The notes beneath the pieces were generated by a model, which saw nothing but the letters and a program-made list of their open reading frames with translations, had not been told where the DNA came from and searched no databases. This document shows positions 1-46,105 of a stretch of 46,105 bases of DNA, piece by piece. The stretch spans positions 1 through 46,105 of the forward strand of contig CAZVOR010000001.1 in NCBI GenBank assembly GCA_964628745.1, in the 5' to 3' direction. The position numbers were made by a program, and so were the translations under genes. How positions within the stretch are numbered: the stretch's first letter is position 1; the number at the start of each line of letters is the position of its first letter. The DNA is from an uncultured Halobacteriales archaeon (lineage in GTDB: Archaea; Halobacteriota; Halobacteria; Halobacteriales; Hikarchaeaceae).

Positions 1-1203
1 GCGGACGCCCCGGCGTCGACGGGCGACGCGCCGGGTGAGGCAGCGGACGGACCGCCGGCGTCGGAGGCCGCCGCCGCGGCGGCCGGGCCGCCGGCGGGCG
101 GACCGCCCGGGGAAGGGGACGACGAGTCCGGGGACCCCTTCTCGCAGGAGGCCGCCTGGCGCGAGGCTCGAACCATCCCCGCGCTCGACCCCGAGGAGAC
201 CGACCGGGTCGACGGCGCGGCGCTCGAGCGAGCCGAAGGTGCGGCCGAACCAGCCGACGTCGCGGCCTCCCAGCCGGCCGAGCCGGCCGCCGAGGCGGCG
301 TCGAACCCGCCCGAAGGGAGCGCCGGGGAGTCGGCGGCGGACGCCCGGCTCTCCGAGCTGGAGCACGCCGTCGAGTCGCAGTCGGCCACCATCGAGGAGC
401 TGCAGGCCGAGCGCAACCGGCTCGAGTCGCAGCTCCAGGCCGCCAGAAGCGGCGGCGACGGGTCGGACGCCGGCCCGACCGGCCAGCCGCTCGACGCCGA
501 GACGGCGCTCGACCAGACGGACCTGTTCGTCCGGTACGGCACCAAGGGCGGCGGCACCCTCGAGAAGGCCCACGACGGCGCCCTCGACCGCGAGGAGGTC
601 GTCGAGAACCTCCGCATCGAGCACCACACGCGGTTCGAGGCCGACGAGGTGAGCGTCGACGGCCGGCCGTTCGAGCCGTTCCTCGCGTCGACCGTCGAGT
701 ACCGCTTCGTCGAGTGGCTCGTGACCCACCTGCTCTTCGAAATACTGGACACCGGCAGCCAGCGCGGCCTGCGCGACCTCTTCGACGCCATCCCGCTCAT
801 CGACCGCGCGGAGTTCCGCGGCTCGGTCACCGTCGACGTCGACGAGGGCGAGGGGCGCGAGGAGACGTTCGACGTAGTCTGCCGGGACCGGATGGGCCAG
901 CCGCTCGTCGTCGCGAACATCAACGACGTCCGGGACCCGGCGACCGGCGAGATGATGACGGGCCTCGTCGATGCGGCCTCCAGCGTGGGGGCAGACCAGG
1001 AGACCCTCGGCGGCGTGTTCATGGTCACCTCGAGCTTCTTCCAGCCCGACGCCCTGGAGACGGCCGCCGAGGCGACCGGCGGCGGGCTGCTGGCCCGGGA
1101 GAAGCGCTGGAGCTACGTGAAGCTCGGCCGGAAGCGGGGCTACCACCTCTGCCTGGTCGAGGCCCGGGGCGACGACTTCCACGTGGCCGTGCCGGAGCTG
1201 TAG
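1..1203 (+). CDS. hypothetical protein, 5'-truncated at the window edge (acidic low-complexity region, coiled-coil stretch, conserved-looking C-terminal domain)
   Basis: Frame 1 is open from base 1 to TAG 1201-1203, with G/C at nearly every third codon position. The track's GTG at 649 is therefore internal. The translation is very acidic (PAEPAAEAASNPPEGSAGES) and has a heptad-like stretch (LSELEHAVESQSATIEELQAERNRLESQLQ). No family recognised by eye. Confidence 0.7.
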   Translation, partial: ADAPASTGDAPGEAADGPPASEAAAAAAGPPAGGPPGEGDDESGDPFSQEAAWREARTIPALDPEETDRVDGAALERAEGAAEPADVAASQPAEPAAEAASNPPEGSAGESAADARLSELEHAVESQSATIEELQAERNRLESQLQAARSGGDGSDAGPTGQPLDAETALDQTDLFVRYGTKGGGTLEKAHDGALDREEVVENLRIEHHTRFEADEVSVDGRPFEPFLASTVEYRFVEWLVTHLLFEILDTGSQRGLRDLFDAIPLIDRAEFRGSVTVDVDEGEGREETFDVVCRDRMGQPLVVANINDVRDPATGEMMTGLVDAASSVGADQETLGGVFMVTSSFFQPDALETAAEATGGGLLAREKRWSYVKLGRKRGYHLCLVEARGDDFHVAVPEL

Positions 1204-1309
1204 CCGGTCGGCGCCGCCCGGTCCGCCACGCTGGCGAGCGCCGTCGATAGACCGCCGCCGTGCGGAGAGCGAGCTAGAGAACGAGCGACGGGAACCGCGA
1301 CGACCGACC

Positions 1310-1612
1310 CTACGCCTGGGCCTCGAGGTCCTCGATCTTCATCGACTGCAGCTTCGCGACGATCTCGTCGACCTTGCCGTCGAGGTCGTCGATGAACGAC
1401 TGGGTGTGCTCGGTGGTGACCGCCCCCTGGCTGGAGGGCTCGATGAGGGACTCCTCCTCGAGCACGCGCAGCGAGTAACGCACCTTGTGGTGGGGGTAGC
1501 CGGTCTCGTTGGACATCTTCACGATGCCGATGGGCTCGTTCTCGATCACCATGCGGAGCACCTGCAGGTGGCGCTCCAGCATGTCGACTTCCTTCTCGAG
1601 GCGGTCTATCAT
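1310..1612 (-). CDS. small winged-helix transcriptional regulator (about 100 aa, archaeal type)
   Basis: The plausible part of the 185-aa track ORF starts at ATG 1612 (MIDRLEKEVDMLERHLQVLRMVIENEPIGIVKMSNETGYPHHKVRYSLRVLEEESLIEPS). The upstream part of the ORF is Pro/Ser/Ala-rich junk. A TATA-like box lies 29 nt upstream. Confidence 0.75.
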   Translation of the reverse strand: MIDRLEKEVDMLERHLQVLRMVIENEPIGIVKMSNETGYPHHKVRYSLRVLEEESLIEPSSQGAVTTEHTQSFIDDLDGKVDEIVAKLQSMKIEDLEAQA

Positions 1613-1637
1613 GATATGTGTTAACTTGCGATGGGCC

Positions 1638-1645
1638 CTTTTAAG
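1638..1645 (-). promoter_or_regulatory. TATA-like box (CTTAAAAG on the minus strand) for the 1310-1612 regulator; implies a leaderless mRNA
   Basis: AT-rich octamer in a 70% GC background, centred about 29 nt upstream of ATG 1612. Confidence 0.45.
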
Positions 1646-1814
1646 CGTTGCCCTCGGCGCGGCCGAAAGCGGGGCCCGCACGGCCGCTGACCCGGCCCAC
1701 GAGCCGCTGACAGCCGCCGAAACGGGACGGGCGTGACGTGGCGCCGCGGAGAAACCACGGGACGACCCCGATACCGTAATGGGTTTAGCGGGAGGTGACA
1801 AACCCCGAGCCGGA

Positions 1815-3131
1815 ATGACCGTCACCATCGTCGGCACCCAGCTGGGCGACGAGGGCAAGGGCGGCATCGTCGACCTGTTCGCCGACGACGCCGACGTGGT
1901 CGCCCGCTACCAGGGCGGCGACAACGCCGGACACACGGTCGTCGCCGGCGGGGACGAGTACGCGCTGTCGCTGGTGCCGAGCGGGGCCGTCCGCGGGCGC
2001 GTCGGCGTGCTCGGGAACGGCTGCGTGGTGAACCCGCGGACGCTCTTCGAGGAGATCGACGGGCTGCGCGAGCGCGGCCTCGACCCTGACGTCCGGGTCG
2101 CCCAGCGGGCGCACGTCATCCTCCCGTACCACCGCGTGCTCGACGGCGCCGAGGAGACCGCCAAGCAGGACTCGTCGCTCGACGCCGGCACGACGGGACG
2201 CGGCATCGGGCCGACGTACGAGGACAAGGTCGGCCGCCGGGGCGTCCGCGTCGGCGATCTCCTCGACCCCGCGGTGCTCCGCGACCGGCTCGAGTACGTG
2301 GTCCCCCGCAAGCGGGCGCTGGCCGACGCGGCGTTCGGCGTCGAGCCCGACGAGGCGTTCGACGTCGACGCCCTCTTCGAGGAGTACCGCGGCTACGGCG
2401 AGCGGCTGGCCGACGAGGACATGGCGGTAGACTGCGGGGCGTTCCTCGCCGACCGGCTGGCCGCCGGCGACCGCGTCCTCCTCGAGGGCGCCCAGGGGAC
2501 CGCCATCGACATCGACCACGGCATCTACCCCTACGTCACCTCCTCGAACCCGACTGCCGGCTTCGCCGCCACCGGCACCGGCCTCGGCCCCACCGTCGTC
2601 GGGCGGGGCGAGGTCGTCGGGGTCGTCAAGGCCTACCTCTCGCGGGTCGGCACCGGGCCGCTCCCGACGGAGCTCGACGGGCCGCTGGCGGCGGAGATAC
2701 GCGAGCGCGGCGGCGAGTTCGGCACGGTCACCGGCCGACCGCGGCGCATCGGCTGGCTCGACGTGCCGATGCTCCGGCACGCCGCCCGCGCGAACGGCCT
2801 CACCGCGCTGGCCGTCAACCACCTCGACGTCCTCGCCGGGCTCGAGGAGGTCCGGGCGGCCCATGCCTACGAGCTCGACGGCGAGCAGCGCCTGACCGTC
2901 CCGCCGACCACCGAGCGCTGGGGGGACTGCGAGCCCGTCTACCGGACCTTCGACGGCTGGCCCGAGGCGGACTGGCGGTCGGTCGCCGAGTCGGGCTACG
3001 ACGCGCTCCCCGGGGCGGCCCGGGCGTACCTCGAGTACCTCGTCGGCGAGCTCGGCGCCGAACTGGTGGCCGTCGGCGTCGGCCCGAACCGCGCCGAGAC
3101 CGTCGTCCTCGAGGCACCGTTCGACCGGTAA
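1815..3131 (+). CDS. purA: adenylosuccinate synthetase
   Basis: MTVTIVGTQLGDEGKGGIVD N-terminal GTP-binding loop, GDNAGHTV, TTGRGIGPTYEDK, and GTVTGRPRRIGWLD near the C-terminus. I prefer ATG 1815 over the track start at 1779. Confidence 0.95.
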   Translation: MTVTIVGTQLGDEGKGGIVDLFADDADVVARYQGGDNAGHTVVAGGDEYALSLVPSGAVRGRVGVLGNGCVVNPRTLFEEIDGLRERGLDPDVRVAQRAHVILPYHRVLDGAEETAKQDSSLDAGTTGRGIGPTYEDKVGRRGVRVGDLLDPAVLRDRLEYVVPRKRALADAAFGVEPDEAFDVDALFEEYRGYGERLADEDMAVDCGAFLADRLAAGDRVLLEGAQGTAIDIDHGIYPYVTSSNPTAGFAATGTGLGPTVVGRGEVVGVVKAYLSRVGTGPLPTELDGPLAAEIRERGGEFGTVTGRPRRIGWLDVPMLRHAARANGLTALAVNHLDVLAGLEEVRAAHAYELDGEQRLTVPPTTERWGDCEPVYRTFDGWPEADWRSVAESGYDALPGAARAYLEYLVGELGAELVAVGVGPNRAETVVLEAPFDR

Positions 3132-3172
3132 CGGGCGTCCGGCGTCCCGAGCCGGGGCCCCGCACCCGGCAC

Positions 3173-3180
3173 GCTTTTGG
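3173..3180 (+). promoter_or_regulatory. TATA-like box (GCTTTTGG) for the Trm112-family gene
   Basis: Centred about 27 nt upstream of ATG 3204. The T4 run could also terminate purA. Confidence 0.35.
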
Positions 3181-3203
3181 CGCGGCTGCCCGTCCGACCG
3201 GGC

Positions 3204-3404
3204 ATGAAGCGGGACCTCATGGACATCCTCGTCTGCCCGCTCGACAAGCGGGAGCTCGAGCTCGAGGCCGACGAGGTCGACGACGATGACGACGAGATCC
3301 TCGAGGGGCGGCTGACCTGCACCGAGTGCGGCGAGGTCTACCCCATCGAGGACGGCATCCCGAACCTGCTGCCTCCCGACATGCGGGAGTCAGCGTCCTC
3401 CTGA
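3204..3404 (+). CDS. Trm112-family small zinc-ribbon protein (methyltransferase activator type)
   Basis: MKRDLMDILVCPLDK ... LTCTECGEVYPIEDGIPNLLPPD is the typical Trm112/UPF0434 architecture. An acidic insert (EADEVDDDDDE) fits a halophile. ATG 3204 fits the TATA spacing better than 3177. Confidence 0.85.
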   Translation: MKRDLMDILVCPLDKRELELEADEVDDDDDEILEGRLTCTECGEVYPIEDGIPNLLPPDMRESASS

Positions 3405-3581
3405 CGGGTCCACGACCCGTCTCCGCGTCGCTCCACCGACCGATCGCTGCTCCACCGTTACGCCCGTCTCCTCGTCCGGCACGGTCTTCCCCCGCCGACG
3501 CCAGCCGCCCGTGTCCGGGCCCCAGACCGGCCGTCGACCCGAGCCTGAACCTTTTTGTCGGGGCTACACGTCTCTCCGCGC

Positions 3582-4133
3582 GTGACGGACGACCTGGTGG
3601 TCCACCTCAACCGCGACGGCCCGCACTCGATAGCGGTCGAGCCGCGGGCCTTCGAGGCCGACGGGTCGTTCGACGTCGTCCTGCGGAACCACGGGACCGC
3701 CCTCCACGTCCACCTGCACCTCGACGACGAGCTCTCCCGGCAAGCCACGCTCGCCAACGCGAACCACTACGTCGACGAGGAGGCCGTCCGCCGGGTCCGC
3801 GTCACCGTCGAGGGACCCATCGAGTCCGCCGAGGGGCGGCTGAAGCTCGTGACCGGCTACGGCTCCCGGACGGAGTACGTGACGGTCGAGCTCGACCACC
3901 GGCAGTCGGAGCCCAGCCGGGTCCGCGTCGACGAGTCGCTGGCGTCGCCGCGGGGGGAGCCCCCGCCCGAACCGCTGCTCGACGCCGACGACCTCCCCGT
4001 CGTGGCCATCGGGGGGGTCGCGGTCCTCGTCGCCGTCGTCGCGGCCGTGCTCATCGGCGGCCCGGCCGGGGCGCTCGGGCTGCTCATCGTGGCCGTGGGC
4101 CTGGCCGTCGCCGTCGCCCTGCTCCGAGCGTAG
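3582..4133 (+). CDS. hypothetical membrane-anchored protein (soluble N-terminal domain, two C-terminal TM helices)
   Basis: Acidic domain followed by VVAIGGVAVLVAVVAAVLIGG and LGLLIVAVGLAVAVALL. The track start at 3555 is a TTG inside a TATA-like ACCTTTTTG (3549-3557). In-frame GTG 3582 lies 28 nt downstream of that box. Confidence 0.6.
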   Translation: MTDDLVVHLNRDGPHSIAVEPRAFEADGSFDVVLRNHGTALHVHLHLDDELSRQATLANANHYVDEEAVRRVRVTVEGPIESAEGRLKLVTGYGSRTEYVTVELDHRQSEPSRVRVDESLASPRGEPPPEPLLDADDLPVVAIGGVAVLVAVVAAVLIGGPAGALGLLIVAVGLAVAVALLRA

Positions 4134-4175
4134 GGAGGCGGGGTCCCGCCCCGGGGCGGCGGGCTCGGCCTCCGG

Positions 4176-5243
4176 TTACTCGGCGATGGCGTCGAACGCG
4201 TCGACGTTGGCGTCCATTTCGGCGCCGTTGCTCGTGACGTAGGGCACCGTCCGCTCGTGGTGCGAGCCGTGCGAGCGGAGGTCGACCTCGGCGTGCGTGC
4301 CCTCCTCGAGCGGCCCGAACGCCGAGCGCGGGGTGCCGAGCAGCATGAGGTCGCCGACGCGGTCGGCCGGGAGCCGGAAGCGCTCGCAGGCCGCCTCCCG
4401 GGAGAGGACGAGGTCGACGCCCTCGACCGACTCGAGGTGGTCGGCGGCGGCGTCGGGGCTCCCGTCGTGGACGTAGACGTACGCCGCCCCGCCGAGGTTC
4501 TGGTGGTGGTAGACGTGCTTGTCGCGGATGAGCCGGATGACGGTGGCGTCGATGCCGGCCTCCCCCAGGCTCCGCTCGACGTCGACGGCCAGGGTCTTCC
4601 GGGCCATGCCGTGGTCCGCGGTGACCGCGACCGCGGTCGCGCGCTCGGCGACGGCGGCGATGCCGTCGTCCATGGCGGCCACCCACCGGCGGGCGGGCTC
4701 CTCCTCGGGGCCGTGCTTGTGCGGGACGACGTCCGTCGTCGAGACGTACAGCCAGTCCAGGTCCCGGGCCTCGAGCACGTGCACCGCGGCGTCCATCATC
4801 CACGGGCTCGCGTCGCCGGAGTAGATGTCCGGCGCGGGCCCGACGGCGTCCTCGAGCCAGGCCGGGGCGTCCTCGGCGCTCTCGGAGACGTCGCAGCCCC
4901 GGCCGACCATCCGACGGAGCTTGTCCTTGACGACGAGCGAGCCGACCGTATCGCCGGCGTCGGCGGCCGTCTCCAGCCGCGTCGGGGCGCGGAGGAACGA
5001 CGGGTCCTCCATGTAGACCCGCTCGTCGGCCTCGCGGTCGTAGTAGGTGTTGGCGGTGATGCCGTGCTCGGCCGGGAAGGCCCCCGTGACGATGCTCACG
5101 TTGTTGACGTTGGTGACGCTGGGAACGACGCCCTCGCATTCGCCCGCCGCGCCAGACGCGGCGATGGCATCCCAGCCCGGCGTCTCGGCGGCGGCGAGGT
5201 ACGCCGGTTCGAGGCCGTCGACGCAGATGACGACGCGGGTCAT
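4176..5243 (-). CDS. alkaline-phosphatase superfamily protein, nucleotide pyrophosphatase/phosphodiesterase type (phosphonoacetate-hydrolase-like)
   Basis: MTRVVICVDGLEPAYL (metal-binding Asp), VVPSVTNVNNVSIVTG (nucleophile Thr loop), TADHGM and LRSHGSHHE metal ligands. ATG 5243; the upstream 82 codons of the track ORF are Arg-rich junk. Confidence 0.85.
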   Translation of the reverse strand: MTRVVICVDGLEPAYLAAAETPGWDAIAASGAAGECEGVVPSVTNVNNVSIVTGAFPAEHGITANTYYDREADERVYMEDPSFLRAPTRLETAADAGDTVGSLVVKDKLRRMVGRGCDVSESAEDAPAWLEDAVGPAPDIYSGDASPWMMDAAVHVLEARDLDWLYVSTTDVVPHKHGPEEEPARRWVAAMDDGIAAVAERATAVAVTADHGMARKTLAVDVERSLGEAGIDATVIRLIRDKHVYHHQNLGGAAYVYVHDGSPDAAADHLESVEGVDLVLSREAACERFRLPADRVGDLMLLGTPRSAFGPLEEGTHAEVDLRSHGSHHERTVPYVTSNGAEMDANVDAFDAIAE

Positions 5244-5364
5244 GCTCGCCGTTTGCGAACCCCGCGTATGAAGCTTCCCGTTCCCGGTCGCGTGCCCCGT
5301 CGCGCCGACCTCCGTTCGACGGCCCGCGCGGCGGCGCCCCCGACAGGCTCGCCGGAGTCGGGAG

Positions 5365-5371
5365 CTATATG
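5365..5371 (+). promoter_or_regulatory. TATA-like box (CTATATG) for MmgE/PrpD-1
   Basis: Centred 27 nt upstream of ATG 5395. Confidence 0.4.
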
Positions 5372-5394
5372 TCCGGCCACGGACTCGCGGCCAC

Positions 5395-6750
5395 ATGGAA
5401 GCGACCGAGCGGCTCGCGGCGTTCGTGGTCGAGGCGGACCTGGACGACGTGCCAGATGCGGCCCGGACCCACGCGCGGCGGGCCGTCAAGGACTACCTCG
5501 GGGTGGCGCTGTTCGGCTCGACCCACGCCGTCGGCGAGCGGCTGGCGCGGTACGTCGAGCGATTCGAGCCGGGCGACGGCGCGACGCTGCTCGGCGGGGG
5601 GACGGCGAGCCCGACCGGCGCGGCGCTGGCCAACGGCGGGTTCGGGCACGCCGTCGACTACGACGACACCTTCGAATCCATCGTCATCCACCCCACGTCC
5701 CCGGTCTTCCCGGCCGCCCTGGCCGCCGCCGAGCACGCCGACGGCTCGGGCCGGGACGTCCTCTCCGCGTACATGCTCGGCGCCGAGGCGGCCTATCGCG
5801 TCGGCCACGCGACCTACCCGGCCCACTACGACCAGGGCTTTCACGCCACGGGGACGGTCGGCACGTTCGGCGCCGCGGCGGCCGCGGGGTCGGTGCTCGG
5901 CCTCTCGACCGACGAGCTCCGGTGGGCCTTCGGCGTCGCCGCCTCGGCGTCCTCCTCGCTGAAGAAGAACTTCGGGTCGATGACCAAGCCCTACCACGCC
6001 GGGCACGCCGCGCAGGCCGGCCTGCGGGCCGCCCTGCTCGCCGCCGACGGCTTCACCGCCGACCCGGACATCCTCGAGGGGCCCATCGGCTACGGCGCCG
6101 TGATGACACCGGACGGCTCGTACGACCCATCCGAGGTCACCGACGGGCTCGGCGAGACCTGGGCCGTCGAGGACGTCGGATTCAAGCCGTACCCCTCCGG
6201 AGTCATCACGCACGCGGCGATGGAGGCGATGCGCCGGCTCGTCGTCGAGCACGACCTCGAGCCGGCCGATGTCGAGCGCGTCGTGGCGACGCTCGACGAC
6301 GCCGCCTCGGAGATGCTGCACCACGAGCAACCGGCCGACGCGCTGCAGGCGAAGTTCTCCATCGAGTTCTGCCTGGCGGCCGTACTGCGCGAGCGCGACG
6401 TCGGCATCCACGAGTTCACCGACGCGTACGTCGCCGAGCCGGCCACCCGGGAGGCAGTCGCGCTGGTCGAGCGGGCGTTCGAGCCGAACCTCTTCGGCGG
6501 CGAGTTCGCCGGCTACGGCGCGCGGGTGATCGTCGAGACGGTCGACGGCGAGCGGTACGTCGAGGAGGAGCGCCGGGCGCCGGGCGCGCCGTCGAACCCG
6601 CTGCCCGCCGAGCGCTGGGACGCCAAGTACGCCGAGTGCGCGGGGGCCGCCCTGTCGGCGGACGCGGCCGAGCGGGCCGCCGCCGCGGTCGAGTCCCTCG
6701 GGGAGCCGGGCTCGCTCGACTCGCTGCTGTCGGCCGTGCGGACCGGATAG
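5395..6750 (+). CDS. MmgE/PrpD family protein 1 (2-methylcitrate dehydratase superfamily)
   Basis: Length 451 aa. Family landmarks: HAVDYDDT, FHATGTVGTFGAAAAAG, SMTKPYHAGHAAQAG, GFKPYPSG. Confidence 0.9.
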   Translation: MEATERLAAFVVEADLDDVPDAARTHARRAVKDYLGVALFGSTHAVGERLARYVERFEPGDGATLLGGGTASPTGAALANGGFGHAVDYDDTFESIVIHPTSPVFPAALAAAEHADGSGRDVLSAYMLGAEAAYRVGHATYPAHYDQGFHATGTVGTFGAAAAAGSVLGLSTDELRWAFGVAASASSSLKKNFGSMTKPYHAGHAAQAGLRAALLAADGFTADPDILEGPIGYGAVMTPDGSYDPSEVTDGLGETWAVEDVGFKPYPSGVITHAAMEAMRRLVVEHDLEPADVERVVATLDDAASEMLHHEQPADALQAKFSIEFCLAAVLRERDVGIHEFTDAYVAEPATREAVALVERAFEPNLFGGEFAGYGARVIVETVDGERYVEEERRAPGAPSNPLPAERWDAKYAECAGAALSADAAERAAAAVESLGEPGSLDSLLSAVRTG

Positions 6751-6824
6751 GTCGACGGCCGGGCCGGGAGCAATCGCGGCCATCGCTGCGCCGACGTCAA
6801 GCGCCGTCGCTGGGGCGGTGGCGC

Positions 6825-6837
6825 GAAGAAAAACGGG
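6825..6837 (-). terminator. possible oligo-T archaeal terminator downstream of the substrate-binding protein gene
   Basis: The minus strand reads CCCGTTTTTCTTC about 20 nt after the stop at 6853-6855. Confidence 0.35.
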
Positions 6838-6852
6838 TGCGGTGTTGCTGCG

Positions 6853-8421
6853 TTACCGCCGGCCGGCCTGGGCGAGGAGGTCGTTTATCTCCTGAGCCGC
6901 GATGTCGGTGGCCTCCTCGATGGACGTCCCCTCCTGGAGGATGCGCTGGTGCATCCGGAACGGGATGTCGTAGGTGATGGCGCCGGCGGAGGGCACCGCG
7001 GGGATGGAACCCGGCGTGGCCTCGTTGAGGGTGCGCTGGCAGGCGCCGATCCAGAAACGCTCGTGCATCTCCGTCTCGGTGAAGAAGTCGGCTTCGTCCA
7101 GCGCGGCCGGGTCGACTGGGACCCACCCCAGCTCCTGAGCGTTGCCCAGCCCGTTCTCGGGCTCGGCGACCCAGTAGTCGCAGAACTCGACGGCCGCATC
7201 CCTGCGCTCCTGATTCCAGTTGCCGCCTCCCGTGAACATCAGGCAGGGCAGCCACATCAGGCTGGCCACGCGCCCACCCTCGGAAAGGGCGTTGAACGGC
7301 ACGCTCCAGTGGTAGCCCTGATTCTGCATCAGGTCCTCCTGCTCGAGCAGGTAGTCGGCCCACAGGTCGGTGGAGTCCTGGATGTGGTTGCCGGCGTGCC
7401 GGCCACCCCACTGCAGCGTGGTTGACTCCTCGTCGCCGATGTTCAGCGCGTCGGGGTTGTAGTAGCCCTTGTCGATGAACTCGACCTGGTGCTCGATGGC
7501 GCGGCGAGCCTCAGCCGTGTTGACGGTGGCCGCGTCGCCGGTGGCGTTGACGGCACCCGTCAGCGAACCCCCGAACTGCGGGAAGTAGTTGGCTAGGTAC
7601 TCCTCGTCCGAGCGCTTCATCCCCGTGCAGTCGGGGTAATTGCCGTCCTCCTGTCCCATCGACGAGTCTTGCAGCGCCTGGTAGAGCGCCTGGAGGTCGA
7701 CGGCCGGATCGCCCGAGCCCTCGTAGTAACCCTTCGACTCCGCCCCTGCGTTGCCATTGACGATGTCGGTGCTGAGACCGGCGTCCTCGATCCAGTCCGT
7801 CCGCCACGTCGGGAAGAACGGTCGGAGGCCAAGTGGCCAGGTCACGAGGTTGCCCTCCTCGCCTGTCGACTGTGCCCCCCACGTCCGGTGGAAGTCCATG
7901 ACCTTCTCGGACACGGCGTCCGCAGAGGCTGAGCCCTCGAACAGGTCGGTGATGTCCTGCCCGCCGCCCCCGGCCATCAGCTCGGGGTGCGTCATGACCT
8001 CGACCATGTGCGGGACGTTGTTCGCGGCCTGGGCGGCGCGGAACTCCCGCGGCGCGTCGACGTACGGGACGCCCCTGACGCTGACGTCGATGTTCAGCTC
8101 GGAGTTGACCTGCTCGAGGAACTGGTCGGTGTACTCGCGCTTGTTCTCCCCCTCGGTGTAGTAGGACAGCCAGATGCGGAGCTCGACCGGCCCGGCGCCG
8201 CCGGTCGAGCCGCCGCCGGTGTCCCCGCCGGTATCCCCGCCGCCGGTGTCGCCGCCACCGGTGTCGCCGCCGCCGGTGTCGCCACCATCATCACCCGGCC
8301 CGCCGGTACAGCCGGCGAGTCCGGTCGTCGTCAACACTGCGCCAGCGCCGGTGGCCTTCAGGAAGTTGCGGCGGCCGACCGGGCTGGTTCGCTTGGAACT
8401 GGACTCCTCATTCGGTGCCAT
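6853..8421 (-). CDS. ABC transporter substrate-binding lipoprotein, family-1 (CUT1 carbohydrate-type), Tat-exported
   Basis: Twin-arginine motif RRNFLKATGAGAVL followed by lipobox LAGC. A Gly/Asp/Thr linker follows, then about 450 aa of a solute-binding fold rich in W, Y and D. Confidence 0.9.
   Translation of the reverse strand: MAPNEESSSKRTSPVGRRNFLKATGAGAVLTTTGLAGCTGGPGDDGGDTGGGDTGGGDTGGGDTGGDTGGGSTGGAGPVELRIWLSYYTEGENKREYTDQFLEQVNSELNIDVSVRGVPYVDAPREFRAAQAANNVPHMVEVMTHPELMAGGGGQDITDLFEGSASADAVSEKVMDFHRTWGAQSTGEEGNLVTWPLGLRPFFPTWRTDWIEDAGLSTDIVNGNAGAESKGYYEGSGDPAVDLQALYQALQDSSMGQEDGNYPDCTGMKRSDEEYLANYFPQFGGSLTGAVNATGDAATVNTAEARRAIEHQVEFIDKGYYNPDALNIGDEESTTLQWGGRHAGNHIQDSTDLWADYLLEQEDLMQNQGYHWSVPFNALSEGGRVASLMWLPCLMFTGGGNWNQERRDAAVEFCDYWVAEPENGLGNAQELGWVPVDPAALDEADFFTETEMHERFWIGACQRTLNEATPGSIPAVPSAGAITYDIPFRMHQRILQEGTSIEEATDIAAQEINDLLAQAGRR
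8216..8287 (-). repeat. in-frame tandem repeat (one 12-nt unit, then four 15-nt units) encoding the GGDT linker of the binding protein
   Basis: CCGGTGTCCCCG / CCGGTATCCCCGCCG / CCGGTGTCGCCGCCA / CCGGTGTCGCCGCCG / CCGGTGTCGCCACCA on the plus strand. This translates to DGGDTGGGDTGGGDTGGGDTGGDTGG just after the lipobox. Confidence 0.85.
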
Positions 8422-8457
8422 TGGTTAGCAACCCGGTTGGTGATGTGGACCGCTCTG

Positions 8458-8465
8458 TAATAAAT
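8458..8465 (-). promoter_or_regulatory. TATA box (ATTTATTA on the minus strand) for the binding-protein gene
   Basis: About 40 nt upstream of ATG 8421, implying a short leader. The same ATTTATTA octamer occurs in the ABC operon promoter at 13847-13854. Confidence 0.45.
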
Positions 8466-8583
8466 GTTGTTGGCGAAGTTTCGGGAGAGGGAAGCGATTT
8501 CGGCGGACCCTCGGCCGCGGTCGCGTCAGCCACGGCTCCCGGGCTGACACGAGCCGTCTCCCCAATCCAGGACGGCCGTCGGT

Positions 8584-9480
8584 TCAGTCGCCGGTCGCGT
8601 AGCGCTCCTCCCAGTCAGCGACGGTCGACAGCCCGGTCACCGCGTTGCGCCCCTCCCAGGTCACCAGTCGGTCCATGACGCCGGTCTGCGTGCCCGTCTC
8701 GACGATCTCGCCGTAGACGTCCTGCAGCGCCTTGAGCATCGCCTTGAAGCCGGTCGCGGGGAACAGCGCGAGGTCGTAACCAAGCGTCTCGAGTTCGTCA
8801 GCCGGGAGCATCGGCGTCTTCCCGCCCTCGGTCATGTTCGCCAGCATGGGCGCATCGATTCGCTCGGCCGCCTCGGCCAGCTCGTCGCGGCTCTCGGGCG
8901 CCTCGAAGAAGATGACGTCCGCGCCGGCATCGAGGTACGCCTCCGCCCGGTCGACGGCGTCGTCGAAGCCGCGGACGGTCCGGGCGTCGGTCCGCGCGAT
9001 GAGGACGAAGTCGTCGTCCGACCGTGCGTCGACCGCGGCGCGGAGCTTCGGGACCATCTGCTCGCGGGGGATGACGTCCTTGCCCTCGAAGTGGCCGCAG
9101 CGCTTCGGGAAGACCTGGTCCTCGATGTGGATGCCGGCGGCGCCCGCGCGCTCGAACTCCTCGACGGTCCGCCGGACGTTGATTGGATTGCCGTAGCCGG
9201 TGTCAGCGTCGCAGAACACGGGGACGTCCACGGCGGTGACCATCTGCCGGGCCCGTTCGGTCATCTCGGTCAGGGTCGTCAGCCCGACGTCGGGGTAGCC
9301 GTGCGTCGAGGTCGAGACGCTCGAGCCCGACATGTACACCACCTCGGCGCCGGCCTGCTGGGCGAGCTTGGCGCTCGCGGCGTCGTAGGCGCCCGGCGCC
9401 ACGATGATCTCGTCGTCGAACACCCGCTCGCGGAACGCCGTCGTCGCGCGCATGGCCCGGCCGAAGGGAGCCCCGGGCAT
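8584..9480 (-). CDS. isocitrate lyase / PEP mutase family protein, lyase-type (2-methylisocitrate-lyase-like)
   Basis: CDADTGYG, GIHIEDQVFPKRCGH (gating loop with the Cys typical of the C-C lyases, not of PEP mutases), LIARTDA. An alternative start is M10 (9453). Confidence 0.9.
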   Translation of the reverse strand: MPGAPFGRAMRATTAFRERVFDDEIIVAPGAYDAASAKLAQQAGAEVVYMSGSSVSTSTHGYPDVGLTTLTEMTERARQMVTAVDVPVFCDADTGYGNPINVRRTVEEFERAGAAGIHIEDQVFPKRCGHFEGKDVIPREQMVPKLRAAVDARSDDDFVLIARTDARTVRGFDDAVDRAEAYLDAGADVIFFEAPESRDELAEAAERIDAPMLANMTEGGKTPMLPADELETLGYDLALFPATGFKAMLKALQDVYGEIVETGTQTGVMDRLVTWEGRNAVTGLSTVADWEERYATGD

Positions 9481-9566
9481 AAGCGTTGACGAAGGAGCCG
9501 CACACCGTCCCCCGGGGCAATCCCCGCCTCGACGGTCGGTCGTCGAGGGGGCACCGCCACCAAATG

Positions 9567-9573
9567 TTTATAT
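9567..9573 (+). promoter_or_regulatory. TATA box (TTTATAT) for the 9597 small membrane protein gene
   Basis: Centred 27 nt upstream of ATG 9597. Confidence 0.45.
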
Positions 9574-9596
9574 CCGCGTCTCCGGAAAGGATACCC

Positions 9597-9926
9597 ATGA
9601 GCCAGGAGTTCGACGTCAGCGAGTTCCGGCAGAAGGACATCGTGGACTACTTGGACATGATCGTCAAGGGGCTGTACACCCTCGGCGCGCTGCTGTTCCT
9701 CGGGGGGTTATGGATCGACTGGCAGTCGCCCGGCGAGGTCGTCTTCAGCTTCCTCGTGTTTACCGACGAGCCGTACGCGAACAGCGGGCTGTTCATCATG
9801 GCCATCATCGTCATGGCCGTCGGATTCCTAATCTCCCAAATTGCCAACTTCATCGAGGAGCGCCGGTACGAGGAGCCGGAGGAGCAGACCCAGGAGTGGG
9901 TCGTGGACGTCCGCGCGGACCGGTAG
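9597..9926 (+). CDS. small membrane protein (109 aa, 2-3 TM, acidic tail)
   Basis: MSQEFDVSEF ... LYTLGALLFLGGLWI ... GLFIMAIIVMAVGFLISQI ... EERRYEEPEEQTQEW. ATG 9597 fits the TATA box; the upstream 37 codons of the track ORF are not coding-like. Confidence 0.6.
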   Translation: MSQEFDVSEFRQKDIVDYLDMIVKGLYTLGALLFLGGLWIDWQSPGEVVFSFLVFTDEPYANSGLFIMAIIVMAVGFLISQIANFIEERRYEEPEEQTQEWVVDVRADR

Positions 9927-10389
9927 CCCCCGAGATTCGATTCCAGCCACAGGCGTCGAGGCTGGCCGCGACCGACCCCGACATCCGCTGGCTGTTCGGG
10001 ATCATCACGGCCAAGTTCGAACTCCGTTCCCTGGCCCGAAGCGCTCGTGACCATCGGACGGTCCCTGACCCGTCGCTTGGTCGGGCATCGAGATGGCCGT
10101 CAGCCGCCCAGCCCGGTAGAATGTTCCGACGAACGACTCAGGGTCACGAAGTCGCCGCGCCCGTCGTCCAGCGCCGACTCGGCGGTTGGCGTAGCCGCGC
10201 CGCCCGACCAGCGCTGGCCCATCGCTGGCGTCCCGGATGGCGGTCGACCCCCGAACCGCGGGGCGCGAACCCGGCGCGGTCGTGAGCGCGGCTGTGACGC
10301 ATCCGCCAGCCGTTCGCCGTCCGACACGTCGGCTCTGCTGTCGGCATCGGGAGAAGCGAGAGTAGGTGGGGGGCGCGGTCGGGTCGGCG

Positions 10390-11298
10390 TCAGCCCTTGA
10401 CGCCGGCGCCGGCGGACAGCCCCTCGACGAGGTACTTCTGCAGGTAGGCGTACATCAGGATGGGCACGATGAGCGTCAGGAAGATACCCGCCATGATGAA
10501 GTGGAAGTTCCTGACGAAGAACGTCCCGCGTAGCTCGATGATGCCCGGCGCGAGCGTCTTGTGGATGGGATCGTGCGCCATGATGAGCGCCATCACGTAG
10601 TTGTGCCACGCCAGCAGGAACGCCAGCAGGAACACCGACGCGATGGCCGGCCGGGACAGCGGCAGGATGACGCGGAAGAACGCGCCAACCTGGGTGCAGC
10701 CGTCGACCCGCGCGGACTCCTCCAGGTTCTCCGGGAGGTCCTCGAAGAACCCGCGCAACAGCCAGATGTTGTACGGCAGCGTGAACGCGGTGAACGCCAG
10801 GATCAGCCCGATGTACGTGTTGATGAGGCCGATGTCGTTCATCAGCACGAAGATGGGGATGGCGATGAGCACGACCGGGAACATGAAGCCCGAGACCGAC
10901 AGTACGAACAGCCCGTTCTTCCAGGGGAACTGCAGCCGGGCGAACGAGTAGGCGGCGAAGATGGCCGCCACGGTCGCCAGCAGCGCGGTCCCGACGGAGA
11001 CGACGAACGTCGCCAGCGTGTACTCGATGAACGGGAAGGCGTGCCACATCGTCCGCCACGCAAGCCGGCCGGCCCACGGTTCTGGCTGGAACGTCACGAA
11101 CGGGATGCCCATCGTCGTCGTGAAGATGCCTTCCGGCGTCTTCAGGGAGTTGACGAAGCTGTAGTAGACCGGGCCGAGCATCCAGACCACCAGCACGGCG
11201 AGCATGACCCACTTCACGACCGGCTTGACGTGCTTCTCCCAGGTCAGCCCCAGCAGGGTCGAGGACCGCTCGAATGTGCGGCCCGATTCGGTTGCCAT
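10390..11298 (-). CDS. ABC transporter permease (CUT1, MalG-like)
   Basis: Six predicted TM segments and an EAA loop (EESARVDGCTQVGAFFRVILPLSRPA). The start overlaps the upstream permease stop (TGATG). Confidence 0.9.
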   Translation of the reverse strand: MATESGRTFERSSTLLGLTWEKHVKPVVKWVMLAVLVVWMLGPVYYSFVNSLKTPEGIFTTTMGIPFVTFQPEPWAGRLAWRTMWHAFPFIEYTLATFVVSVGTALLATVAAIFAAYSFARLQFPWKNGLFVLSVSGFMFPVVLIAIPIFVLMNDIGLINTYIGLILAFTAFTLPYNIWLLRGFFEDLPENLEESARVDGCTQVGAFFRVILPLSRPAIASVFLLAFLLAWHNYVMALIMAHDPIHKTLAPGIIELRGTFFVRNFHFIMAGIFLTLIVPILMYAYLQKYLVEGLSAGAGVKG

Positions 11299-12242
11299 CA
11301 GTCGTAGTCCCCCGTCTCGGTCTTAATCCACACGAAGATCAGTGGGATCAGCACCAGCGCGAACATCATCCCGAGCGCCGCGGCGCGGCCGAGGCTCCAG
11401 TTGACGAACGCCTGCTTGAAGATGATGACCGCGATGAACGAGGTGTAGTTCACCGGGCCGCCCTGGGTGACCCCCCATGGTATCGCCAGCTTCCCGACGG
11501 TGAACACCGTCCGGATCATCACGACCGTCACCAGCACCGTCCGCAGGTGCGGAATGGTGATGTAGCGGAACCGCTGGACCGGCCCCGCGCCGTCGACGGT
11601 CGCCATCTCGTACAGCGAGCTGGGGATGGACTGGACGCCGGCCAGGAAGACGATGTACATGAAGCCGAAGTCACGCCACACCTTCGCGATGACGACGCCC
11701 CAGAACGCCCATGGCGTGTTGGACGTGATGCCCCCCGCCTGCGGGATGGGGAAGAAGGTATCCATGATCTGGTAGATGACGCCGTACGTGTCGCCCTGCT
11801 CCATGATGCCGAACAGCAGTCCGGCGGCGATTGGCGGGGCCGCGTAGCCCGCGAGCATGATGCCCCGGAAGATGGGCCGTGCGGGCATCGCCTCGTTCAT
11901 CGTCAGCGCGGCCGCGAGTGCGACCACGAGGTCGAACGGGACGACGACCAGCTCGTACAGCAGCGTCATCTTGATGCTGAACAGCATCAGGTCGGCGCCG
12001 CCGCCGAACAGCCAGTACTCGTAGTTCGTCAGCCCGACCCACGGGTTGAGCTGGTCAGGGTTGAGGGTGAACTGCCGGAACGACAGCAGGAACCCGTACT
12101 GTATCATCGGGATGACCACGATGAGCGTCAGCAACACGAGCGTCGGCAGCAGGAACAGCAGGCCCTGCAGGCCACCGTACTCCTCGAGTACGCGATCGGC
12201 CAGGCCACGTTCCCGGCTGAGTTGCTCCTCTATGGTCGCCAT
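11298..12242 (-). CDS. ABC transporter permease (CUT1, MalF-like)
   Basis: EAA loop YEMATVDGAGPVQRFRYITIPHLR and multiple TM helices. Confidence 0.9.
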   Translation of the reverse strand: MATIEEQLSRERGLADRVLEEYGGLQGLLFLLPTLVLLTLIVVIPMIQYGFLLSFRQFTLNPDQLNPWVGLTNYEYWLFGGGADLMLFSIKMTLLYELVVVPFDLVVALAAALTMNEAMPARPIFRGIMLAGYAAPPIAAGLLFGIMEQGDTYGVIYQIMDTFFPIPQAGGITSNTPWAFWGVVIAKVWRDFGFMYIVFLAGVQSIPSSLYEMATVDGAGPVQRFRYITIPHLRTVLVTVVMIRTVFTVGKLAIPWGVTQGGPVNYTSFIAVIIFKQAFVNWSLGRAAALGMMFALVLIPLIFVWIKTETGDYD

Positions 12243-12298
12243 GTCACGGTGCCTCCGTTTGTGAGCGGTTGGTTCTGCGGGTGGTCAGGGTCATTGTC

Positions 12299-13468
12299 TC
12301 ACTCCTCGGGGTCCCTGCCGGCACTACCGTCGGCGATGACCTCCGGGTCCGAGCCGGCGGGTGCGGCCACCTCGGCGACGTTCCCCCACTTGACCACCTT
12401 CGGCCCCTCGGGGCTGAAGAAGTGGGCGTTCTGCCAGGCGACGTCGATGCCGACGGGGTCGTTCTCCTCGACGTCCTCGGACGACGAGATGACGGCGTTG
12501 ATGCGCCGGTCGCCGACGTGGAAGTAGATGATGTGCCGGTCCCCGATGGGCTCGATGACGTCGATGGTCGAGTCGAACGTGCCCTGGCCGGGCTCGGTGA
12601 CGTACATGTCCTCCGGTCGGATGCCGAGGATGACGTCCGAGCCGGGCAGCCCCCCCGAGAGCTCGTTACTGACGGCGTCGGGCAGGTCGACCTCGAAGTA
12701 CTCCGACTCGACGCGCTCGCCGTCGTAGGTCATCTCGAAGAAGTTGATGGCCGGGCTCCCGATGAAGTCGGCCACGAACAGGCTGTCCGGGTCGTGGTAG
12801 ATGACCTCCGGCGTGTCGATCTGCTCGATGCGGCCGGCGTTCATCACGGCGATGCGGTCCCCCATCGTCATCGCCTCCTCCTGGTCGTGCGTGACGAACA
12901 CGGTCGCGACGTCGAGCTCGCGCTGGAGCTCCTGGATCTCCGTGCGCATGATGGCCCGGAGCTTGGCGTCCAGGTTCGACAGCGGCTCGTCGAGCAGGAA
13001 CAGTGCCGGCTCCCGGACGATGGCCCGGCCGAGCGCCACGCGCTGTTGCTGCCCGCCGGACAGCTGGGTCGGGTACCGGTCGAGCAGGTCGCCGATGCCC
13101 ATCATGTCCGCGGCCCAGCGGACCTGCTTGTCCATGGTGGCCTCGTCGGCGCCGCGCATCCGGAGGCCGAACGCCATGTTCTCGAAGACCGTCATCGACG
13201 GGTACAGCGCGTAGTTCTGGAACACCATCGAGATGTCCCGGTCCTTCGGCGGGAGCGTCGTCACGTCGTGCTCGCCGAACTTGATGGTGCCCGAGTCCGG
13301 GCGCTCCAGTCCGGCGATGCACCTGAGGGTCGTCGACTTCCCGCAGCCGCTCGGTCCGACGAGCACGATGAGCTCGCCTTCCTCGATGTGGAGGTCGATG
13401 TTGTCGACCGCCACGACCCTCCCGTCGTTGAACGTCTTTCGTACCCCTTCGAGCGTTGCGTCAACCAT
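12299..13468 (-). CDS. ABC transporter ATP-binding protein (MalK/UgpC-like, with C-terminal regulatory domain)
   Basis: Walker A GPSGCGKST, Q-loop, signature LSGGQQQRV, Walker B FLLDEPLSNLD, H-loop VTHDQ. A C-terminal domain of about 140 aa follows. Confidence 0.95.
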   Translation of the reverse strand: MVDATLEGVRKTFNDGRVVAVDNIDLHIEEGELIVLVGPSGCGKSTTLRCIAGLERPDSGTIKFGEHDVTTLPPKDRDISMVFQNYALYPSMTVFENMAFGLRMRGADEATMDKQVRWAADMMGIGDLLDRYPTQLSGGQQQRVALGRAIVREPALFLLDEPLSNLDAKLRAIMRTEIQELQRELDVATVFVTHDQEEAMTMGDRIAVMNAGRIEQIDTPEVIYHDPDSLFVADFIGSPAINFFEMTYDGERVESEYFEVDLPDAVSNELSGGLPGSDVILGIRPEDMYVTEPGQGTFDSTIDVIEPIGDRHIIYFHVGDRRINAVISSSEDVEENDPVGIDVAWQNAHFFSPEGPKVVKWGNVAEVAAPAGSDPEVIADGSAGRDPEE

Positions 13469-13531
13469 TTCTGAGTACCCCGTTTCGTGCGCCTGTCATA
13501 GTCGGTCGATCGGTCGCTCGACGGGTGGTCG

Positions 13532-13822
13532 TCATTCGACGGGCCCCTCCGTCAGCGAGTCCCCGCCCTCGGCCTTGGCGTATCCGAGCGAGAACTTCTT
13601 CTTTCTGAGATACGACATGATGGCCGGGACGAACATCAGCGACCCCGTGATGAGGGAGGCGATGACGATGCCGCCCTCGATGGTGCCGGCGTCCCCTACT
13701 GTCCCGACGATCCAGAAGTACACCGGAACGCTCGCCAGCGCGTACACCAAGACGGACACCAACACCAGGTGTTCGTCGAGGATACGGTAGGCCGTTGATG
13801 ACTTCTGGTCATGTGTTGCCAT
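13532..13822 (-). CDS. small membrane protein (96 aa), first gene of the ABC ATPase/permease operon
   Basis: HLVLVSVLVYALASVPVYFWIV and GGIVIASLITGSLMFVPAIM hydrophobic helices. A TATA box lies 28 nt upstream. Third-position GC is visibly lower than in neighbouring genes, so the call is less certain. Confidence 0.55.
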   Translation of the reverse strand: MATHDQKSSTAYRILDEHLVLVSVLVYALASVPVYFWIVGTVGDAGTIEGGIVIASLITGSLMFVPAIMSYLRKKKFSLGYAKAEGGDSLTEGPVE

Positions 13823-13830
13823 ACACCCCT

Positions 13831-13858
13831 ATCCTTTGTATTAGGATTAATAAATCCT
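13831..13858 (-). promoter_or_regulatory. ABC operon promoter: TATA box embedded in overlapping palindromes
   Basis: The plus strand reads ATCCT-TTGTATT-AGGATT-AATA-AATCCT. This gives two inverted repeats: ATCCT/AGGAT, and AGGATT/AATCCT with the AATA spacer. TTAATAAA (13847-13854, minus-strand TTTATTAA) is centred 28 nt upstream of ATG 13822. Confidence 0.45.
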
Positions 13859-14248
13859 TGCACTAGGGAGGTCTCGATTCCGCCGCACTCGCGGGTAACT
13901 GCCGACCTCACGGCGATGGCGACCCGAGTTCGTTCGGCGGCGCGGTCCGTCCGGGTCGAGCGCCCTCGCGCGCCCAGGCCTGCGCGCGTGTAACCCAATC
14001 GAGCGTGATTTCAGTATGATTCGGCCAGCGTTTCCCGTCGGCCCGTGTTTCCCGACCGCTGCCCGCCCCCTTCCGCCGGTCGCCCCGCCGACCCGCACTG
14101 CTCGTTCGAGCTCCGCCGGTCCCGTTCGCGCGCTCGGTCCGTGGCCCGCCGCCGACCCGGCTCGACACGACCGCCGATCGCTCCCGGCGCCCGCCAGCCG
14201 ACCCGCCGCGGGACGCCGGCCGTCGGCGACGACGACGCCATACAAAGG

Positions 14249-14256
14249 GTTATTAC
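14249..14256 (+). promoter_or_regulatory. TATA-like box (GTTATTAC) for CoA-transferase 1
   Basis: The box begins 30 nt upstream of ATG 14279. The ACAD promoter at 26119 has the same GTTATT hexamer at the same spacing. Confidence 0.4.
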
Positions 14257-14278
14257 GCTGGTCGAAAACCGACGGCGT

Positions 14279-15538
14279 ATGACCGACGGAGCGTCGGCGT
14301 CGCGCCTGCTCGACGGCATCACCGTGCTGGACCTCACGACCTTCGTCACCGGCGGCTTCGCGACGCTGATGCTCGCCAACCAGGGCGCCGAGGTCATCAA
14401 GGTGGAGCGGCCGGAAGTCGGCGACGACAACCGCCACTCCGGCCCGCCGTTCGTCGACGCCAGCGGCTACGACGGTCCCGGCGTCACGGCGGCCGAGCGC
14501 GGCGAGTCGCCCTACTTCTGGACCGTCAACTACGGCAAGCGGAGCGTCGAGCTGGACCTCAAGTCCGACCCCGCCCGCGAGGCGCTCTACGACCTCGCGG
14601 CCGAGGCCGACGTCTTCGTCGAGAACTTCCGGCCCGGCACGGCCGAGCGGCTCGGCGTGGGCTACGAGGACATCCGCGAGCACAACGAGCAGATCGTCTA
14701 CTGTGCCATCTCGGCGTTCGGCGAGACCGGCCCGTGGAGCCAGCGACCGGGCTACGACCTGCTCGTGCAGGGGACCAGCGGCATCATGTCGGTGACGGGA
14801 CCCGAGGGCGGCGACCCCGTGAAGGTCGGCGTGCCCGAGACCGACCTCATCACGGCGATGTGGTCGGCGTTCGGCATCGTCGGCGCGCTGTTCCGGCGCG
14901 ACCGGACCGGCGAGGGCGAGCGCATCGAGCTCGGCATGCACGACGCCACGCTCCCGTGGCTGACCAAACAGGCCGGCAGGGCGTTCGCCGGGGAGGAACC
15001 CGAGCGGCTCGGCACGAAGGACCCCGTGCTGGCCCCGTACCAGTCCTACCCGACCGCCGACGGCCACCTCAACGTCGGGTGTGCCAACCAGAAGCTCTGG
15101 GGGCAGCTCTGCGAGGCCATCGGCCGCCCCGAGCTCGACGACGACCCCCGGTTCGCGTCCAACGCCGACCGGGTCGAGCACGCCGACGAACTCGAGGCCG
15201 AGCTCGCCGAGGCGTTCGAGCAGCGGACGACCGAGGAGTGGGTGACGCTGCTCGCCGACGAGCACGGCCTGCCGGTCGGGCCGGTGCTCTCGGTCCGGGA
15301 CGCGCTGTACAACGAGCAGACCGAGGCCCGCGGGGTCGTGACCGAGCTCGAACACCCGGCCGCCGGCCCCATCCCGGTCATCGAGCATCCGCTGCGCTTC
15401 CAGCGGGCCGAGTCCGGGTTCGGGGAGGCGCCGCCGCTGCTCGGCGAGGACACCGAGGCCGTGCTGCGCGAGGCGGGCTACGACGACGCCGCCGTCGCGT
15501 CGCTTCGAGACGTCGGCGCCATCCCGGACCGGGAGTGA
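14279..15538 (+). CDS. type III (CaiB/BaiF family) CoA-transferase 1
   Basis: LDGITVLDLTTFVTGGFATLMLANQGAEVIKVERP, NYGKRS, and RPGYDLLVQGTSGIMSVTG (catalytic Asp motif). ATG 14279; upstream ORF codons are not coding-like. Confidence 0.9.
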   Translation: MTDGASASRLLDGITVLDLTTFVTGGFATLMLANQGAEVIKVERPEVGDDNRHSGPPFVDASGYDGPGVTAAERGESPYFWTVNYGKRSVELDLKSDPAREALYDLAAEADVFVENFRPGTAERLGVGYEDIREHNEQIVYCAISAFGETGPWSQRPGYDLLVQGTSGIMSVTGPEGGDPVKVGVPETDLITAMWSAFGIVGALFRRDRTGEGERIELGMHDATLPWLTKQAGRAFAGEEPERLGTKDPVLAPYQSYPTADGHLNVGCANQKLWGQLCEAIGRPELDDDPRFASNADRVEHADELEAELAEAFEQRTTEEWVTLLADEHGLPVGPVLSVRDALYNEQTEARGVVTELEHPAAGPIPVIEHPLRFQRAESGFGEAPPLLGEDTEAVLREAGYDDAAVASLRDVGAIPDRE

Positions 15539-15621
15539 GCGGCCACCACCTGACCGGGAGCGACCGGTCGGCACCACCCGGTTCCCCGGTCCAGCCCCGG
15601 TGACGAACCTTCCACCGACGC

Positions 15622-16023
15622 TCAGCGCCCCTCGAACGCCTCGATGGCCTCGCGCCACCCCTCGGGTATCGGCACCGACTCGCCCGTCTCCCGGTCGATG
15701 ACGACCTGCACGGTCTCGGCCGTCGCGGCGACCGCGCCCGAGGCGACGACCTCGTACGCCATCGGGATGGAGGAGTCGCCCAGCCGGGGGACCGACACCG
15801 AGACCTCGACCGTCCCGTCGTCGAGCTCGATCGGCGCCCGGTAATCCACGGAGAGGTGGGCCAGCACGGTGTCCGCCTCGGCCAGGGAGCTGCCGACGAC
15901 GTCGCGGTAGTACCCCACCCGCGCGTGCTCGAGGTAGGTCGCGTAGACCGCGTTGTTCACGTGGCCCATCGCGTCGATGTCCCGGAAGCGGACGGTGACG
16001 TCCACCGCGTAGTCGTCGGCCAT
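15622..16023 (-). CDS. hotdog-fold acyl-CoA thioesterase (4HBT/YbgC-like)
   Basis: 133 aa. VRFRDIDAMGHVNNAVYATYLEHAR is the typical N-terminal catalytic Asp motif. Confidence 0.85.
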   Translation of the reverse strand: MADDYAVDVTVRFRDIDAMGHVNNAVYATYLEHARVGYYRDVVGSSLAEADTVLAHLSVDYRAPIELDDGTVEVSVSVPRLGDSSIPMAYEVVASGAVAATAETVQVVIDRETGESVPIPEGWREAIEAFEGR

Positions 16024-16182
16024 CGAGTCGGGATGCGCGGGCGCGGACCAAAACCGCTCCGACGAATCTGCGCCGACCGTCGCCCGGGGCCCGGCCCGCG
16101 CGCCCCCCGCCGAGTCGCCCGTGCCGCGAGTTCGATAGCCGGGCCCCGCGCGTTTTTTGGCGGTTGCGCCCCCGGTGGGGCC

Positions 16183-16650
16183 ATGGGCGAGTCGAGGGAC
16201 CCGGACGAGCGCTACCGCGGCAGGCACACCTCGCGGGTCGAACCGGAGGCCGTCGAGCGGGAGGGGTTCCTGGCGAAGGTGCCCGAGTGGGTCGTCCCGC
16301 TCGGGGCCGGGTTCCTGCTGACCTCGACGCTCGTCACGGCGGTGATGACGGCCCTCACGGGCTACCTGCTGGTGACGGGGAACTACGCCGGCGCGCTCGA
16401 GCCGTTCGAACAGTTCCGGCCCCGGATGATCCTCGCGTTCCTCCAGTCGCTGTTCGCGACCGTCTTCCAGGGCGTCGGGACCTACTTCGCCCGCCGGCGG
16501 ACCCACTGGGGAACGGCGCTGCTCGCGGGCATCTTCGGCTCGCTCGTGTTCATCACGCTGCCGTTCACCGTCCCGGCGCTCGTCCTCCTCGGGCTCGGCA
16601 AGTACCACTTCGCGCTGTCCACGCCCGTCGACCGCATCCGCGGGGAGTGA
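16183..16650 (+). CDS. hypothetical membrane protein (about 4 TM)
   Basis: VVPLGAGFLLTSTLVTAVMTALTGYLLV, MILAFLQSLFATVF, ALLAGIFGSLVFITLPFTVPALVLLGL. ATG 16183 lies about 25 nt after a T6 / TATA-like stretch. Confidence 0.6.
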   Translation: MGESRDPDERYRGRHTSRVEPEAVEREGFLAKVPEWVVPLGAGFLLTSTLVTAVMTALTGYLLVTGNYAGALEPFEQFRPRMILAFLQSLFATVFQGVGTYFARRRTHWGTALLAGIFGSLVFITLPFTVPALVLLGLGKYHFALSTPVDRIRGE

Positions 16651-16666
16651 CCGGGCGGCCACCGGG

Positions 16667-16676
16667 ATACTTATCC
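16667..16676 (+). promoter_or_regulatory. TATA-like box (ATACTTATCC) for MmgE/PrpD-2
   Basis: Centred about 26 nt upstream of ATG 16697. Confidence 0.4.
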
Positions 16677-16696
16677 ACGCGCGACCAAGGCCGGCC

Positions 16697-18097
16697 ATGG
16701 ACCGCCCAGACGCGACCGACCGGCTCGTCGAGCACTGCCTGGGGGCCGACCACGGGGGCGCCCCGGACGACGTGAAGGCACAGCTGCGGCACCACCTGCT
16801 CGACCACCTCGGGCTGGTGGTCGGCGGCTACGCCGCGGCCGACTCGACTCCGGCGTTCGAGGGCGGGCTCCGCGGACTCGGCGGCGCCGGCGACGCGGCG
16901 ACGGCGCTTCCGACCGGCGAGCGCCATCCCGCCGACCACGCGGCGCTGTTCAACGGCGCGATGGCGCACAGCCTCGACTTCGACGATACCCACCGCGAGT
17001 CGTCGCTGCATCCCGGGGCGCCGGTCGTCCCCGCCGCGCTGGCCGTCGCCGAGCACGAGGGGGCCCCGACCGAGCGGCTGCTGGCCGGCATCCGGGCCGG
17101 CTACGACGTGACGGCCACCCTCGGCCGGGCCGTCAACCCGGAGGCGCACTACGGCCGGGGCTTTCACATCACCGCGACCTGCGGGACGTTCGGTGCGACG
17201 GCCGCGGCCGGCGTCGTGGCCGGGCTCGACGCCGACGAGCTCGCGGCGGCGTTCGGCGTCAACGGTTCGCAGGCAGCCGGCTCGCTGCAGTTCCTCGCCA
17301 ACGGGGCGTGGAACAAGCGGCTCCATCCCGGGCTGGCCGCGGCCCGCGGCGTGACCGCCGTCTCGCTGGCGCGGGCGGGGTTCAGGGGCTCGGCCGACCC
17401 CGTCGAGGGCCAGTTCGGCTTCTTCGCCGGCTACACCGAGGACCCGGACCCGGCCGCCTTCGACGACCTCGGCGAGCGGGAGGCCGTCCTCGAGACCGCG
17501 CTGAAGCCGTACCCGTGCTGCCGGTACATGCACGCGGCCATAGACGGCCTGCTCGACCTCGATGTCGACCCGGCGGCGGTCGAGTCGGTCCACGTGGCGC
17601 TGCCGAAGTCGGGCGTGACGCTCACCGGCGACCCCATCGACGCCAAGCGCCGGCCGGCGAACTTCGTCGACTGCCAGTTCAGCATGCCGTTCGCCGCGGC
17701 GCTCGCGCTCGCCGAGGGCGAGGCCGGGCTCCGCGCGTTCCTCGACGCCCAGGACCGCCTCGACGACGGCGAGCTCCGCCGACTGATGGACGCCACCGAG
17801 GTCGAGGCCACCGACGAGGTCCGCGCGCTGTTCCCCGAGCGATGGGCCGCCCGGGTGACCGTCCGCGCCGGCGGCAAGGCCCGCGAGCGGTTCGTCGACG
17901 CGGCCCGCGGCGAGCCCGAGAACCCCCTGTCGTGGGACGCGGTCGTCGCGAAGTTCGACGAGCTGACCGGCGCCGCCGGCTGGGACGACCGGACGCGGGC
18001 GGCGGTCGTCGAGGCCGTCGAGGACGTCGAGTCGCGGTCGGTCGAGTCGCTCGTCGGGACGTTCCGCGACGCCGCGGTCGGCGTGGCGGCCGACTGA
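16697..18097 (+). CDS. MmgE/PrpD family protein 2
   Basis: 466 aa. HSLDFDDTH, FHITATCGTFGATAAAG, NKRLHPGLAAARG, LKPYPCCRYMH. It is a distant paralog of the 5395 gene. Confidence 0.9.
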   Translation: MDRPDATDRLVEHCLGADHGGAPDDVKAQLRHHLLDHLGLVVGGYAAADSTPAFEGGLRGLGGAGDAATALPTGERHPADHAALFNGAMAHSLDFDDTHRESSLHPGAPVVPAALAVAEHEGAPTERLLAGIRAGYDVTATLGRAVNPEAHYGRGFHITATCGTFGATAAAGVVAGLDADELAAAFGVNGSQAAGSLQFLANGAWNKRLHPGLAAARGVTAVSLARAGFRGSADPVEGQFGFFAGYTEDPDPAAFDDLGEREAVLETALKPYPCCRYMHAAIDGLLDLDVDPAAVESVHVALPKSGVTLTGDPIDAKRRPANFVDCQFSMPFAAALALAEGEAGLRAFLDAQDRLDDGELRRLMDATEVEATDEVRALFPERWAARVTVRAGGKARERFVDAARGEPENPLSWDAVVAKFDELTGAAGWDDRTRAAVVEAVEDVESRSVESLVGTFRDAAVGVAAD

Positions 18098-18175
18098 CGG
18101 CGCCGGCGGACGGCCGGGTAGTGGGCGTCACCCGCCCATCCGACAGGTCGGTCGCTCGGTCGGGCGGACGGCCGC

Positions 18176-19318
18176 TCAGTCGACGCGGAACTCCTCGAGC
18201 ACGGATTCGTCCAGCTCGACCCCGATGCCGGGCGCGTCGGGGATGGCCACCTGCGGGCCCTCGTTCTCCACCGGGTCGACCGCGAGGTCGTCGCGGATGG
18301 GGTTCGGCGTCCGGTCGAACTCGAGCATCGGCTCGCCCGGGATGGTCGCGATGACCTGCAGGCTCGCGGCCAGCGCGACCGCGCTGCCGAAGACGTGGGG
18401 CATGCACTGGACGTTGTTCGCCGCCGAGAGCGTCGCGACCCGGCGGGTCGAGGTCAGCCCGCCGGCGCTCGTGACGTCCGGCTGGGTGACGCCAACGGCG
18501 CCGGCGTCGAGCACGCGCTCGAACTCGTGGTCGAACGCCCAGCACTCGCCGCCGGCCAGCGGCACGTCGAGCTCGCGGCCGAGCCTCGCGTAGCCGTCGA
18601 CGTCGCGCGGGACGACCGGCTCCTCGAAGAAGAAGACGTCGAGGTCGGCCAGCGCGTGGCCGACGCGCTCGGCGGTCGCCACGTCGTAGGCGTGGTTGGC
18701 GTCGGTGGAGAGCCTGACCTCCGGCCCGACGGCCTCGCGGACAGCCCGGACGAGCTCGACGTCCTCGCGCCAGCCGTAGGGGAAGTCCGGGTGCCGGTGC
18801 AGCCCGATCTTGGTCTTCAGCGCGTCGAACCCCGCCGCGACGTGTCCCTCGGCCTCGCGGACGACCGACTCCCGGATGGCCTCGAAGCTGTCGACGTCCG
18901 GCCAGAAGTGCCCCGTGGCGTACGCCCGGACGGAGTCACGGCGGCGGCCGCCCAGCAGCGTCGAGACCGGCTCGCCGAGCGCCTTCCCGCGGGCGTCCCA
19001 CAGCGCGATGTCGACGCCGGAGATGACGCTGGCGGGCGCGTAGGAGTGAAAGGAGGACGTCAGCTTGAACAGCAGGTCGTCGTGGACCTGCTCGACGGCG
19101 CTCGCGTCCCGGCCGACGAGCCACGGCGCCACGTACTCCTCGACGAGCTCGCGGTTGCCGGCGACGGGCCCCCAGCACTCGCCCCACCCCTCGACCCCGG
19201 CGTCGGTCTCGACCCTGACGAGGCAGTACTCGCGGCTGCCGATCCACTTCTGGGCGTTCGCGAAGCGGTCGTCGAGCTCGCGGCGCAGCGGGACGGCCTC
19301 GACGTCGGTGACGTGCAT
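18176..19318 (-). CDS. enolase-superfamily protein 1 (mandelate racemase / muconate lactonizing enzyme family, acid-sugar-dehydratase-like)
   Basis: KTK (KxK) motif in FDALKTKIG. Putative metal ligands are in STDANHAY, FFFEEP and LAGGECW. An Asp/His pair appears in TQPDVTSAGG and CMPHVFG. ATG 19318. Confidence 0.9.
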   Translation of the reverse strand: MHVTDVEAVPLRRELDDRFANAQKWIGSREYCLVRVETDAGVEGWGECWGPVAGNRELVEEYVAPWLVGRDASAVEQVHDDLLFKLTSSFHSYAPASVISGVDIALWDARGKALGEPVSTLLGGRRRDSVRAYATGHFWPDVDSFEAIRESVVREAEGHVAAGFDALKTKIGLHRHPDFPYGWREDVELVRAVREAVGPEVRLSTDANHAYDVATAERVGHALADLDVFFFEEPVVPRDVDGYARLGRELDVPLAGGECWAFDHEFERVLDAGAVGVTQPDVTSAGGLTSTRRVATLSAANNVQCMPHVFGSAVALAASLQVIATIPGEPMLEFDRTPNPIRDDLAVDPVENEGPQVAIPDAPGIGVELDESVLEEFRVD

Positions 19319-19490
19319 GGGTCGGGCTACCCTGGCCGCCCGTAAGAACCGTTGGGATTGCGGTAACGACCGCGTCGGGACCGTGGCCGGTGGCGGCCGC
19401 GTCAGCCGGTCGTCACGGGGGCTCGTCCCCGGCGGCCGTGACCGAAGCGGAAGGTACAAATCGAGGCTGCAGTTGGGCTACACTACCCGA

Positions 19491-20747
19491 ATGTCGATGA
19501 CGACTCGCGCCCGGACCCTCGTCGACGTCGAGCACCCCGGCCTCGTCTGGCTGCTCTCGACGAACCACGGGTTCAACGAGTTCTTCAGCATCATCATCCC
19601 GCCGCTGTTCCCGTTCCTCGTGCCCGAACTGGGCATCTCCTACGCCCAGGCGAGCCTGCTGGTCGTCGCCTTCTTCGTGACCTACTCCGTCGTCCAGCTC
19701 CCCGTCGGTCGGCTCGTCGACGTCTACGACCCCCGACGGCTGCTCGCGTTCGGTCAGGCCCTCCTCTCGGTCGGCATCGCGCTCGTCGCGTTCGCGCCCT
19801 CGTTCGGCCTCATGCTCGTCGGGATGGTCGTCGCCGGTTTCGGCGGCAGCACCTACCACCCGACCGGCATGTCGGTCATCAGCGACAGCGAATCGACCGA
19901 GACCCACGGGCGGAGCATGGGCATCCACGGCATGATCGGCGTCCTCGGGCCGGTCGCCTCGCCCGTGGTCATGACGGCCGTCGCCGTTTCGGCCGGCTGG
20001 CGGGCCGCCCTGCTCGTCGGGGCCGGTCTGGGCCTGGTGTTCGCGGTCCTGCTCTATCTCGCCTACCCCCGGGTCGTGCCATCGGACGAGCCGCCGGCCC
20101 CGAGCGCGAGCCTGCTGGCCGCGGCCCGCCAGGAGCTCTCGGGTACCCTCGGCGAGACCGCCCGGCGGTCGTGGCAGTTCGTCCGCTCGCCGACCATGCT
20201 CGGCCTCATCGGGCTGTTCGCCGTCGTCGGGGCGGAGGTCCGTGCGGTCCAGTCGTTCACGCCCGTGTTCGCCTCCGACCTCGTCGGCACCGACCCGACG
20301 TTCGGGAACGCGATGCTCGCGGTGACGATGGTGGCCGCGGGACTGGCCTCGACGGCCGCCGGGTACGGCGTGGACCGGGTGGACCGACGGCTGTTCGCCG
20401 GGGGCTGCTTCACGCTGACGGCGCTGGCCATCGCCGTCCTGGTGCTCGTCCCGATGCCCCGGCTCGTCCTCCCGGTGGCCTTCGCCGGTCTCGGCATCGC
20501 GATGTACTCCATCTACCCGGCGGTGAACGCCATCGCGGCGGGCGCGACGACGCCGACCCAGAGCGGGTCGATGTTCGCGGTCACCCAGACCGCGGCGGCC
20601 ATCGGCGCGGCCGTCGGCCCGTACCTCATCGGGGCCGTCTCCGACCTCGTCTCCCTCCGGCTGGGGTTCCTCGTGACCGCCGGCATCGCCGCGGTCGGCA
20701 TCGTGGTCATCCTCGCGGCGGACGAGATCATCGTCTCCTCTGTCTGA
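19491..20747 (+). CDS. MFS transporter 1
   Basis: About 12 TM helices and MFS motif A (LPVGRLVDVYDPRRLL). ATG 19491 lies about 31 nt after GTACAAATCG. Confidence 0.85.
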   Translation: MSMTTRARTLVDVEHPGLVWLLSTNHGFNEFFSIIIPPLFPFLVPELGISYAQASLLVVAFFVTYSVVQLPVGRLVDVYDPRRLLAFGQALLSVGIALVAFAPSFGLMLVGMVVAGFGGSTYHPTGMSVISDSESTETHGRSMGIHGMIGVLGPVASPVVMTAVAVSAGWRAALLVGAGLGLVFAVLLYLAYPRVVPSDEPPAPSASLLAAARQELSGTLGETARRSWQFVRSPTMLGLIGLFAVVGAEVRAVQSFTPVFASDLVGTDPTFGNAMLAVTMVAAGLASTAAGYGVDRVDRRLFAGGCFTLTALAIAVLVLVPMPRLVLPVAFAGLGIAMYSIYPAVNAIAAGATTPTQSGSMFAVTQTAAAIGAAVGPYLIGAVSDLVSLRLGFLVTAGIAAVGIVVILAADEIIVSSV

Positions 20748-20753
20748 CCGGGG

Positions 20754-21722
20754 CTACAGGGCGAGCGCTGAGAACCTCCGGAGCTGGGTCCGCTGGTCGC
20801 CGGTCGGGAAGCGGACCACGAACGTCTCGACCCCGGCCTCGCGGTAGGCCTCGAGCGTCGCCGCCACGTCCTCGCGAGCGCCCATCGCCCCTCGCTCGAG
20901 GAGGTACTCGTCCGTCGGGTCGGGCCGGGCGGGGTAGTACGCGCGGTGGAACGCCTTCGCCTGCTCGAGCACCGCTTCCCGGTCGCCGACGAGCACGTCG
21001 AGGTACAGCGCCGGGTCGAGCGCGGCGGGGTCGCGACCGGCCGCCTTGAGGGCGTCCCGGGCGTTTTCGAGGCCCGTCGGATAGTCGTCGGGGTCGACGC
21101 CGATGGGCAGCCAGCCGTCGCCGTGGTCGGCCAGCCGCTCGCGGATGCGACGCGGGAACCCGTCCGCCACGTCGAACGCCGCCGAGGCGACGTAGACCGG
21201 CGGCGGGCTGGCCGGGCCGAAGCCGATGCTCGCGCCGGACAGGGAGACGTGGTCGCCGTCGAAGTCGACCGCCTCGCCGCCCCAGAGCGCCCGGGTCGCC
21301 GCGAGCGTCTCGTCGAGCCGGGCGCCGCGGGTCGCGAAGTCGAGGTCGAGGTTCGCGTACTCGGCCTCGACGTCCTCGCCGATGCCGACGCCGACGCCCA
21401 GCCGGAGCCGCCCGCCCGACAGCTGGTCGAGCGTCGCCGTCCGGTGGGCGAAGTTGACCGGGTGCCGCAGTCCCGGCAGGTGCACCGCCGTCCCAAGGTC
21501 GAGCCCGTCGGTCGCCGCGCCGACCGCCGCGAGCGTCGTGACGGCGTCGAGCCGGGGCTTGGCCAGCACGCTGTCGCCCACCCACGCCGACCGGAAGCCG
21601 AGCGCCTCCGCGCGGACGGCGAGGCCGACGACGTCGGCCTGGGCCTTCGCCGCGAGCGTCGCCGGGTCGTCGCTGCCGAGCACCGCGCCGCGCGTCGGCA
21701 GCAGGTAGCCGTAGTGCGCCAT
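20754..21722 (-). CDS. LLM-class (luciferase-like) flavin/F420-dependent oxidoreductase
   Basis: MAHYGYLLPTRG, FRSAWVGDS, GGRLRLGVGVG. Length 322 aa, typical of the family. Confidence 0.9.
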   Translation of the reverse strand: MAHYGYLLPTRGAVLGSDDPATLAAKAQADVVGLAVRAEALGFRSAWVGDSVLAKPRLDAVTTLAAVGAATDGLDLGTAVHLPGLRHPVNFAHRTATLDQLSGGRLRLGVGVGIGEDVEAEYANLDLDFATRGARLDETLAATRALWGGEAVDFDGDHVSLSGASIGFGPASPPPVYVASAAFDVADGFPRRIRERLADHGDGWLPIGVDPDDYPTGLENARDALKAAGRDPAALDPALYLDVLVGDREAVLEQAKAFHRAYYPARPDPTDEYLLERGAMGAREDVAATLEAYREAGVETFVVRFPTGDQRTQLRRFSALAL

Positions 21723-21729
21723 GCTCGCA

Positions 21730-21836
21730 GGCTCACCCGCGTCGGCTTAACGGTTGGGCCGCCGGCATGATGGGTCGCGCGGCCGTCCCGACCATGGTTC
21801 CGAAGGCTTGATGGCCAGGGCCCCGTCGGGTGAGCC
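21730..21836. promoter_or_regulatory. perfect 10-bp inverted repeat bracketing the LLM / crotonase divergent intergenic region
   Basis: GGCTCACCCG (21730-21739) and CGGGTGAGCC (21827-21836). In mRNA sense both genes therefore carry CGGGTGAGCC just upstream of their ATG: directly adjacent for 21837, 7 nt away for 21722. The decamer contains the SD-like GGTGA. Confidence 0.5.
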
Positions 21837-22619
21837 ATGGTCGCCTACGACGCCTACGAGCACATCACGGTGGACGTCGCCGGCGGGGTGGCGACGCTCG
21901 AGCTCCACCGGCCCAAGGTGTACAACGCCCTGAACACGGAGACGATGCACGACCTCCGCCGGGCGTTCGGCGAGGTGCAGCTCGACCGGTCAATCGACGC
22001 CGTGGTCATCACCGGCGAGGGGGACGACGCGTTCTCCTCGGGCGCCGACATCGGCCAGTACGCCGGCCCGGCCGCCGAGCACGGCCACCAGATGGACCGC
22101 CAGCGGCTGTTCTACGAGGACGTCTACCGGGCGGCGCACGAGCTGCACTGCCCGACCATCGCCAAGATCAACGGCTACTGCGTCGGCGGGGGCTTCATCC
22201 TCGCGACCTACTGCGACCTCCGGGTCGCGGCCGACCACGCGAAGTTCGGGGTCCCGACGACGAACATCGGGCAAATCCCCGGCGGCGGCTCGACCTACCG
22301 GGCGACCCAGCTGGTCGGCGAGGCCAAGGTCAAGGAGCTGGTGTTCACCGCCGGGCTCATCGACGCCGAGGAGGCCCACCGCATCGGGCTGGTCAACCGG
22401 GTCGTCCCCGCGGGGGAGCTCGACGACGAGGTAGCCGGCCTCGTCGACGCCATCCAGAGCACGGGCCGGCGGGCGGTGAAGAACTCCAAGCGGGCCATCA
22501 ACTACTCGGCCGACGCGCCCGACCTCGAGTCGGCCCACGCCCACGAGGCCGAGGTATGGTGGGAGCAGTTCGACACCGCGGAGCGCGAGCGGCTCGTCGA
22601 CGAGTTCAACGAGGGCTGA
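21837..22619 (+). CDS. crotonase-fold (enoyl-CoA hydratase/isomerase superfamily) protein, atypical active site
   Basis: LHRPKVYNAL, FSSGADI and GYCVGGG oxyanion-hole elements. Both canonical hydratase Glu positions appear substituted (GGGFILATYCD, FGVPTTNIG). Confidence 0.9.
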   Translation: MVAYDAYEHITVDVAGGVATLELHRPKVYNALNTETMHDLRRAFGEVQLDRSIDAVVITGEGDDAFSSGADIGQYAGPAAEHGHQMDRQRLFYEDVYRAAHELHCPTIAKINGYCVGGGFILATYCDLRVAADHAKFGVPTTNIGQIPGGGSTYRATQLVGEAKVKELVFTAGLIDAEEAHRIGLVNRVVPAGELDDEVAGLVDAIQSTGRRAVKNSKRAINYSADAPDLESAHAHEAEVWWEQFDTAERERLVDEFNEG

Positions 22620-22621
22620 CG

Positions 22622-23917
22622 ATGGGGGACGCCCCGGCCGGCGGCGATTCGGCCGCCGGCAACGATTCGAACGCCCCGGCCGACGGACCGCTGGCCGGCG
22701 TGAGCGTCGTCGAGATGACGGCCCACCGGGCCGGCCCGTTCTGCGGCGCGCTGCTGGCCGACCTCGGCGCCGACGTCGTCAAGATCGAGCGACCCGGTAC
22801 GGGGGACCCCACGCGCACGCAGGGCCCCGGCCCGGCGATGCGCTCGGGCTACTTCCAGGCGAACAACCGGAACAAGCGCTCGGTGACGCTTGACCTGAAG
22901 CGGGAGGCGGGCGTCGAGGCCGCCCGCTCCCTGCTCGAGGCCGCGGACGTCTTCGTCGAGAACTTCGGTTACGGCGTCACCGACCGCCTCGGTATCGGCT
23001 ACGACGACGTGACCGCGGTGAACCCGGACATCGTCTACGCGTCCATCAAGGGCTACGGCGAGACGGGGCCGTACCGGGAGAAGCCCGGCCTGGACCTCAT
23101 CCTCCAGGCCGAGGGCGGCATCATGTCGGTGACGGGTCCGGAGGGCGGCGACCCCGTGAAGGTCGGCCAGGCCATCGGCGACCTCGCCACGGGCACGTTC
23201 GCCGCCATGGGGGTCCTCGCGCGGCTGTACCAGCGGGAGACCGGCGCCCGTGGCGGGCCGGACGGCGCGAGCGCTGGCGCCGCGGACGCGACCAGCGACG
23301 ACTCGTTCGTCGGCGAGCTCGACGTCGGGCTGTTCGACGCCATCGTCCACCTCATGAACGAGTACCTCACCTGGTACTCCATTGACGGCACCGTGCCGGG
23401 CCCGCAGGGGACCTCCCACCAGGCGCTCGTCCCCTACCAGCTGTTCGAGACGGCCGACGGCTACCTCGTGACGGGGGTCCCGTCGGACGACCGCTGGGAC
23501 GACTTCGTCGACCTGCTCGGTCGCGAGGAGCTCCGGGAGTACCCGACCAACGACGACCGCGTCGAGCACCGCGAGACCGTCGTCGGCGCCATCGAGGAGG
23601 AGTTCGCGGCCGAGCCGACGGCCTACTGGACCGAGGCGCTCGACGAGGCCGGCTTCCCGGTCGGACCGCTGTCCGACGTCGAGGCCGTCGTCGACCACGA
23701 ACAGACGCGGGCCCGCGGGCTCGTCCGGGAGCACGTCGACGCGGGGGGCGAGCGCGTGCTGCTGCCCGGCCACCCCGTCAACTTCCCGGAGTACGACGCC
23801 CCCATCCGCTCCCCCGCGCCGGAGCTGGGCGCGCACACCGACGAGGTGTTCGGCGCAGTCGCCGACGACCAGACGACGCTCGACCGGTGGCGCGATTCGG
23901 GGGCGTTCGGTGACTGA
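22622..23917 (+). CDS. type III (CaiB/BaiF family) CoA-transferase 2
   Basis: VVKIERPGTGDPTR, NNRNKRS, and KPGLDLILQAEGGIMSVTG (catalytic Asp motif). It starts 2 nt after the crotonase stop. A Gly/Ala/Asp-rich insertion lies after LYQRETG. Confidence 0.9.
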   Translation: MGDAPAGGDSAAGNDSNAPADGPLAGVSVVEMTAHRAGPFCGALLADLGADVVKIERPGTGDPTRTQGPGPAMRSGYFQANNRNKRSVTLDLKREAGVEAARSLLEAADVFVENFGYGVTDRLGIGYDDVTAVNPDIVYASIKGYGETGPYREKPGLDLILQAEGGIMSVTGPEGGDPVKVGQAIGDLATGTFAAMGVLARLYQRETGARGGPDGASAGAADATSDDSFVGELDVGLFDAIVHLMNEYLTWYSIDGTVPGPQGTSHQALVPYQLFETADGYLVTGVPSDDRWDDFVDLLGREELREYPTNDDRVEHRETVVGAIEEEFAAEPTAYWTEALDEAGFPVGPLSDVEAVVDHEQTRARGLVREHVDAGGERVLLPGHPVNFPEYDAPIRSPAPELGAHTDEVFGAVADDQTTLDRWRDSGAFGD

Positions 23918-26039
23918 CCCGACGGACGGGGCGGACGGCCCGGCGGACCGACCAGCCGGGGGCGGCCGGCCGGACCTCGACCCGCTCGTCGAGCCCGACT
24001 CGCTCGCCGTCGTCGGGGCGAGCCCCGACTCGTGGTACGCCTCGCGACTCATCGACAACCTGCTCGACTACGGCTACGCCGGCGACGTCTACTTCGTCAA
24101 CCCCGGCCGGGAGGAGGCCTGGGACCGGCCCTGCTACGACAGCCTCTCGGACGTCCCGGCGGTCGTCGACCTCGCCGTCGTCTCCATCCCGCGGGAGCCC
24201 GCCGTCGAGGTGGTCCGCGAGGCGGGGGAGATGGGGGTACCGGCGGCGCTGGTCATCACGGCCGGCTTCGCCGAGGCCGACGAGCGCGGGGAGGCGCTCC
24301 AGGCCGAGCTTTCGGCCATCGCCGAGGAGTCGGGCATCCGGGTCTGCGGGCCGAACACCATCGGCTACGCGAGCATGCACGCCGAGACGGTGCTCACGGC
24401 GACCTGTTCCCGCCGGCCCGAGCCGGGACGCATCGGCCTGGTGAGCCAGTCCGGCGCGCTCGCGTTCACGACGTTCTACGAGCGGGCGACCGACGAGGAC
24501 GTCGCGTTCTCGCACATCGTCTCGACGGGCAACGAGGCCGACCTGGCGCTCACCGACTACGTCGAGTACCTCGCGGCCGACGACCGCGTGGACGTCATCT
24601 GCTGCTACGTCGAGGGGCTCGCCGACGCCCGGCGGTTCGTCGAGGTCGCCGCCCGGGCGACGCGCTCGGGGACGCCCGTGCTCGCCGTCAAGGTCGGCCG
24701 CTCCGAGGTCGCCGACGCGGCGACGCTCTCGCACACGGGGTCGACGACCGGCAACGACGCGGTCTGGGACGCCGCGCTGGCGCAGGCCGGCGTCCAGCGG
24801 GTCGCCGACGTCCCGGACCTCGTCGGGCTCGCGAGCGTCCACGCGCGCTACGACCCGCCGGCGGGCGATCGCGTCTGCGTCCTCTCGACCAGCGGCGGGC
24901 TCGCCAGCCTTCTGGCGGATTTCGTCAGCGAGCGAGGGCTCGAACTGCCGCCGCTGTCGGCGGAGACCGAGCGTGCGCTGCTCGACATGGAGGACCTGCT
25001 GACGTTCGGCTCGCTGCCGAACCCCGTCGACATCCGCGGCTACGGCTCGTACGTGCTCGACGACATCGCCGACGTCGTCCTCGCCGACGACGCGTTCGAC
25101 GCGTACCTCGTCGCCATCGGGATGTCGGCGGTCGACGACCACGCCAGCGACGTCGCCGCGGCGATAGAGCGCGTCGTCGAGCGCGCGGACGCCCCCGTGC
25201 TCGTCTGCTGGACGGGGCGGAAGGAGCCCGGCGTGCTCCCCGACCCGCAGCCCTACGAGCGACTGCGCGAGTCGGTGCCGCTGTTCTACGACCCAGAGCG
25301 CTGCGTCGAGGCGCTGGCGTCGCTGGTCCGCGCGCGGGAGGCCCGAGAGCGGGTCCGCGAGCCGCTGGCGCTGCCCGAGCCGAGCCCCGACGCGGCGGAC
25401 CTGCCGGCGGACTCGGTGCTGGACTGGGCGGCCGCCGCCGGGCTGCTCGCCGAGCACGGCGTCGAGGTCGAGCCGAGCCGCGTGGTCGAGGACGCCGACG
25501 GGGCCGCCGCGGCCGCCGGCGAGCTCGGCTACCCCGTGGCGATGAAGGTCGACTCGCCCGCCGTGCCGCACCGCAACCGGGTCGGCGGGGTCGCGCTCGA
25601 CGTGCCCGACGCCGACGCCGCCCGGACGGCGTACGAGGACATCGTCGCGAACGTGGCCGATGCCGTCCCCGACGCCGGGGCGGAGCGGGTCGTCGTCCAG
25701 CGACAGGTCGAGGACGGCGCCGAGGCGCTGGTCGGCGCGCTCCGCGACGAGGGGTTCGGGCCGGTGCTCGCCGTCGGCTCCGGCGGGGTGCTCGTCGAGT
25801 CGGTCGACGACCGCGCCCTGCGGCTGGCGCCGGCCCGGGTCGAGGACGCCCGCGAGGCCATCGGGGAGACCACGCTGGCCGAGCGGCTCGGCGAGGCCGA
25901 CCGGGCGGCGCTGGCCGAGCTGGCCGCGGCGGCCAGCCGGCTGGCCGCCGAGCGGCCCGTCGCCGAGCTCGACCTCAACCCGGTCATCGTGGCGGACGGC
26001 CGCTGCCACGTCGTGGACGCGCTGGTGCGGACGCGGTAG
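23910..26039 (+). CDS. ADP-forming acyl-CoA synthetase (acetate--CoA ligase [ADP-forming] family, fused alpha-beta)
   Basis: CoA-binding start SLAVVGAS, GPNTIGY, and phosphohistidine loop TLSHTGSTTG. The C-terminal ATP-grasp half contains GYPVAMKVDSP. The GTG start overlaps the CoA-transferase 2 stop by 8 nt. Confidence 0.9.
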   Translation: MTDPTDGADGPADRPAGGGRPDLDPLVEPDSLAVVGASPDSWYASRLIDNLLDYGYAGDVYFVNPGREEAWDRPCYDSLSDVPAVVDLAVVSIPREPAVEVVREAGEMGVPAALVITAGFAEADERGEALQAELSAIAEESGIRVCGPNTIGYASMHAETVLTATCSRRPEPGRIGLVSQSGALAFTTFYERATDEDVAFSHIVSTGNEADLALTDYVEYLAADDRVDVICCYVEGLADARRFVEVAARATRSGTPVLAVKVGRSEVADAATLSHTGSTTGNDAVWDAALAQAGVQRVADVPDLVGLASVHARYDPPAGDRVCVLSTSGGLASLLADFVSERGLELPPLSAETERALLDMEDLLTFGSLPNPVDIRGYGSYVLDDIADVVLADDAFDAYLVAIGMSAVDDHASDVAAAIERVVERADAPVLVCWTGRKEPGVLPDPQPYERLRESVPLFYDPERCVEALASLVRAREARERVREPLALPEPSPDAADLPADSVLDWAAAAGLLAEHGVEVEPSRVVEDADGAAAAAGELGYPVAMKVDSPAVPHRNRVGGVALDVPDADAARTAYEDIVANVADAVPDAGAERVVVQRQVEDGAEALVGALRDEGFGPVLAVGSGGVLVESVDDRALRLAPARVEDAREAIGETTLAERLGEADRAALAELAAAASRLAAERPVAELDLNPVIVADGRCHVVDALVRTR

Positions 26040-26118
26040 CTCCTCGAGGGTCCCGGCCGGGCGGAGCGGGTTCCAGGGACGTTCGCGCCCTCTGGACCCG
26101 TTCGCCAGACTCCGCAGA

Positions 26119-26126
26119 GTTATTGT
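26119..26126 (+). promoter_or_regulatory. TATA-like box (GTTATTGT) for the acyl-CoA dehydrogenase gene
   Basis: The box begins 30 nt upstream of ATG 26149, inside the 109-nt gap after the synthetase gene. Confidence 0.4.
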
Positions 26127-26148
26127 CGCGCCGGACGACGGTCCGACG

Positions 26149-27351
26149 ATGACCGTCTCGTTCGACACGGTGGCGCTCACCGAGTCACAGCGGCTCGTCC
26201 GGAAGAGCATCCGCGAGCTGATGGCCGAGTTCGACCGCGAGTACTGGCGCGAGCGCGCCCGGACCGGCGAGTACCCGCAGGACTTCGTCGACGAGCTGGC
26301 GGCCGGCGGCTGGCTGGGCGCGCTGCTGCCGGAGGCCTACGGCGGCGCCGGGATGACGACCGAGGAGGTCGTCGTGATGATGGAGGAGATCGCCGCGGGC
26401 GGCGGCGGGTTCTCCGCCGCCCAGGCCGTCCACGGCGGCATCTACAACTCCGTGCCGCTCGTGAAGTACGGCAGCGAAGCGCTCAAGGAGCGGCTGCTCC
26501 CAAAGGTCGCCGACGGCGAGGTCGCCATCCAGGCGTTCGGGCTCACGGAGCCCAACGCGGGCTCGGACTCGACGGCCATCGAGACGCGCGCGGAGCGCGA
26601 CGGCGACGAGTACGTCATCGACGGCGGGAAGATATGGACCTCGCGGGTGGACGCCTCCGACTACCTGCTGCTCGTCGCTCGGACGACCCCGCGGGACGAG
26701 GTCGAGAAGCGCACGCGCGGCATCTCGATGTTCCTCGTCGACCTCGCGGACGCCGAGTCGCAGGGCGCCTTCGAGAAGGAGGCCATCCCGAAGTCCGTGA
26801 GCGAGTTCGTCCACTCCTACCAGCTGTGGTTCGACGGGCTTCGCGTGCCGGCCGAGCACCTCGTCGGCGAGGAGGGCCGCGGATTCTACCAGGTGCTCGA
26901 CGGCCTCAACGAGGAGCGACTGGTCATCGCCGCGGAGTGCCTCGGGCTCGGGGAGGTCGCCCTCGAGCGCGGCGTCGAGTACGCCGGCGAGCGCGAGGTG
27001 TTCGGCCATCCCATCGGGCAGAACCAGGCCGTCCAGCACCCGCTGGCCGCGGCGTACGCCCACCTCGTCGCCGCCAGGGAGGTCACCTACTCGGCCGCGG
27101 CGCGCCTCGAGTCGCTCGACCAGAAGGCCGCCGGCGCCCGCGCGAACGCCGCGAAGTACCTCGCGGCGGAGGCCGCCTTCGAGGCCGCCGACGCCGCCGT
27201 CCAGACCCACGGCGGCTTCGGGGTCGCCACGGAGTACGACGTCGAGCGCTACTTCCGGGAGGCCCGGCTGACCCGGCTGGTGCCCATCACCCAGCAGCTC
27301 GTGCTCAACTACCTCGGCGAGCAGGTGCTCGGGCTCCCGCGGTCGTACTGA
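26149..27351 (+). CDS. acyl-CoA dehydrogenase family protein
   Basis: FGLTEPNAGSDS, DGGKIWTS, FGHPIGQNQAVQHPLA, THGGFG. The C-terminal YEGT-type catalytic Glu motif appears replaced (RLVPITQQLVLN). Confidence 0.9.
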   Translation: MTVSFDTVALTESQRLVRKSIRELMAEFDREYWRERARTGEYPQDFVDELAAGGWLGALLPEAYGGAGMTTEEVVVMMEEIAAGGGGFSAAQAVHGGIYNSVPLVKYGSEALKERLLPKVADGEVAIQAFGLTEPNAGSDSTAIETRAERDGDEYVIDGGKIWTSRVDASDYLLLVARTTPRDEVEKRTRGISMFLVDLADAESQGAFEKEAIPKSVSEFVHSYQLWFDGLRVPAEHLVGEEGRGFYQVLDGLNEERLVIAAECLGLGEVALERGVEYAGEREVFGHPIGQNQAVQHPLAAAYAHLVAAREVTYSAAARLESLDQKAAGARANAAKYLAAEAAFEAADAAVQTHGGFGVATEYDVERYFREARLTRLVPITQQLVLNYLGEQVLGLPRSY

Positions 27352-27414
27352 CCGTCGCGCGCCACCCGCCGCCAGGACCGACCGTCGCCCGTCCAGACCA
27401 CCAGGTCCGACCCG

Positions 27415-27840
27415 TCACATCCCGTCCGAGCGGACGGTCATGATGGCGCCGCTCGCGAGCATCAGTAGCGCCAGCGTGACCATCCCGGCGTCCCAACCCA
27501 TGCCCATCATCCCGCCATCCATCATGCCCCCGCCCATACCGCCGCCATCCATCATGCCGCCGTCCATCGCCCCGCCGGGCATCGCGACCATCCAGAGCTG
27601 GTTGGCCAGCATCAGCACCGCGTAGCCGATCATCAGCGGACCGCTGGCGTCCCCCAGCCGGTCCGCCCACGAGGACAGCAGCACGGCGCCGTGGAGCACG
27701 ACCACGACGCCGAGCAGGAGCATCAGCCACGCCCCGGCGGTCCGTCCGGTCGAGCCGACGAGCACCGAGTAGCCGCCGCTGGCGAACGCGATGGCCGCGC
27801 CGTACAGCCGCGTCGACGAGGTGGAGCGTGAGCCGTCCAT
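27415..27840 (-). CDS. small membrane protein (141 aa, about 4 TM) with a Met/Gly/Asp-rich loop
   Basis: MPGGAMDGGMMDGGGMGGGMMDGGMMGMGWDAGM lies between hydrophobic helices. ATG 27840 is 47 nt downstream of the enolase-2 stop on the same strand. Third-position GC is high. Confidence 0.6.
   Translation of the reverse strand: MDGSRSTSSTRLYGAAIAFASGGYSVLVGSTGRTAGAWLMLLLGVVVVLHGAVLLSSWADRLGDASGPLMIGYAVLMLANQLWMVAMPGGAMDGGMMDGGGMGGGMMDGGMMGMGWDAGMVTLALLMLASGAIMTVRSDGM
27512..27558 (-). repeat. 17-nt perfect direct repeat inside the Met/Gly-rich loop coding region
   Basis: CCGCCATCCATCATGCC occurs at 27512-27528 and 27542-27558 (30-nt period, in frame). Each copy encodes GMMDGG. Confidence 0.85.
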
Positions 27841-27887
27841 GCCGGCAACGAGGCGGCCGGCCGACTTCGATGTTCCCCCCGGCCGGG

Positions 27888-29015
27888 TCAGTCGACGCGG
27901 AGCGCCTCGACCGCGTCGTCGTCGAGCTCGACGCCCAGGCCGGGGCCCTCCGGCGCCGGGATGGTGCCGCCGTCGCGGACGTAGATGGCCTCCGGGTTGG
28001 CGACGTACGGCCCCGCGACGTACTCGCCCGGGTCGTCGACGGTGTCGTCGAGCACCGCGAATTCGATGAGCCGGCAGGCCCGCGAGGCGGCCGCGACGTG
28101 GAGGCTCGCCGCGTAGTTGACCGCCGGCCCGAGCGCGTGGGGCACCAGCCGCTTGTTGAACGCCTCGACGAGCGTCGCGACGCGGCGCGCGCCGGTCACG
28201 CCGCCGACGTAATCCAGCGACGGCTGGTAGATCTCCAGTGCGTTCGCCCGGAGGTGGTCCACCGCGCGGTAGTGCGGCGTGTGCGTCTGGAAGCCCGAGA
28301 TGGGCACGGAGACCCGCCGGTTGAGCTCGGCCTGGCCCTCGACGTCCGTGTGGGAGATGGGCTCCTCGAACCACTCGAGCTCGAGCTCGCTCGCGGTCTT
28401 CGCGACGGCCAGCGCGTCGTCGAACTCGTAGGAGGTGTTGGCGTCGATGGCCAGCCCGAAGTCGTCCGGGATGCCGTCGGTGATGGTCCGCATCCGCTCG
28501 CGGTCCCGCTCGACGCCGAAGCCGGCACCGACCTTCATCGCCGCAAAGCCCTTCTCCGCGAGCCAGTTCGCCGACTCGGCGAGCTCCTCGGGGGTCTTCG
28601 AGACCGGGAACGTCGCGTACGCCGTCACCTCGTTGACGGGGCCGCCGAGCAGGTCGGCGACCGGCCGGCCTGCGTGCTTGCCCTTGATGTCCCAGAGCGC
28701 CTCGTCGAGCGCCGACAGGGCCCCCCAGGCGCCGGCGCGCTTGACGTGGACGTACAGCTCGTGCCAGCGGGCCGTCGCCGCGAGCGGATCCTTCCCGACG
28801 ATGTGCTCGCCCATCGCCTCGATGCTCTCGGCGAGAAAGCGGTTGTGCTCGACCGACCGGTAGAACGACTCGCCGAGGCCGGTGAGCCCGGCGTCGGTGT
28901 GGACCTTCACGACGACCGACGAGATCTCGATCGACCGGTCGGCGACCTCCGCCGGCAGCGAGGCGGCGTCGACGGCGCTCCCCAGGACGACGGTCTCGAT
29001 GTCCGTTATCTCCAT
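27888..29015 (-). CDS. enolase-superfamily protein 2 (MR/MLE family), divergent catalytic set
   Basis: AIDANTSY, WFEEP and LVPHALG match the family. By eye alignment with paralog 1 it has KVG instead of KTK, SGFQ instead of GGE, and QPS instead of QPD. Confidence 0.9.
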   Translation of the reverse strand: MEITDIETVVLGSAVDAASLPAEVADRSIEISSVVVKVHTDAGLTGLGESFYRSVEHNRFLAESIEAMGEHIVGKDPLAATARWHELYVHVKRAGAWGALSALDEALWDIKGKHAGRPVADLLGGPVNEVTAYATFPVSKTPEELAESANWLAEKGFAAMKVGAGFGVERDRERMRTITDGIPDDFGLAIDANTSYEFDDALAVAKTASELELEWFEEPISHTDVEGQAELNRRVSVPISGFQTHTPHYRAVDHLRANALEIYQPSLDYVGGVTGARRVATLVEAFNKRLVPHALGPAVNYAASLHVAAASRACRLIEFAVLDDTVDDPGEYVAGPYVANPEAIYVRDGGTIPAPEGPGLGVELDDDAVEALRVD

Positions 29016-29038
29016 CGTACGCGATGACTCGAAGGCCC

Positions 29039-29046
29039 GTTATTAG
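29039..29046 (-). promoter_or_regulatory. TATA-like box (CTAATAAC on the minus strand) for enolase-superfamily gene 2
   Basis: Centred about 27 nt upstream of ATG 29015. It lies inside the track's extended MFS-2 ORF, which argues against ATG 29024 as the MFS-2 start. Confidence 0.4.
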
Positions 29047-29149
29047 GCTTACCGAGTCCGCGTGGGGGGACGTCGACCGGCTCCAGCCCGCTGGCGGCGG
29101 CCGTCCGCGGTCGAAAGCGTCATGGCGGGGCCCACCGCTGGTCGGGGCC

Positions 29150-30319
29150 GTGCAGCTGCGCTACCGGCACACGGTGCTCGCGCTGTGCCTGGCGGCGTAC
29201 TTCGCCATCCGCTTCGCTCAGCTGGTCATCAGCCCGGTCGTCACCGCCATCATGGAGGAGTTCTCGGTCACGAGCGGCGCCATCGGGCTGGCGCTGACGG
29301 GGATGTGGGTGGCCTACGCGCTCGCCCAGCTGCCCAGCGGCGTGCTCGGCGACCGGTTCGGCGAGCGCCGCGTCGTCCTGCTGGCGCTCGGGCTCGCCGC
29401 GGCCGGCAGCCTGGCCGCGGGCGCGGCGCCGGCGTTCGCCGCGTTCGTCGCCTTCGTCGTCGTGCTCGGCGCCGGCGCGGGCCTGTACTACAACGTCGCG
29501 ACGGCGCTGCTGACGCGTCTGTTCGACCAGCTCGGCCGGGCAGTCGGCACCCACCGCATCGGCAGCCAGGTCGCCGGCCTCGACGCGCCGGTCGCCGCCG
29601 CGCTCGCGCTGGCGGCCGGCTGGCGCGCCGCGCTGTGGGTCGGGGCGGCCGTCGCCGGGCTGGTGCTCGCCGCGTTCGCCGTCGCCGTCCGGCCGACGCC
29701 ACCCGTCAACCCCGGGACGGCGATGCGGGACGCCGTCGACCTGCGGACGCTCGGGGCGCTGCTGCGCCGGCGGCCCATCGCCTTCGCCGCCGGGGTGGCC
29801 ATCCTCGGCGAGTTCGTGCTGCTCGCCACGATGTCATTCCTCCCGACGTTCCTCATGGAGCACCACGCGCTGTCCGTCGGGGGTGCGAGCCTGCTCTTTT
29901 CGGGCTACTTCGCGGTCGTGGCCGCCGGGCAGCCGGCCAGCGGCTGGCTGTCCGACCGGCTGGGCCGCGACGCGGTGCTGGCGATGGCGATGCTGGCGGG
30001 CGTCGCCGGCTACGCGCTGCTGGTCGTCGGGACGACGTTCGCGAGCGCGGTGCCCGCCGTCGCGCTCGTGGGCTTCGCGATGAGCTGGGGCGCGCCGCTG
30101 CAGTCGCGGGTGATGGACGACCTCGGGGCTGCCGAGCGGGGCGTCGGCTTCGGCCTCGTCCGGACGCTGTACATCCTCGGCGGGGCGACGGGCAACGCGG
30201 CCGTCGGGGCCGTCGCCGACGTCGCCGGCTGGGGGCCGGCGTTCGGCGTGCTCGCGGTCCTCCTGGCGGTCGCGTTCGCGGCCATCGTCGGGAACCGGCT
30301 GCTCCGGCTCGGCGCGTGA
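29150..30319 (+). CDS. MFS transporter 2
   Basis: About 12 TM helices and motif A (LPSGVLGDRFGERRVV). The start is uncertain: the track ORF begins at ATG 29024, but its first codons are AT-rich and overlap the divergent TATA box. GTG 29150 (VQLRYRHTVLALCL) gives a typical MFS N-terminus. Confidence 0.8.
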   Translation: MQLRYRHTVLALCLAAYFAIRFAQLVISPVVTAIMEEFSVTSGAIGLALTGMWVAYALAQLPSGVLGDRFGERRVVLLALGLAAAGSLAAGAAPAFAAFVAFVVVLGAGAGLYYNVATALLTRLFDQLGRAVGTHRIGSQVAGLDAPVAAALALAAGWRAALWVGAAVAGLVLAAFAVAVRPTPPVNPGTAMRDAVDLRTLGALLRRRPIAFAAGVAILGEFVLLATMSFLPTFLMEHHALSVGGASLLFSGYFAVVAAGQPASGWLSDRLGRDAVLAMAMLAGVAGYALLVVGTTFASAVPAVALVGFAMSWGAPLQSRVMDDLGAAERGVGFGLVRTLYILGGATGNAAVGAVADVAGWGPAFGVLAVLLAVAFAAIVGNRLLRLGA

Positions 30320-30448
30320 GCCACGGCGCCCGGTTCGAGACGGACCCGGACGCCCGCCGGCAGCAGCTATAAGCCGACGCGGGCGAGCCCTCGACCGTGC
30401 GCCCGAAGACGTCAGCGCCCCACGCACCCGCCGCGGAGTGGTCCGACC

Positions 30449-31639
30449 GTGCTGCTCGATGACCTGACCGTCCTCGACGTCACGCAGGTCGTCGCCGGCT
30501 CGTTCGCCTCGATGTCGCTGGCCGACCTCGGGGCGGACGTGCTGAAGGTCGAGCGCCCCGACGGCGGCGACATCGGCCGGTCGAACCCGCCGCACGTCGC
30601 CGGACGGAGCGCCTACTTCGCCTCAGTCAACCGGAACAAGCGCTCGCTGGCGCTGGACCTGTCGACCGAGCGTGGCCGCGACGCCGTGCTCGACCTGGCC
30701 GCCGCGGCCGACGTGCTCGTCGAGAACCACCCGCCGGGCCGGATGGACCGCTTCGGTCTCGGCTACGACGCCGTCGCCGAGCGCAACCCCGGCGTCGTCT
30801 ACTGCTCGATCACCGGCTTCGGCCAGACCGGCCCGTACGCCGACGTCCCGGCGCTCGACATGGTGGCCCAGGCGACCAGCGGCCACATGGGACTGACCGG
30901 TCCCCCCGACGGGCCGCCGCACCGCGCCGGGCTCCCCATCGGCGACCTCGCCGGGGCGGCGTACGGGGTCCAGTCGGTGCTCGCGGCGCTGCTCCGCCGC
31001 GAGCGTACGGGCGAGGGCGCCTACCTCGACGTCTCGATGACCGACTCGCTGGTCGCCTGGCTGTCGGTCCGGGCCGGCTACACGTTCGCGACGGGCGAGC
31101 CCTACCCGCGGCTGGGCAACGAGCTGCGCGAGTTCGTCCCGTACAACGTCTACGCGACCGCCGACGGCCACCTCGCGGTCATCGTCGCGACCGACCGCCA
31201 CTGGCGACGGCTCTGTGCGGCCCTCGACCGGCCGGAGCTCGGCGAGGACGGGCGGTTCGCGACGGTCGACGGCCGGCGGGAGCGCCGGGGAGCGGTCAAC
31301 GAGCTGCTCGGGGAGACGCTCGCCGAGCGACCGACGGCGGACTGGTTCGAGCGGCTGGCCGACCGCGGCGTCCCCGCCGCGCCGGTCCACGACACGGCGA
31401 GCGTCTGGGAGGACGAGCAGGTGCAGGCCAGGGAGCTCTACCGACCCATGCCGGTCGACGGCGAGCCGTTCGGCGCCATCGCGTATCCCGCGCGGGTCCG
31501 CGGCGAGCGCTTCGAGCTCGACCGCGGCGTGCCGGCCGTCGGGGAGCACAGCCGGGAGGCGCTCGGTGAGGTCGGCTACGACGACGCGACGGTCGACGAG
31601 CTGGTCGACGCCGGCGTCGTCGGCACGCCCGACGGCTGA
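30449..31639 (+). CDS. type III (CaiB/BaiF family) CoA-transferase 3
   Basis: LDDLTVLDVTQVVAGSFASMSLADLGADVLKVERP, VNRNKRS, and VPALDMVAQATSGHMGLTG (catalytic Asp motif). GTG start. A TATA-like GCTATAAGCC lies about 78 nt upstream, which implies a leader. Confidence 0.9.
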   Translation: MLLDDLTVLDVTQVVAGSFASMSLADLGADVLKVERPDGGDIGRSNPPHVAGRSAYFASVNRNKRSLALDLSTERGRDAVLDLAAAADVLVENHPPGRMDRFGLGYDAVAERNPGVVYCSITGFGQTGPYADVPALDMVAQATSGHMGLTGPPDGPPHRAGLPIGDLAGAAYGVQSVLAALLRRERTGEGAYLDVSMTDSLVAWLSVRAGYTFATGEPYPRLGNELREFVPYNVYATADGHLAVIVATDRHWRRLCAALDRPELGEDGRFATVDGRRERRGAVNELLGETLAERPTADWFERLADRGVPAAPVHDTASVWEDEQVQARELYRPMPVDGEPFGAIAYPARVRGERFELDRGVPAVGEHSREALGEVGYDDATVDELVDAGVVGTPDG

Positions 31640-31761
31640 GGTCCGTCGGGCAGAGCGGGGGCTCTCGAACCGGCGGCGGAGAACGGTGTTCCCAGTTCCT
31701 GAGAATCGCAGGCGCGTTGAATATCTCGGGCGTCGAACGCCAACCCGTGAGGAATCCAACC

Positions 31762-32331
31762 ATGGCGACCCGACAGCTCGAGGCCGACCTGTTCGGCAGC
31801 GATACGACGTTCGAGTACAGCGAGACCTGGATCGGCTACGCACTCGTGGGGCTGCGCGTCGTGATGGGCTGGACGCTGTTCCAGGGCGGGGCCACGAAGC
31901 TCGTCACCTACCTGGACGCGGACCCGGCGAACGACTGGACCGCGGCCAGCTTCCTGGCCAACGCCATCCCCGCGGGCAACCCCCTGGCGGCGACCTGGGC
32001 CGGCATGGCCGGCAGTCCGCTGGTCGACGCGCTCGTGATGTGGGGCCTGACGCTGACCGGCCTCGGGCTGCTCCTGGGTGCGCTCGTGCGGTGGAACGCG
32101 TTCTGGGGGGCCGTCATCATGCTGTCCTTCTGGGCCGCGAGCCTGGAGGGTGGGCTGCTGGCGGGCCTGCCGGTCGCCAACGGCTGGGTGGTCGACGACC
32201 ACCTCGTCTACGCCATGCTGCTGTTCGGCCTCGGCGCCTTCGGCGCGGGTCGCCTCCTCGGGCTCGACCGCCGGCTCGAGGAGCTGGCCGTCGTCGAGGA
32301 CCACCCCTGGCTTCGCTACCTGCTCGGCTAG
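31762..32331 (+). CDS. DoxX-family membrane protein
   Basis: GYALVGLRVVMGWTLFQGGATKL and four TM helices. ATG 31762; the track's TTG 31717 lies inside the TATA-like TTGAATATC. Confidence 0.8.
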   Translation: MATRQLEADLFGSDTTFEYSETWIGYALVGLRVVMGWTLFQGGATKLVTYLDADPANDWTAASFLANAIPAGNPLAATWAGMAGSPLVDALVMWGLTLTGLGLLLGALVRWNAFWGAVIMLSFWAASLEGGLLAGLPVANGWVVDDHLVYAMLLFGLGAFGAGRLLGLDRRLEELAVVEDHPWLRYLLG

Positions 32332-32428
32332 CTCAAGGTCGGGCGGGCCGCGGCCGGCCCAGACCGCCGAAGAACCGGCGTCAGCCGCATCGAATGAACT
32401 TTGGGTCCCTCGCGGGTACCGCCGGGTG

Positions 32429-32806
32429 ATGGTGCGGGACCCGTTCGCCGGGGCCGAGCCGCCGGCGCCGGCTACCGTCCTCGACGCCCTGGACGACCCT
32501 GACTGCCGGCGCCTCATCCGGGCGCTGTCCGCCCCGCGGACCGCACGCGAGCTCTCCGAGGCCTGCGACATGCCGCTCTCTACGACCTACCGCAAGCTCG
32601 AGCTGCTGACCGACGCTTCGGTCGTCGAGGAGCGGACCCGCATCCGGGAGGGCGGGCACCACACGGCGCAGTACTCGCTGGACTTCGAGGCCGTGCGGTT
32701 CGCCCTCGACGAGGAACGGCGGCTCGACGTGACCATCACCCGCCCGGCCCGGAGCGCGGACGAGCAGCTGGCCAAGCTGTGGTCGGAGGTGAGAGGCGGG
32801 ACATGA
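32429..32806 (+). CDS. winged helix-turn-helix (ArsR-like) transcriptional regulator
   Basis: VLDALDDPDCRRLIRALSAPRTARELSEACDMPLSTTYRKLELLTDASVVEE. The TATA-like GAACTTTGGG lies about 28 nt upstream of ATG 32429. Confidence 0.75.
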   Translation: MVRDPFAGAEPPAPATVLDALDDPDCRRLIRALSAPRTARELSEACDMPLSTTYRKLELLTDASVVEERTRIREGGHHTAQYSLDFEAVRFALDEERRLDVTITRPARSADEQLAKLWSEVRGGT

Positions 32807-33081
32807 CCGACGTCTCCGTGGCGATCGTCGTCCTGAAGACGCTGACGCTGGCGCTCGGCGGGCTGATCACCTACCAGGCCTACCGGGCGTTCCGGCGGAC
32901 GGGGTCGCCGGCGCTGCGCTCGCTGACCGTCGGGTTCGGGCTGGTGACGCTCGGCTCGCTGCTCGCCGGTCTGGTCGACCAGATCGTCCGGCTGCCGACG
33001 GACGTCGCGCTGGTCGTCGAGAGCCTGCTCGCGGCGGTCGGCTTCGCGGTCATCCTCTACTCGCTGTACGTCGACCGGTAG
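32803..33081 (+). CDS. small membrane protein (92 aa, 3 TM) translationally coupled to the wHTH regulator
   Basis: ATG 32803 overlaps the regulator stop (ATGA). A full SD-like GGAGGTGA lies 8-15 nt upstream. Hydrophobic helices: VAIVVLKTLTLALGGLITY, LTVGFGLVTLGSLLAGLV, SLLAAVGFAVILYSL. Confidence 0.65.
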   Translation: MTDVSVAIVVLKTLTLALGGLITYQAYRAFRRTGSPALRSLTVGFGLVTLGSLLAGLVDQIVRLPTDVALVVESLLAAVGFAVILYSLYVDR

Positions 33082-33121
33082 CCCCCAAACGGCTTTCCCG
33101 GGCCGGTCCGTGTGAACGGCC

Positions 33122-33796
33122 ATGCCCGAGGCGCTGTGCTTCGACGTGTACGGGACGCTGTTCGACACCGACAGCGTCCGCGAGCCGCTCCGCGAGCGGC
33201 TCGACGCCCCCGACGGCGTGGTCGACGCCATCGTCGCGTGCTGGCGCAACCGGCAGCTGACGTACGCCTACCAGCTCGCGCTGATGGACGCCTACCGGCC
33301 CTTCCGGTCGGTCACCGACGCCGCGCTGGACTACGCGCTGGCCTACTACGGGCTCGACGCCCGAGCCCTCGACGTCGACGCCGCCCTGGGCGCCTACGAG
33401 GCGCTCGAGCCGTTCCCCGACGTCGAGCCCGCGCTCGACCGGCTGGCCGACGCCGACCGCCGGCTGGCCGTCCTCTCGAACGGCGACCCCGACATGCTCG
33501 AGGCGGTCGTCGAGAACGCCGGCCTGACCGGCCGGTTCGAGGCCGTCGTCAGCGCCGACGAGGTCGGGACCTACAAGCCCGCGGCCGCGGTCTACGAGCG
33601 CGCCGCCGAGCGGCTCGACCTCCCGCTCGCCGAGTGCATCCTCGTCTCGGCGAACGCATGGGACGCCGTCGGGGCCGCGCAGGCCGGCATGGGCGCCGCC
33701 TGGGTCAACCGGTCCCGCGAGCCGCCCCTGCACGTCGGCGAGGCGCCGGAGCTGACCGTGGGGTCGCTCGACGAACTGGCCGACGAGCTGCGCTGA
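33122..33796 (+). CDS. haloacid dehalogenase, type II (L-2-haloacid dehalogenase-like HAD hydrolase)
   Basis: CFDVYGTLFD nucleophile motif, RQLTYAY, LSNGD, YKPAAAVY, VSANAWD. Confidence 0.88.
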   Translation: MPEALCFDVYGTLFDTDSVREPLRERLDAPDGVVDAIVACWRNRQLTYAYQLALMDAYRPFRSVTDAALDYALAYYGLDARALDVDAALGAYEALEPFPDVEPALDRLADADRRLAVLSNGDPDMLEAVVENAGLTGRFEAVVSADEVGTYKPAAAVYERAAERLDLPLAECILVSANAWDAVGAAQAGMGAAWVNRSREPPLHVGEAPELTVGSLDELADELR

Positions 33797-33807
33797 CCGC
33801 GACCGGG

Positions 33808-34074
33808 TCAGTCGACCGACTCGGCTGCGGGCGTCTCGGCGGCCGGCTCGTCGGCGACGGTGAGCTCGTAGAGGTTCTGCCGGGCGTCGGGGATGTAGAC
33901 CTCCTCGGAGACGACGCCGATGTCCCGCAGCCTCGAGAGGGCGTCGCGGACGGTCCGCTGGGAGAGCATCGACTGCTCGACGATCTGCTTCTGGGTCAGC
34001 GCGCCGTCGTACTCCAGTACCTTGTAGACGAGCTTGGCGCTCGGCGGGACGTCGGCGATCGTGCGCTCCGTCAT
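33808..34074 (-). CDS. small winged-helix (MarR/TrmB-like) transcriptional regulator
   Basis: 88 aa. SAKLVYKVLEYDGALTQKQIVEQSMLSQRTVRDALSRLRDIGVV. Divergent from the CARDB/RND locus. Confidence 0.75.
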   Translation of the reverse strand: MTERTIADVPPSAKLVYKVLEYDGALTQKQIVEQSMLSQRTVRDALSRLRDIGVVSEEVYIPDARQNLYELTVADEPAAETPAAESVD

Positions 34075-34099
34075 CGGACGCCCGCTAGGGCCGTGCCCC

Positions 34100-34108
34100 C
34101 ATAAGAAG
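34100..34108 (-). promoter_or_regulatory. TATA-like box (CTTCTTATG on the minus strand) for the 33808-34074 regulator
   Basis: Centred 30 nt upstream of ATG 34074. Confidence 0.4.
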
Positions 34109-34295
34109 GCACGTTACACCGACGTAACCGGCCCCCACCTGGCGACCGCGCGGAAGCGCCCCTCGAGACGAACGCGCCCGGAGCCGGTCGCCGCGGAATA
34201 AACTGCTGGTGCGGGTACTGCGGTTTCCGTGCGCTTATGGCCGCCCGGTCGGGACGGACCGGCAACCGCCGGCCGCGCTGTGGCCGCCGTCCACC

Positions 34296-35888
34296 ATGGC
34301 CCGACTCACCGCCGTCGTCCTCGTCGCCGTCGTCGTCGCGTCGACGGCGGGGGTCGCCCACGCCGACACCCGCGGCAGCCCCGACCTGAGCGTCCACCTG
34401 CCGGACAACCGGGTGGTCCCGGGGGAGCGGACGACGCTCGACGTGTACCTCCAGAACGCCGGCGACATCGACGTCGGCGGCCCCGCGAACAGCGAGTCGC
34501 GCGTGACGACCGCTCGGGACGTCCGGGTCACGCTCGAGGCGGCTGGAGCGCCGCTCTCGGTCGAGACCGCGACCCGGCCGGTCGGGAGCGTCCCGGAGGG
34601 CCTGGCGGGCCCCGTCTCGTTCGCCGTCTCGGTCGACGAGTCGGCCGCGCCGGGCCGCTACGCGCTCCCAGTGACCGTCGCGTACACGTACACCAGCCGC
34701 ATCGACGAGGACGACCCGGACGGGCCGACGCACTCGCAGTCGTCCGGGACGGTCGAGACGACCGTCGAGCTCGTCGTCGAGGACCGCGCGCGGTTCGCCG
34801 TGGCTGACGCGCGGGCGGACGTCGCGGTCGGCGGCGCCGGGACCGTCGAGCTCCGCGTGCGCCACGACGGCACCGAGGCGGTCGAGGACGCGACCGTGAC
34901 GGTCCGGTCGGAGGACCCGGCGCTCGCGTTCGGCGGGGGGACGAGCGCCGCGACGTTCGTCGGGGCCTGGGCGCCGGGGGAGAGCCGGACGCTCTCGCTT
35001 TCCGCCACTGTCGCGGACGGCATCGACGCGCGCCCGCTGCCGCTGGCCGTGACCGTCGACTTCCGCGACGACGACGGCGAGCGGCACCAGTCCGAACCCG
35101 TCACGACGGGCGTCACGCCCGACGCCGAGCAGGCGTTCGCCGTCTCCGACGTGGAGAGCACGCTCGCGGTCGGCGACGAGGGCACGCTGCGCGGGACGGT
35201 CACCAACGCCGGCGCGACGACGGTCCGGAACGCCGTCGTGGTCTTCTCGGCGGAGAACGCCAACGTCGTCCCGGTCGAGACGGAGCACGCCGTCGGCGAC
35301 CTCGGGCCGGGCGAGTCGACGACGTTCTCCTTCGACGCCGAGGTCTCGGACTCGGCCGCCGCGGGCCCACGGCAGCTCTCGCTCGCCGTCCGCTACCGCG
35401 ACGCCGGGGACGACGTCCGGCGCAGCGGCCCGCACGACGTCCGGGTCGGCGTCGGGCCCCGACGGCCCGTCTTCGACGTCGAGCGGGTCGGCGAGCCCCT
35501 CGCGGCGGGGACCTCGGGCCGCCTCGAGCTGCGCGTTACCAACGCCGGCGACGAGGCCGTGTCGGCCGTCTCCGCGAAGCTGTTCGCCGACGACCCGCTC
35601 GCCTCGAGCGACGACGAGGCGTTCGTCGCCCGGCTCGAGCCGGGCGAGACCACGGTCATGCGGTTCGAGCTGTCCGCCGCCGCGGACGCGCTCGAGAAGG
35701 TCTACCCCCTGTCGCTCGACTTCCAGTACGAGGACGAGGACGGCGACACCAGGCTGTCGAACACCTACGACGTGCCCGTCGACGTGACCGCGAACGGCGA
35801 CGCCGGCCTCCCGCCGGTGGCCCTCCTCGCCGCCGCCGTCGCCGTGCTCGCGCTGGTCGGGGGCGTCTGGTACCTGCGGCGCCGGTAG
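34296..35888 (+). CDS. secreted, C-terminally anchored protein with about four CARDB / S-layer-like (COG1361-type) repeats
   Basis: Signal peptide MARLTAVVLVAVVVASTAGVAHA. Recurring modules of about 100 aa (e.g. GTLRGTVTNAGATTVRNAVVVF, GRLELRVTNAGDEAVSAVSAKLF). C-terminal TM LLAAAVAVLALVGGVWYLRRR. Confidence 0.8.
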   Translation: MARLTAVVLVAVVVASTAGVAHADTRGSPDLSVHLPDNRVVPGERTTLDVYLQNAGDIDVGGPANSESRVTTARDVRVTLEAAGAPLSVETATRPVGSVPEGLAGPVSFAVSVDESAAPGRYALPVTVAYTYTSRIDEDDPDGPTHSQSSGTVETTVELVVEDRARFAVADARADVAVGGAGTVELRVRHDGTEAVEDATVTVRSEDPALAFGGGTSAATFVGAWAPGESRTLSLSATVADGIDARPLPLAVTVDFRDDDGERHQSEPVTTGVTPDAEQAFAVSDVESTLAVGDEGTLRGTVTNAGATTVRNAVVVFSAENANVVPVETEHAVGDLGPGESTTFSFDAEVSDSAAAGPRQLSLAVRYRDAGDDVRRSGPHDVRVGVGPRRPVFDVERVGEPLAAGTSGRLELRVTNAGDEAVSAVSAKLFADDPLASSDDEAFVARLEPGETTVMRFELSAAADALEKVYPLSLDFQYEDEDGDTRLSNTYDVPVDVTANGDAGLPPVALLAAAVAVLALVGGVWYLRRR

Positions 35889-35889
35889 G

Positions 35890-38382
35890 ATGGCCGTCGA
35901 CCGCCTGCTCGAGCCGCTGACGGCCGAAATCGCCGACCGCCCGGGACGGGTCATCGCCGCCTTCCTCGTCGTCACGGCCGTCTTCGCCGTCGGCCTCGGG
36001 AACGTCGGTACCGAGGCGGGCTTCGAGTCGTTCACGCGGGACATCCCCGCCGAGCGGGCGCTCGAGGAGATCGACCGGGAGTTCGGCAGCGGCTTCGGCG
36101 GTGCCGTCGGGAGCACGCAGCTCATCCAGACCGGCGAGAACGTGCTGGAAAAGCGGGGGCTGGTCCGGATGCTCGAGGCCCAGCACCGCCTGGAGCGCAC
36201 CTCGTCGCTCCGGGTGGTCTCGACCACGAGCGCCGCGGCCATCGTCGCGCGGACCATCGACCCGACCGCGACGACCACGGAGCGCCAGCTGCGGGTCGTC
36301 GAACGGGCGACGCCCGGCGAGATCGACGCCGCGGTCCGGACCGCCGACCGGGAGGACCCCGGCTTCGCCGAGCTCCTGTCGGACGACTTCAACCCGCGGT
36401 CGGCGTCGGCGTCGGCCACCGTCGGCGTCGTCCGGCACTCGGTCCCCGCCGGCCTGGCGGCCGGCGCCGGCGTCGGCGGCTCGAGCCCGCTCACGGACCT
36501 CCAGCTGCGCGCCCGACACGTCGTGGCGACCGTCGGCGGCGACGTCCGCGTGTTCGGGACGGGCGTGTTCGCCGAGGAGTTCTCGACCGTCATCGAGGAC
36601 TCGCTGCTGCTGACCGTCCCGGCCGCGGTCGCCTTCATCGTCCTGTTCCTGGTGGTCGCCTACCGGGACCTCCTCGACCTGCTCCTGGGCGGCATCGCGC
36701 TCGTGATGGCCGTCGTCTGGACGTTCGGGTTCATGGGCCTGGCCGGCATCCCCTTCTCGCAGATGCTCATCGCGGTGCCGCCGCTGCTGCTGGCGGTCGG
36801 CATCGACTTCGGCATCCACGCCATCAACCGCTACCGCGAGGAGCGCGTGGCCGGCCTCGACGTCGGCCCGGCGATGCGCGTCACCGGCCGGCAGCTGGTC
36901 GTCGCGTTCGCCCTCGTCACGGGGACGACCGTCATCGGCTTCCTCTCGAACCTCACCTCCGCGCTGGCGCCCATCCGGGACTTCGGCCTCGTCGCCAGCG
37001 CCGGCATCCTGTTCACGTTCCTCGTCTTCGGCATCTACCTGCCCGCCTCGAAGGTGTACGTCGACCGGCTGCGCGAGCGCTACCCCCTGCCCACCTTCAG
37101 CCAGACGCCGCTCGGCCGGGAGGGCTCGCGGCTCGGCGCGACGCTCGCCGGGGGGGTGTCCGTCGCCCGCGTCGCCCCGGCCCTGTTCGTGCTGCTCGCC
37201 GTGCTCGGCACCGTCGGCGCGGGCTACTACGCGACCGGGGTCGACACCGCGTTCAGCGAGGAGGACTTCCTGCCGCCCGCCGAGACCGACCCGCTGCTGC
37301 TCGCCCTCCCCGAGCCGTTCCGCCCCAGCGAGTACACCGTCGTCCGCGACCTCGAGCTCCTCGAGTCCCGATTCGCCTCCGCGCAGGACGACACCGTGAC
37401 GGTGCTGCTGTCCGGGCCGATGGAGCGCGACGTGGCGCTGGAGGCCATCCAGCGCGCGGGGGAGGACCCGCCGCCGGCGTTCGTCCGCGACGGCCGGTCC
37501 GCCGACGCGACGAGCATCGTCACGGTCGTCCGGGACCAGGCCGCCCGCGACCCCGAGTTCGCCGACCTGGTCGCCCGGAACGACCGAGACGGCGACGGCG
37601 TCCCCGACCGGAACCTCGGGCAGGTCTACGACGCGCTGCTCGAGACGGGGGCCCGCGAGGAGGCCCGGTCGTACCTCGCCGACGACCGCCGGAGCGCCCG
37701 CGTGGTCTACCCGACGAAGAGCTCCGCGAGCCAGTCGGCCGTCGCCGCTGACGCCCGCGCGATGGCCGACCGGTACCGGACGTCGGCCACCGCGACGGGC
37801 GACACGGTCGTCTTCCAGGCCATCGCGTCCGTCCTGCTCGAGTCCGCGGTGGTGAGCCTCGCCGTCGCGCTGGTCGCGGCGGCGGTCTTCCTCGTGCTGG
37901 CCTACCGCCTGTTCGTGGGGTACGCCACGCTCGGCGTCGCCAACCTCGTCCCCATCGTCGTGACCGTCGCCGCGCTCGGCGGGACGATGCGGGCCGCGGG
38001 CATCTCCTTCAACGCGTTCACCGCGACCATCCTGGCCATCACCATCGGGCTCGGCATCGACTACTCCGTGCACGTCACCCACCGGTTCGCCGACGAGCTC
38101 GAGCGCCGGCCGGCGATGGCCGCGCTCGAGCGGACCGTCCGCGGCACCGGCGGCGCGCTGACCGGCAGCATGCTCACGACGGTGTTCGGCATCGGCGTGC
38201 TCGTGCTCGCGGTGTTCCCCGCCATCGGCCAGTTCGGGGTGCTCACCGGCCTGTCGGTGCTCTACGCCTACCTCGCGTCGCTGGTCGTCCTCCCGTCGGT
38301 GCTCGCCGTCTGGGTGCGGCTGGTCGACCCCGCCGCGCCACGAACGCCCGCCGGGACGGCCGACGGGCCCGAGATACTCTGA
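35890..38382 (+). CDS. RND-superfamily exporter (MMPL / COG1033-type)
   Basis: 830 aa with two homologous halves. Each half is an extracytoplasmic domain followed by a TM bundle carrying the GIDFGIH / GIDYSVH motif. It starts 1 nt after the upstream stop. Confidence 0.9.
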   Translation: MAVDRLLEPLTAEIADRPGRVIAAFLVVTAVFAVGLGNVGTEAGFESFTRDIPAERALEEIDREFGSGFGGAVGSTQLIQTGENVLEKRGLVRMLEAQHRLERTSSLRVVSTTSAAAIVARTIDPTATTTERQLRVVERATPGEIDAAVRTADREDPGFAELLSDDFNPRSASASATVGVVRHSVPAGLAAGAGVGGSSPLTDLQLRARHVVATVGGDVRVFGTGVFAEEFSTVIEDSLLLTVPAAVAFIVLFLVVAYRDLLDLLLGGIALVMAVVWTFGFMGLAGIPFSQMLIAVPPLLLAVGIDFGIHAINRYREERVAGLDVGPAMRVTGRQLVVAFALVTGTTVIGFLSNLTSALAPIRDFGLVASAGILFTFLVFGIYLPASKVYVDRLRERYPLPTFSQTPLGREGSRLGATLAGGVSVARVAPALFVLLAVLGTVGAGYYATGVDTAFSEEDFLPPAETDPLLLALPEPFRPSEYTVVRDLELLESRFASAQDDTVTVLLSGPMERDVALEAIQRAGEDPPPAFVRDGRSADATSIVTVVRDQAARDPEFADLVARNDRDGDGVPDRNLGQVYDALLETGAREEARSYLADDRRSARVVYPTKSSASQSAVAADARAMADRYRTSATATGDTVVFQAIASVLLESAVVSLAVALVAAAVFLVLAYRLFVGYATLGVANLVPIVVTVAALGGTMRAAGISFNAFTATILAITIGLGIDYSVHVTHRFADELERRPAMAALERTVRGTGGALTGSMLTTVFGIGVLVLAVFPAIGQFGVLTGLSVLYAYLASLVVLPSVLAVWVRLVDPAAPRTPAGTADGPEIL

Positions 38383-38454
38383 CCCGGTCGACATCGCGTT
38401 CCGGCACGGCTCACTGGCCGGAATCGCGCGCGGGCGCCGCCGCCGATGGAGAAG

Positions 38455-38462
38455 GCTTATCC
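38455..38462 (+). promoter_or_regulatory. TATA-like box (GCTTATCC) for the ABC ATPase gene
   Basis: Centred about 30 nt upstream of ATG 38489. Confidence 0.4.
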
Positions 38463-38488
38463 TGCGGGCGCTGGTCGGTGGGGGTCCG

Positions 38489-39229
38489 ATGACCGTCATC
38501 CGCGCGGCCGACGTCTCGAAGTCGTTCGGCGAGCTCGCCGCGCTCTCGGGGCTGTCACTGGCCGTCGAGGCGGGGGAGCTCTTCGGCCTCCTGGGCCCGA
38601 ACGGCGCGGGCAAGACGACGACCATCCGCATCCTCACCGGCCAGCTGGCCCCCGACGCCGGCGAGGTGTCGGTGCTCGGCGTCGACCCGGCCGCCGAGCC
38701 CGTCGAGGCCAGGCGGCGGGTCGGGGTGCTGCCCGAGCAGGCCTCGCCGCCGTCGTTTCTGACTCCGCGGGAGTACTTCGATTTCGTCGGCACGGTCCGC
38801 GAGCTCGACGACGACCTCGTCGCCGACCGGGTCGCCGACTGGACCGAGCGGCTGGCCTTCGCCGAGAAGCTCGACACGCTCAACACCGACCTCTCCCGCG
38901 GCCAGCAGCAGAAGGTGATGATCACCGCGACGTTCCTGCACGAGCCCGCCGTCGTGTTCATCGACGAGCCGCTCGTGAACCTCGACCCCATCGTTCAGGA
39001 GCGGGTCAAGCGGTTCATCGCGGGGTACGTCGAGGCCGGGAACGCCGTCTTCCTGTCGACCCACCACATCGAGGTCGCCGAGCAGCTGTGCACCCGCGTC
39101 GGCGTCGTGCGCGGCGGCCGGCTGGTCGCCGAGCGCGAGCCCGGGTCGCTGGCCGAGGGCGAGTCGCTGCTCGACGTCTTCCTGGCCGACGTCGAGAGGG
39201 AGCCGGCGACGGCCGCCCGCGGGGCGTGA
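38489..39229 (+). CDS. ABC transporter ATP-binding protein (ABC-2 exporter type)
   Basis: Walker A GPNGAGKTT, signature LSRGQQQKV, Walker B VFIDEP, H-loop STHH. Confidence 0.92.
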   Translation: MTVIRAADVSKSFGELAALSGLSLAVEAGELFGLLGPNGAGKTTTIRILTGQLAPDAGEVSVLGVDPAAEPVEARRRVGVLPEQASPPSFLTPREYFDFVGTVRELDDDLVADRVADWTERLAFAEKLDTLNTDLSRGQQQKVMITATFLHEPAVVFIDEPLVNLDPIVQERVKRFIAGYVEAGNAVFLSTHHIEVAEQLCTRVGVVRGGRLVAEREPGSLAEGESLLDVFLADVEREPATAARGA

Positions 39230-39230
39230 G

Positions 39231-40661
39231 ATGGGCCGCGGCCTGACGGTCGCCGTGCTGGCCGCCATGGCCCGCGAGGAGTGGCGGCTGCACGCGGCGG
39301 TGTTCGGCGGCCGGCGGTTCGCGGCGTTCCCGGCCTTCGTCGCGGCCGCCGGCGCGGGGGCGGTGTGGCTGCTGGTGTGGACCGGCTCGAGCCCAGCGGA
39401 CGTCGCCCTCGGGCTCCACCTGCTCGTCCTCGCCTTCGGGCTGTACACGGGCTCGGCCGGGCTGGTCGGCCGCGACGCGATGCGGGACCTGCTCGGTGAC
39501 GTCACGCTGGTGGTCTTCTCGGCCAGGACGCTGCCGGTCGGCCAGCGGCGGCTGCTCGCGGCCTTCCTCGTCAAGGACGTCGCCTACTACGCCGCGCTGT
39601 TCCTCGTCCCGCTGGCGGTCGCCTACGCGCCGGCGGCCGTCGCGGCCGGCACCCTCGCCCGGCTGCCCCTGCTGTGGGCGACGCTCGCGGGGACGTTCGT
39701 CCTCGGGCTCGCGGTCACGTTCGCGGCCATCGCCGCCGGGACGCGGGGTCGGACCGGCACCGCCGCGCTGCTGGCCGGCGGCGTCGCCCTTGGCGGCGCG
39801 TGGGTCGCCGGCGTCGACCTGGTCGGGCTCACCCCGTACGGCCTCTACCGGGACCCCGGGTCGCTCGCGCCGGCGGTCGGGCTGGCGGCGACCGTCGCGC
39901 TGCTCGCCGCGGGCTTCGCGGCCTTCGACCCGACCCACGAGACGCCGGCGCGCACGGCCGAGGCGCAGTTCGCGCGCTGGCGGCGACGGCTGCGGTACGA
40001 CCCGGACGGCCTCCTGTCGAAGACGCTGCTCGACGTCGCTCGCTCGGGCGGCGGGTTCGGGAAGGTGCTGTTCTCGGGGGGCGTGCTGTTCGCCGTGGGC
40101 GCCTACCTCATCGCGCTCGCCGAGGCCATCACCGGCCTGGCGCCCTCGACGGGGCTGTCGTTCGGCGCCATCCTGCCCCTGTCGGCGTTCACGACGTACA
40201 ACTGGGTGACCCAGTTCGACGACCTCGATGCCTACGGGGCGTACCCCCTCTCGACCGCCGCGGTGTTCGAGGCCAAGTTCCGGGCGTTCCTCCTGCTGGG
40301 GCTGCCGACGGCGCTCTCGTACTACCTGCTGGCCGTTGCGCTGTGGGGCGAGCGGACGTCGGTGGCGCTCGCCGGCGGCGCGCTGCTCGTCGGCCTGTCG
40401 GTCTACCTGTTCGGGCTGACGGTCGCACTGGCCGGGCTGGACCCGAACGAGTTCCTCTTCGATACGGTCCGGTTCGCGCTCTTCACGCTCGGCGCAGCCG
40501 TCCCGCTGGTGCCGGTCCTCGTGGTCGCGTTCGTCCTGTCGCCGGCGCCGCCGGCGTGGCTCGCCGGGCTGGCCGGCCTCGGGCTGGCGCTGGGCGTCGC
40601 CGGGCTCGGGCTGTTCCGGTGGACCGTGCCGCACTGGGCGGCGCGGTACCGCCGCGGGTAG
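39231..40661 (+). CDS. large polytopic membrane protein, putative permease partner of the ABC ATPase
   Basis: 476 aa with 10 or more hydrophobic helices. It starts 1 nt after the ATPase stop. No permease family recognised by eye. Confidence 0.7.
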   Translation: MGRGLTVAVLAAMAREEWRLHAAVFGGRRFAAFPAFVAAAGAGAVWLLVWTGSSPADVALGLHLLVLAFGLYTGSAGLVGRDAMRDLLGDVTLVVFSARTLPVGQRRLLAAFLVKDVAYYAALFLVPLAVAYAPAAVAAGTLARLPLLWATLAGTFVLGLAVTFAAIAAGTRGRTGTAALLAGGVALGGAWVAGVDLVGLTPYGLYRDPGSLAPAVGLAATVALLAAGFAAFDPTHETPARTAEAQFARWRRRLRYDPDGLLSKTLLDVARSGGGFGKVLFSGGVLFAVGAYLIALAEAITGLAPSTGLSFGAILPLSAFTTYNWVTQFDDLDAYGAYPLSTAAVFEAKFRAFLLLGLPTALSYYLLAVALWGERTSVALAGGALLVGLSVYLFGLTVALAGLDPNEFLFDTVRFALFTLGAAVPLVPVLVVAFVLSPAPPAWLAGLAGLGLALGVAGLGLFRWTVPHWAARYRRG

Positions 40662-40763
40662 CCGACTCGCGGACGAGCCGCTTTCGGCCGGAGCCCAACG
40701 ATTATGGACGGTTCGGCCGTTGGAGCACGCACGGCCCGCGCGGACGGGCCGCAGGAGAACACG

Positions 40764-41069
40764 ATGGGGACCTACATCGCACTGCTCTCGTACACGGAGG
40801 ACGGCATGGAGGAGATCGAGGAGAGCCCGCGGCGCATCGACGAGGCCCGGTCGCTGCTCGAGGAGCTCGGCGGCTCGCTCGAGTCGTGGTACCTGACGCT
40901 TGGCGGCCACGACGCCGTGGCCGTCATCGAGCTGCCCGACGACGAGGCCATGGCGCAGTTCCTGCTCGCCGTCGGGCGCGCGGGGGCCGTCACCACCGAG
41001 ACGCTGAAGGCGTTCACCGAGGACGAGTTCCGCGGGCTCGTCGGCGGCCTCCCGGAGCTGTCGCACTGA
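40764..41069 (+). CDS. GYD-domain protein
   Basis: MGTYIALLSYTEDGMEEIEESPRR ... GAVTTETLKAF, about 100 aa. An SD-like AGGAG lies 9 nt upstream of ATG 40764. Confidence 0.8.
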   Translation: MGTYIALLSYTEDGMEEIEESPRRIDEARSLLEELGGSLESWYLTLGGHDAVAVIELPDDEAMAQFLLAVGRAGAVTTETLKAFTEDEFRGLVGGLPELSH

Positions 41070-41348
41070 CCGGGACGCCCCGCCCGCCCACCGGGACGGC
41101 CGCGCCTCCCCCGGGGTCGTCGAGCCGGCGGCTCACGCCGGCGCGGCGCCGTTCTCGGCCGGCGTGACCCGCAGCTCGAGCGCCAGGGCGCCCAGGCCGA
41201 CGGCGACGGCGAGCGCGACCATCGCCGGCCAGAGCCACGGCTCGAGGCCGTAGTCGAAGAAGGCGCCGCCGACGAGGCCGCCGAGGAGACGCGACCGGTC
41301 CCCGGGAATGACGCAGCCTTCAAGAGCCGCGCCCGCGCGGTGACCGGC

Positions 41349-42728
41349 ATGGAACGGGTGGACGTCGCGGTGGTCGGCGGCGGCCCCGCCGGCGCCAGCG
41401 CGGCGCACGCCGCGGCCCTCGGCGGCGCGGACGTCGTCGCCGTCGAGAAGGGGGTCCCGAGGGAGGACCGGGACGGGCCCGGCCCCGACTCGACCGACGC
41501 CGCCGGCATCCTCGACTACTGGGTCGACATCATGGGCATCGACCCCGGCGAGCTCCCCGACGGCGTCGTGCTGCGCGAGCTCGACCGCGCGACGTTCGTC
41601 GGCCCGACCGAGTCCCTCGTGCTGCGCGAGACCGGCATCGACGCCAGCTACCCCCACTTCGGCTACACGTACGACCGGGCGCGGTTCGACGACTGGCTGG
41701 TCGAGCGCGCCCGTTCGGCCGGTGCCGAGTACCGCGTCGGGGACGGCGTCCGGTCGGTCGAGACGACGCTCGCGGGCGGGCCCGTCCACCGCCTGACGCT
41801 CCGGAGCGGCGACGAGCTCGAGGCCGAGCACCTCGTCCTGGCGGACGGCCCCCAGCGCGCCGTGACGATGGGCGTGCTCGACCGGTTCCTCCCCGGGGCC
41901 AAGCGCGCCAGCGACCTGCTGTCGCCGCCGCGGGCCAACCACATCGCCTACCAGGAGTACCGCCGGTTCCCCGAGGAGCTCGTCGAGCCGAGCGCCATCA
42001 GGTTCTGGTGGGGCTACCTGCCGGGGCACACCGCGTACCCCTGGGTCTTCCCGAACGACGGGACCGTCGCCCGCGTCGGCCTCACGATGCCGATGGGGAT
42101 CGACCTCGACACCGTCCCCGACCGGGCGGACTACCGCCTGCTCCGCGACGACGACGAGCGGATGCCGCCCGGCCGGGAGGTCGTCCGCCGGCTGCTCGAA
42201 CAGGAGTACGGCGACGCGTACGACGTCGACGCCGACTTCCCGATGGTCGAGGACCGCGGGAAGGACGCGGGCACCGAGACCTACCCCATCTCGTCGACGC
42301 GCCCGGTCGACTCGCCGGTGGGCGCGAACGTCGCCGTGACCGGTGGCGCGATGGGGGCCACCTCGGCCTTCCACGAGGGCGGCGGCCACGTCGCGGTACG
42401 GACGGGCGCCATCGCCGGGACGCTGGCCGCCCGCGGCGAGCTCGACCGGTACAACGACGCCTGGCGCGAGGTCATCGGCGACGAGGTCCGCCGGAACGTC
42501 GCGCTGGCCGAACTCGTGAGGGGCTACGGCCCGTCCGACTGGGACCGCGTCTTCCGCATCACGAACCGCGTCCTCGAGCTCGGCGCCCAGGGCGGCGTCA
42601 CCCTGCGGAAGGGCGTCTCGGCGGCCGGCCCGTCGGGGCTCGCGCTCGCCGCCCGGTACAAGTGGTACAAGCGCCGCTTCGGCGGCGAGCGGCTCCCCCA
42701 GATAACCGAGTCGGACTACCGCTACTGA
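41349..42728 (+). CDS. FAD-dependent oxidoreductase, geranylgeranyl reductase family paralog
   Basis: MERVDVAVVGGGPAGASAAHAAA dinucleotide-binding motif at the N-terminus, and WVFPNDG. I prefer ATG 41349 over GTG 41340. Confidence 0.88.
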   Translation: MERVDVAVVGGGPAGASAAHAAALGGADVVAVEKGVPREDRDGPGPDSTDAAGILDYWVDIMGIDPGELPDGVVLRELDRATFVGPTESLVLRETGIDASYPHFGYTYDRARFDDWLVERARSAGAEYRVGDGVRSVETTLAGGPVHRLTLRSGDELEAEHLVLADGPQRAVTMGVLDRFLPGAKRASDLLSPPRANHIAYQEYRRFPEELVEPSAIRFWWGYLPGHTAYPWVFPNDGTVARVGLTMPMGIDLDTVPDRADYRLLRDDDERMPPGREVVRRLLEQEYGDAYDVDADFPMVEDRGKDAGTETYPISSTRPVDSPVGANVAVTGGAMGATSAFHEGGGHVAVRTGAIAGTLAARGELDRYNDAWREVIGDEVRRNVALAELVRGYGPSDWDRVFRITNRVLELGAQGGVTLRKGVSAAGPSGLALAARYKWYKRRFGGERLPQITESDYRY

Positions 42729-42752
42729 GCGGCCGCCGGCCGCCCGGGTCAC

Positions 42753-42860
42753 TCACTCCCGCGGGAGCGCGAGGTCGCGCAGGTGACCGCCGCACTCCGG
42801 GCAGGGGTGGTCCCCGGACTCGGAGCGCGCGCCGCACGCCACGCACTCGTATCCTGCCAT
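42753..42860 (-). CDS. 35-aa zinc-ribbon micro-protein (CxxC...CPxCG), not in the ORF track
   Basis: The minus strand reads ATG GCA GGA TAC GAG TGC GTG GCG TGC ... TGA, giving MAGYECVACGARSESGDHPCPECGGHLRDLALPRE. It has two Cys pairs with rubredoxin-like spacing and G/C-rich third positions. Confidence 0.6.
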   Translation of the reverse strand: MAGYECVACGARSESGDHPCPECGGHLRDLALPRE

Positions 42861-43013
42861 GTGTTACCATTTGCCATCAGTGGCCATCAACCTGTCGGCG
42901 GGCACCCGGGCGCGGCGCCGGATTCGGCGGACGGGGCTGGAGACGATTCCTCCTCCACGACGACGGGACCCGACCGGGGCGAGGGTTTTCCCGGCCGGCC
43001 GCGAAGGCGCGGC

Positions 43014-43565
43014 ATGGCCCACACCTTCGACGTCTCGAACGCCGACCGGCTCGACGACGTCGGTCGCTACCGGTTCTGCTCGCGGGAGGAGCTCGTCGCC
43101 CTGGTCGGAGCCGGCGCCGACCGGGTCGTCGATCTCGGCAGCGGGACCGGCTTCTACACGAAGGACGTGGCGCCGCACGCCGGGACGTGCGTCGGCCTGG
43201 ACGTGCAGGCCGCGATGCACGAGCGACACCGCGAGCACGGCGTGCCCGCGAACGTCCCCCTGGTGACCGCCGAGGTGGACGCCCTCCCGTTCGCCGACGA
43301 CAGCCTCGACGCGGCGTTCACGACGATGACGTTCCACGAGGTGTGCACCGGGCGAGGCCTGGCCGAGGTCGCCCGGGCGCTCCGGCCCGGCGGCCGGTTC
43401 GTCAGCGTCGACTGGTCGGCGGCCGGCGAGGGGGCCGACGGCCCGCCGCGCGACGAGCGCCAGTCGGCCGCCTCGGCTGCCGGGCTCGTCCGCGAGGCCG
43501 GCTTCGCCGTCGAGCGCGCCGAGGAACGCCCCGAGACGTTCGTCCTCGTCGCCGTGGCACCCTGA
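43014..43565 (+). CDS. class I SAM-dependent methyltransferase
   Basis: Motif I VVDLGSGTGFY, acidic loop GLDV, LPFADDSLDAAF, LRPGGRF. A TATA-like GGGTTTTCCC lies about 25 nt upstream of ATG 43014. Confidence 0.85.
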   Translation: MAHTFDVSNADRLDDVGRYRFCSREELVALVGAGADRVVDLGSGTGFYTKDVAPHAGTCVGLDVQAAMHERHREHGVPANVPLVTAEVDALPFADDSLDAAFTTMTFHEVCTGRGLAEVARALRPGGRFVSVDWSAAGEGADGPPRDERQSAASAAGLVREAGFAVERAEERPETFVLVAVAP

Positions 43566-43587
43566 GCCTCCGTCGTCGCCCCGGGCG

Positions 43588-45195
43588 CTACGTCGCGGGG
43601 CCGAGCGGGTCCTCGCCTCGGGCGTAGGCCTCGCCGAGCCGCCGCTCCCAGTCGAGGTACGCCCGCATCGCCCGCTCGTCGAAGTAGGGCTTCTCGTAGT
43701 CGTCGCGTGGCTCGACCGCCGGCGGACCCGACTCGACGGGGAGGTCCGCGGCCCGCCAGGCCACGAGGCCGCCGCGGAGCACCCGCACGTCCCGGCCGTC
43801 CGTCGCGGCCTGCATCGCGGCCGCGGCCCCGGAGCGCTCGCCGTCGCGACAGGTCAGCACCACAGCCGCGTCGGGGCCGAGCGCGTCGAGCGTCGCCTCG
43901 AGGTCGTACCGGTCGACCCACCGCGCGCCGGGGACGTGCGCCTCGGCGTACCGCTCGCTGCGGTCGACGTCGACCACCTCGGCGGCCGCCAGCTCCGCGT
44001 GGAGGGCCGGTGGCTCGACGAAGGCGACCAGCGACTCGCGCACCCCGGCGTCGGCCGGCGCCGGCTCGTCCGGGCCGGCCTCGACGTCGCCGCCGGCCTC
44101 CCGCCACGCGTCGAGGCCGCCTTCCAGCACGAGCGGACGGCCGACGCCCATCCGGTCGTACCAGGCCGCGGTGACGGTCGCACGAGTGCCCTCGTCGGAG
44201 ACGAAGACCACGTCGGCGGGCCGGACGGCGACGTGCTCGTCCGCCGTCTGGACCGCCTGCCCGCCCGGGACCGACCGCGAGCCCGGCAGGTGGCCATCGG
44301 CGTACTCCGCCTCGGTGCGCACGTCGATGACGTAGACCGTCCGCGCCGCGTCCGACAGCCGCTCGCGGAGCCCGCCGACGTCGACGGTCGCCAGGTCCCG
44401 CTCCGAGCGCAGCCGGTCGGCGAACTCCCGGGCGCGCTCCCGAGCCGCCTCGCCGGGGTCCGACGGCGGGAGGTGGCGGTCGGCGCCGCGCTCGACGTCG
44501 TAGCCGGCCAGCAGCCAGCCCATCGTGCCGTCCTCGAGCTCGTAGACGTCCTCGAGGCCCATCGCCCGCAGGGTCGCCGTGCCGATGATGCTCCGGGTCC
44601 GCCCGGCGCAGTTGACCACCACCGGACGGTCGGCCTCCCGCAGCGCCTCGACGTACCGGACCAGCTCGACGCCCTCGGCGTTGACCGCGCCGGGGATGGC
44701 CCACTCGCGGTACTCCTCGGGCGTCCGGACGTCGACGACGACCGGCGGCGCGTCGCCGTCGAGCCGCTCCCGGAGCTCGTCGGGTGTCAGCGCCGGGACG
44801 TCGTCCTCGACGTGGACGCGCTCGCCGAACGCCTTGCTCGGCACGTTGAACGCGGTGTTCGGCACGTCCTCCTCGGCGCCGACGAGCCCCCGACCCGCGT
44901 CGCGCCAGGCCTCGACGCCGCCCACGAGGTGGGTCGCCGCCCCGTAGCCGAGCTCGCGCAGCCACGCCGCGTCGGCCGCCCCCCGCTCGCCGCGCTCGTC
45001 GACGAGGACGACCGTCGCCCGGCGGTTCGGGACGAGCGCGGGCAGCCGCCGCTCGAGCTCGACCCGGGGGACGGGCGTGCACTGGCGGAGGTGACCCGCG
45101 GCGTAGTCGAGGGCCGGCCGGACGTCGAGCACCGCGGTCGGCTCGCCGGCCTCGAGGCGAGCGGCCAGGGCGCCGGGGGAGAGTCCCGCTGTCAT
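43588..45195 (-). CDS. four-domain rhodanese-like sulfurtransferase
   Basis: Four rhodanese modules. Domains 2 and 4 carry active-site Cys loops (VVVNCAGRTRSI, VVLTCRDGERSG). Domains 1 and 3 have Asp at that position (VVLVDERGERG, VVFVSDEGTRA). Confidence 0.9.
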   Translation of the reverse strand: MTAGLSPGALAARLEAGEPTAVLDVRPALDYAAGHLRQCTPVPRVELERRLPALVPNRRATVVLVDERGERGAADAAWLRELGYGAATHLVGGVEAWRDAGRGLVGAEEDVPNTAFNVPSKAFGERVHVEDDVPALTPDELRERLDGDAPPVVVDVRTPEEYREWAIPGAVNAEGVELVRYVEALREADRPVVVNCAGRTRSIIGTATLRAMGLEDVYELEDGTMGWLLAGYDVERGADRHLPPSDPGEAARERAREFADRLRSERDLATVDVGGLRERLSDAARTVYVIDVRTEAEYADGHLPGSRSVPGGQAVQTADEHVAVRPADVVFVSDEGTRATVTAAWYDRMGVGRPLVLEGGLDAWREAGGDVEAGPDEPAPADAGVRESLVAFVEPPALHAELAAAEVVDVDRSERYAEAHVPGARWVDRYDLEATLDALGPDAAVVLTCRDGERSGAAAAMQAATDGRDVRVLRGGLVAWRAADLPVESGPPAVEPRDDYEKPYFDERAMRAYLDWERRLGEAYARGEDPLGPAT

Positions 45196-45222
45196 GGCGA
45201 CCGGTTCGGCGGTCGCGCCTTA

Positions 45223-45270
45223 ACGCTGTCCCCGGTACGGGCCGTGACGCTGTCTCCGGTACGGCCGTCC
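45223..45270. repeat. tandem direct repeat (24 + 24 nt) immediately upstream of the rhodanese promoter
   Basis: ACGCTGTCCCCGGTACGGGCCGTG (45223-45246) / ACGCTGTCTCCGGTACGGCCGTCC (45247-45270). A TATA-like GTTAAG (minus strand) abuts repeat 1, about 27 nt upstream of ATG 45195. Confidence 0.8.
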
Positions 45271-45283
45271 CCCGACCGCCCGC

Positions 45284-45532
45284 TCACGGCTCCCGCAGCC
45301 GGGCGTCCGCCCACGGCCGCAGCTCGGGCGAGGTGAGGATGAAGAAGACCCCGACGGTCCCGAGGACCACCTCGAGGACCAGTCCGGCGGCGAACAGCGG
45401 CAGCACGAGCCTCGCGGGCACCGCCCCGCGGGTCGCGAGCGCCAGCACCCCCAGTGACCCGGCGAGCACCACGAACGGCGCGCCGACGAGCGCCACGCCG
45501 AGGGAGAACCGCGCGGACCAGCCCCGGACCAT
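45284..45532 (-). CDS. small membrane protein (82 aa, about 3 TM)
   Basis: MVRGWSARFSLGVALVGAPFVVLAGSLGVLALA ... LVLPLFAAGLVLEVVLGTVGVFFIL. Third positions are almost all G/C. The rest of the 261-aa track ORF is Arg/Pro junk. Confidence 0.55.
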   Translation of the reverse strand: MVRGWSARFSLGVALVGAPFVVLAGSLGVLALATRGAVPARLVLPLFAAGLVLEVVLGTVGVFFILTSPELRPWADARLREP

Positions 45533-45781
45533 CTCAGCGCGGGCCCCCGGCCTGCAGCCGGCGTTCCCCCGCACGACGCCGCCGGCCCGCGGGCCGACGG
45601 ACGGTCGGTCGACGGACGACGGACATGGCGCCCGCCAGGGCCCGCCGGTACATAGGTTTGGGCGCCGCGGCGGCCGGGCGGGGACCGCCGACGCCGGGGG
45701 ACGAGAACCACGCCGGCGACCGGGAGCCGCGGTCACCGGCCGCGAGATACTTGGGGCCCGGCCCCGGAGGGCGCTGCAGGC

Positions 45782-46033
45782 ATGGCCTCGCTGTCCCGGC
45801 CCCCCGAGTGGCTGCCCGACCTCCCGGAGTGGGTCCCGTATCCCTACCTCGTCTGGTTCGTCGCCGAGGGACTGGTGCTCGCGCTGCTCGGCGTGCTCGT
45901 CCGGGAGCTGGCGGGGCCCTCGTTCCCCGGGGCGGTCACCCTGGGGGACGTCGTGCTGTTCGTCGGCGTCTCGACGGCCGTGCTCGGGAGCATGGCGTAC
46001 TTCACGCTCGTCTCGGTCCGCCTGTACCGGTAG
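45782..46033 (+). CDS. small membrane protein (83 aa, 2 TM)
   Basis: YPYLVWFVAEGLVLALLGVLV and VVLFVGVSTAVLGSMAYFTLV. High third-position GC. A TATA-like GAGATACTTGG lies about 30 nt upstream. Confidence 0.55.
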   Translation: MASLSRPPEWLPDLPEWVPYPYLVWFVAEGLVLALLGVLVRELAGPSFPGAVTLGDVVLFVGVSTAVLGSMAYFTLVSVRLYR

Positions 46034-46105
46034 GCCTGCACACGGCGCTCGCCGCCGCCTTCCGGGCACGGGCCAACGGGCGGCGAGCGGCTTCGAGCGG
46101 ACGAG

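Follow-up and report, generated by a model that had tools for sequence, protein, structure and literature searches.

A block of genes at positions 4176-27351 of the 46,105-nucleotide stretch of Halobacteriales DNA analyzed here (the window) is not a chance pile-up, since other genomes carry this set of genes as well. The block, which runs from a gene for a PhnA-like hydrolase to one for an Mcd-like ACAD, is conserved in Halobacteria and common to several haloarchaeal families. We see about an even chance that it is a modular catabolic island for short substituted succinates (branched C5-C6 di- and tricarboxylic acids), processed largely as CoA thioesters, and that its core approximates the methylsuccinate/itaconate pathway, resembling the bacterial version described in 2025. 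The window would then hold a conserved archaeal island with a variant of a known methylsuccinate/itaconate-type pathway embedded in a modular context.

Because the window has a G+C content of about 73%, genes were called by codon-position G+C and then checked with Pfam. These calls placed every gene family listed in an earlier sequence-only reading where that reading had put it, and the paralogs it described as distant are indeed so: the two MmgE/PrpD proteins share 36% identity, the two enolase-superfamily enzymes 34%, and the three type III CoA-transferases 37-42%. Comparison of the window proteins by tblastn with 80 loci anchored on the second PrpD paralog (PrpD#2) revealed that several genera keep the same genes together, so that the co-occurrence in related genomes on which the sequence-only reading depended is present. 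About 15 island genes have orthologs that cluster on Halomarina, Halorussus, and Haladaptatus megaplasmids and also in Haloferacaceae MAGs; on the PGAP-annotated plasmids of the three named genera the same island spans 30-35 kb. Ortholog identity in these relatives is generally 53-77%, and 53-76% in Halomarina, the exception being the small protein g09 (43%). Sister islands carry a MaoC hydratase gene directly after the ACAD gene and an IclR regulator gene at the island end. The block boundaries drawn from sequence had to be moved: the conserved island starts one gene beyond the left edge at 5395, with the phosphonoacetate-hydrolase-like g05, and excludes the LLM gene as well as the tail on its right (Eno2-MFS2-CoAT3-DoxX), none of which is conserved with it. 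Its right boundary is marked by orf27 (27415-27840, minus strand), a Met/Gly-rich membrane protein which had no Pfam match, is absent from related loci, and lies outside the island.

The core reading centers on the ACAD and PrpD#2. The ACAD gene (g23, 26149-27351, plus strand) encodes a protein with the Pfam Acyl-CoA_dh N, M, and C domains that resembles Mcd (methylsuccinyl-CoA dehydrogenase): it is 47% identical over its full length to P. aeruginosa PA0879, the (RS)-methylsuccinyl-CoA dehydrogenase (341 bits; about 216 bits for the best solved ACAD), and 47-48% identical to the Mcd-type ACADs of Shinella and Bosea. Orthologs occur in 23 of the 47 loci over which we count individual genes, at 65-77% identity, and often adjoin PrpD#2 orthologs. 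PrpD#2 itself (g16, 16697-18097, plus strand, identified by Pfam) is Msi-like (methylsuccinate isomerase) and has 491 relatives in the searched genome contigs. It shares 45% identity with the PrpD-type protein of Shinella pShin-09, whose gene lies in a canonical itaconate/methylsuccinate cluster (Ccl-PrpD-ACAD-MaoC plus a CoA-transferase), the other genes of which share 42-76% identity with Pseudomonas Ccl, Ich, Ict, and Mcd. Identity to the characterized Msi, PA0881, is only 34%; an NJ tree groups PrpD#2 with the Shinella and Bosea proteins, beside PA0881. PrpD#2 has the full set of seven Msi/IDS-epimerase residues (H, D, H, Y, H, K, K), E. coli PrpD departs from this set at five of seven, and no similarity between PrpD#2 and E. 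coli PrpD was detected.

The two proteins match the Mcd/Msi pair of the bacterial itaconate/methylsuccinate cluster characterized in 2025 (PMC12290011). By a published rule Msi genes always adjoin Mcd genes (PMC12290011), and the PrpD#2 and ACAD orthologs directly adjoin in many Halobacteria, among them the loci L010, L022, L025, L026, L045, L051, and L054. Such pairs are often followed by a MaoC/mesaconyl-CoA-hydratase-like gene, a CoA-transferase gene, and a TAXI-TRAP transporter, and a Natronorubrum plasmid has the order ACAD-MaoC-CoAT-...-PrpD. Within the window, however, the two genes lie 8 kb apart, which counts against the core reading, and the archaeal MaoC of the sister loci is not similar to Pseudomonas Ich, which counts against the likeness. 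A published survey by HMM and context found no Msi in Halobacteria, which also speaks against the core reading, as does the low identity to PA0881. Itaconate-type degradation had been dismissed in the sequence-only reading; this dismissal is not supported, given the Mcd/Msi match and the MaoC gene after ACAD in sister islands. Likewise, its verdict that no pathway could be assigned is not supported for the ACAD and PrpD#2 and stands for the remaining genes.

Activation to CoA esters could draw on several island enzymes. CoAT1 (g14, 14279-15538, plus strand; Pfam CoA_transf_3, 6e-122; start refined from 14045 to 14279) falls in a SUGCT-like dicarboxylate clade, with SUGCT 9BR6 as its top PDB match (293 bits) and orthologs in 18 of 47 loci at 73-80% identity. 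CoAT2 (g21, 22622-23917, plus strand, identified by Pfam) is also SUGCT-like (9BR7, 248 bits), and its orthologs (60-71% identical) always have an ECH gene adjoining. SUGCT is a dicarboxylate enzyme and PrpD-family substrates have a common succinate backbone, so the general idea of the sequence-only reading, that di- and tricarboxylic acids are processed partly as CoA thioesters, fits these two assignments. The Asp motifs that it quoted are literally present in CoAT1 (GYDLLVQG), CoAT2 (GLDLILQA), and the tail-encoded CoAT3 (ALDMVAQA). Ict of P. aeruginosa is published as a type III transferase, in line with the core reading. All three window transferases are equally distant from it (33-37% identity), and this distance counts against that reading. 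CoAT2 belongs to an ECH-CoAT2-ACD-ACAD operon in which the ECH, CoAT2, and ACD frames abut or overlap and the ACAD gene follows on the same strand after a 109-bp gap. Its first gene, g20 (21837-22619, plus strand; Pfam ECH_1, 1.6e-54), encodes a crotonase-fold enoyl-CoA hydratase/isomerase with orthologs in 14 of 47 loci (62-73% identity). The third, g22 (23910-26039, plus strand; Pfam CoA_binding_2, Succ_CoA_lig, and ATP-grasp_5), encodes a fused ADP-forming acyl-CoA synthetase, a divergent paralog of the ACD family that scores far below the cut-offs of the NCBIfam acetate-CoA ligase models and has orthologs in 8 of 47 loci (55-66% identity). A 4HBT/YbgC-type acyl-CoA thioesterase (g15, 15622-16023, minus strand; Pfam 4HBT_2 and 4HBT; 53.5 bits against TIGR00051) is found in 13 of 47 loci.

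The left part of the island encodes a second set of enzymes. PrpD#1 (g06, 5395-6750, plus strand; Pfam MmgE_PrpD_N and _C) is nearest to iminodisuccinate (IDS) epimerase (top PDB match 2HP3, 180 bits), retains each of the seven residues for catalysis or binding (H, D, H, Y, H, K, K), did not match NCBIfam prpD, and has orthologs at 62-68% identity. Both PrpD paralogs possess a two-base His/Tyr epimerase-type site, which speaks against the earlier suggestion that they might be dehydratases; 2-methylcitrate dehydratase was rejected for either, as neither resembles that enzyme. The alkaline-phosphatase-superfamily hydrolase g05 (4176-5243, minus strand; Pfam Phosphodiest, 3.6e-32; start chosen from orthologs) is PhnA-like: it scores 245 bits against TIGR02335 hydr_PhnA, below the cut-off of 407.55, its sole PDB matches are the PhnA entries 1EI6 (214 bits) and 3SZY (199 bits), and the metal, Thr, and K-D-K motifs align with the PhnA structures. 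Its orthologs in island-bearing plasmids are 59-63% identical, and the searched collection held no further haloarchaeal matches beyond these plasmids. The ICL/PEP-mutase-family C-C lyase g08 (8584-9480, minus strand; Pfam PEP_mutase and ICL; orthologs 66-77% identical) carries the KRCGH loop noted earlier and is PrpB-like, with 41% identity to E. coli PrpB and 339 bits against TIGR02317 prpB (cut-off 354.4). In the PDB it scores about equally against 2-methylisocitrate lyases, petal death protein, and an entry given as CPEP mutase. It comes nearest to 2-methylisocitrate lyase, an enzyme whose substrate is no intermediate of the methylsuccinate pathway, a further point against the core reading.

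From the genes present, their conservation and homology, and the active-site residues, we infer which substrate is used, in which direction each step runs, and what the ECH, ACD, thioesterase, and ICL-family genes do, as follows. PrpD#2 would interconvert the enantiomers of a 2-substituted succinate, in the simplest case methylsuccinate, as the free acid. CoAT1 or CoAT2 would then make the CoA ester, probably with succinyl-CoA as donor, and the ADP-forming synthetase may do so as well. The Mcd-like ACAD would desaturate this ester to an enoyl-CoA of the mesaconyl-CoA type, to which a hydratase would add water: MaoC in the sister islands, with the crotonase as the sole option in the window. By tblastn the window has no MaoC hydratase, IclR, TcuA, Ldh_2, or Iso_dh gene, the first two absences agreeing with the sequence-only reading; it has lost, or never carried, the MaoC and IclR genes of its sister islands. 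Pfam found no CoA-ester lyase domain among the called window genes, as also noted earlier, and neither the window nor any related island inspected showed a citramalyl-CoA lyase; the missing MaoC hydratase and the missing lyase both count against the core reading. Since no such lyase is present, the CoA would probably be recycled by the second transferase, by the ACD, or by the thioesterase, with the PrpB-like lyase splitting the free hydroxy-acid into pyruvate and a short acid, or else this last step would be performed by a lyase encoded elsewhere. PrpD#1, the PhnA-like hydrolase, the ABC importer, and the Eno1-MFS1 pair would form further modules for related substrates. The sequence-only reading rightly excluded a methylcitrate cycle, a methylaspartate cycle, and a Weimberg-type route for the set.

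The island may instead serve several substrates. The sub-modules MFS-CoAT1, ECH-CoAT2, and ACAD-MaoC-CoAT-PrpD are found separately elsewhere, independent of each other in other genomes, and a single linear pathway is therefore not established.

Uptake genes accompany the enzymes. The ABC importer comprises a solute-binding protein with a TAT signal (g07, 6853-8421; Pfam SBP_bac_8, weak, and TAT_signal; orthologs 46-53% identical), two CUT1-type permeases (g10, 10390-11298, and g11, 11298-12242; both BPD_transp_1; 72-86%), and a MalK/UgpC-like ATPase (g12, 12299-13468; ABC_tran, OB_MalK, and TOBE_2; 71-83%) that scores 430.4 bits against NF008653 UgpC (cut-off 432), all on the minus strand. 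Eno1 (g17, 18176-19318, minus strand, start placed at 19318; Pfam MR_MLE_N and _C) is an MR/MLE enzyme with top PDB matches 4GGB/4HPN (277 bits) and 5OLC (245 bits) and orthologs at 68-81% identity; it reached no NCBIfam equivalog cut-off. Divergent from it lies MFS1 (g18, 19491-20747, plus strand; MFS_1), with true orthologs only in L001 (70%) and L002 (61%).

Among the genes not conserved with the island, the luciferase-like oxidoreductase g19 (20754-21722, minus strand; Pfam Bac_luciferase; 161.6 bits against TIGR03619, cut-off 166.9), probably F420- or FMN-dependent, has only paralogs at 27-35% identity in related loci, as does the tail transporter MFS2 (g26, 29024-30319, plus strand; MFS_1) at 29-36%. 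DoxX-like g28 (31717-32331, plus strand; weak Pfam DoxX match of 23.4 bits, cut-off 23.6), at the tail's end, has no homolog in related loci. Eno2 (g25, 27888-29015, minus strand, identified by Pfam) has orthologs of about 60% identity in unrelated contexts: in Halalkalicoccus they occur with genes for a TTT transporter and IclR, in Natronococcus with sugar-acid genes. The nearest plasmid homologs of CoAT3 (g27, 30449-31639, plus strand; Pfam 1.9e-122), at 55% in Natrinema, adjoin genes for a CoA ester lyase, a citrate symporter, and IclR.

Three genes for small conserved membrane proteins had been missed in the sequence-only reading. The product of g09 (9564-9926, plus strand), which had no Pfam match, has a counterpart at the same position in Halorussus and Halomarina, an annotated hypothetical protein with 43-47% identity. 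That of orf13 (13532-13822, minus strand), recognized by translation as the leading gene of the ABC operon, is 42% identical to an 88-residue protein annotated as hypothetical and encoded at the matching place in Halorussus. The third (16183-16650, plus strand), recognized by translation and hydrophobic segments directly upstream of PrpD#2, shares 44% identity by tblastn with a similarly placed Halorussus protein that is annotated as hypothetical.

Because the G+C content of the window is so high (72-77%), its raw ORF list is crowded with spurious frames; genes were called by codon-position G+C (GC3 of at least 0.85) and then confirmed with Pfam. Every gene family named in the sequence-only reading was found among the called genes at the coordinates proposed there, and the four motifs it quoted are literally present in the called proteins. 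The paralogues are indeed distant, with 36% identity between the two MmgE/PrpD proteins (PrpD#1 and PrpD#2), 34% between the two enolase-superfamily proteins (Eno1 and Eno2) and 37-42% among the three CoA-transferases (CoAT1 to CoAT3). Profile-HMM assignment succeeded at the level of Pfam families but not of NCBIfam equivalogs: none of the enzymes of the block reached a curated cut-off, and the models leave function unassigned. Comparison with annotated orthologues refined several spans, placing the start of CoAT1 at 14279, that of Eno1 at 19318, the thioesterase at 15622-16023 and a left-flanking PhnA-like hydrolase (g05) at 4176-5243 on the minus strand.

Conservation of the block was assessed from a PrpD#2 scan of one genome per GTDB species (491 relatives; 80 loci kept, with flanks of up to 10 kb per side), in which all window proteins were compared with the 80 loci by tblastn. 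The top relatives of PrpD#2 share 66-69% identity with it, and the close relatives found are all from Halobacteria. Among the 47 loci with a PrpD#2 orthologue of at least 55% identity, and with other genes counted at 45% identity or more, we found orthologues of the acyl-CoA dehydrogenase (ACAD) in 23, CoAT1 in 18, the crotonase-fold protein (ECH) in 14, CoAT2 and the thioesterase in 13 each, the PhnA-like hydrolase in 10, PrpD#1 and the ADP-forming acyl-CoA synthetase (ACD) in 8 each, the ABC genes in 7 and Eno1 in 6, all of these being lower bounds because many contigs are short. One of the loci (L045, CAYYRO010000103.1), labelled uncultured Methylophaga sp., carries a CoAT-HMGL-like-MaoC-LLM-PrpD2-ACAD cluster whose PrpD groups with those of haloarchaeal loci L051 and L054 in a neighbour-joining (NJ) tree, and this contig may be a mis-binned haloarchaeal fragment.

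The complete island also lies on PGAP-annotated plasmids of Halomarina sp. BND7, Halorussus aquaticus and Haladaptatus salinisoli (henceforth sister islands). The order in Halorussus and Haladaptatus runs from the PhnA-like gene through MFS, ICL family, Fe-ADH, MFS, PrpD#1, (cupin) and TcuA-like genes to two solute-binding proteins (SBPs), a hypothetical gene, two permeases, the ATPase, a hypothetical gene, CoAT1, a hypothetical gene, PrpD#2 and MFS, and then to (Ldh_2), Iso_dh, Eno1, CoAT, (thioesterase, HAD), ECH, CoAT2, ACD, ACAD, MaoC and IclR. Halomarina has most of these genes in another order, without ACD and thioesterase, and its proteins share with those of the window 76% identity for CoAT1, 74% for the ACAD, 73% for ECH, 72-75% for the permeases, 71% for the ATPase and CoAT2, 68% for PrpD#1, PrpD#2 and Eno1, 66% for the ICL-family protein, 62% for the PhnA-like hydrolase and 53% for the SBP. 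Since the island genes recur together in the related loci and on the three plasmids, the scenario against which the sequence-only reading had set its cluster, genes with no conserved co-occurrence in relatives, does not hold, and the block is a genuine cluster.

Its boundaries, by contrast, need to be moved from the 5395-31639 first proposed: the conserved unit is 4176-27351, with g05 inside and the LLM oxidoreductase and the right tail outside. Related loci have only paralogues of the LLM protein (27-35% identity), and synteny with the sister islands ends directly after the ACAD. The genes excluded on the right are orf27, Eno2, the second MFS transporter (MFS2), CoAT3 and DoxX; Eno2 orthologues (about 60% identity) stand in unrelated gene contexts, and the closest plasmid homologues of CoAT3 (55%, Natrinema) lie beside a CoA ester lyase, a citrate symporter and IclR. 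Several genes of the sister islands have no counterpart in the window by tblastn: the MaoC hydratase, IclR, TcuA, Fe-ADH, Ldh_2, Iso_dh and cupin genes. Its flanks, with PurA, Trm112 and the Pfam families DUF7524 and DUF7527, which we take to be halobacterial families, look chromosomal. The membrane protein encoded by orf27 (27415-27840, minus strand) has a Met/Gly-rich repeat, MPGGAMDGGMMDGGGMGGGMMDGGMMGMG, has no Pfam match and is missing from related loci; it stands exactly at the synteny end, where the sister islands have MaoC and IclR.

In the itaconate clusters of Pseudomonas and Cupriavidus (P. aeruginosa PA0878-PA0883 and its counterpart in C. necator, encoding Ich, Mcd, Msi, Ict and Ccl), the MmgE/PrpD protein acts as a (S)-(R)-methylsuccinate isomerase (Msi; characterised in PA0881 and Q0K3E6), the ACAD encoded beside it acts as a (RS)-methylsuccinyl-C4-CoA dehydrogenase (Mcd), and Msi genes always lie beside Mcd genes (Gonner et al., 2025; PMC12290011). 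The P. aeruginosa record comprises MaoC, ACAD, VOC, PrpD, a CaiB/BaiF transferase, a CoA ester lyase and a TRAP transporter. The window ACAD is 47% identical to PA0879 (Mcd) over its full length, at 341 bits versus 216 bits for the best solved ACAD, and 47-48% identical to the Mcd-type ACADs of Shinella and Bosea; by this homology we assign it to the Mcd type. PrpD#2 shares 34% identity with PA0881 (Msi) and 45% with the PrpD of Shinella plasmid pShin-09, which is encoded in a canonical Ccl-PrpD-ACAD-MaoC and CoAT cluster related to that of Pseudomonas (Mcd 76%, Ict 48%, Ich 46% and Ccl 42% identity). Since the Shinella protein belongs to a canonical Mcd cluster, the PrpD#2 subfamily is predicted to be a second PrpD type that partners Mcd. 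In an NJ tree (without support values), the haloarchaeal PrpD#2 proteins form a clade together with those of Shinella, Bosea and Acetobacteraceae, PA0881 comes next as the sister of this clade, and PrpD#1 groups with iminodisuccinate (IDS) epimerase.

The solved structures nearest to both paralogues are IDS epimerase, the B. subtilis 'IRG1' protein and cis-aconitate decarboxylases. The residues of the P. aeruginosa isomerase (H88, E91, H102, Y148, H152, K202 and K266; PMC12290011) fit the H, D/E, H, Y, H, K, K site shared with the window proteins; H, D, H, Y, H, K and K are invariant alignment columns of the PrpD#1 and PrpD#2 clades, the second base Tyr included. The proposed catalytic or binding residues of the Agrobacterium tumefaciens IDS epimerase (2HP0/2HP3: H85, D88, H99, Y145, H150, K198 and K266) are likewise kept in both. 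Among solved structures, PrpD#1 comes closest to this enzyme (180 bits, about 32% identity); however, the identity is low, the window has no C-N lyase partner, and PrpD#1 stands in another genomic context, near the PhnA-like hydrolase and the ABC importer. In the sister islands a TcuA-like, FAD-dependent 'tricarballylate dehydrogenase' gene adjoins PrpD#1 and the cupin gene (L083 9046-10482, L084 9444-10883), and this gene, which the window does not have, suggests that a substituted succinate may also be desaturated without CoA, alongside the ACAD route.

Whereas PrpD#2 (16697-18097) and the ACAD (26149-27351) are 8 kb apart in the window, their orthologues are adjacent in loci L010, L022, L025, L026, L045, L051 and L054. 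Clustering of the ORFs of the loci, with Pfam run on recurrent extra families, revealed compact versions. Halolamina salifodinae (L010) has the order PrpD2-ACAD-MaoC (mesaconyl-CoA-hydratase-like)-family I CoA-transferase-TAXI-TRAP SBP-permease, and L025 and L058 resemble it. In Halorubrum species, PrpD2 and ACAD (71-76% identical) lie within some 5 kb of each other, with TRAP genes and a family I transferase, and a Natronorubrum plasmid has ACAD-MaoC-type III CoAT-hypothetical-thiolase-PrpD. In predicted gene content, these compact arrangements mirror four of the five functions of the bacterial itaconate cluster. The one large survey published found methylsuccinate isomerases almost exclusively in Pseudomonadota and none in Halobacteria (PMC12290011). 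Because its archaeal isomerases come from two Thermoplasmatales only, the haloarchaeal PrpD2-ACAD clusters appear not to have been described previously, and we found nothing specific in the literature on haloarchaeal MmgE/PrpD, itaconate, methylsuccinate, tricarballylate or PhnA.

The core of the island is thus assignable, by homology and context, to the Msi/Mcd type of pathway, so that the description of the block as having no assignable pathway, which had set this type aside, is right only in part. Both systems combine an epimerase-type PrpD and its ACAD partner with type III CoA-transferases and a dicarboxylate uptake system, and the sister archaeal clusters add MaoC directly after the ACAD and, in the compact versions, a TRAP-type transporter. 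There are also differences. PrpD#2 is of the Shinella-type subfamily; no CoA ester lyase of the (S)-citramalyl-CoA lyase kind was found by Pfam in the window or in the annotated sister islands; MaoC is absent from the window, and the sister-island MaoC has no similarity to PA0878 (Ich). The window CoATs are all 33-37% identical to PA0882 (Ict), and no one of the three stands out. Conversely, the crotonase, the ADP-forming acyl-CoA synthetase, the thioesterase and a PrpB-like lyase are extras of the window.

By homology, the three CoATs are type III (CaiB/BaiF) proteins with the catalytic Asp in the conserved loop (CoA_transf_3 E-values of 1e-115 to 1e-122; motifs at residues 236, counted from a start at 14045, 156 and 135). 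The nearest solved relative of CoAT1 and CoAT2 is human SUGCT (293 and 248 bits), a succinyl-CoA:dicarboxylate transferase, and both fall far under the NCBIfam cut-offs of the mesaconate, glutarate, oxalate, formyl and carnitine transferase models. ECH, CoAT2, ACD and ACAD form a tight same-strand unit (2-bp gap, 8-bp overlap and 109-bp gap). ACD has diverged from the archaeal ADP-forming acetyl-CoA synthetases, of which it is a paralogue. The crotonase was also considered as a plain substitute for the MaoC hydratase, and this was rejected, as the sister islands hold both. Among solved structures, the ICL-family protein g08 scores equally with PrpB, petal death protein and an entry annotated as CPEP mutase, and it is predicted to be a Cys-loop lyase.

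Two other known systems share part of this chemistry. The haloarchaeal methylaspartate cycle, with Mct, Mch and Mcl (PMC5592240), also joins a type III succinyl-CoA:dicarboxylate CoA-transferase to mesaconyl-CoA chemistry, and in the same organisms. However, the Mct model NF041294 has a cut-off of 700 bits, of which the window CoATs reach 262-303, and the window encodes no Mch, Mcl, glutamate mutase or methylaspartase, so we rejected this cycle. In the Bbs pathway of benzylsuccinate beta-oxidation the logic is alike, in that a 2-substituted succinate passes through a succinyl-CoA-dependent type III CoA-transferase (BbsEF), an ACAD (BbsG) and a crotonase-fold hydratase (BbsH). Unlike that pathway, which to our knowledge has no PrpD-type isomerase, the window has no thiolase and SDR genes, and CoAT1 reaches only 154 bits with the benzylsuccinate CoA-transferase subunit (9FN0).

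Taken together, gene content and synteny suggest that the island is probably modular and serves substituted succinates and short branched di/tricarboxylates through an Msi/Mcd-like core, and we infer its substrates and reaction directions from the homology, residue conservation and synteny observed. The free acid would be racemised by PrpD#2, converted to its thioester by a SUGCT-like transferase, possibly primed by ACD, and desaturated by the ACAD. Hydration would follow, by MaoC in the relatives and in the window by the crotonase as sole candidate. Because the inspected islands contain no CoA-ester lyase, CoA would be recycled by CoAT2, ACD or the thioesterase and the PrpB-like lyase would then cleave the free hydroxy-acid, or else the last step would fall to a lyase encoded elsewhere. 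Of the interpretation in the sequence-only reading, a conserved cluster predicted to act on CoA-linked carboxylates is what endures.

The main rival to this Msi/Mcd-like reading is module accretion, in which small independent modules, each with its own transporter and substrate, have gathered on haloarchaeal megaplasmids and chromosomal islands without a shared pathway, and the island is conserved because it moves as a whole, not because its genes are functionally coupled. The at least four uptake systems per island and the lineage-specific reshuffling of gene order are consistent with such a mosaic, as are parts of the island found alone (IclR-MFS-CoAT1 in Hrr. lacusprofundi, ECH-CoAT2 with a TTT transporter in Natronococcus, ACAD-IclR in Halobaculum), the separate existence of the compact PrpD2-ACAD-MaoC-CoAT-TRAP operon and the search of the intergenic regions, which returned no shared operator motif. 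Yet at least three haloarchaeal families keep about a dozen of the same genes inside 30 kb even though these have been rearranged, and no haloarchaeal plasmid of the plasmid collection has the PhnA-like gene without the island. A single IclR gene ends the island in Halorussus and Haladaptatus, and every enzyme family acts on carboxylates or their CoA esters. We regard a pure mosaic as possible but doubtful; it is also partly compatible with the Msi/Mcd-like reading, as the island may serve several related substrates.

Three further alternatives were weighed. The PhnA-like g05, which lies directly left of the block as first drawn, divergent from PrpD#1 and part of the conserved island, has phosphonoacetate hydrolases as its only solved relatives (214 bits; 36-38% identity to P. 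fluorescens 1EI6 and S. meliloti 3SZY), and its metal-ligand, Thr-nucleophile and K-D-K motifs align with 1EI6; in PhnA, the two Lys of the last bind the carboxylate. Its bacterial plasmid homologues are all annotated phnA, it co-occurs strictly with the island, being found among haloarchaeal plasmids of the collection only in the five that carry it, and the ATPase (UgpC/PhnT2-like) matches the PhnT2 model at 352 bits. The left part (g05, PrpD#1, the ABC importer and g08) might accordingly release phosphate and a carboxylic acid from an alpha-phosphono-carboxylate such as phosphonoacetate, or from a phosphono-substituted succinate, with the acid oxidised by the CoA module. However, g05 reaches only 245 bits with TIGR02335 against the PhnA cut-off of 407.55, it sits in a carboxylate/CoA island without PhnW, PhnY or PalB partners, g08 has the lyase Cys loop KRCGH and scores poorly with PEP mutase and phosphonopyruvate hydrolase models, the ATPase similarity is generic for CUT1, and the alkaline-phosphatase superfamily is functionally promiscuous, which makes a phosphonate route quite unlikely. 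A shade less likely still is a sugar-acid, uronate or aldarate route, in which the CUT1 ABC or an MFS transporter imports an acid or lactone that the enolase-superfamily enzymes dehydrate or cycloisomerise. Eno1 has as top solved relatives 4GGB/4HPN (277 bits) and 5OLC (245 bits), which we take to be galactarolactone cycloisomerase and 3,6-anhydro-D-galactonate cycloisomerase; the counterparts of the permeases in relatives bear the annotation of carbohydrate ABC permeases, and Eno1 is paired in the sister islands with a tartrate-dehydrogenase-like gene missing from the window. But genes for a sugar or aldehyde dehydrogenase, a KDG-type dehydratase, an aldolase or a kinase are missing from the window, the enolase-family proteins meet only family-level Pfam domains (best NCBIfam scores of about 200 and 158 bits versus cut-offs of 311-750), and this route accounts at most for the Eno1-MFS1 and Eno2-MFS2 pairs, not for PrpD, CoAT and ACAD. 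A variant methylcitrate cycle for propionate, with a PrpD-like dehydratase, a PrpB-like lyase and citrate synthase and aconitase supplied from elsewhere, has in its favour that g08 falls just below the TIGR02317 prpB cut-off (339 versus 354.4 bits), is 41% identical to E. coli PrpB and keeps the catalytic Cys loop. It is nonetheless highly improbable and was rejected: neither PrpD has an NCBIfam match at 1e-10 or BLAST similarity to E. coli PrpD, so neither resembles the 2-methylcitrate dehydratase of prpBCDE; both carry the epimerase-type residues, from which E. coli PrpD differs at five of seven aligned positions; PrpC, PrpE and aconitase are missing from the window and the sister islands; and Pfam detects no citrate-synthase or aconitase domain in the called genes of the window.

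Should the Msi/Mcd-like island be what it appears, catabolism of branched C5-dicarboxylates or related substituted succinates would extend to haloarchaea in a rebuilt form, with the Mcd-like dehydrogenase kept, the PrpD subtype changed, the citramalyl-CoA lyase gone and a crotonase, an ATP-conserving ACD and a PrpB-like lyase added. A bolder version, to which we attach a low probability, is a hitherto undescribed archaeal route for natural substituted succinates that dispenses with a CoA-ester lyase. Here, two PrpD epimerases would funnel in both enantiomers of two substrates, one methylsuccinate-like and the other perhaps hetero-substituted, possibly phosphono-substituted and de-phosphonylated by the PhnA-like enzyme; the CoA ester would be oxidised and hydrated, CoA handed back or ATP conserved via ACD, and the free hydroxy-acid cut by the PrpB-like lyase. 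If true, the topology of the pathway would be new, as would such a context of C-P or C-X cleavage in Halobacteria. Few pools of catabolic enzymes without an assigned role are as large as those of the MmgE/PrpD proteins and the type III CoA-transferases, and the cluster also flags a PhnA-like enzyme inside a carboxylate island. As the island resides on plasmids of the cultured Halorussus aquaticus, Haladaptatus salinisoli and Halomarina sp. BND7, its substrates are directly testable.

Several smaller features of the window deserve mention. Three small membrane proteins without a Pfam domain had been overlooked: one beside the ABC operon (9564-9926, plus strand), one heading it (13532-13822, minus strand) and one directly upstream of PrpD#2 (16183-16650, plus strand). 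Their positions are kept in the sister islands, where they are annotated as hypothetical, and they may be candidate transporter accessory subunits. Between 8000 and 14000, G+C falls to 65-68% while GC3 is still 0.91-0.95. Recent transfer was rejected as the cause since GC3 is unchanged; the dip is located in codon positions 1 and 2 of membrane proteins and therefore reflects amino-acid composition. The 463 bp at 9927-10389, between the convergent gene g09 and the permease gene, contain no convincing or conserved ORF, conservation by tblastx ends at the permease C-terminus, and Halorussus and Halomarina have a similar-sized gap.

The only two copies in the window of the 9-mer ATACAAAGG, one per strand (13833-13841, minus; 14240-14248, plus), lie near AT-rich, TATA-like boxes in the promoter region (13823-14278) from which the ABC operon and CoAT1 diverge. 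As a shared operator this word is not significant, since two matches also occurred in 11 of 100 shuffles, and when 8-mers were compared across all intergenic regions in search of a common operator or promoter motif, only G+C-rich chance words came up. The right flank at 34209-45195, unrelated to the island, encodes a CARDB-domain protein, an MMPL/RND-type transporter, an ABC ATPase with a 476-residue protein that has no Pfam domain, a GYD-domain protein and a protein in which the rhodanese domain occurs four times. Closer in, about 2 kb right of the block (33122-34113), lie a HAD-family hydrolase that shares 35-37% identity with the type II haloacid dehalogenase inside the sister islands, and a small winged-helix protein with weak TrmB/GntR-like matches under the Pfam cut-offs, which could be a local regulator.

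Follow-up and report, generated by a model that had tools for sequence, protein, structure and literature searches.

Organization and conservation of the four-gene unit

The window (the whole stretch of 46,105 nucleotides analysed, from an uncultured Halobacteriales archaeon) contains four consecutive genes for CoA-ester metabolism and one putative promoter element:

21837..22619, + strand: crotonase-fold protein, 260 aa (Pfam ECH_1)
22622..23917, + strand: family III (CaiB/BaiF) CoA-transferase, 431 aa (Pfam CoA_transf_3)
23910..26039, + strand: fused alpha-beta ADP-forming acyl-CoA synthetase, 709 aa (Pfam domain set)
26120..26126, + strand: TATA-like GTTATT(G), ∼24–29 nt upstream of the next ATG (sequence reading); possible internal leaderless promoter
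26149..27351, + strand: acyl-CoA dehydrogenase (ACAD), 400 aa (three ACAD Pfam domains)

The TGA stop codon of the crotonase gene ends at position 22619 and the ATG of the CoA-transferase gene lies at 22622, leaving a 2-nt gap that indicates translational coupling. The synthetase gene starts at a GTG (23910), so that its first 8 nt overlap the end of the transferase gene; this overlap is real, since from the preceding stop (23472) to the conserved synthetase N-terminus the frame offers no start codon other than GTG 23910. Annotations of Haladaptatus salinisoli and Halorussus aquaticus show an overlap of 8 nt at this junction as well. The ACAD ATG (26149) is located 109 nt past the synthetase stop. 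When coordinates and strands were re-read, these spacings all matched those of a preliminary description of the locus, which had also proposed a TATA-like box before the ACAD gene; the GTTATT sequence is present, as a putative promoter. In relatives, the gap preceding the ACAD gene is 39–56 nt and a MaoC hydratase gene lies downstream; the ACAD gene probably belongs to the same operon rather than forming a separate unit.

In H. salinisoli and H. aquaticus the gene order is identical and is followed by genes for MaoC and an IclR regulator, this extended operon being carried on Haladaptatus and Halorussus plasmids; synthetase orthologs (60% identity) hold the same position in both genera. Adjacency of synthetase and ACAD was also seen in H. 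halobius and Halorussus limi, and a locus from a metagenome-assembled genome (L088) contains crotonase, synthetase, ACAD, MaoC and 3HCDH genes. A CoA-transferase ortholog lies directly 3′ of the crotonase gene in 31 of 41 ortholog loci. A conserved haloarchaeal operon thus has these four genes as its core, and relatives add to it a MaoC hydratase whose best NCBIfam model is the RipB/Ich itaconyl-CoA hydratase (175 bits, full-length).

The CoA-transferase matches Pfam CoA_transf_3 with 384 bits. Its best solved relative is human SUGCT, a dicarboxylate enzyme, the catalytic Asp being conserved in GDLATG, and its best NCBIfam models are the succinate-glutarate (266 bits, cut-off 750) and succinyl-CoA:mesaconate transferases. 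On the CaiB model it scored far under the cut-off (96 bits against 413). The synthetase carries the domains CoA_binding_2, Succ_CoA_lig and ATP-grasp_5, a set of the ACD type that bears out the earlier description of the ligase as ADP-forming. Among solved proteins it comes closest to two ADP-forming ligases of Nitrosopumilus, for 4-hydroxybutyrate and 3-hydroxypropionate, with which it shares the SHTG motif, presumably the phospho-His site. None of the four proteins reached an NCBIfam equivalog cut-off.

The crotonase lacks both catalytic glutamates

The crotonase matches Pfam ECH_1 with 185 bits. The best fold matches of its AF2 model (pLDDT 84.6) are canonical crotonases, and its closest relatives, both by sequence and by fold, are ordinary short-chain hydratases. 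Active-site columns were read from phmmer alignments to solved crotonases and from a MAFFT alignment with E. coli CaiD, MenB, ScpB and rat ECH. Both agree in placing Ile121 (GGGFI) in the column of rat ECH Glu144 and Thr141 (FGVPT) in that of Glu164, so the proposed replacement of the two glutamates holds at the canonical columns. The pair was absent in 120/120 of the closest homologs (66–82% identical; where named, all Halobacteria), every one of which carries GGG[LFM][IV] and F[GA][VI]P[TV]. Among the 150 nearest cluster representatives at 50% identity, 132 keep Glu/Glu and three full-length ones (P0241, P0242 and P0251) lack both residues; in P0257, a fragment of 127 aa, the second column is occupied by Thr. 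Judged from these alignments, the loss of the glutamates is a fixed trait of the clade, chance being ruled out, and it is derived, since the nearest relatives are ordinary Glu/Glu hydratases. The oxyanion-hole and CoA-binding motifs are kept, FS[AS]GADI and GGG being conserved across the clade, and invariant polar residues specific to the clade, such as Tyr75 and His82, lie in the lid region. No biochemical data for any member of the clade were found in the literature. This is an uncharacterised variant, and its reaction is worth testing because both of the glutamates that add water have been lost.

Every known catalytic acid/base residue being missing, and the gene being nearly always coupled to that of the transferase, the protein could be a pseudoenzyme, i.e. 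a non-catalytic CoA-ester-binding protein that aids or regulates the CoA-transferase translated along with it. We consider this very unlikely given the very strong conservation across genera (66–82% identity), which includes the oxyanion-hole loops and the clade-specific polar residues. Moreover, no protein of this family is known to us to act as a structural partner to a family III transferase.

The protein might, alternatively, still act as a hydratase or a double-bond isomerase (interconverting, for example, itaconyl-, mesaconyl- and citraconyl-CoA), using as acid/base either other residues, such as His82 or Tyr75 on the lid helix, or the free carboxylate of the substrate. The fold, the nearest sequences and the invariant polar residues of the lid would agree with this, as would the lack of a MaoC hydratase in the window, and MenB-type enzymes also function without the two glutamates. 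However, known crotonase-type isomerases retain one Glu or Asp, and no such residue stands at the known positions in the alignment. In addition, the operon of the relatives already includes a dedicated MaoC/Ich-like hydratase, and Ich-type enzymes perform both the isomerase and the hydratase steps (PMC12290011). We therefore regard such an activity as unlikely.

The ACAD resembles those of itaconate/methylsuccinate-type clusters

The ACAD has a Pro in the MCAD Glu376 column and a Glu (LNEER) in the helix-G column of IVD Glu254, as checked against the 1ivh sequence; both are conserved in its 120 nearest homologs. The alignment thus assigns it a base of the IVD type and not of the MCAD type, as had been claimed. 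By sequence, this position is not exotic, being common to IVD, CaiA and a widespread ACAD subfamily from proteobacterial clusters of the itaconate/methylsuccinate type. The window ACAD is 46–50% identical to ACADs from clusters of Bosea, Ralstonia, Sphingobium and Roseomonas, sharing with them the motifs GLN[AE]ER..IAAEC, RE.RL...[VA]PI[TS] and the C-terminal LG[LM]P[RK]S[YF]. The operons of these relatives encode a RipC/Ccl-like lyase, MaoC, a CaiB/BaiF transferase and the ACAD, with PrpD-family genes nearby. These likenesses identify the ACAD as a new member of the subfamily from such clusters, and it may be orthologous to the characterised dehydrogenase (PA0879/Q0K3E4). One Cupriavidus cluster containing an ACAD homolog was inspected and differs from the published five-gene cluster. 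With CaiA it shares only 26% identity, and its score of 156 bits on the corresponding model is far under the cut-off of 540.

The operon lies within a probable di- and tricarboxylate island

The operon is part of a larger island, probably for the catabolism of di- and tricarboxylic acids, in which the following genes were assigned by Pfam:

5395..6750, + strand: PrpD_a, second MmgE/PrpD-family protein, at the island edge
8584..9480, − strand: isocitrate lyase/PEP mutase family protein, closest to methylisocitrate lyase
14045..15538, + strand: CoAT_a, second family III CoA-transferase
16697..18097, + strand: PrpD_b, MmgE/PrpD-family protein; candidate dicarboxylate isomerase, dehydratase or decarboxylase
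30449..31639, + strand: CoAT_c, third family III CoA-transferase (409 bits)

Orthologs of PrpD_b (58–69% identity) lie near the ACAD gene in loci L088 and L093 and on five plasmids, and PrpD_b is 43–44% identical to the products of the PrpD-family genes beside the ACAD homologs of Bosea and Sphingobium; L088 also has a PrpD_a ortholog (57% identical). CoAT_a often lies near the crotonase-transferase pair, orthologs (60–81% identity) being present in 21 of 41 loci. The protein encoded at 8584..9480 scored 339 bits on NCBIfam prpB (cut-off 354), and a 77% identical ortholog adjoins the pair in L087. The best NCBIfam match of CoAT_c was succinyl-CoA:mesaconate CoA-transferase (303 bits, under the cut-off of 700). 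Neither a MaoC hydratase nor a Ccl-type lyase was found in the 46-kb window, nor were a thiolase or a 3-hydroxyacyl-CoA dehydrogenase.

The itaconate-type relatives of the ACAD, together with the MaoC/IclR-extended operon on plasmids, argue against both fatty-acid beta-oxidation and a cai operon. An ordinary operon of either kind, in which the substitutions would be irrelevant, is hardly credible: the family set fits caiABCD and, loosely, beta-oxidation, but the whole crotonase clade lacks both hydratase glutamates while CaiD has them, the CaiA, CaiB, CaiD, MenB and BadI models score far under their cut-offs, the window has no thiolase or 3-hydroxyacyl-CoA dehydrogenase, and the neighbouring genes are of dicarboxylate type. 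The preliminary description had already argued for chemistry other than plain beta-oxidation, and this is supported, plain fatty-acid beta-oxidation being very unlikely. As to the parallel with cai drawn in the preliminary description, the likeness of the family set and of the ligase/transferase logic stands, but a specific link is not supported, given the glutamates kept in CaiD and the low model scores.

Most crotonase-transferase pairs occur without ACAD or MaoC, so the substrate of the pair may differ from that of the ACAD. Neighbours of the ACAD-free pairs include TctABC, an ALS-like TPP protein, a glycolate-oxidase-like flavoprotein and a tartrate-dehydrogenase-like gene. This bears on a further possibility, which we hold to be doubtful but worth weighing, namely that the crotonase is a CoA-ester decarboxylase and the pair a self-contained CoA-loop cycle: acid and product-CoA would give carboxy-acyl-CoA, which would then yield product-CoA and CO2. 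Two kinds of substrate come into question, a malonyl type (malonate, methylmalonate, tartronate) and a vinylogous one, with glutaconyl- or aconityl-CoA giving itaconyl-/mesaconyl-CoA. Loss of both glutamates with retention of the oxyanion hole is typical of crotonase-fold decarboxylases such as MMCD/ScpB, polyketide ECH2 and CarB, and the replacing residues are apolar. In most genomes the two genes form a module by themselves, beside TctABC di-/tricarboxylate transporters; an MMCD-like second crotonase adjoins it in Halopenitus and in a Natronomonas MAG, and TcuA (tricarballylate dehydrogenase) and PrpD-family genes are present in related islands. However, Ala70 occupies the column of the SAGHDI His of ScpB, which we take to be catalytic, and what we believe to be the ScpB Tyr140 column holds, by our own reading, a Gly. 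The NCBIfam MMCD model is absent among the best 25 of 73 matches, and the branched C5 intermediates expected from ACAD and MaoC (mesaconyl- and citramalyl-CoA) are not decarboxylatable via enolate chemistry.

A proposed route for short carboxylic acids

The explanation we favour, with a probability of about 0.5 as a whole, is a dicarboxylate-CoA operon in which the crotonase performs an enolate-stabilised C–C cleavage. Gene order and coupling, family membership, the conserved substitutions, synteny and the likeness of ACAD and MaoC to itaconate-cluster proteins are observed; substrate class, flux direction and crotonase reaction are predictions. The operon most likely degrades short acyl-CoAs that are branched or carboxylated; its role would be the breakdown, as CoA esters, of short carboxylic acids, probably branched C5 acids such as methylsuccinate or itaconate. 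The synthetase would prime the pathway, forming the first acyl-CoA from free acid, ATP and CoA; an ADP-forming succinyl-CoA synthetase can activate itaconate in some bacteria (PMC12290011). The transferase would move CoA from a product, or from succinyl- or acetyl-CoA, onto the incoming acid, recycling it in a CoA loop as the systems for caffeate and oxalate and the cai system do. The ACAD would oxidise a 3-branched carboxylated acyl-CoA (methylsuccinyl-C4-CoA type) to an enoyl-CoA of the mesaconyl-C4-CoA type; the substrate of IVD, whose helix-G base the ACAD matches, is likewise 3-branched. Hydration would fall to a MaoC/Ich-type hydratase, present in the operon of relatives and here encoded elsewhere or absent, and not to the crotonase. 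The latter, with its oxyanion hole and CoA site but no Glu pair, would stabilise the thioester enolate during C–C bond cleavage, either in a retro-aldol lyase step on a 3-hydroxyacyl-CoA of the citramalyl-CoA type or in the decarboxylation of a carboxylated acyl-CoA. That it acts as a lyase or decarboxylase rather than in hydration is our leading guess. Citramalyl-CoA lyase is the sole function of the itaconate pathway without a gene in the haloarchaeal operons; however, haloarchaeal ACAD-MaoC clusters devoid of the crotonase also have no nearby lyase, which weakens the argument from a missing lyase. A retro-aldol step would require a base, and none was identified in the crotonase, the only candidates being the clade-specific Tyr75, His82, Arg88, Gln89 and Gln146.

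Comparison with known systems

The caiTABCDE operon of E. coli combines the same four enzyme families in the same logic: the ligase primes, the family III transferase recycles CoA, and an ACAD and a crotonase complete the set. The Glu of CaiA stands where that of IVD does, as in the window ACAD. In contrast, CaiD has both glutamates and the window crotonase neither, and CaiC is an AMP-forming ligase while the window synthetase is ADP-forming.

MenB, BadI, MMCD/ScpB, polyketide ECH2 and HCHL share with the window crotonase the fold, an intact oxyanion hole and the lack of a Glu/Glu pair; in MenB, too, both columns are occupied by non-acidic residues (Val, Gly). Where MenB has its Asp (SFD), however, the window protein reads QIP, and it scored 139 bits on the MenB model (cut-off 343) and 129 on that of BadI (cut-off 468). 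It is MenB-, BadI- or MMCD-like neither in its other catalytic residues nor in its model scores.

Human IVD (1ivh) resembles the window ACAD in having its catalytic Glu on helix G (Glu254 column) and none at the MCAD Glu376 column, but the two are ∼26% identical over the C-terminal half, IVD has Ala-Gly where the window ACAD has Pro-Ile, and the tail of the latter, LGLPRSY, is that of the subfamily from dicarboxylate clusters. The 4-hydroxybutyrate- and 3-hydroxypropionate-CoA ligases of Nitrosopumilus maritimus (8wzu, 9y43) share the fused ACD architecture and SHTG with the window synthetase; their genomic context is different, and the scores of the latter on their models (322 and 261 bits) are well under the equivalog cut-offs (1300).

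The itaconate-methylsuccinate cluster of P. aeruginosa and C. necator (Ict, Ich, Ccl, Mcd, Msi; Gonner et al. 2025, PMC12290011; de Witt et al. 2023, PMC9875883) differs from the archaeal system of the window in several respects: the haloarchaeal island has no HpcH/CitE-type citramalyl-CoA lyase, its operon adds the ADP-forming synthetase and the glutamate-less crotonase, and the haloarchaeal MaoC, missing from the window, is of the Yersinia RipB type; any orthology of window proteins to the characterised Mcd and Msi is putative. Common to both, however, is a family III CoA-transferase, and the likeness extends to the ACAD subfamily (46–50% identity and shared motifs with homologs from such clusters), the MaoC/Ich-type hydratase of related haloarchaeal operons, the PrpD-family genes beside the ACAD and the di-/tricarboxylate transporters nearby.

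Organization of the four-gene operon

Four co-directional genes, all confirmed by Pfam as to family, make up the operon (21837-27351):

21837-22619: crotonase-fold protein, 260 aa
22622-23917: family III CoA-transferase, 431 aa, starting 2 nt past the crotonase stop codon
23910-26039: fused ADP-forming acyl-CoA synthetase, 709 aa, GTG start, overlapping the transferase gene by 8 nt
26149-27351: acyl-CoA dehydrogenase (ACAD), 400 aa, 109 nt beyond the synthetase gene
~24-29 nt upstream of the ACAD ATG: GTTATT element, read from the sequence

The packing proposed in the preliminary description (a 2-nt gap, an 8-nt overlap and 109 nt before the ACAD gene) was confirmed by these coordinates and by a check of start codons: GTG 23910 is the sole in-frame start available to the synthetase, so the overlap is real, and it is likewise annotated in two further genera (Haladaptatus and Halorussus). 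The TATA-like box proposed ahead of the ACAD gene is present as GTTATT; that this element is a haloarchaeal TATA box serving a leaderless ACAD transcript is plausible. A scan for sigma-70 promoters and intrinsic terminators, with models ill-suited to archaea, gave no matches. The GC content of the window is very high (65-77%), its proteins are acidic, as is typical of Halobacteria, and none of the four core proteins reached an NCBIfam equivalog cut-off. As a whole, the four-gene observation was confirmed, and its earlier interpretation was partly supported. Divergent from the crotonase gene lies that of a luciferase-like (F420-type) oxidoreductase (20754-21722, minus strand; TIGR03619, 161.6 bits against a cut-off of 166.9), an arrangement also seen in a close relative (64% identity).

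The crotonase-like protein lacks both catalytic glutamates

The first gene product belongs to the crotonase superfamily (ECH_1, 185 bits; Pfam gathering cut-off 27). It has the oxyanion-hole loops FSSGADI and GGG, which are conserved in its clade, and an intact RPxxxNAL motif, which we take to be part of the CoA site. Its active site was read from phmmer alignments to solved crotonases and from a MAFFT alignment with CaiD, MenB and ScpB from the E. coli K-12 genome and a rat enoyl-CoA hydratase (ECH) sequence; the two readings agree.

Residues in the columns of rat ECH Glu144 and Glu164
Rat ECH: Glu; Glu
CaiD: Glu; Glu
ScpB: Glu; Pro
MenB: Val; Gly
Window crotonase: Ile121; Thr141

With a residue other than Glu in both columns, the protein is not an enoyl-CoA hydratase of the EC 4.2.1.17 type, and the claimed replacement of both glutamates by Ile and Thr is borne out by both alignments and by conservation in the clade. 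The comparison that had been drawn with MenB-type enzymes, decarboxylases and hydrolases holds for this pattern and fails for membership of the MenB, BadI and methylmalonyl-CoA decarboxylase (MMCD) families. The scores were 138.7 against a cut-off of 342.7 for MenB (TIGR01929), whose SFD Asp column here reads QIP, and 129.4 against 467.6 for BadI (TIGR03210). The E. coli MMCD, ScpB/YgfG, uses as catalytic residues the His of SAGHDI and a Tyr after the second loop; in the alignment with ScpB the window protein has Ala70 in the His column and, by our own reading, a Gly in what is presumably the Tyr column. This comparison bears on MMCD membership only, and decarboxylase chemistry is still compatible with it. 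Identity with MenB, BadI, MMCD or CaiD was rejected, since other catalytic residues are missing and scores fall far under the respective models. Apolar replacement of both glutamates fits a decarboxylase, and the protein may be one, acting either in the malonyl-type manner or vinylogously on aconityl- or glutaconyl-CoA.

The 120 nearest homologs are 66-82% identical to the window protein; all those with a named organism come from Halobacteria, where they are annotated 'enoyl-CoA hydratase/isomerase family protein', and the remainder are unnamed metagenome proteins. Every one of the 120 carries GGG[LFM][IV] and F[GA][VI]P[TV]. The window protein was also compared exhaustively, with phmmer, against 1.8 billion cluster representatives. 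Among the best 150 matches, 132 have Glu in both columns, a 127-aa fragment has Thr in the second, and three full-length representatives lack both glutamates: one 552-aa protein and two sister clusters (49-52% identity) whose members are all metagenomic and bear generic names. An AlphaFold (AF2) model of the window protein (pLDDT 84.6) gave a TM score of 0.89 to 5z7r, and its best structural matches were ordinary short-chain crotonases, namely C. acetobutylicum Crt, Nmar_1308 and the M. sedula 3-hydroxypropionyl-CoA dehydratase. Since its nearest relatives keep Glu/Glu and its fold is that of ordinary crotonases, the clade, as judged from sequence and model, is a derived offshoot of true hydratases, small and strongly conserved, without the hydratase machinery. 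Comparison with the alignment to the C. acetobutylicum crotonase defined a set of clade-specific residues: Tyr75, His82 (conserved in at least 90% of the clade), Arg88, Gln89, His104, Gln146 and Trp241 show little or no variation within it and differ from the residues of the canonical enzyme; several of these lie on the lid helix, where model confidence is lower. Our literature searches on characterised haloarchaeal crotonase/transferase pairs and on glutamate-less crotonases gave no relevant match.

The ACAD resembles proteins of itaconate-type gene clusters

Alignments with solved ACADs placed a Pro in the column of MCAD Glu376 (RLVPIT, against IVGEGT) and the second Glu of LNEER in that of Glu254 of isovaleryl-CoA dehydrogenase (IVD), the human IVD reference sequence being 100% identical to 1ivh over residues 204-394. 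The proposal that the MCAD-type C-terminal Glu is missing and that a Glu occupies the helix position of the IVD-type base was therefore correct. E. coli CaiA is arranged alike (HER at the Glu254 column, Gly at the Glu376 column), and the pattern is conserved in the 120 nearest ACAD homologs (72-80% identical). As read from these alignments, the base placement is of the IVD/CaiA type, a known ACAD variant, and no loss of function. It would be chemically sensible for methylsuccinyl-C4-CoA, given the likeness of this compound to isovaleryl-CoA, from which it differs by a carboxylate in place of one methyl group.

The best matches outside the archaea were proteobacterial ACADs (46-50% identity), which have three motifs in common with the window protein: GLN[AE]ER..IAAEC, RE.RL...[VA]PI[TS] and a C-terminal LG[LM]P[RK]S[YF]. 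The gene order around them is as follows:

Bosea: RipC/Ccl-like CoA-ester lyase, MaoC, CaiB/BaiF transferase, ACAD; in the vicinity, two PrpD-family genes and a TPP protein/transferase pair
Ralstonia: transferase, CoA-ester lyase, MaoC, ACAD
Sphingobium: ACAD, transferase, PrpD

The ACAD of the itaconate cluster of P. aeruginosa and C. necator is an (RS)-methylsuccinyl-C4-CoA dehydrogenase (Mcd), and the PrpD-family protein always encoded beside it is methylsuccinate isomerase (PMC12290011, PMC9875883). The window ACAD is a candidate ortholog of the characterised Mcd (PA0879/Q0K3E4), judged by its likeness to the ACADs of the lyase-MaoC-transferase-ACAD clusters and by the MaoC, PrpD and transferase genes that adjoin it in haloarchaea. 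A Cupriavidus protein, 91% identical to the Ralstonia ACAD, was considered as a link to the C. necator enzyme and did not establish it: the context of this protein (transferase, HpcH lyase, pyruvate carboxylase, MaoC, ACAD and TctC, with no PrpD) differs from the published five-gene cluster. The Bosea genes (Bosea sp. F3-2 plasmid pB32-2, 3065-19001: lyase, MaoC, CaiB/BaiF transferase, ACAD, two PrpD-family genes) include an acetolactate synthase (ALS)-like TPP/CoA-transferase pair, a pairing that also occurs beside the crotonase module at roughly every second haloarchaeal locus.

Transferase and synthetase

The transferase belongs to family III (CoA_transf_3, 384 bits); among solved proteins its best match is the human dicarboxylate enzyme SUGCT, with whose catalytic Asp the Asp of GDLATG aligns. 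The synthetase contains the CoA-binding, ligase-CoA and ATP-grasp domains of the NDP-forming ACD superfamily, and its SHTGS aligns with MSHTGA of 8wzu, the SHTG motif presumably being the phospho-His site. Its best matches among solved proteins come from Nitrosopumilus, namely the ADP-forming 4-hydroxybutyrate-CoA and 3-hydroxypropionate-CoA ligases. The window encodes three paralogs of the family III CoA-transferase within 18 kb of one another (14045-15538, 22622-23917 and 30449-31639), none reaching an equivalog cut-off, interleaved with two enolase-superfamily genes (18176-19324 and 27888-29015, both minus strand) and two MFS transporter genes.

Genomic context in haloarchaea

A scan of 80 genome loci yielded 41 with crotonase orthologs, and in 31 of these a transferase ortholog lies directly downstream. 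The neighbour counts below are lower bounds, since the gene caller, which relied on GC3, overlooked genes in loci of lower GC as well as the window's own transferase.

Common neighbours of the crotonase gene (41 loci)
Ortholog of the second family III CoA-transferase (window 14045-15538): at least 21
Glycolate-oxidase-like flavoprotein of ~990 aa with Fe-S and CCG domains: at least 21
ALS-like TPP protein matching PRK06154, a family that appears uncharacterised: at least 20
Tartrate-dehydrogenase-like gene: at least 10
Also common: TctABC transporters, MFS transporters, IclR regulators

An ACAD gene was seen near the crotonase gene in 4 of the 41 loci, and the view that the four-gene arrangement is rare was overturned when annotated plasmids were searched at the protein level. 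The same order (crotonase, transferase, synthetase, ACAD, then MaoC dehydratase and IclR) occurs in Haladaptatus salinisoli and Halorussus aquaticus with a synthetase-ACAD gap of 39-40 nt, a spacing identical in H. halobius and Halorussus limi, and a Halobacteriales MAG carries crotonase, synthetase, ACAD, MaoC and 3-hydroxyacyl-CoA dehydrogenase genes. The surrounding islands of the window and its relatives have in common two PrpD-family genes, the second transferase, a thioesterase, an enolase-superfamily gene, MFS and sugar-type ABC transporters and an ICL/PEP-mutase-family gene. In the relatives, genes for TcuA (tricarballylate dehydrogenase), for cupins and for a tartrate-dehydrogenase-like protein are present as well; within the 46 kb of the window, MaoC, IclR, TcuA and tartrate-dehydrogenase-like genes were not found. 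The operon is a conserved haloarchaeal unit, of which no description was found in the literature searched.

At other haloarchaeal loci the ACAD ortholog has genes for a MaoC hydratase, a CoA-transferase and a PrpD-family protein as neighbours, as in the single block ACAD, MaoC, family III transferase and PrpD of Natrialba magadii; an AcetylCoA_hydro-type CoA-transferase substitutes for family III at the Halorubrum and Haloferax loci. The best model for the MaoC protein of the Haladaptatus operon was RipB/Ich itaconyl-CoA hydratase (175 bits over the full profile, cut-off 340). The crotonase-like protein may be a retro-aldol lyase acting on a citramalyl-CoA-type intermediate, which would fill the sole function of the itaconate pathway that has no gene in these operons; however, haloarchaeal ACAD-MaoC clusters that have no crotonase likewise have no lyase nearby, and no base for a retro-aldol step is evident in the protein.

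Genes for tcuA were found on plasmids of Halomarina sp. BND7 (27872-29287) and Haladaptatus salinisoli (31304-32743), in islands syntenic with the window, beside PrpD-family, cupin, ACAD/MaoC or ICL-family genes; they hint that tricarboxylates feed the same pathway. A second crotonase adjoins the glutamate-less one in Halopenitus salinus (10957-11748; GGSMN and FGITPAKLG) and in a Natronomonas MAG (5259-5987; GGAFE and FGITPAKIG), followed by two family III CoA-transferases and TctAB; it resembles E. coli ScpB (GGAFE and FSMTPVNLG). The decarboxylase reading fits this MMCD-like neighbour in two loci, the TcuA genes of related islands and the stand-alone transferase-crotonase module adjoining Tct transporters.

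Other features of the window were recorded as follows:

4176-5489, minus strand: Phosphodiest/alkaline-phosphatase-family ORF, overlapping by ~95 nt at its 5′ end, as called, that of a PrpD-family gene (5395-6750, plus strand), so that at least one of the two start codons is probably wrong; the pair are also neighbours in Halomarina sp. BND7
15622-16698, minus strand: thioesterase ORF, 358 aa, over-extended, with the 4HBT domain in about the last 120 residues (roughly 15645-15990)
16267-16647, plus strand: homolog, 50% identical, of a conserved hypothetical protein of ~160 aa that in relatives lies between the second CoA-transferase and the second PrpD-family gene (window 16697-18097, plus strand)
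34209-38382, plus strand: CARDB/NPCBM-associated-domain protein, directly followed by an 830-aa MMPL/RND-type membrane protein, then an ABC ATPase and a protein of 476 aa that matches no Pfam family
43588-45195, minus strand: 535-aa protein with four rhodanese domains

Proposed pathway

The findings all but exclude ordinary beta-oxidation and a carnitine pathway of the cai kind, in line with the suggestion that the chemistry is other than plain beta-oxidation. The likeness to the cai operon stands insofar as an ADP-forming, ACD-type ligase takes the place of the AMP-forming one; it does not extend to orthology with CaiA, CaiB or CaiD, the CaiB and CaiA models scoring 96 against 413 and 156 against 540, and CaiD keeping the two glutamates, whereas the window crotonase has neither. 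An oxalate (Frc/Oxc) reading was rejected, the neighbouring TPP protein not being an oxalyl-CoA decarboxylase (it matches PRK06154 and next ALS-like models). Analogies with 3-sulfinopropionyl-CoA desulfinase and with DMSP (DmdBCD, DddX) or acrylate (AcuN/AcuK) enzymes were dismissed because the ACAD keeps its catalytic Glu, model scores are low, and the Glu pair is present in DmdD and in hydratases of the AcuK type.

In the proposed pathway, the synthetase would prime the route and the transferase would use recycled CoA to activate a short di- or tricarboxylic acid; next, the ACAD would desaturate a 3-branched carboxy-acyl-CoA, and the product would be hydrated by a MaoC/Ich-type enzyme, which for the window would have to be encoded elsewhere. 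The crotonase-like protein would perform a reaction other than hydration. C-C cleavage is our preferred reading, because only the enolate-stabilising oxyanion hole is kept; less probably, the protein would isomerise or hydrate its substrate in a non-canonical way, or would assist the transferase without being a catalyst itself. That the glutamate-less clade performs a reaction new for the fold in primary metabolism, either as a metal-free retro-aldol lyase (in place of HpcH/CitE) or as a vinylogous decarboxylase (yielding itaconyl- or mesaconyl-CoA), is a tentative proposal, to which we would give about three chances in ten.

Branched C5 dicarboxylates such as itaconate occur as immunometabolites and as products of fungi, and serve as building blocks for polymers. 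Catabolism of itaconate-type C5 dicarboxylates has been described in bacteria (PMC12290011, PMC9875883), with methylsuccinate isomerase almost exclusively in Pseudomonadota (PMC12290011). In the conserved operon of haloarchaea, Mcd- and Ich-like enzymes can be recognised but no lyase, and a glutamate-less crotonase is added; its proteins form a concrete set for assays. Should the crotonase-like protein catalyse C-C cleavage or another non-hydratase reaction, a functional class would be added to a well-studied superfamily and the blanket hydratase/isomerase annotation corrected; a lyase or vinylogous decarboxylase with its coupled transferase would constitute the first pathway in archaea for the breakdown of itaconate, methylsuccinate or tricarboxylates. 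Compared with known systems, the ACAD probably adds an archaeal member to a type of enzyme that was characterised recently. The crotonase clade is a variant, as yet uncharacterised, within a known superfamily, and the operon is a well-defined lead for enzymology rather than a categorically new system.
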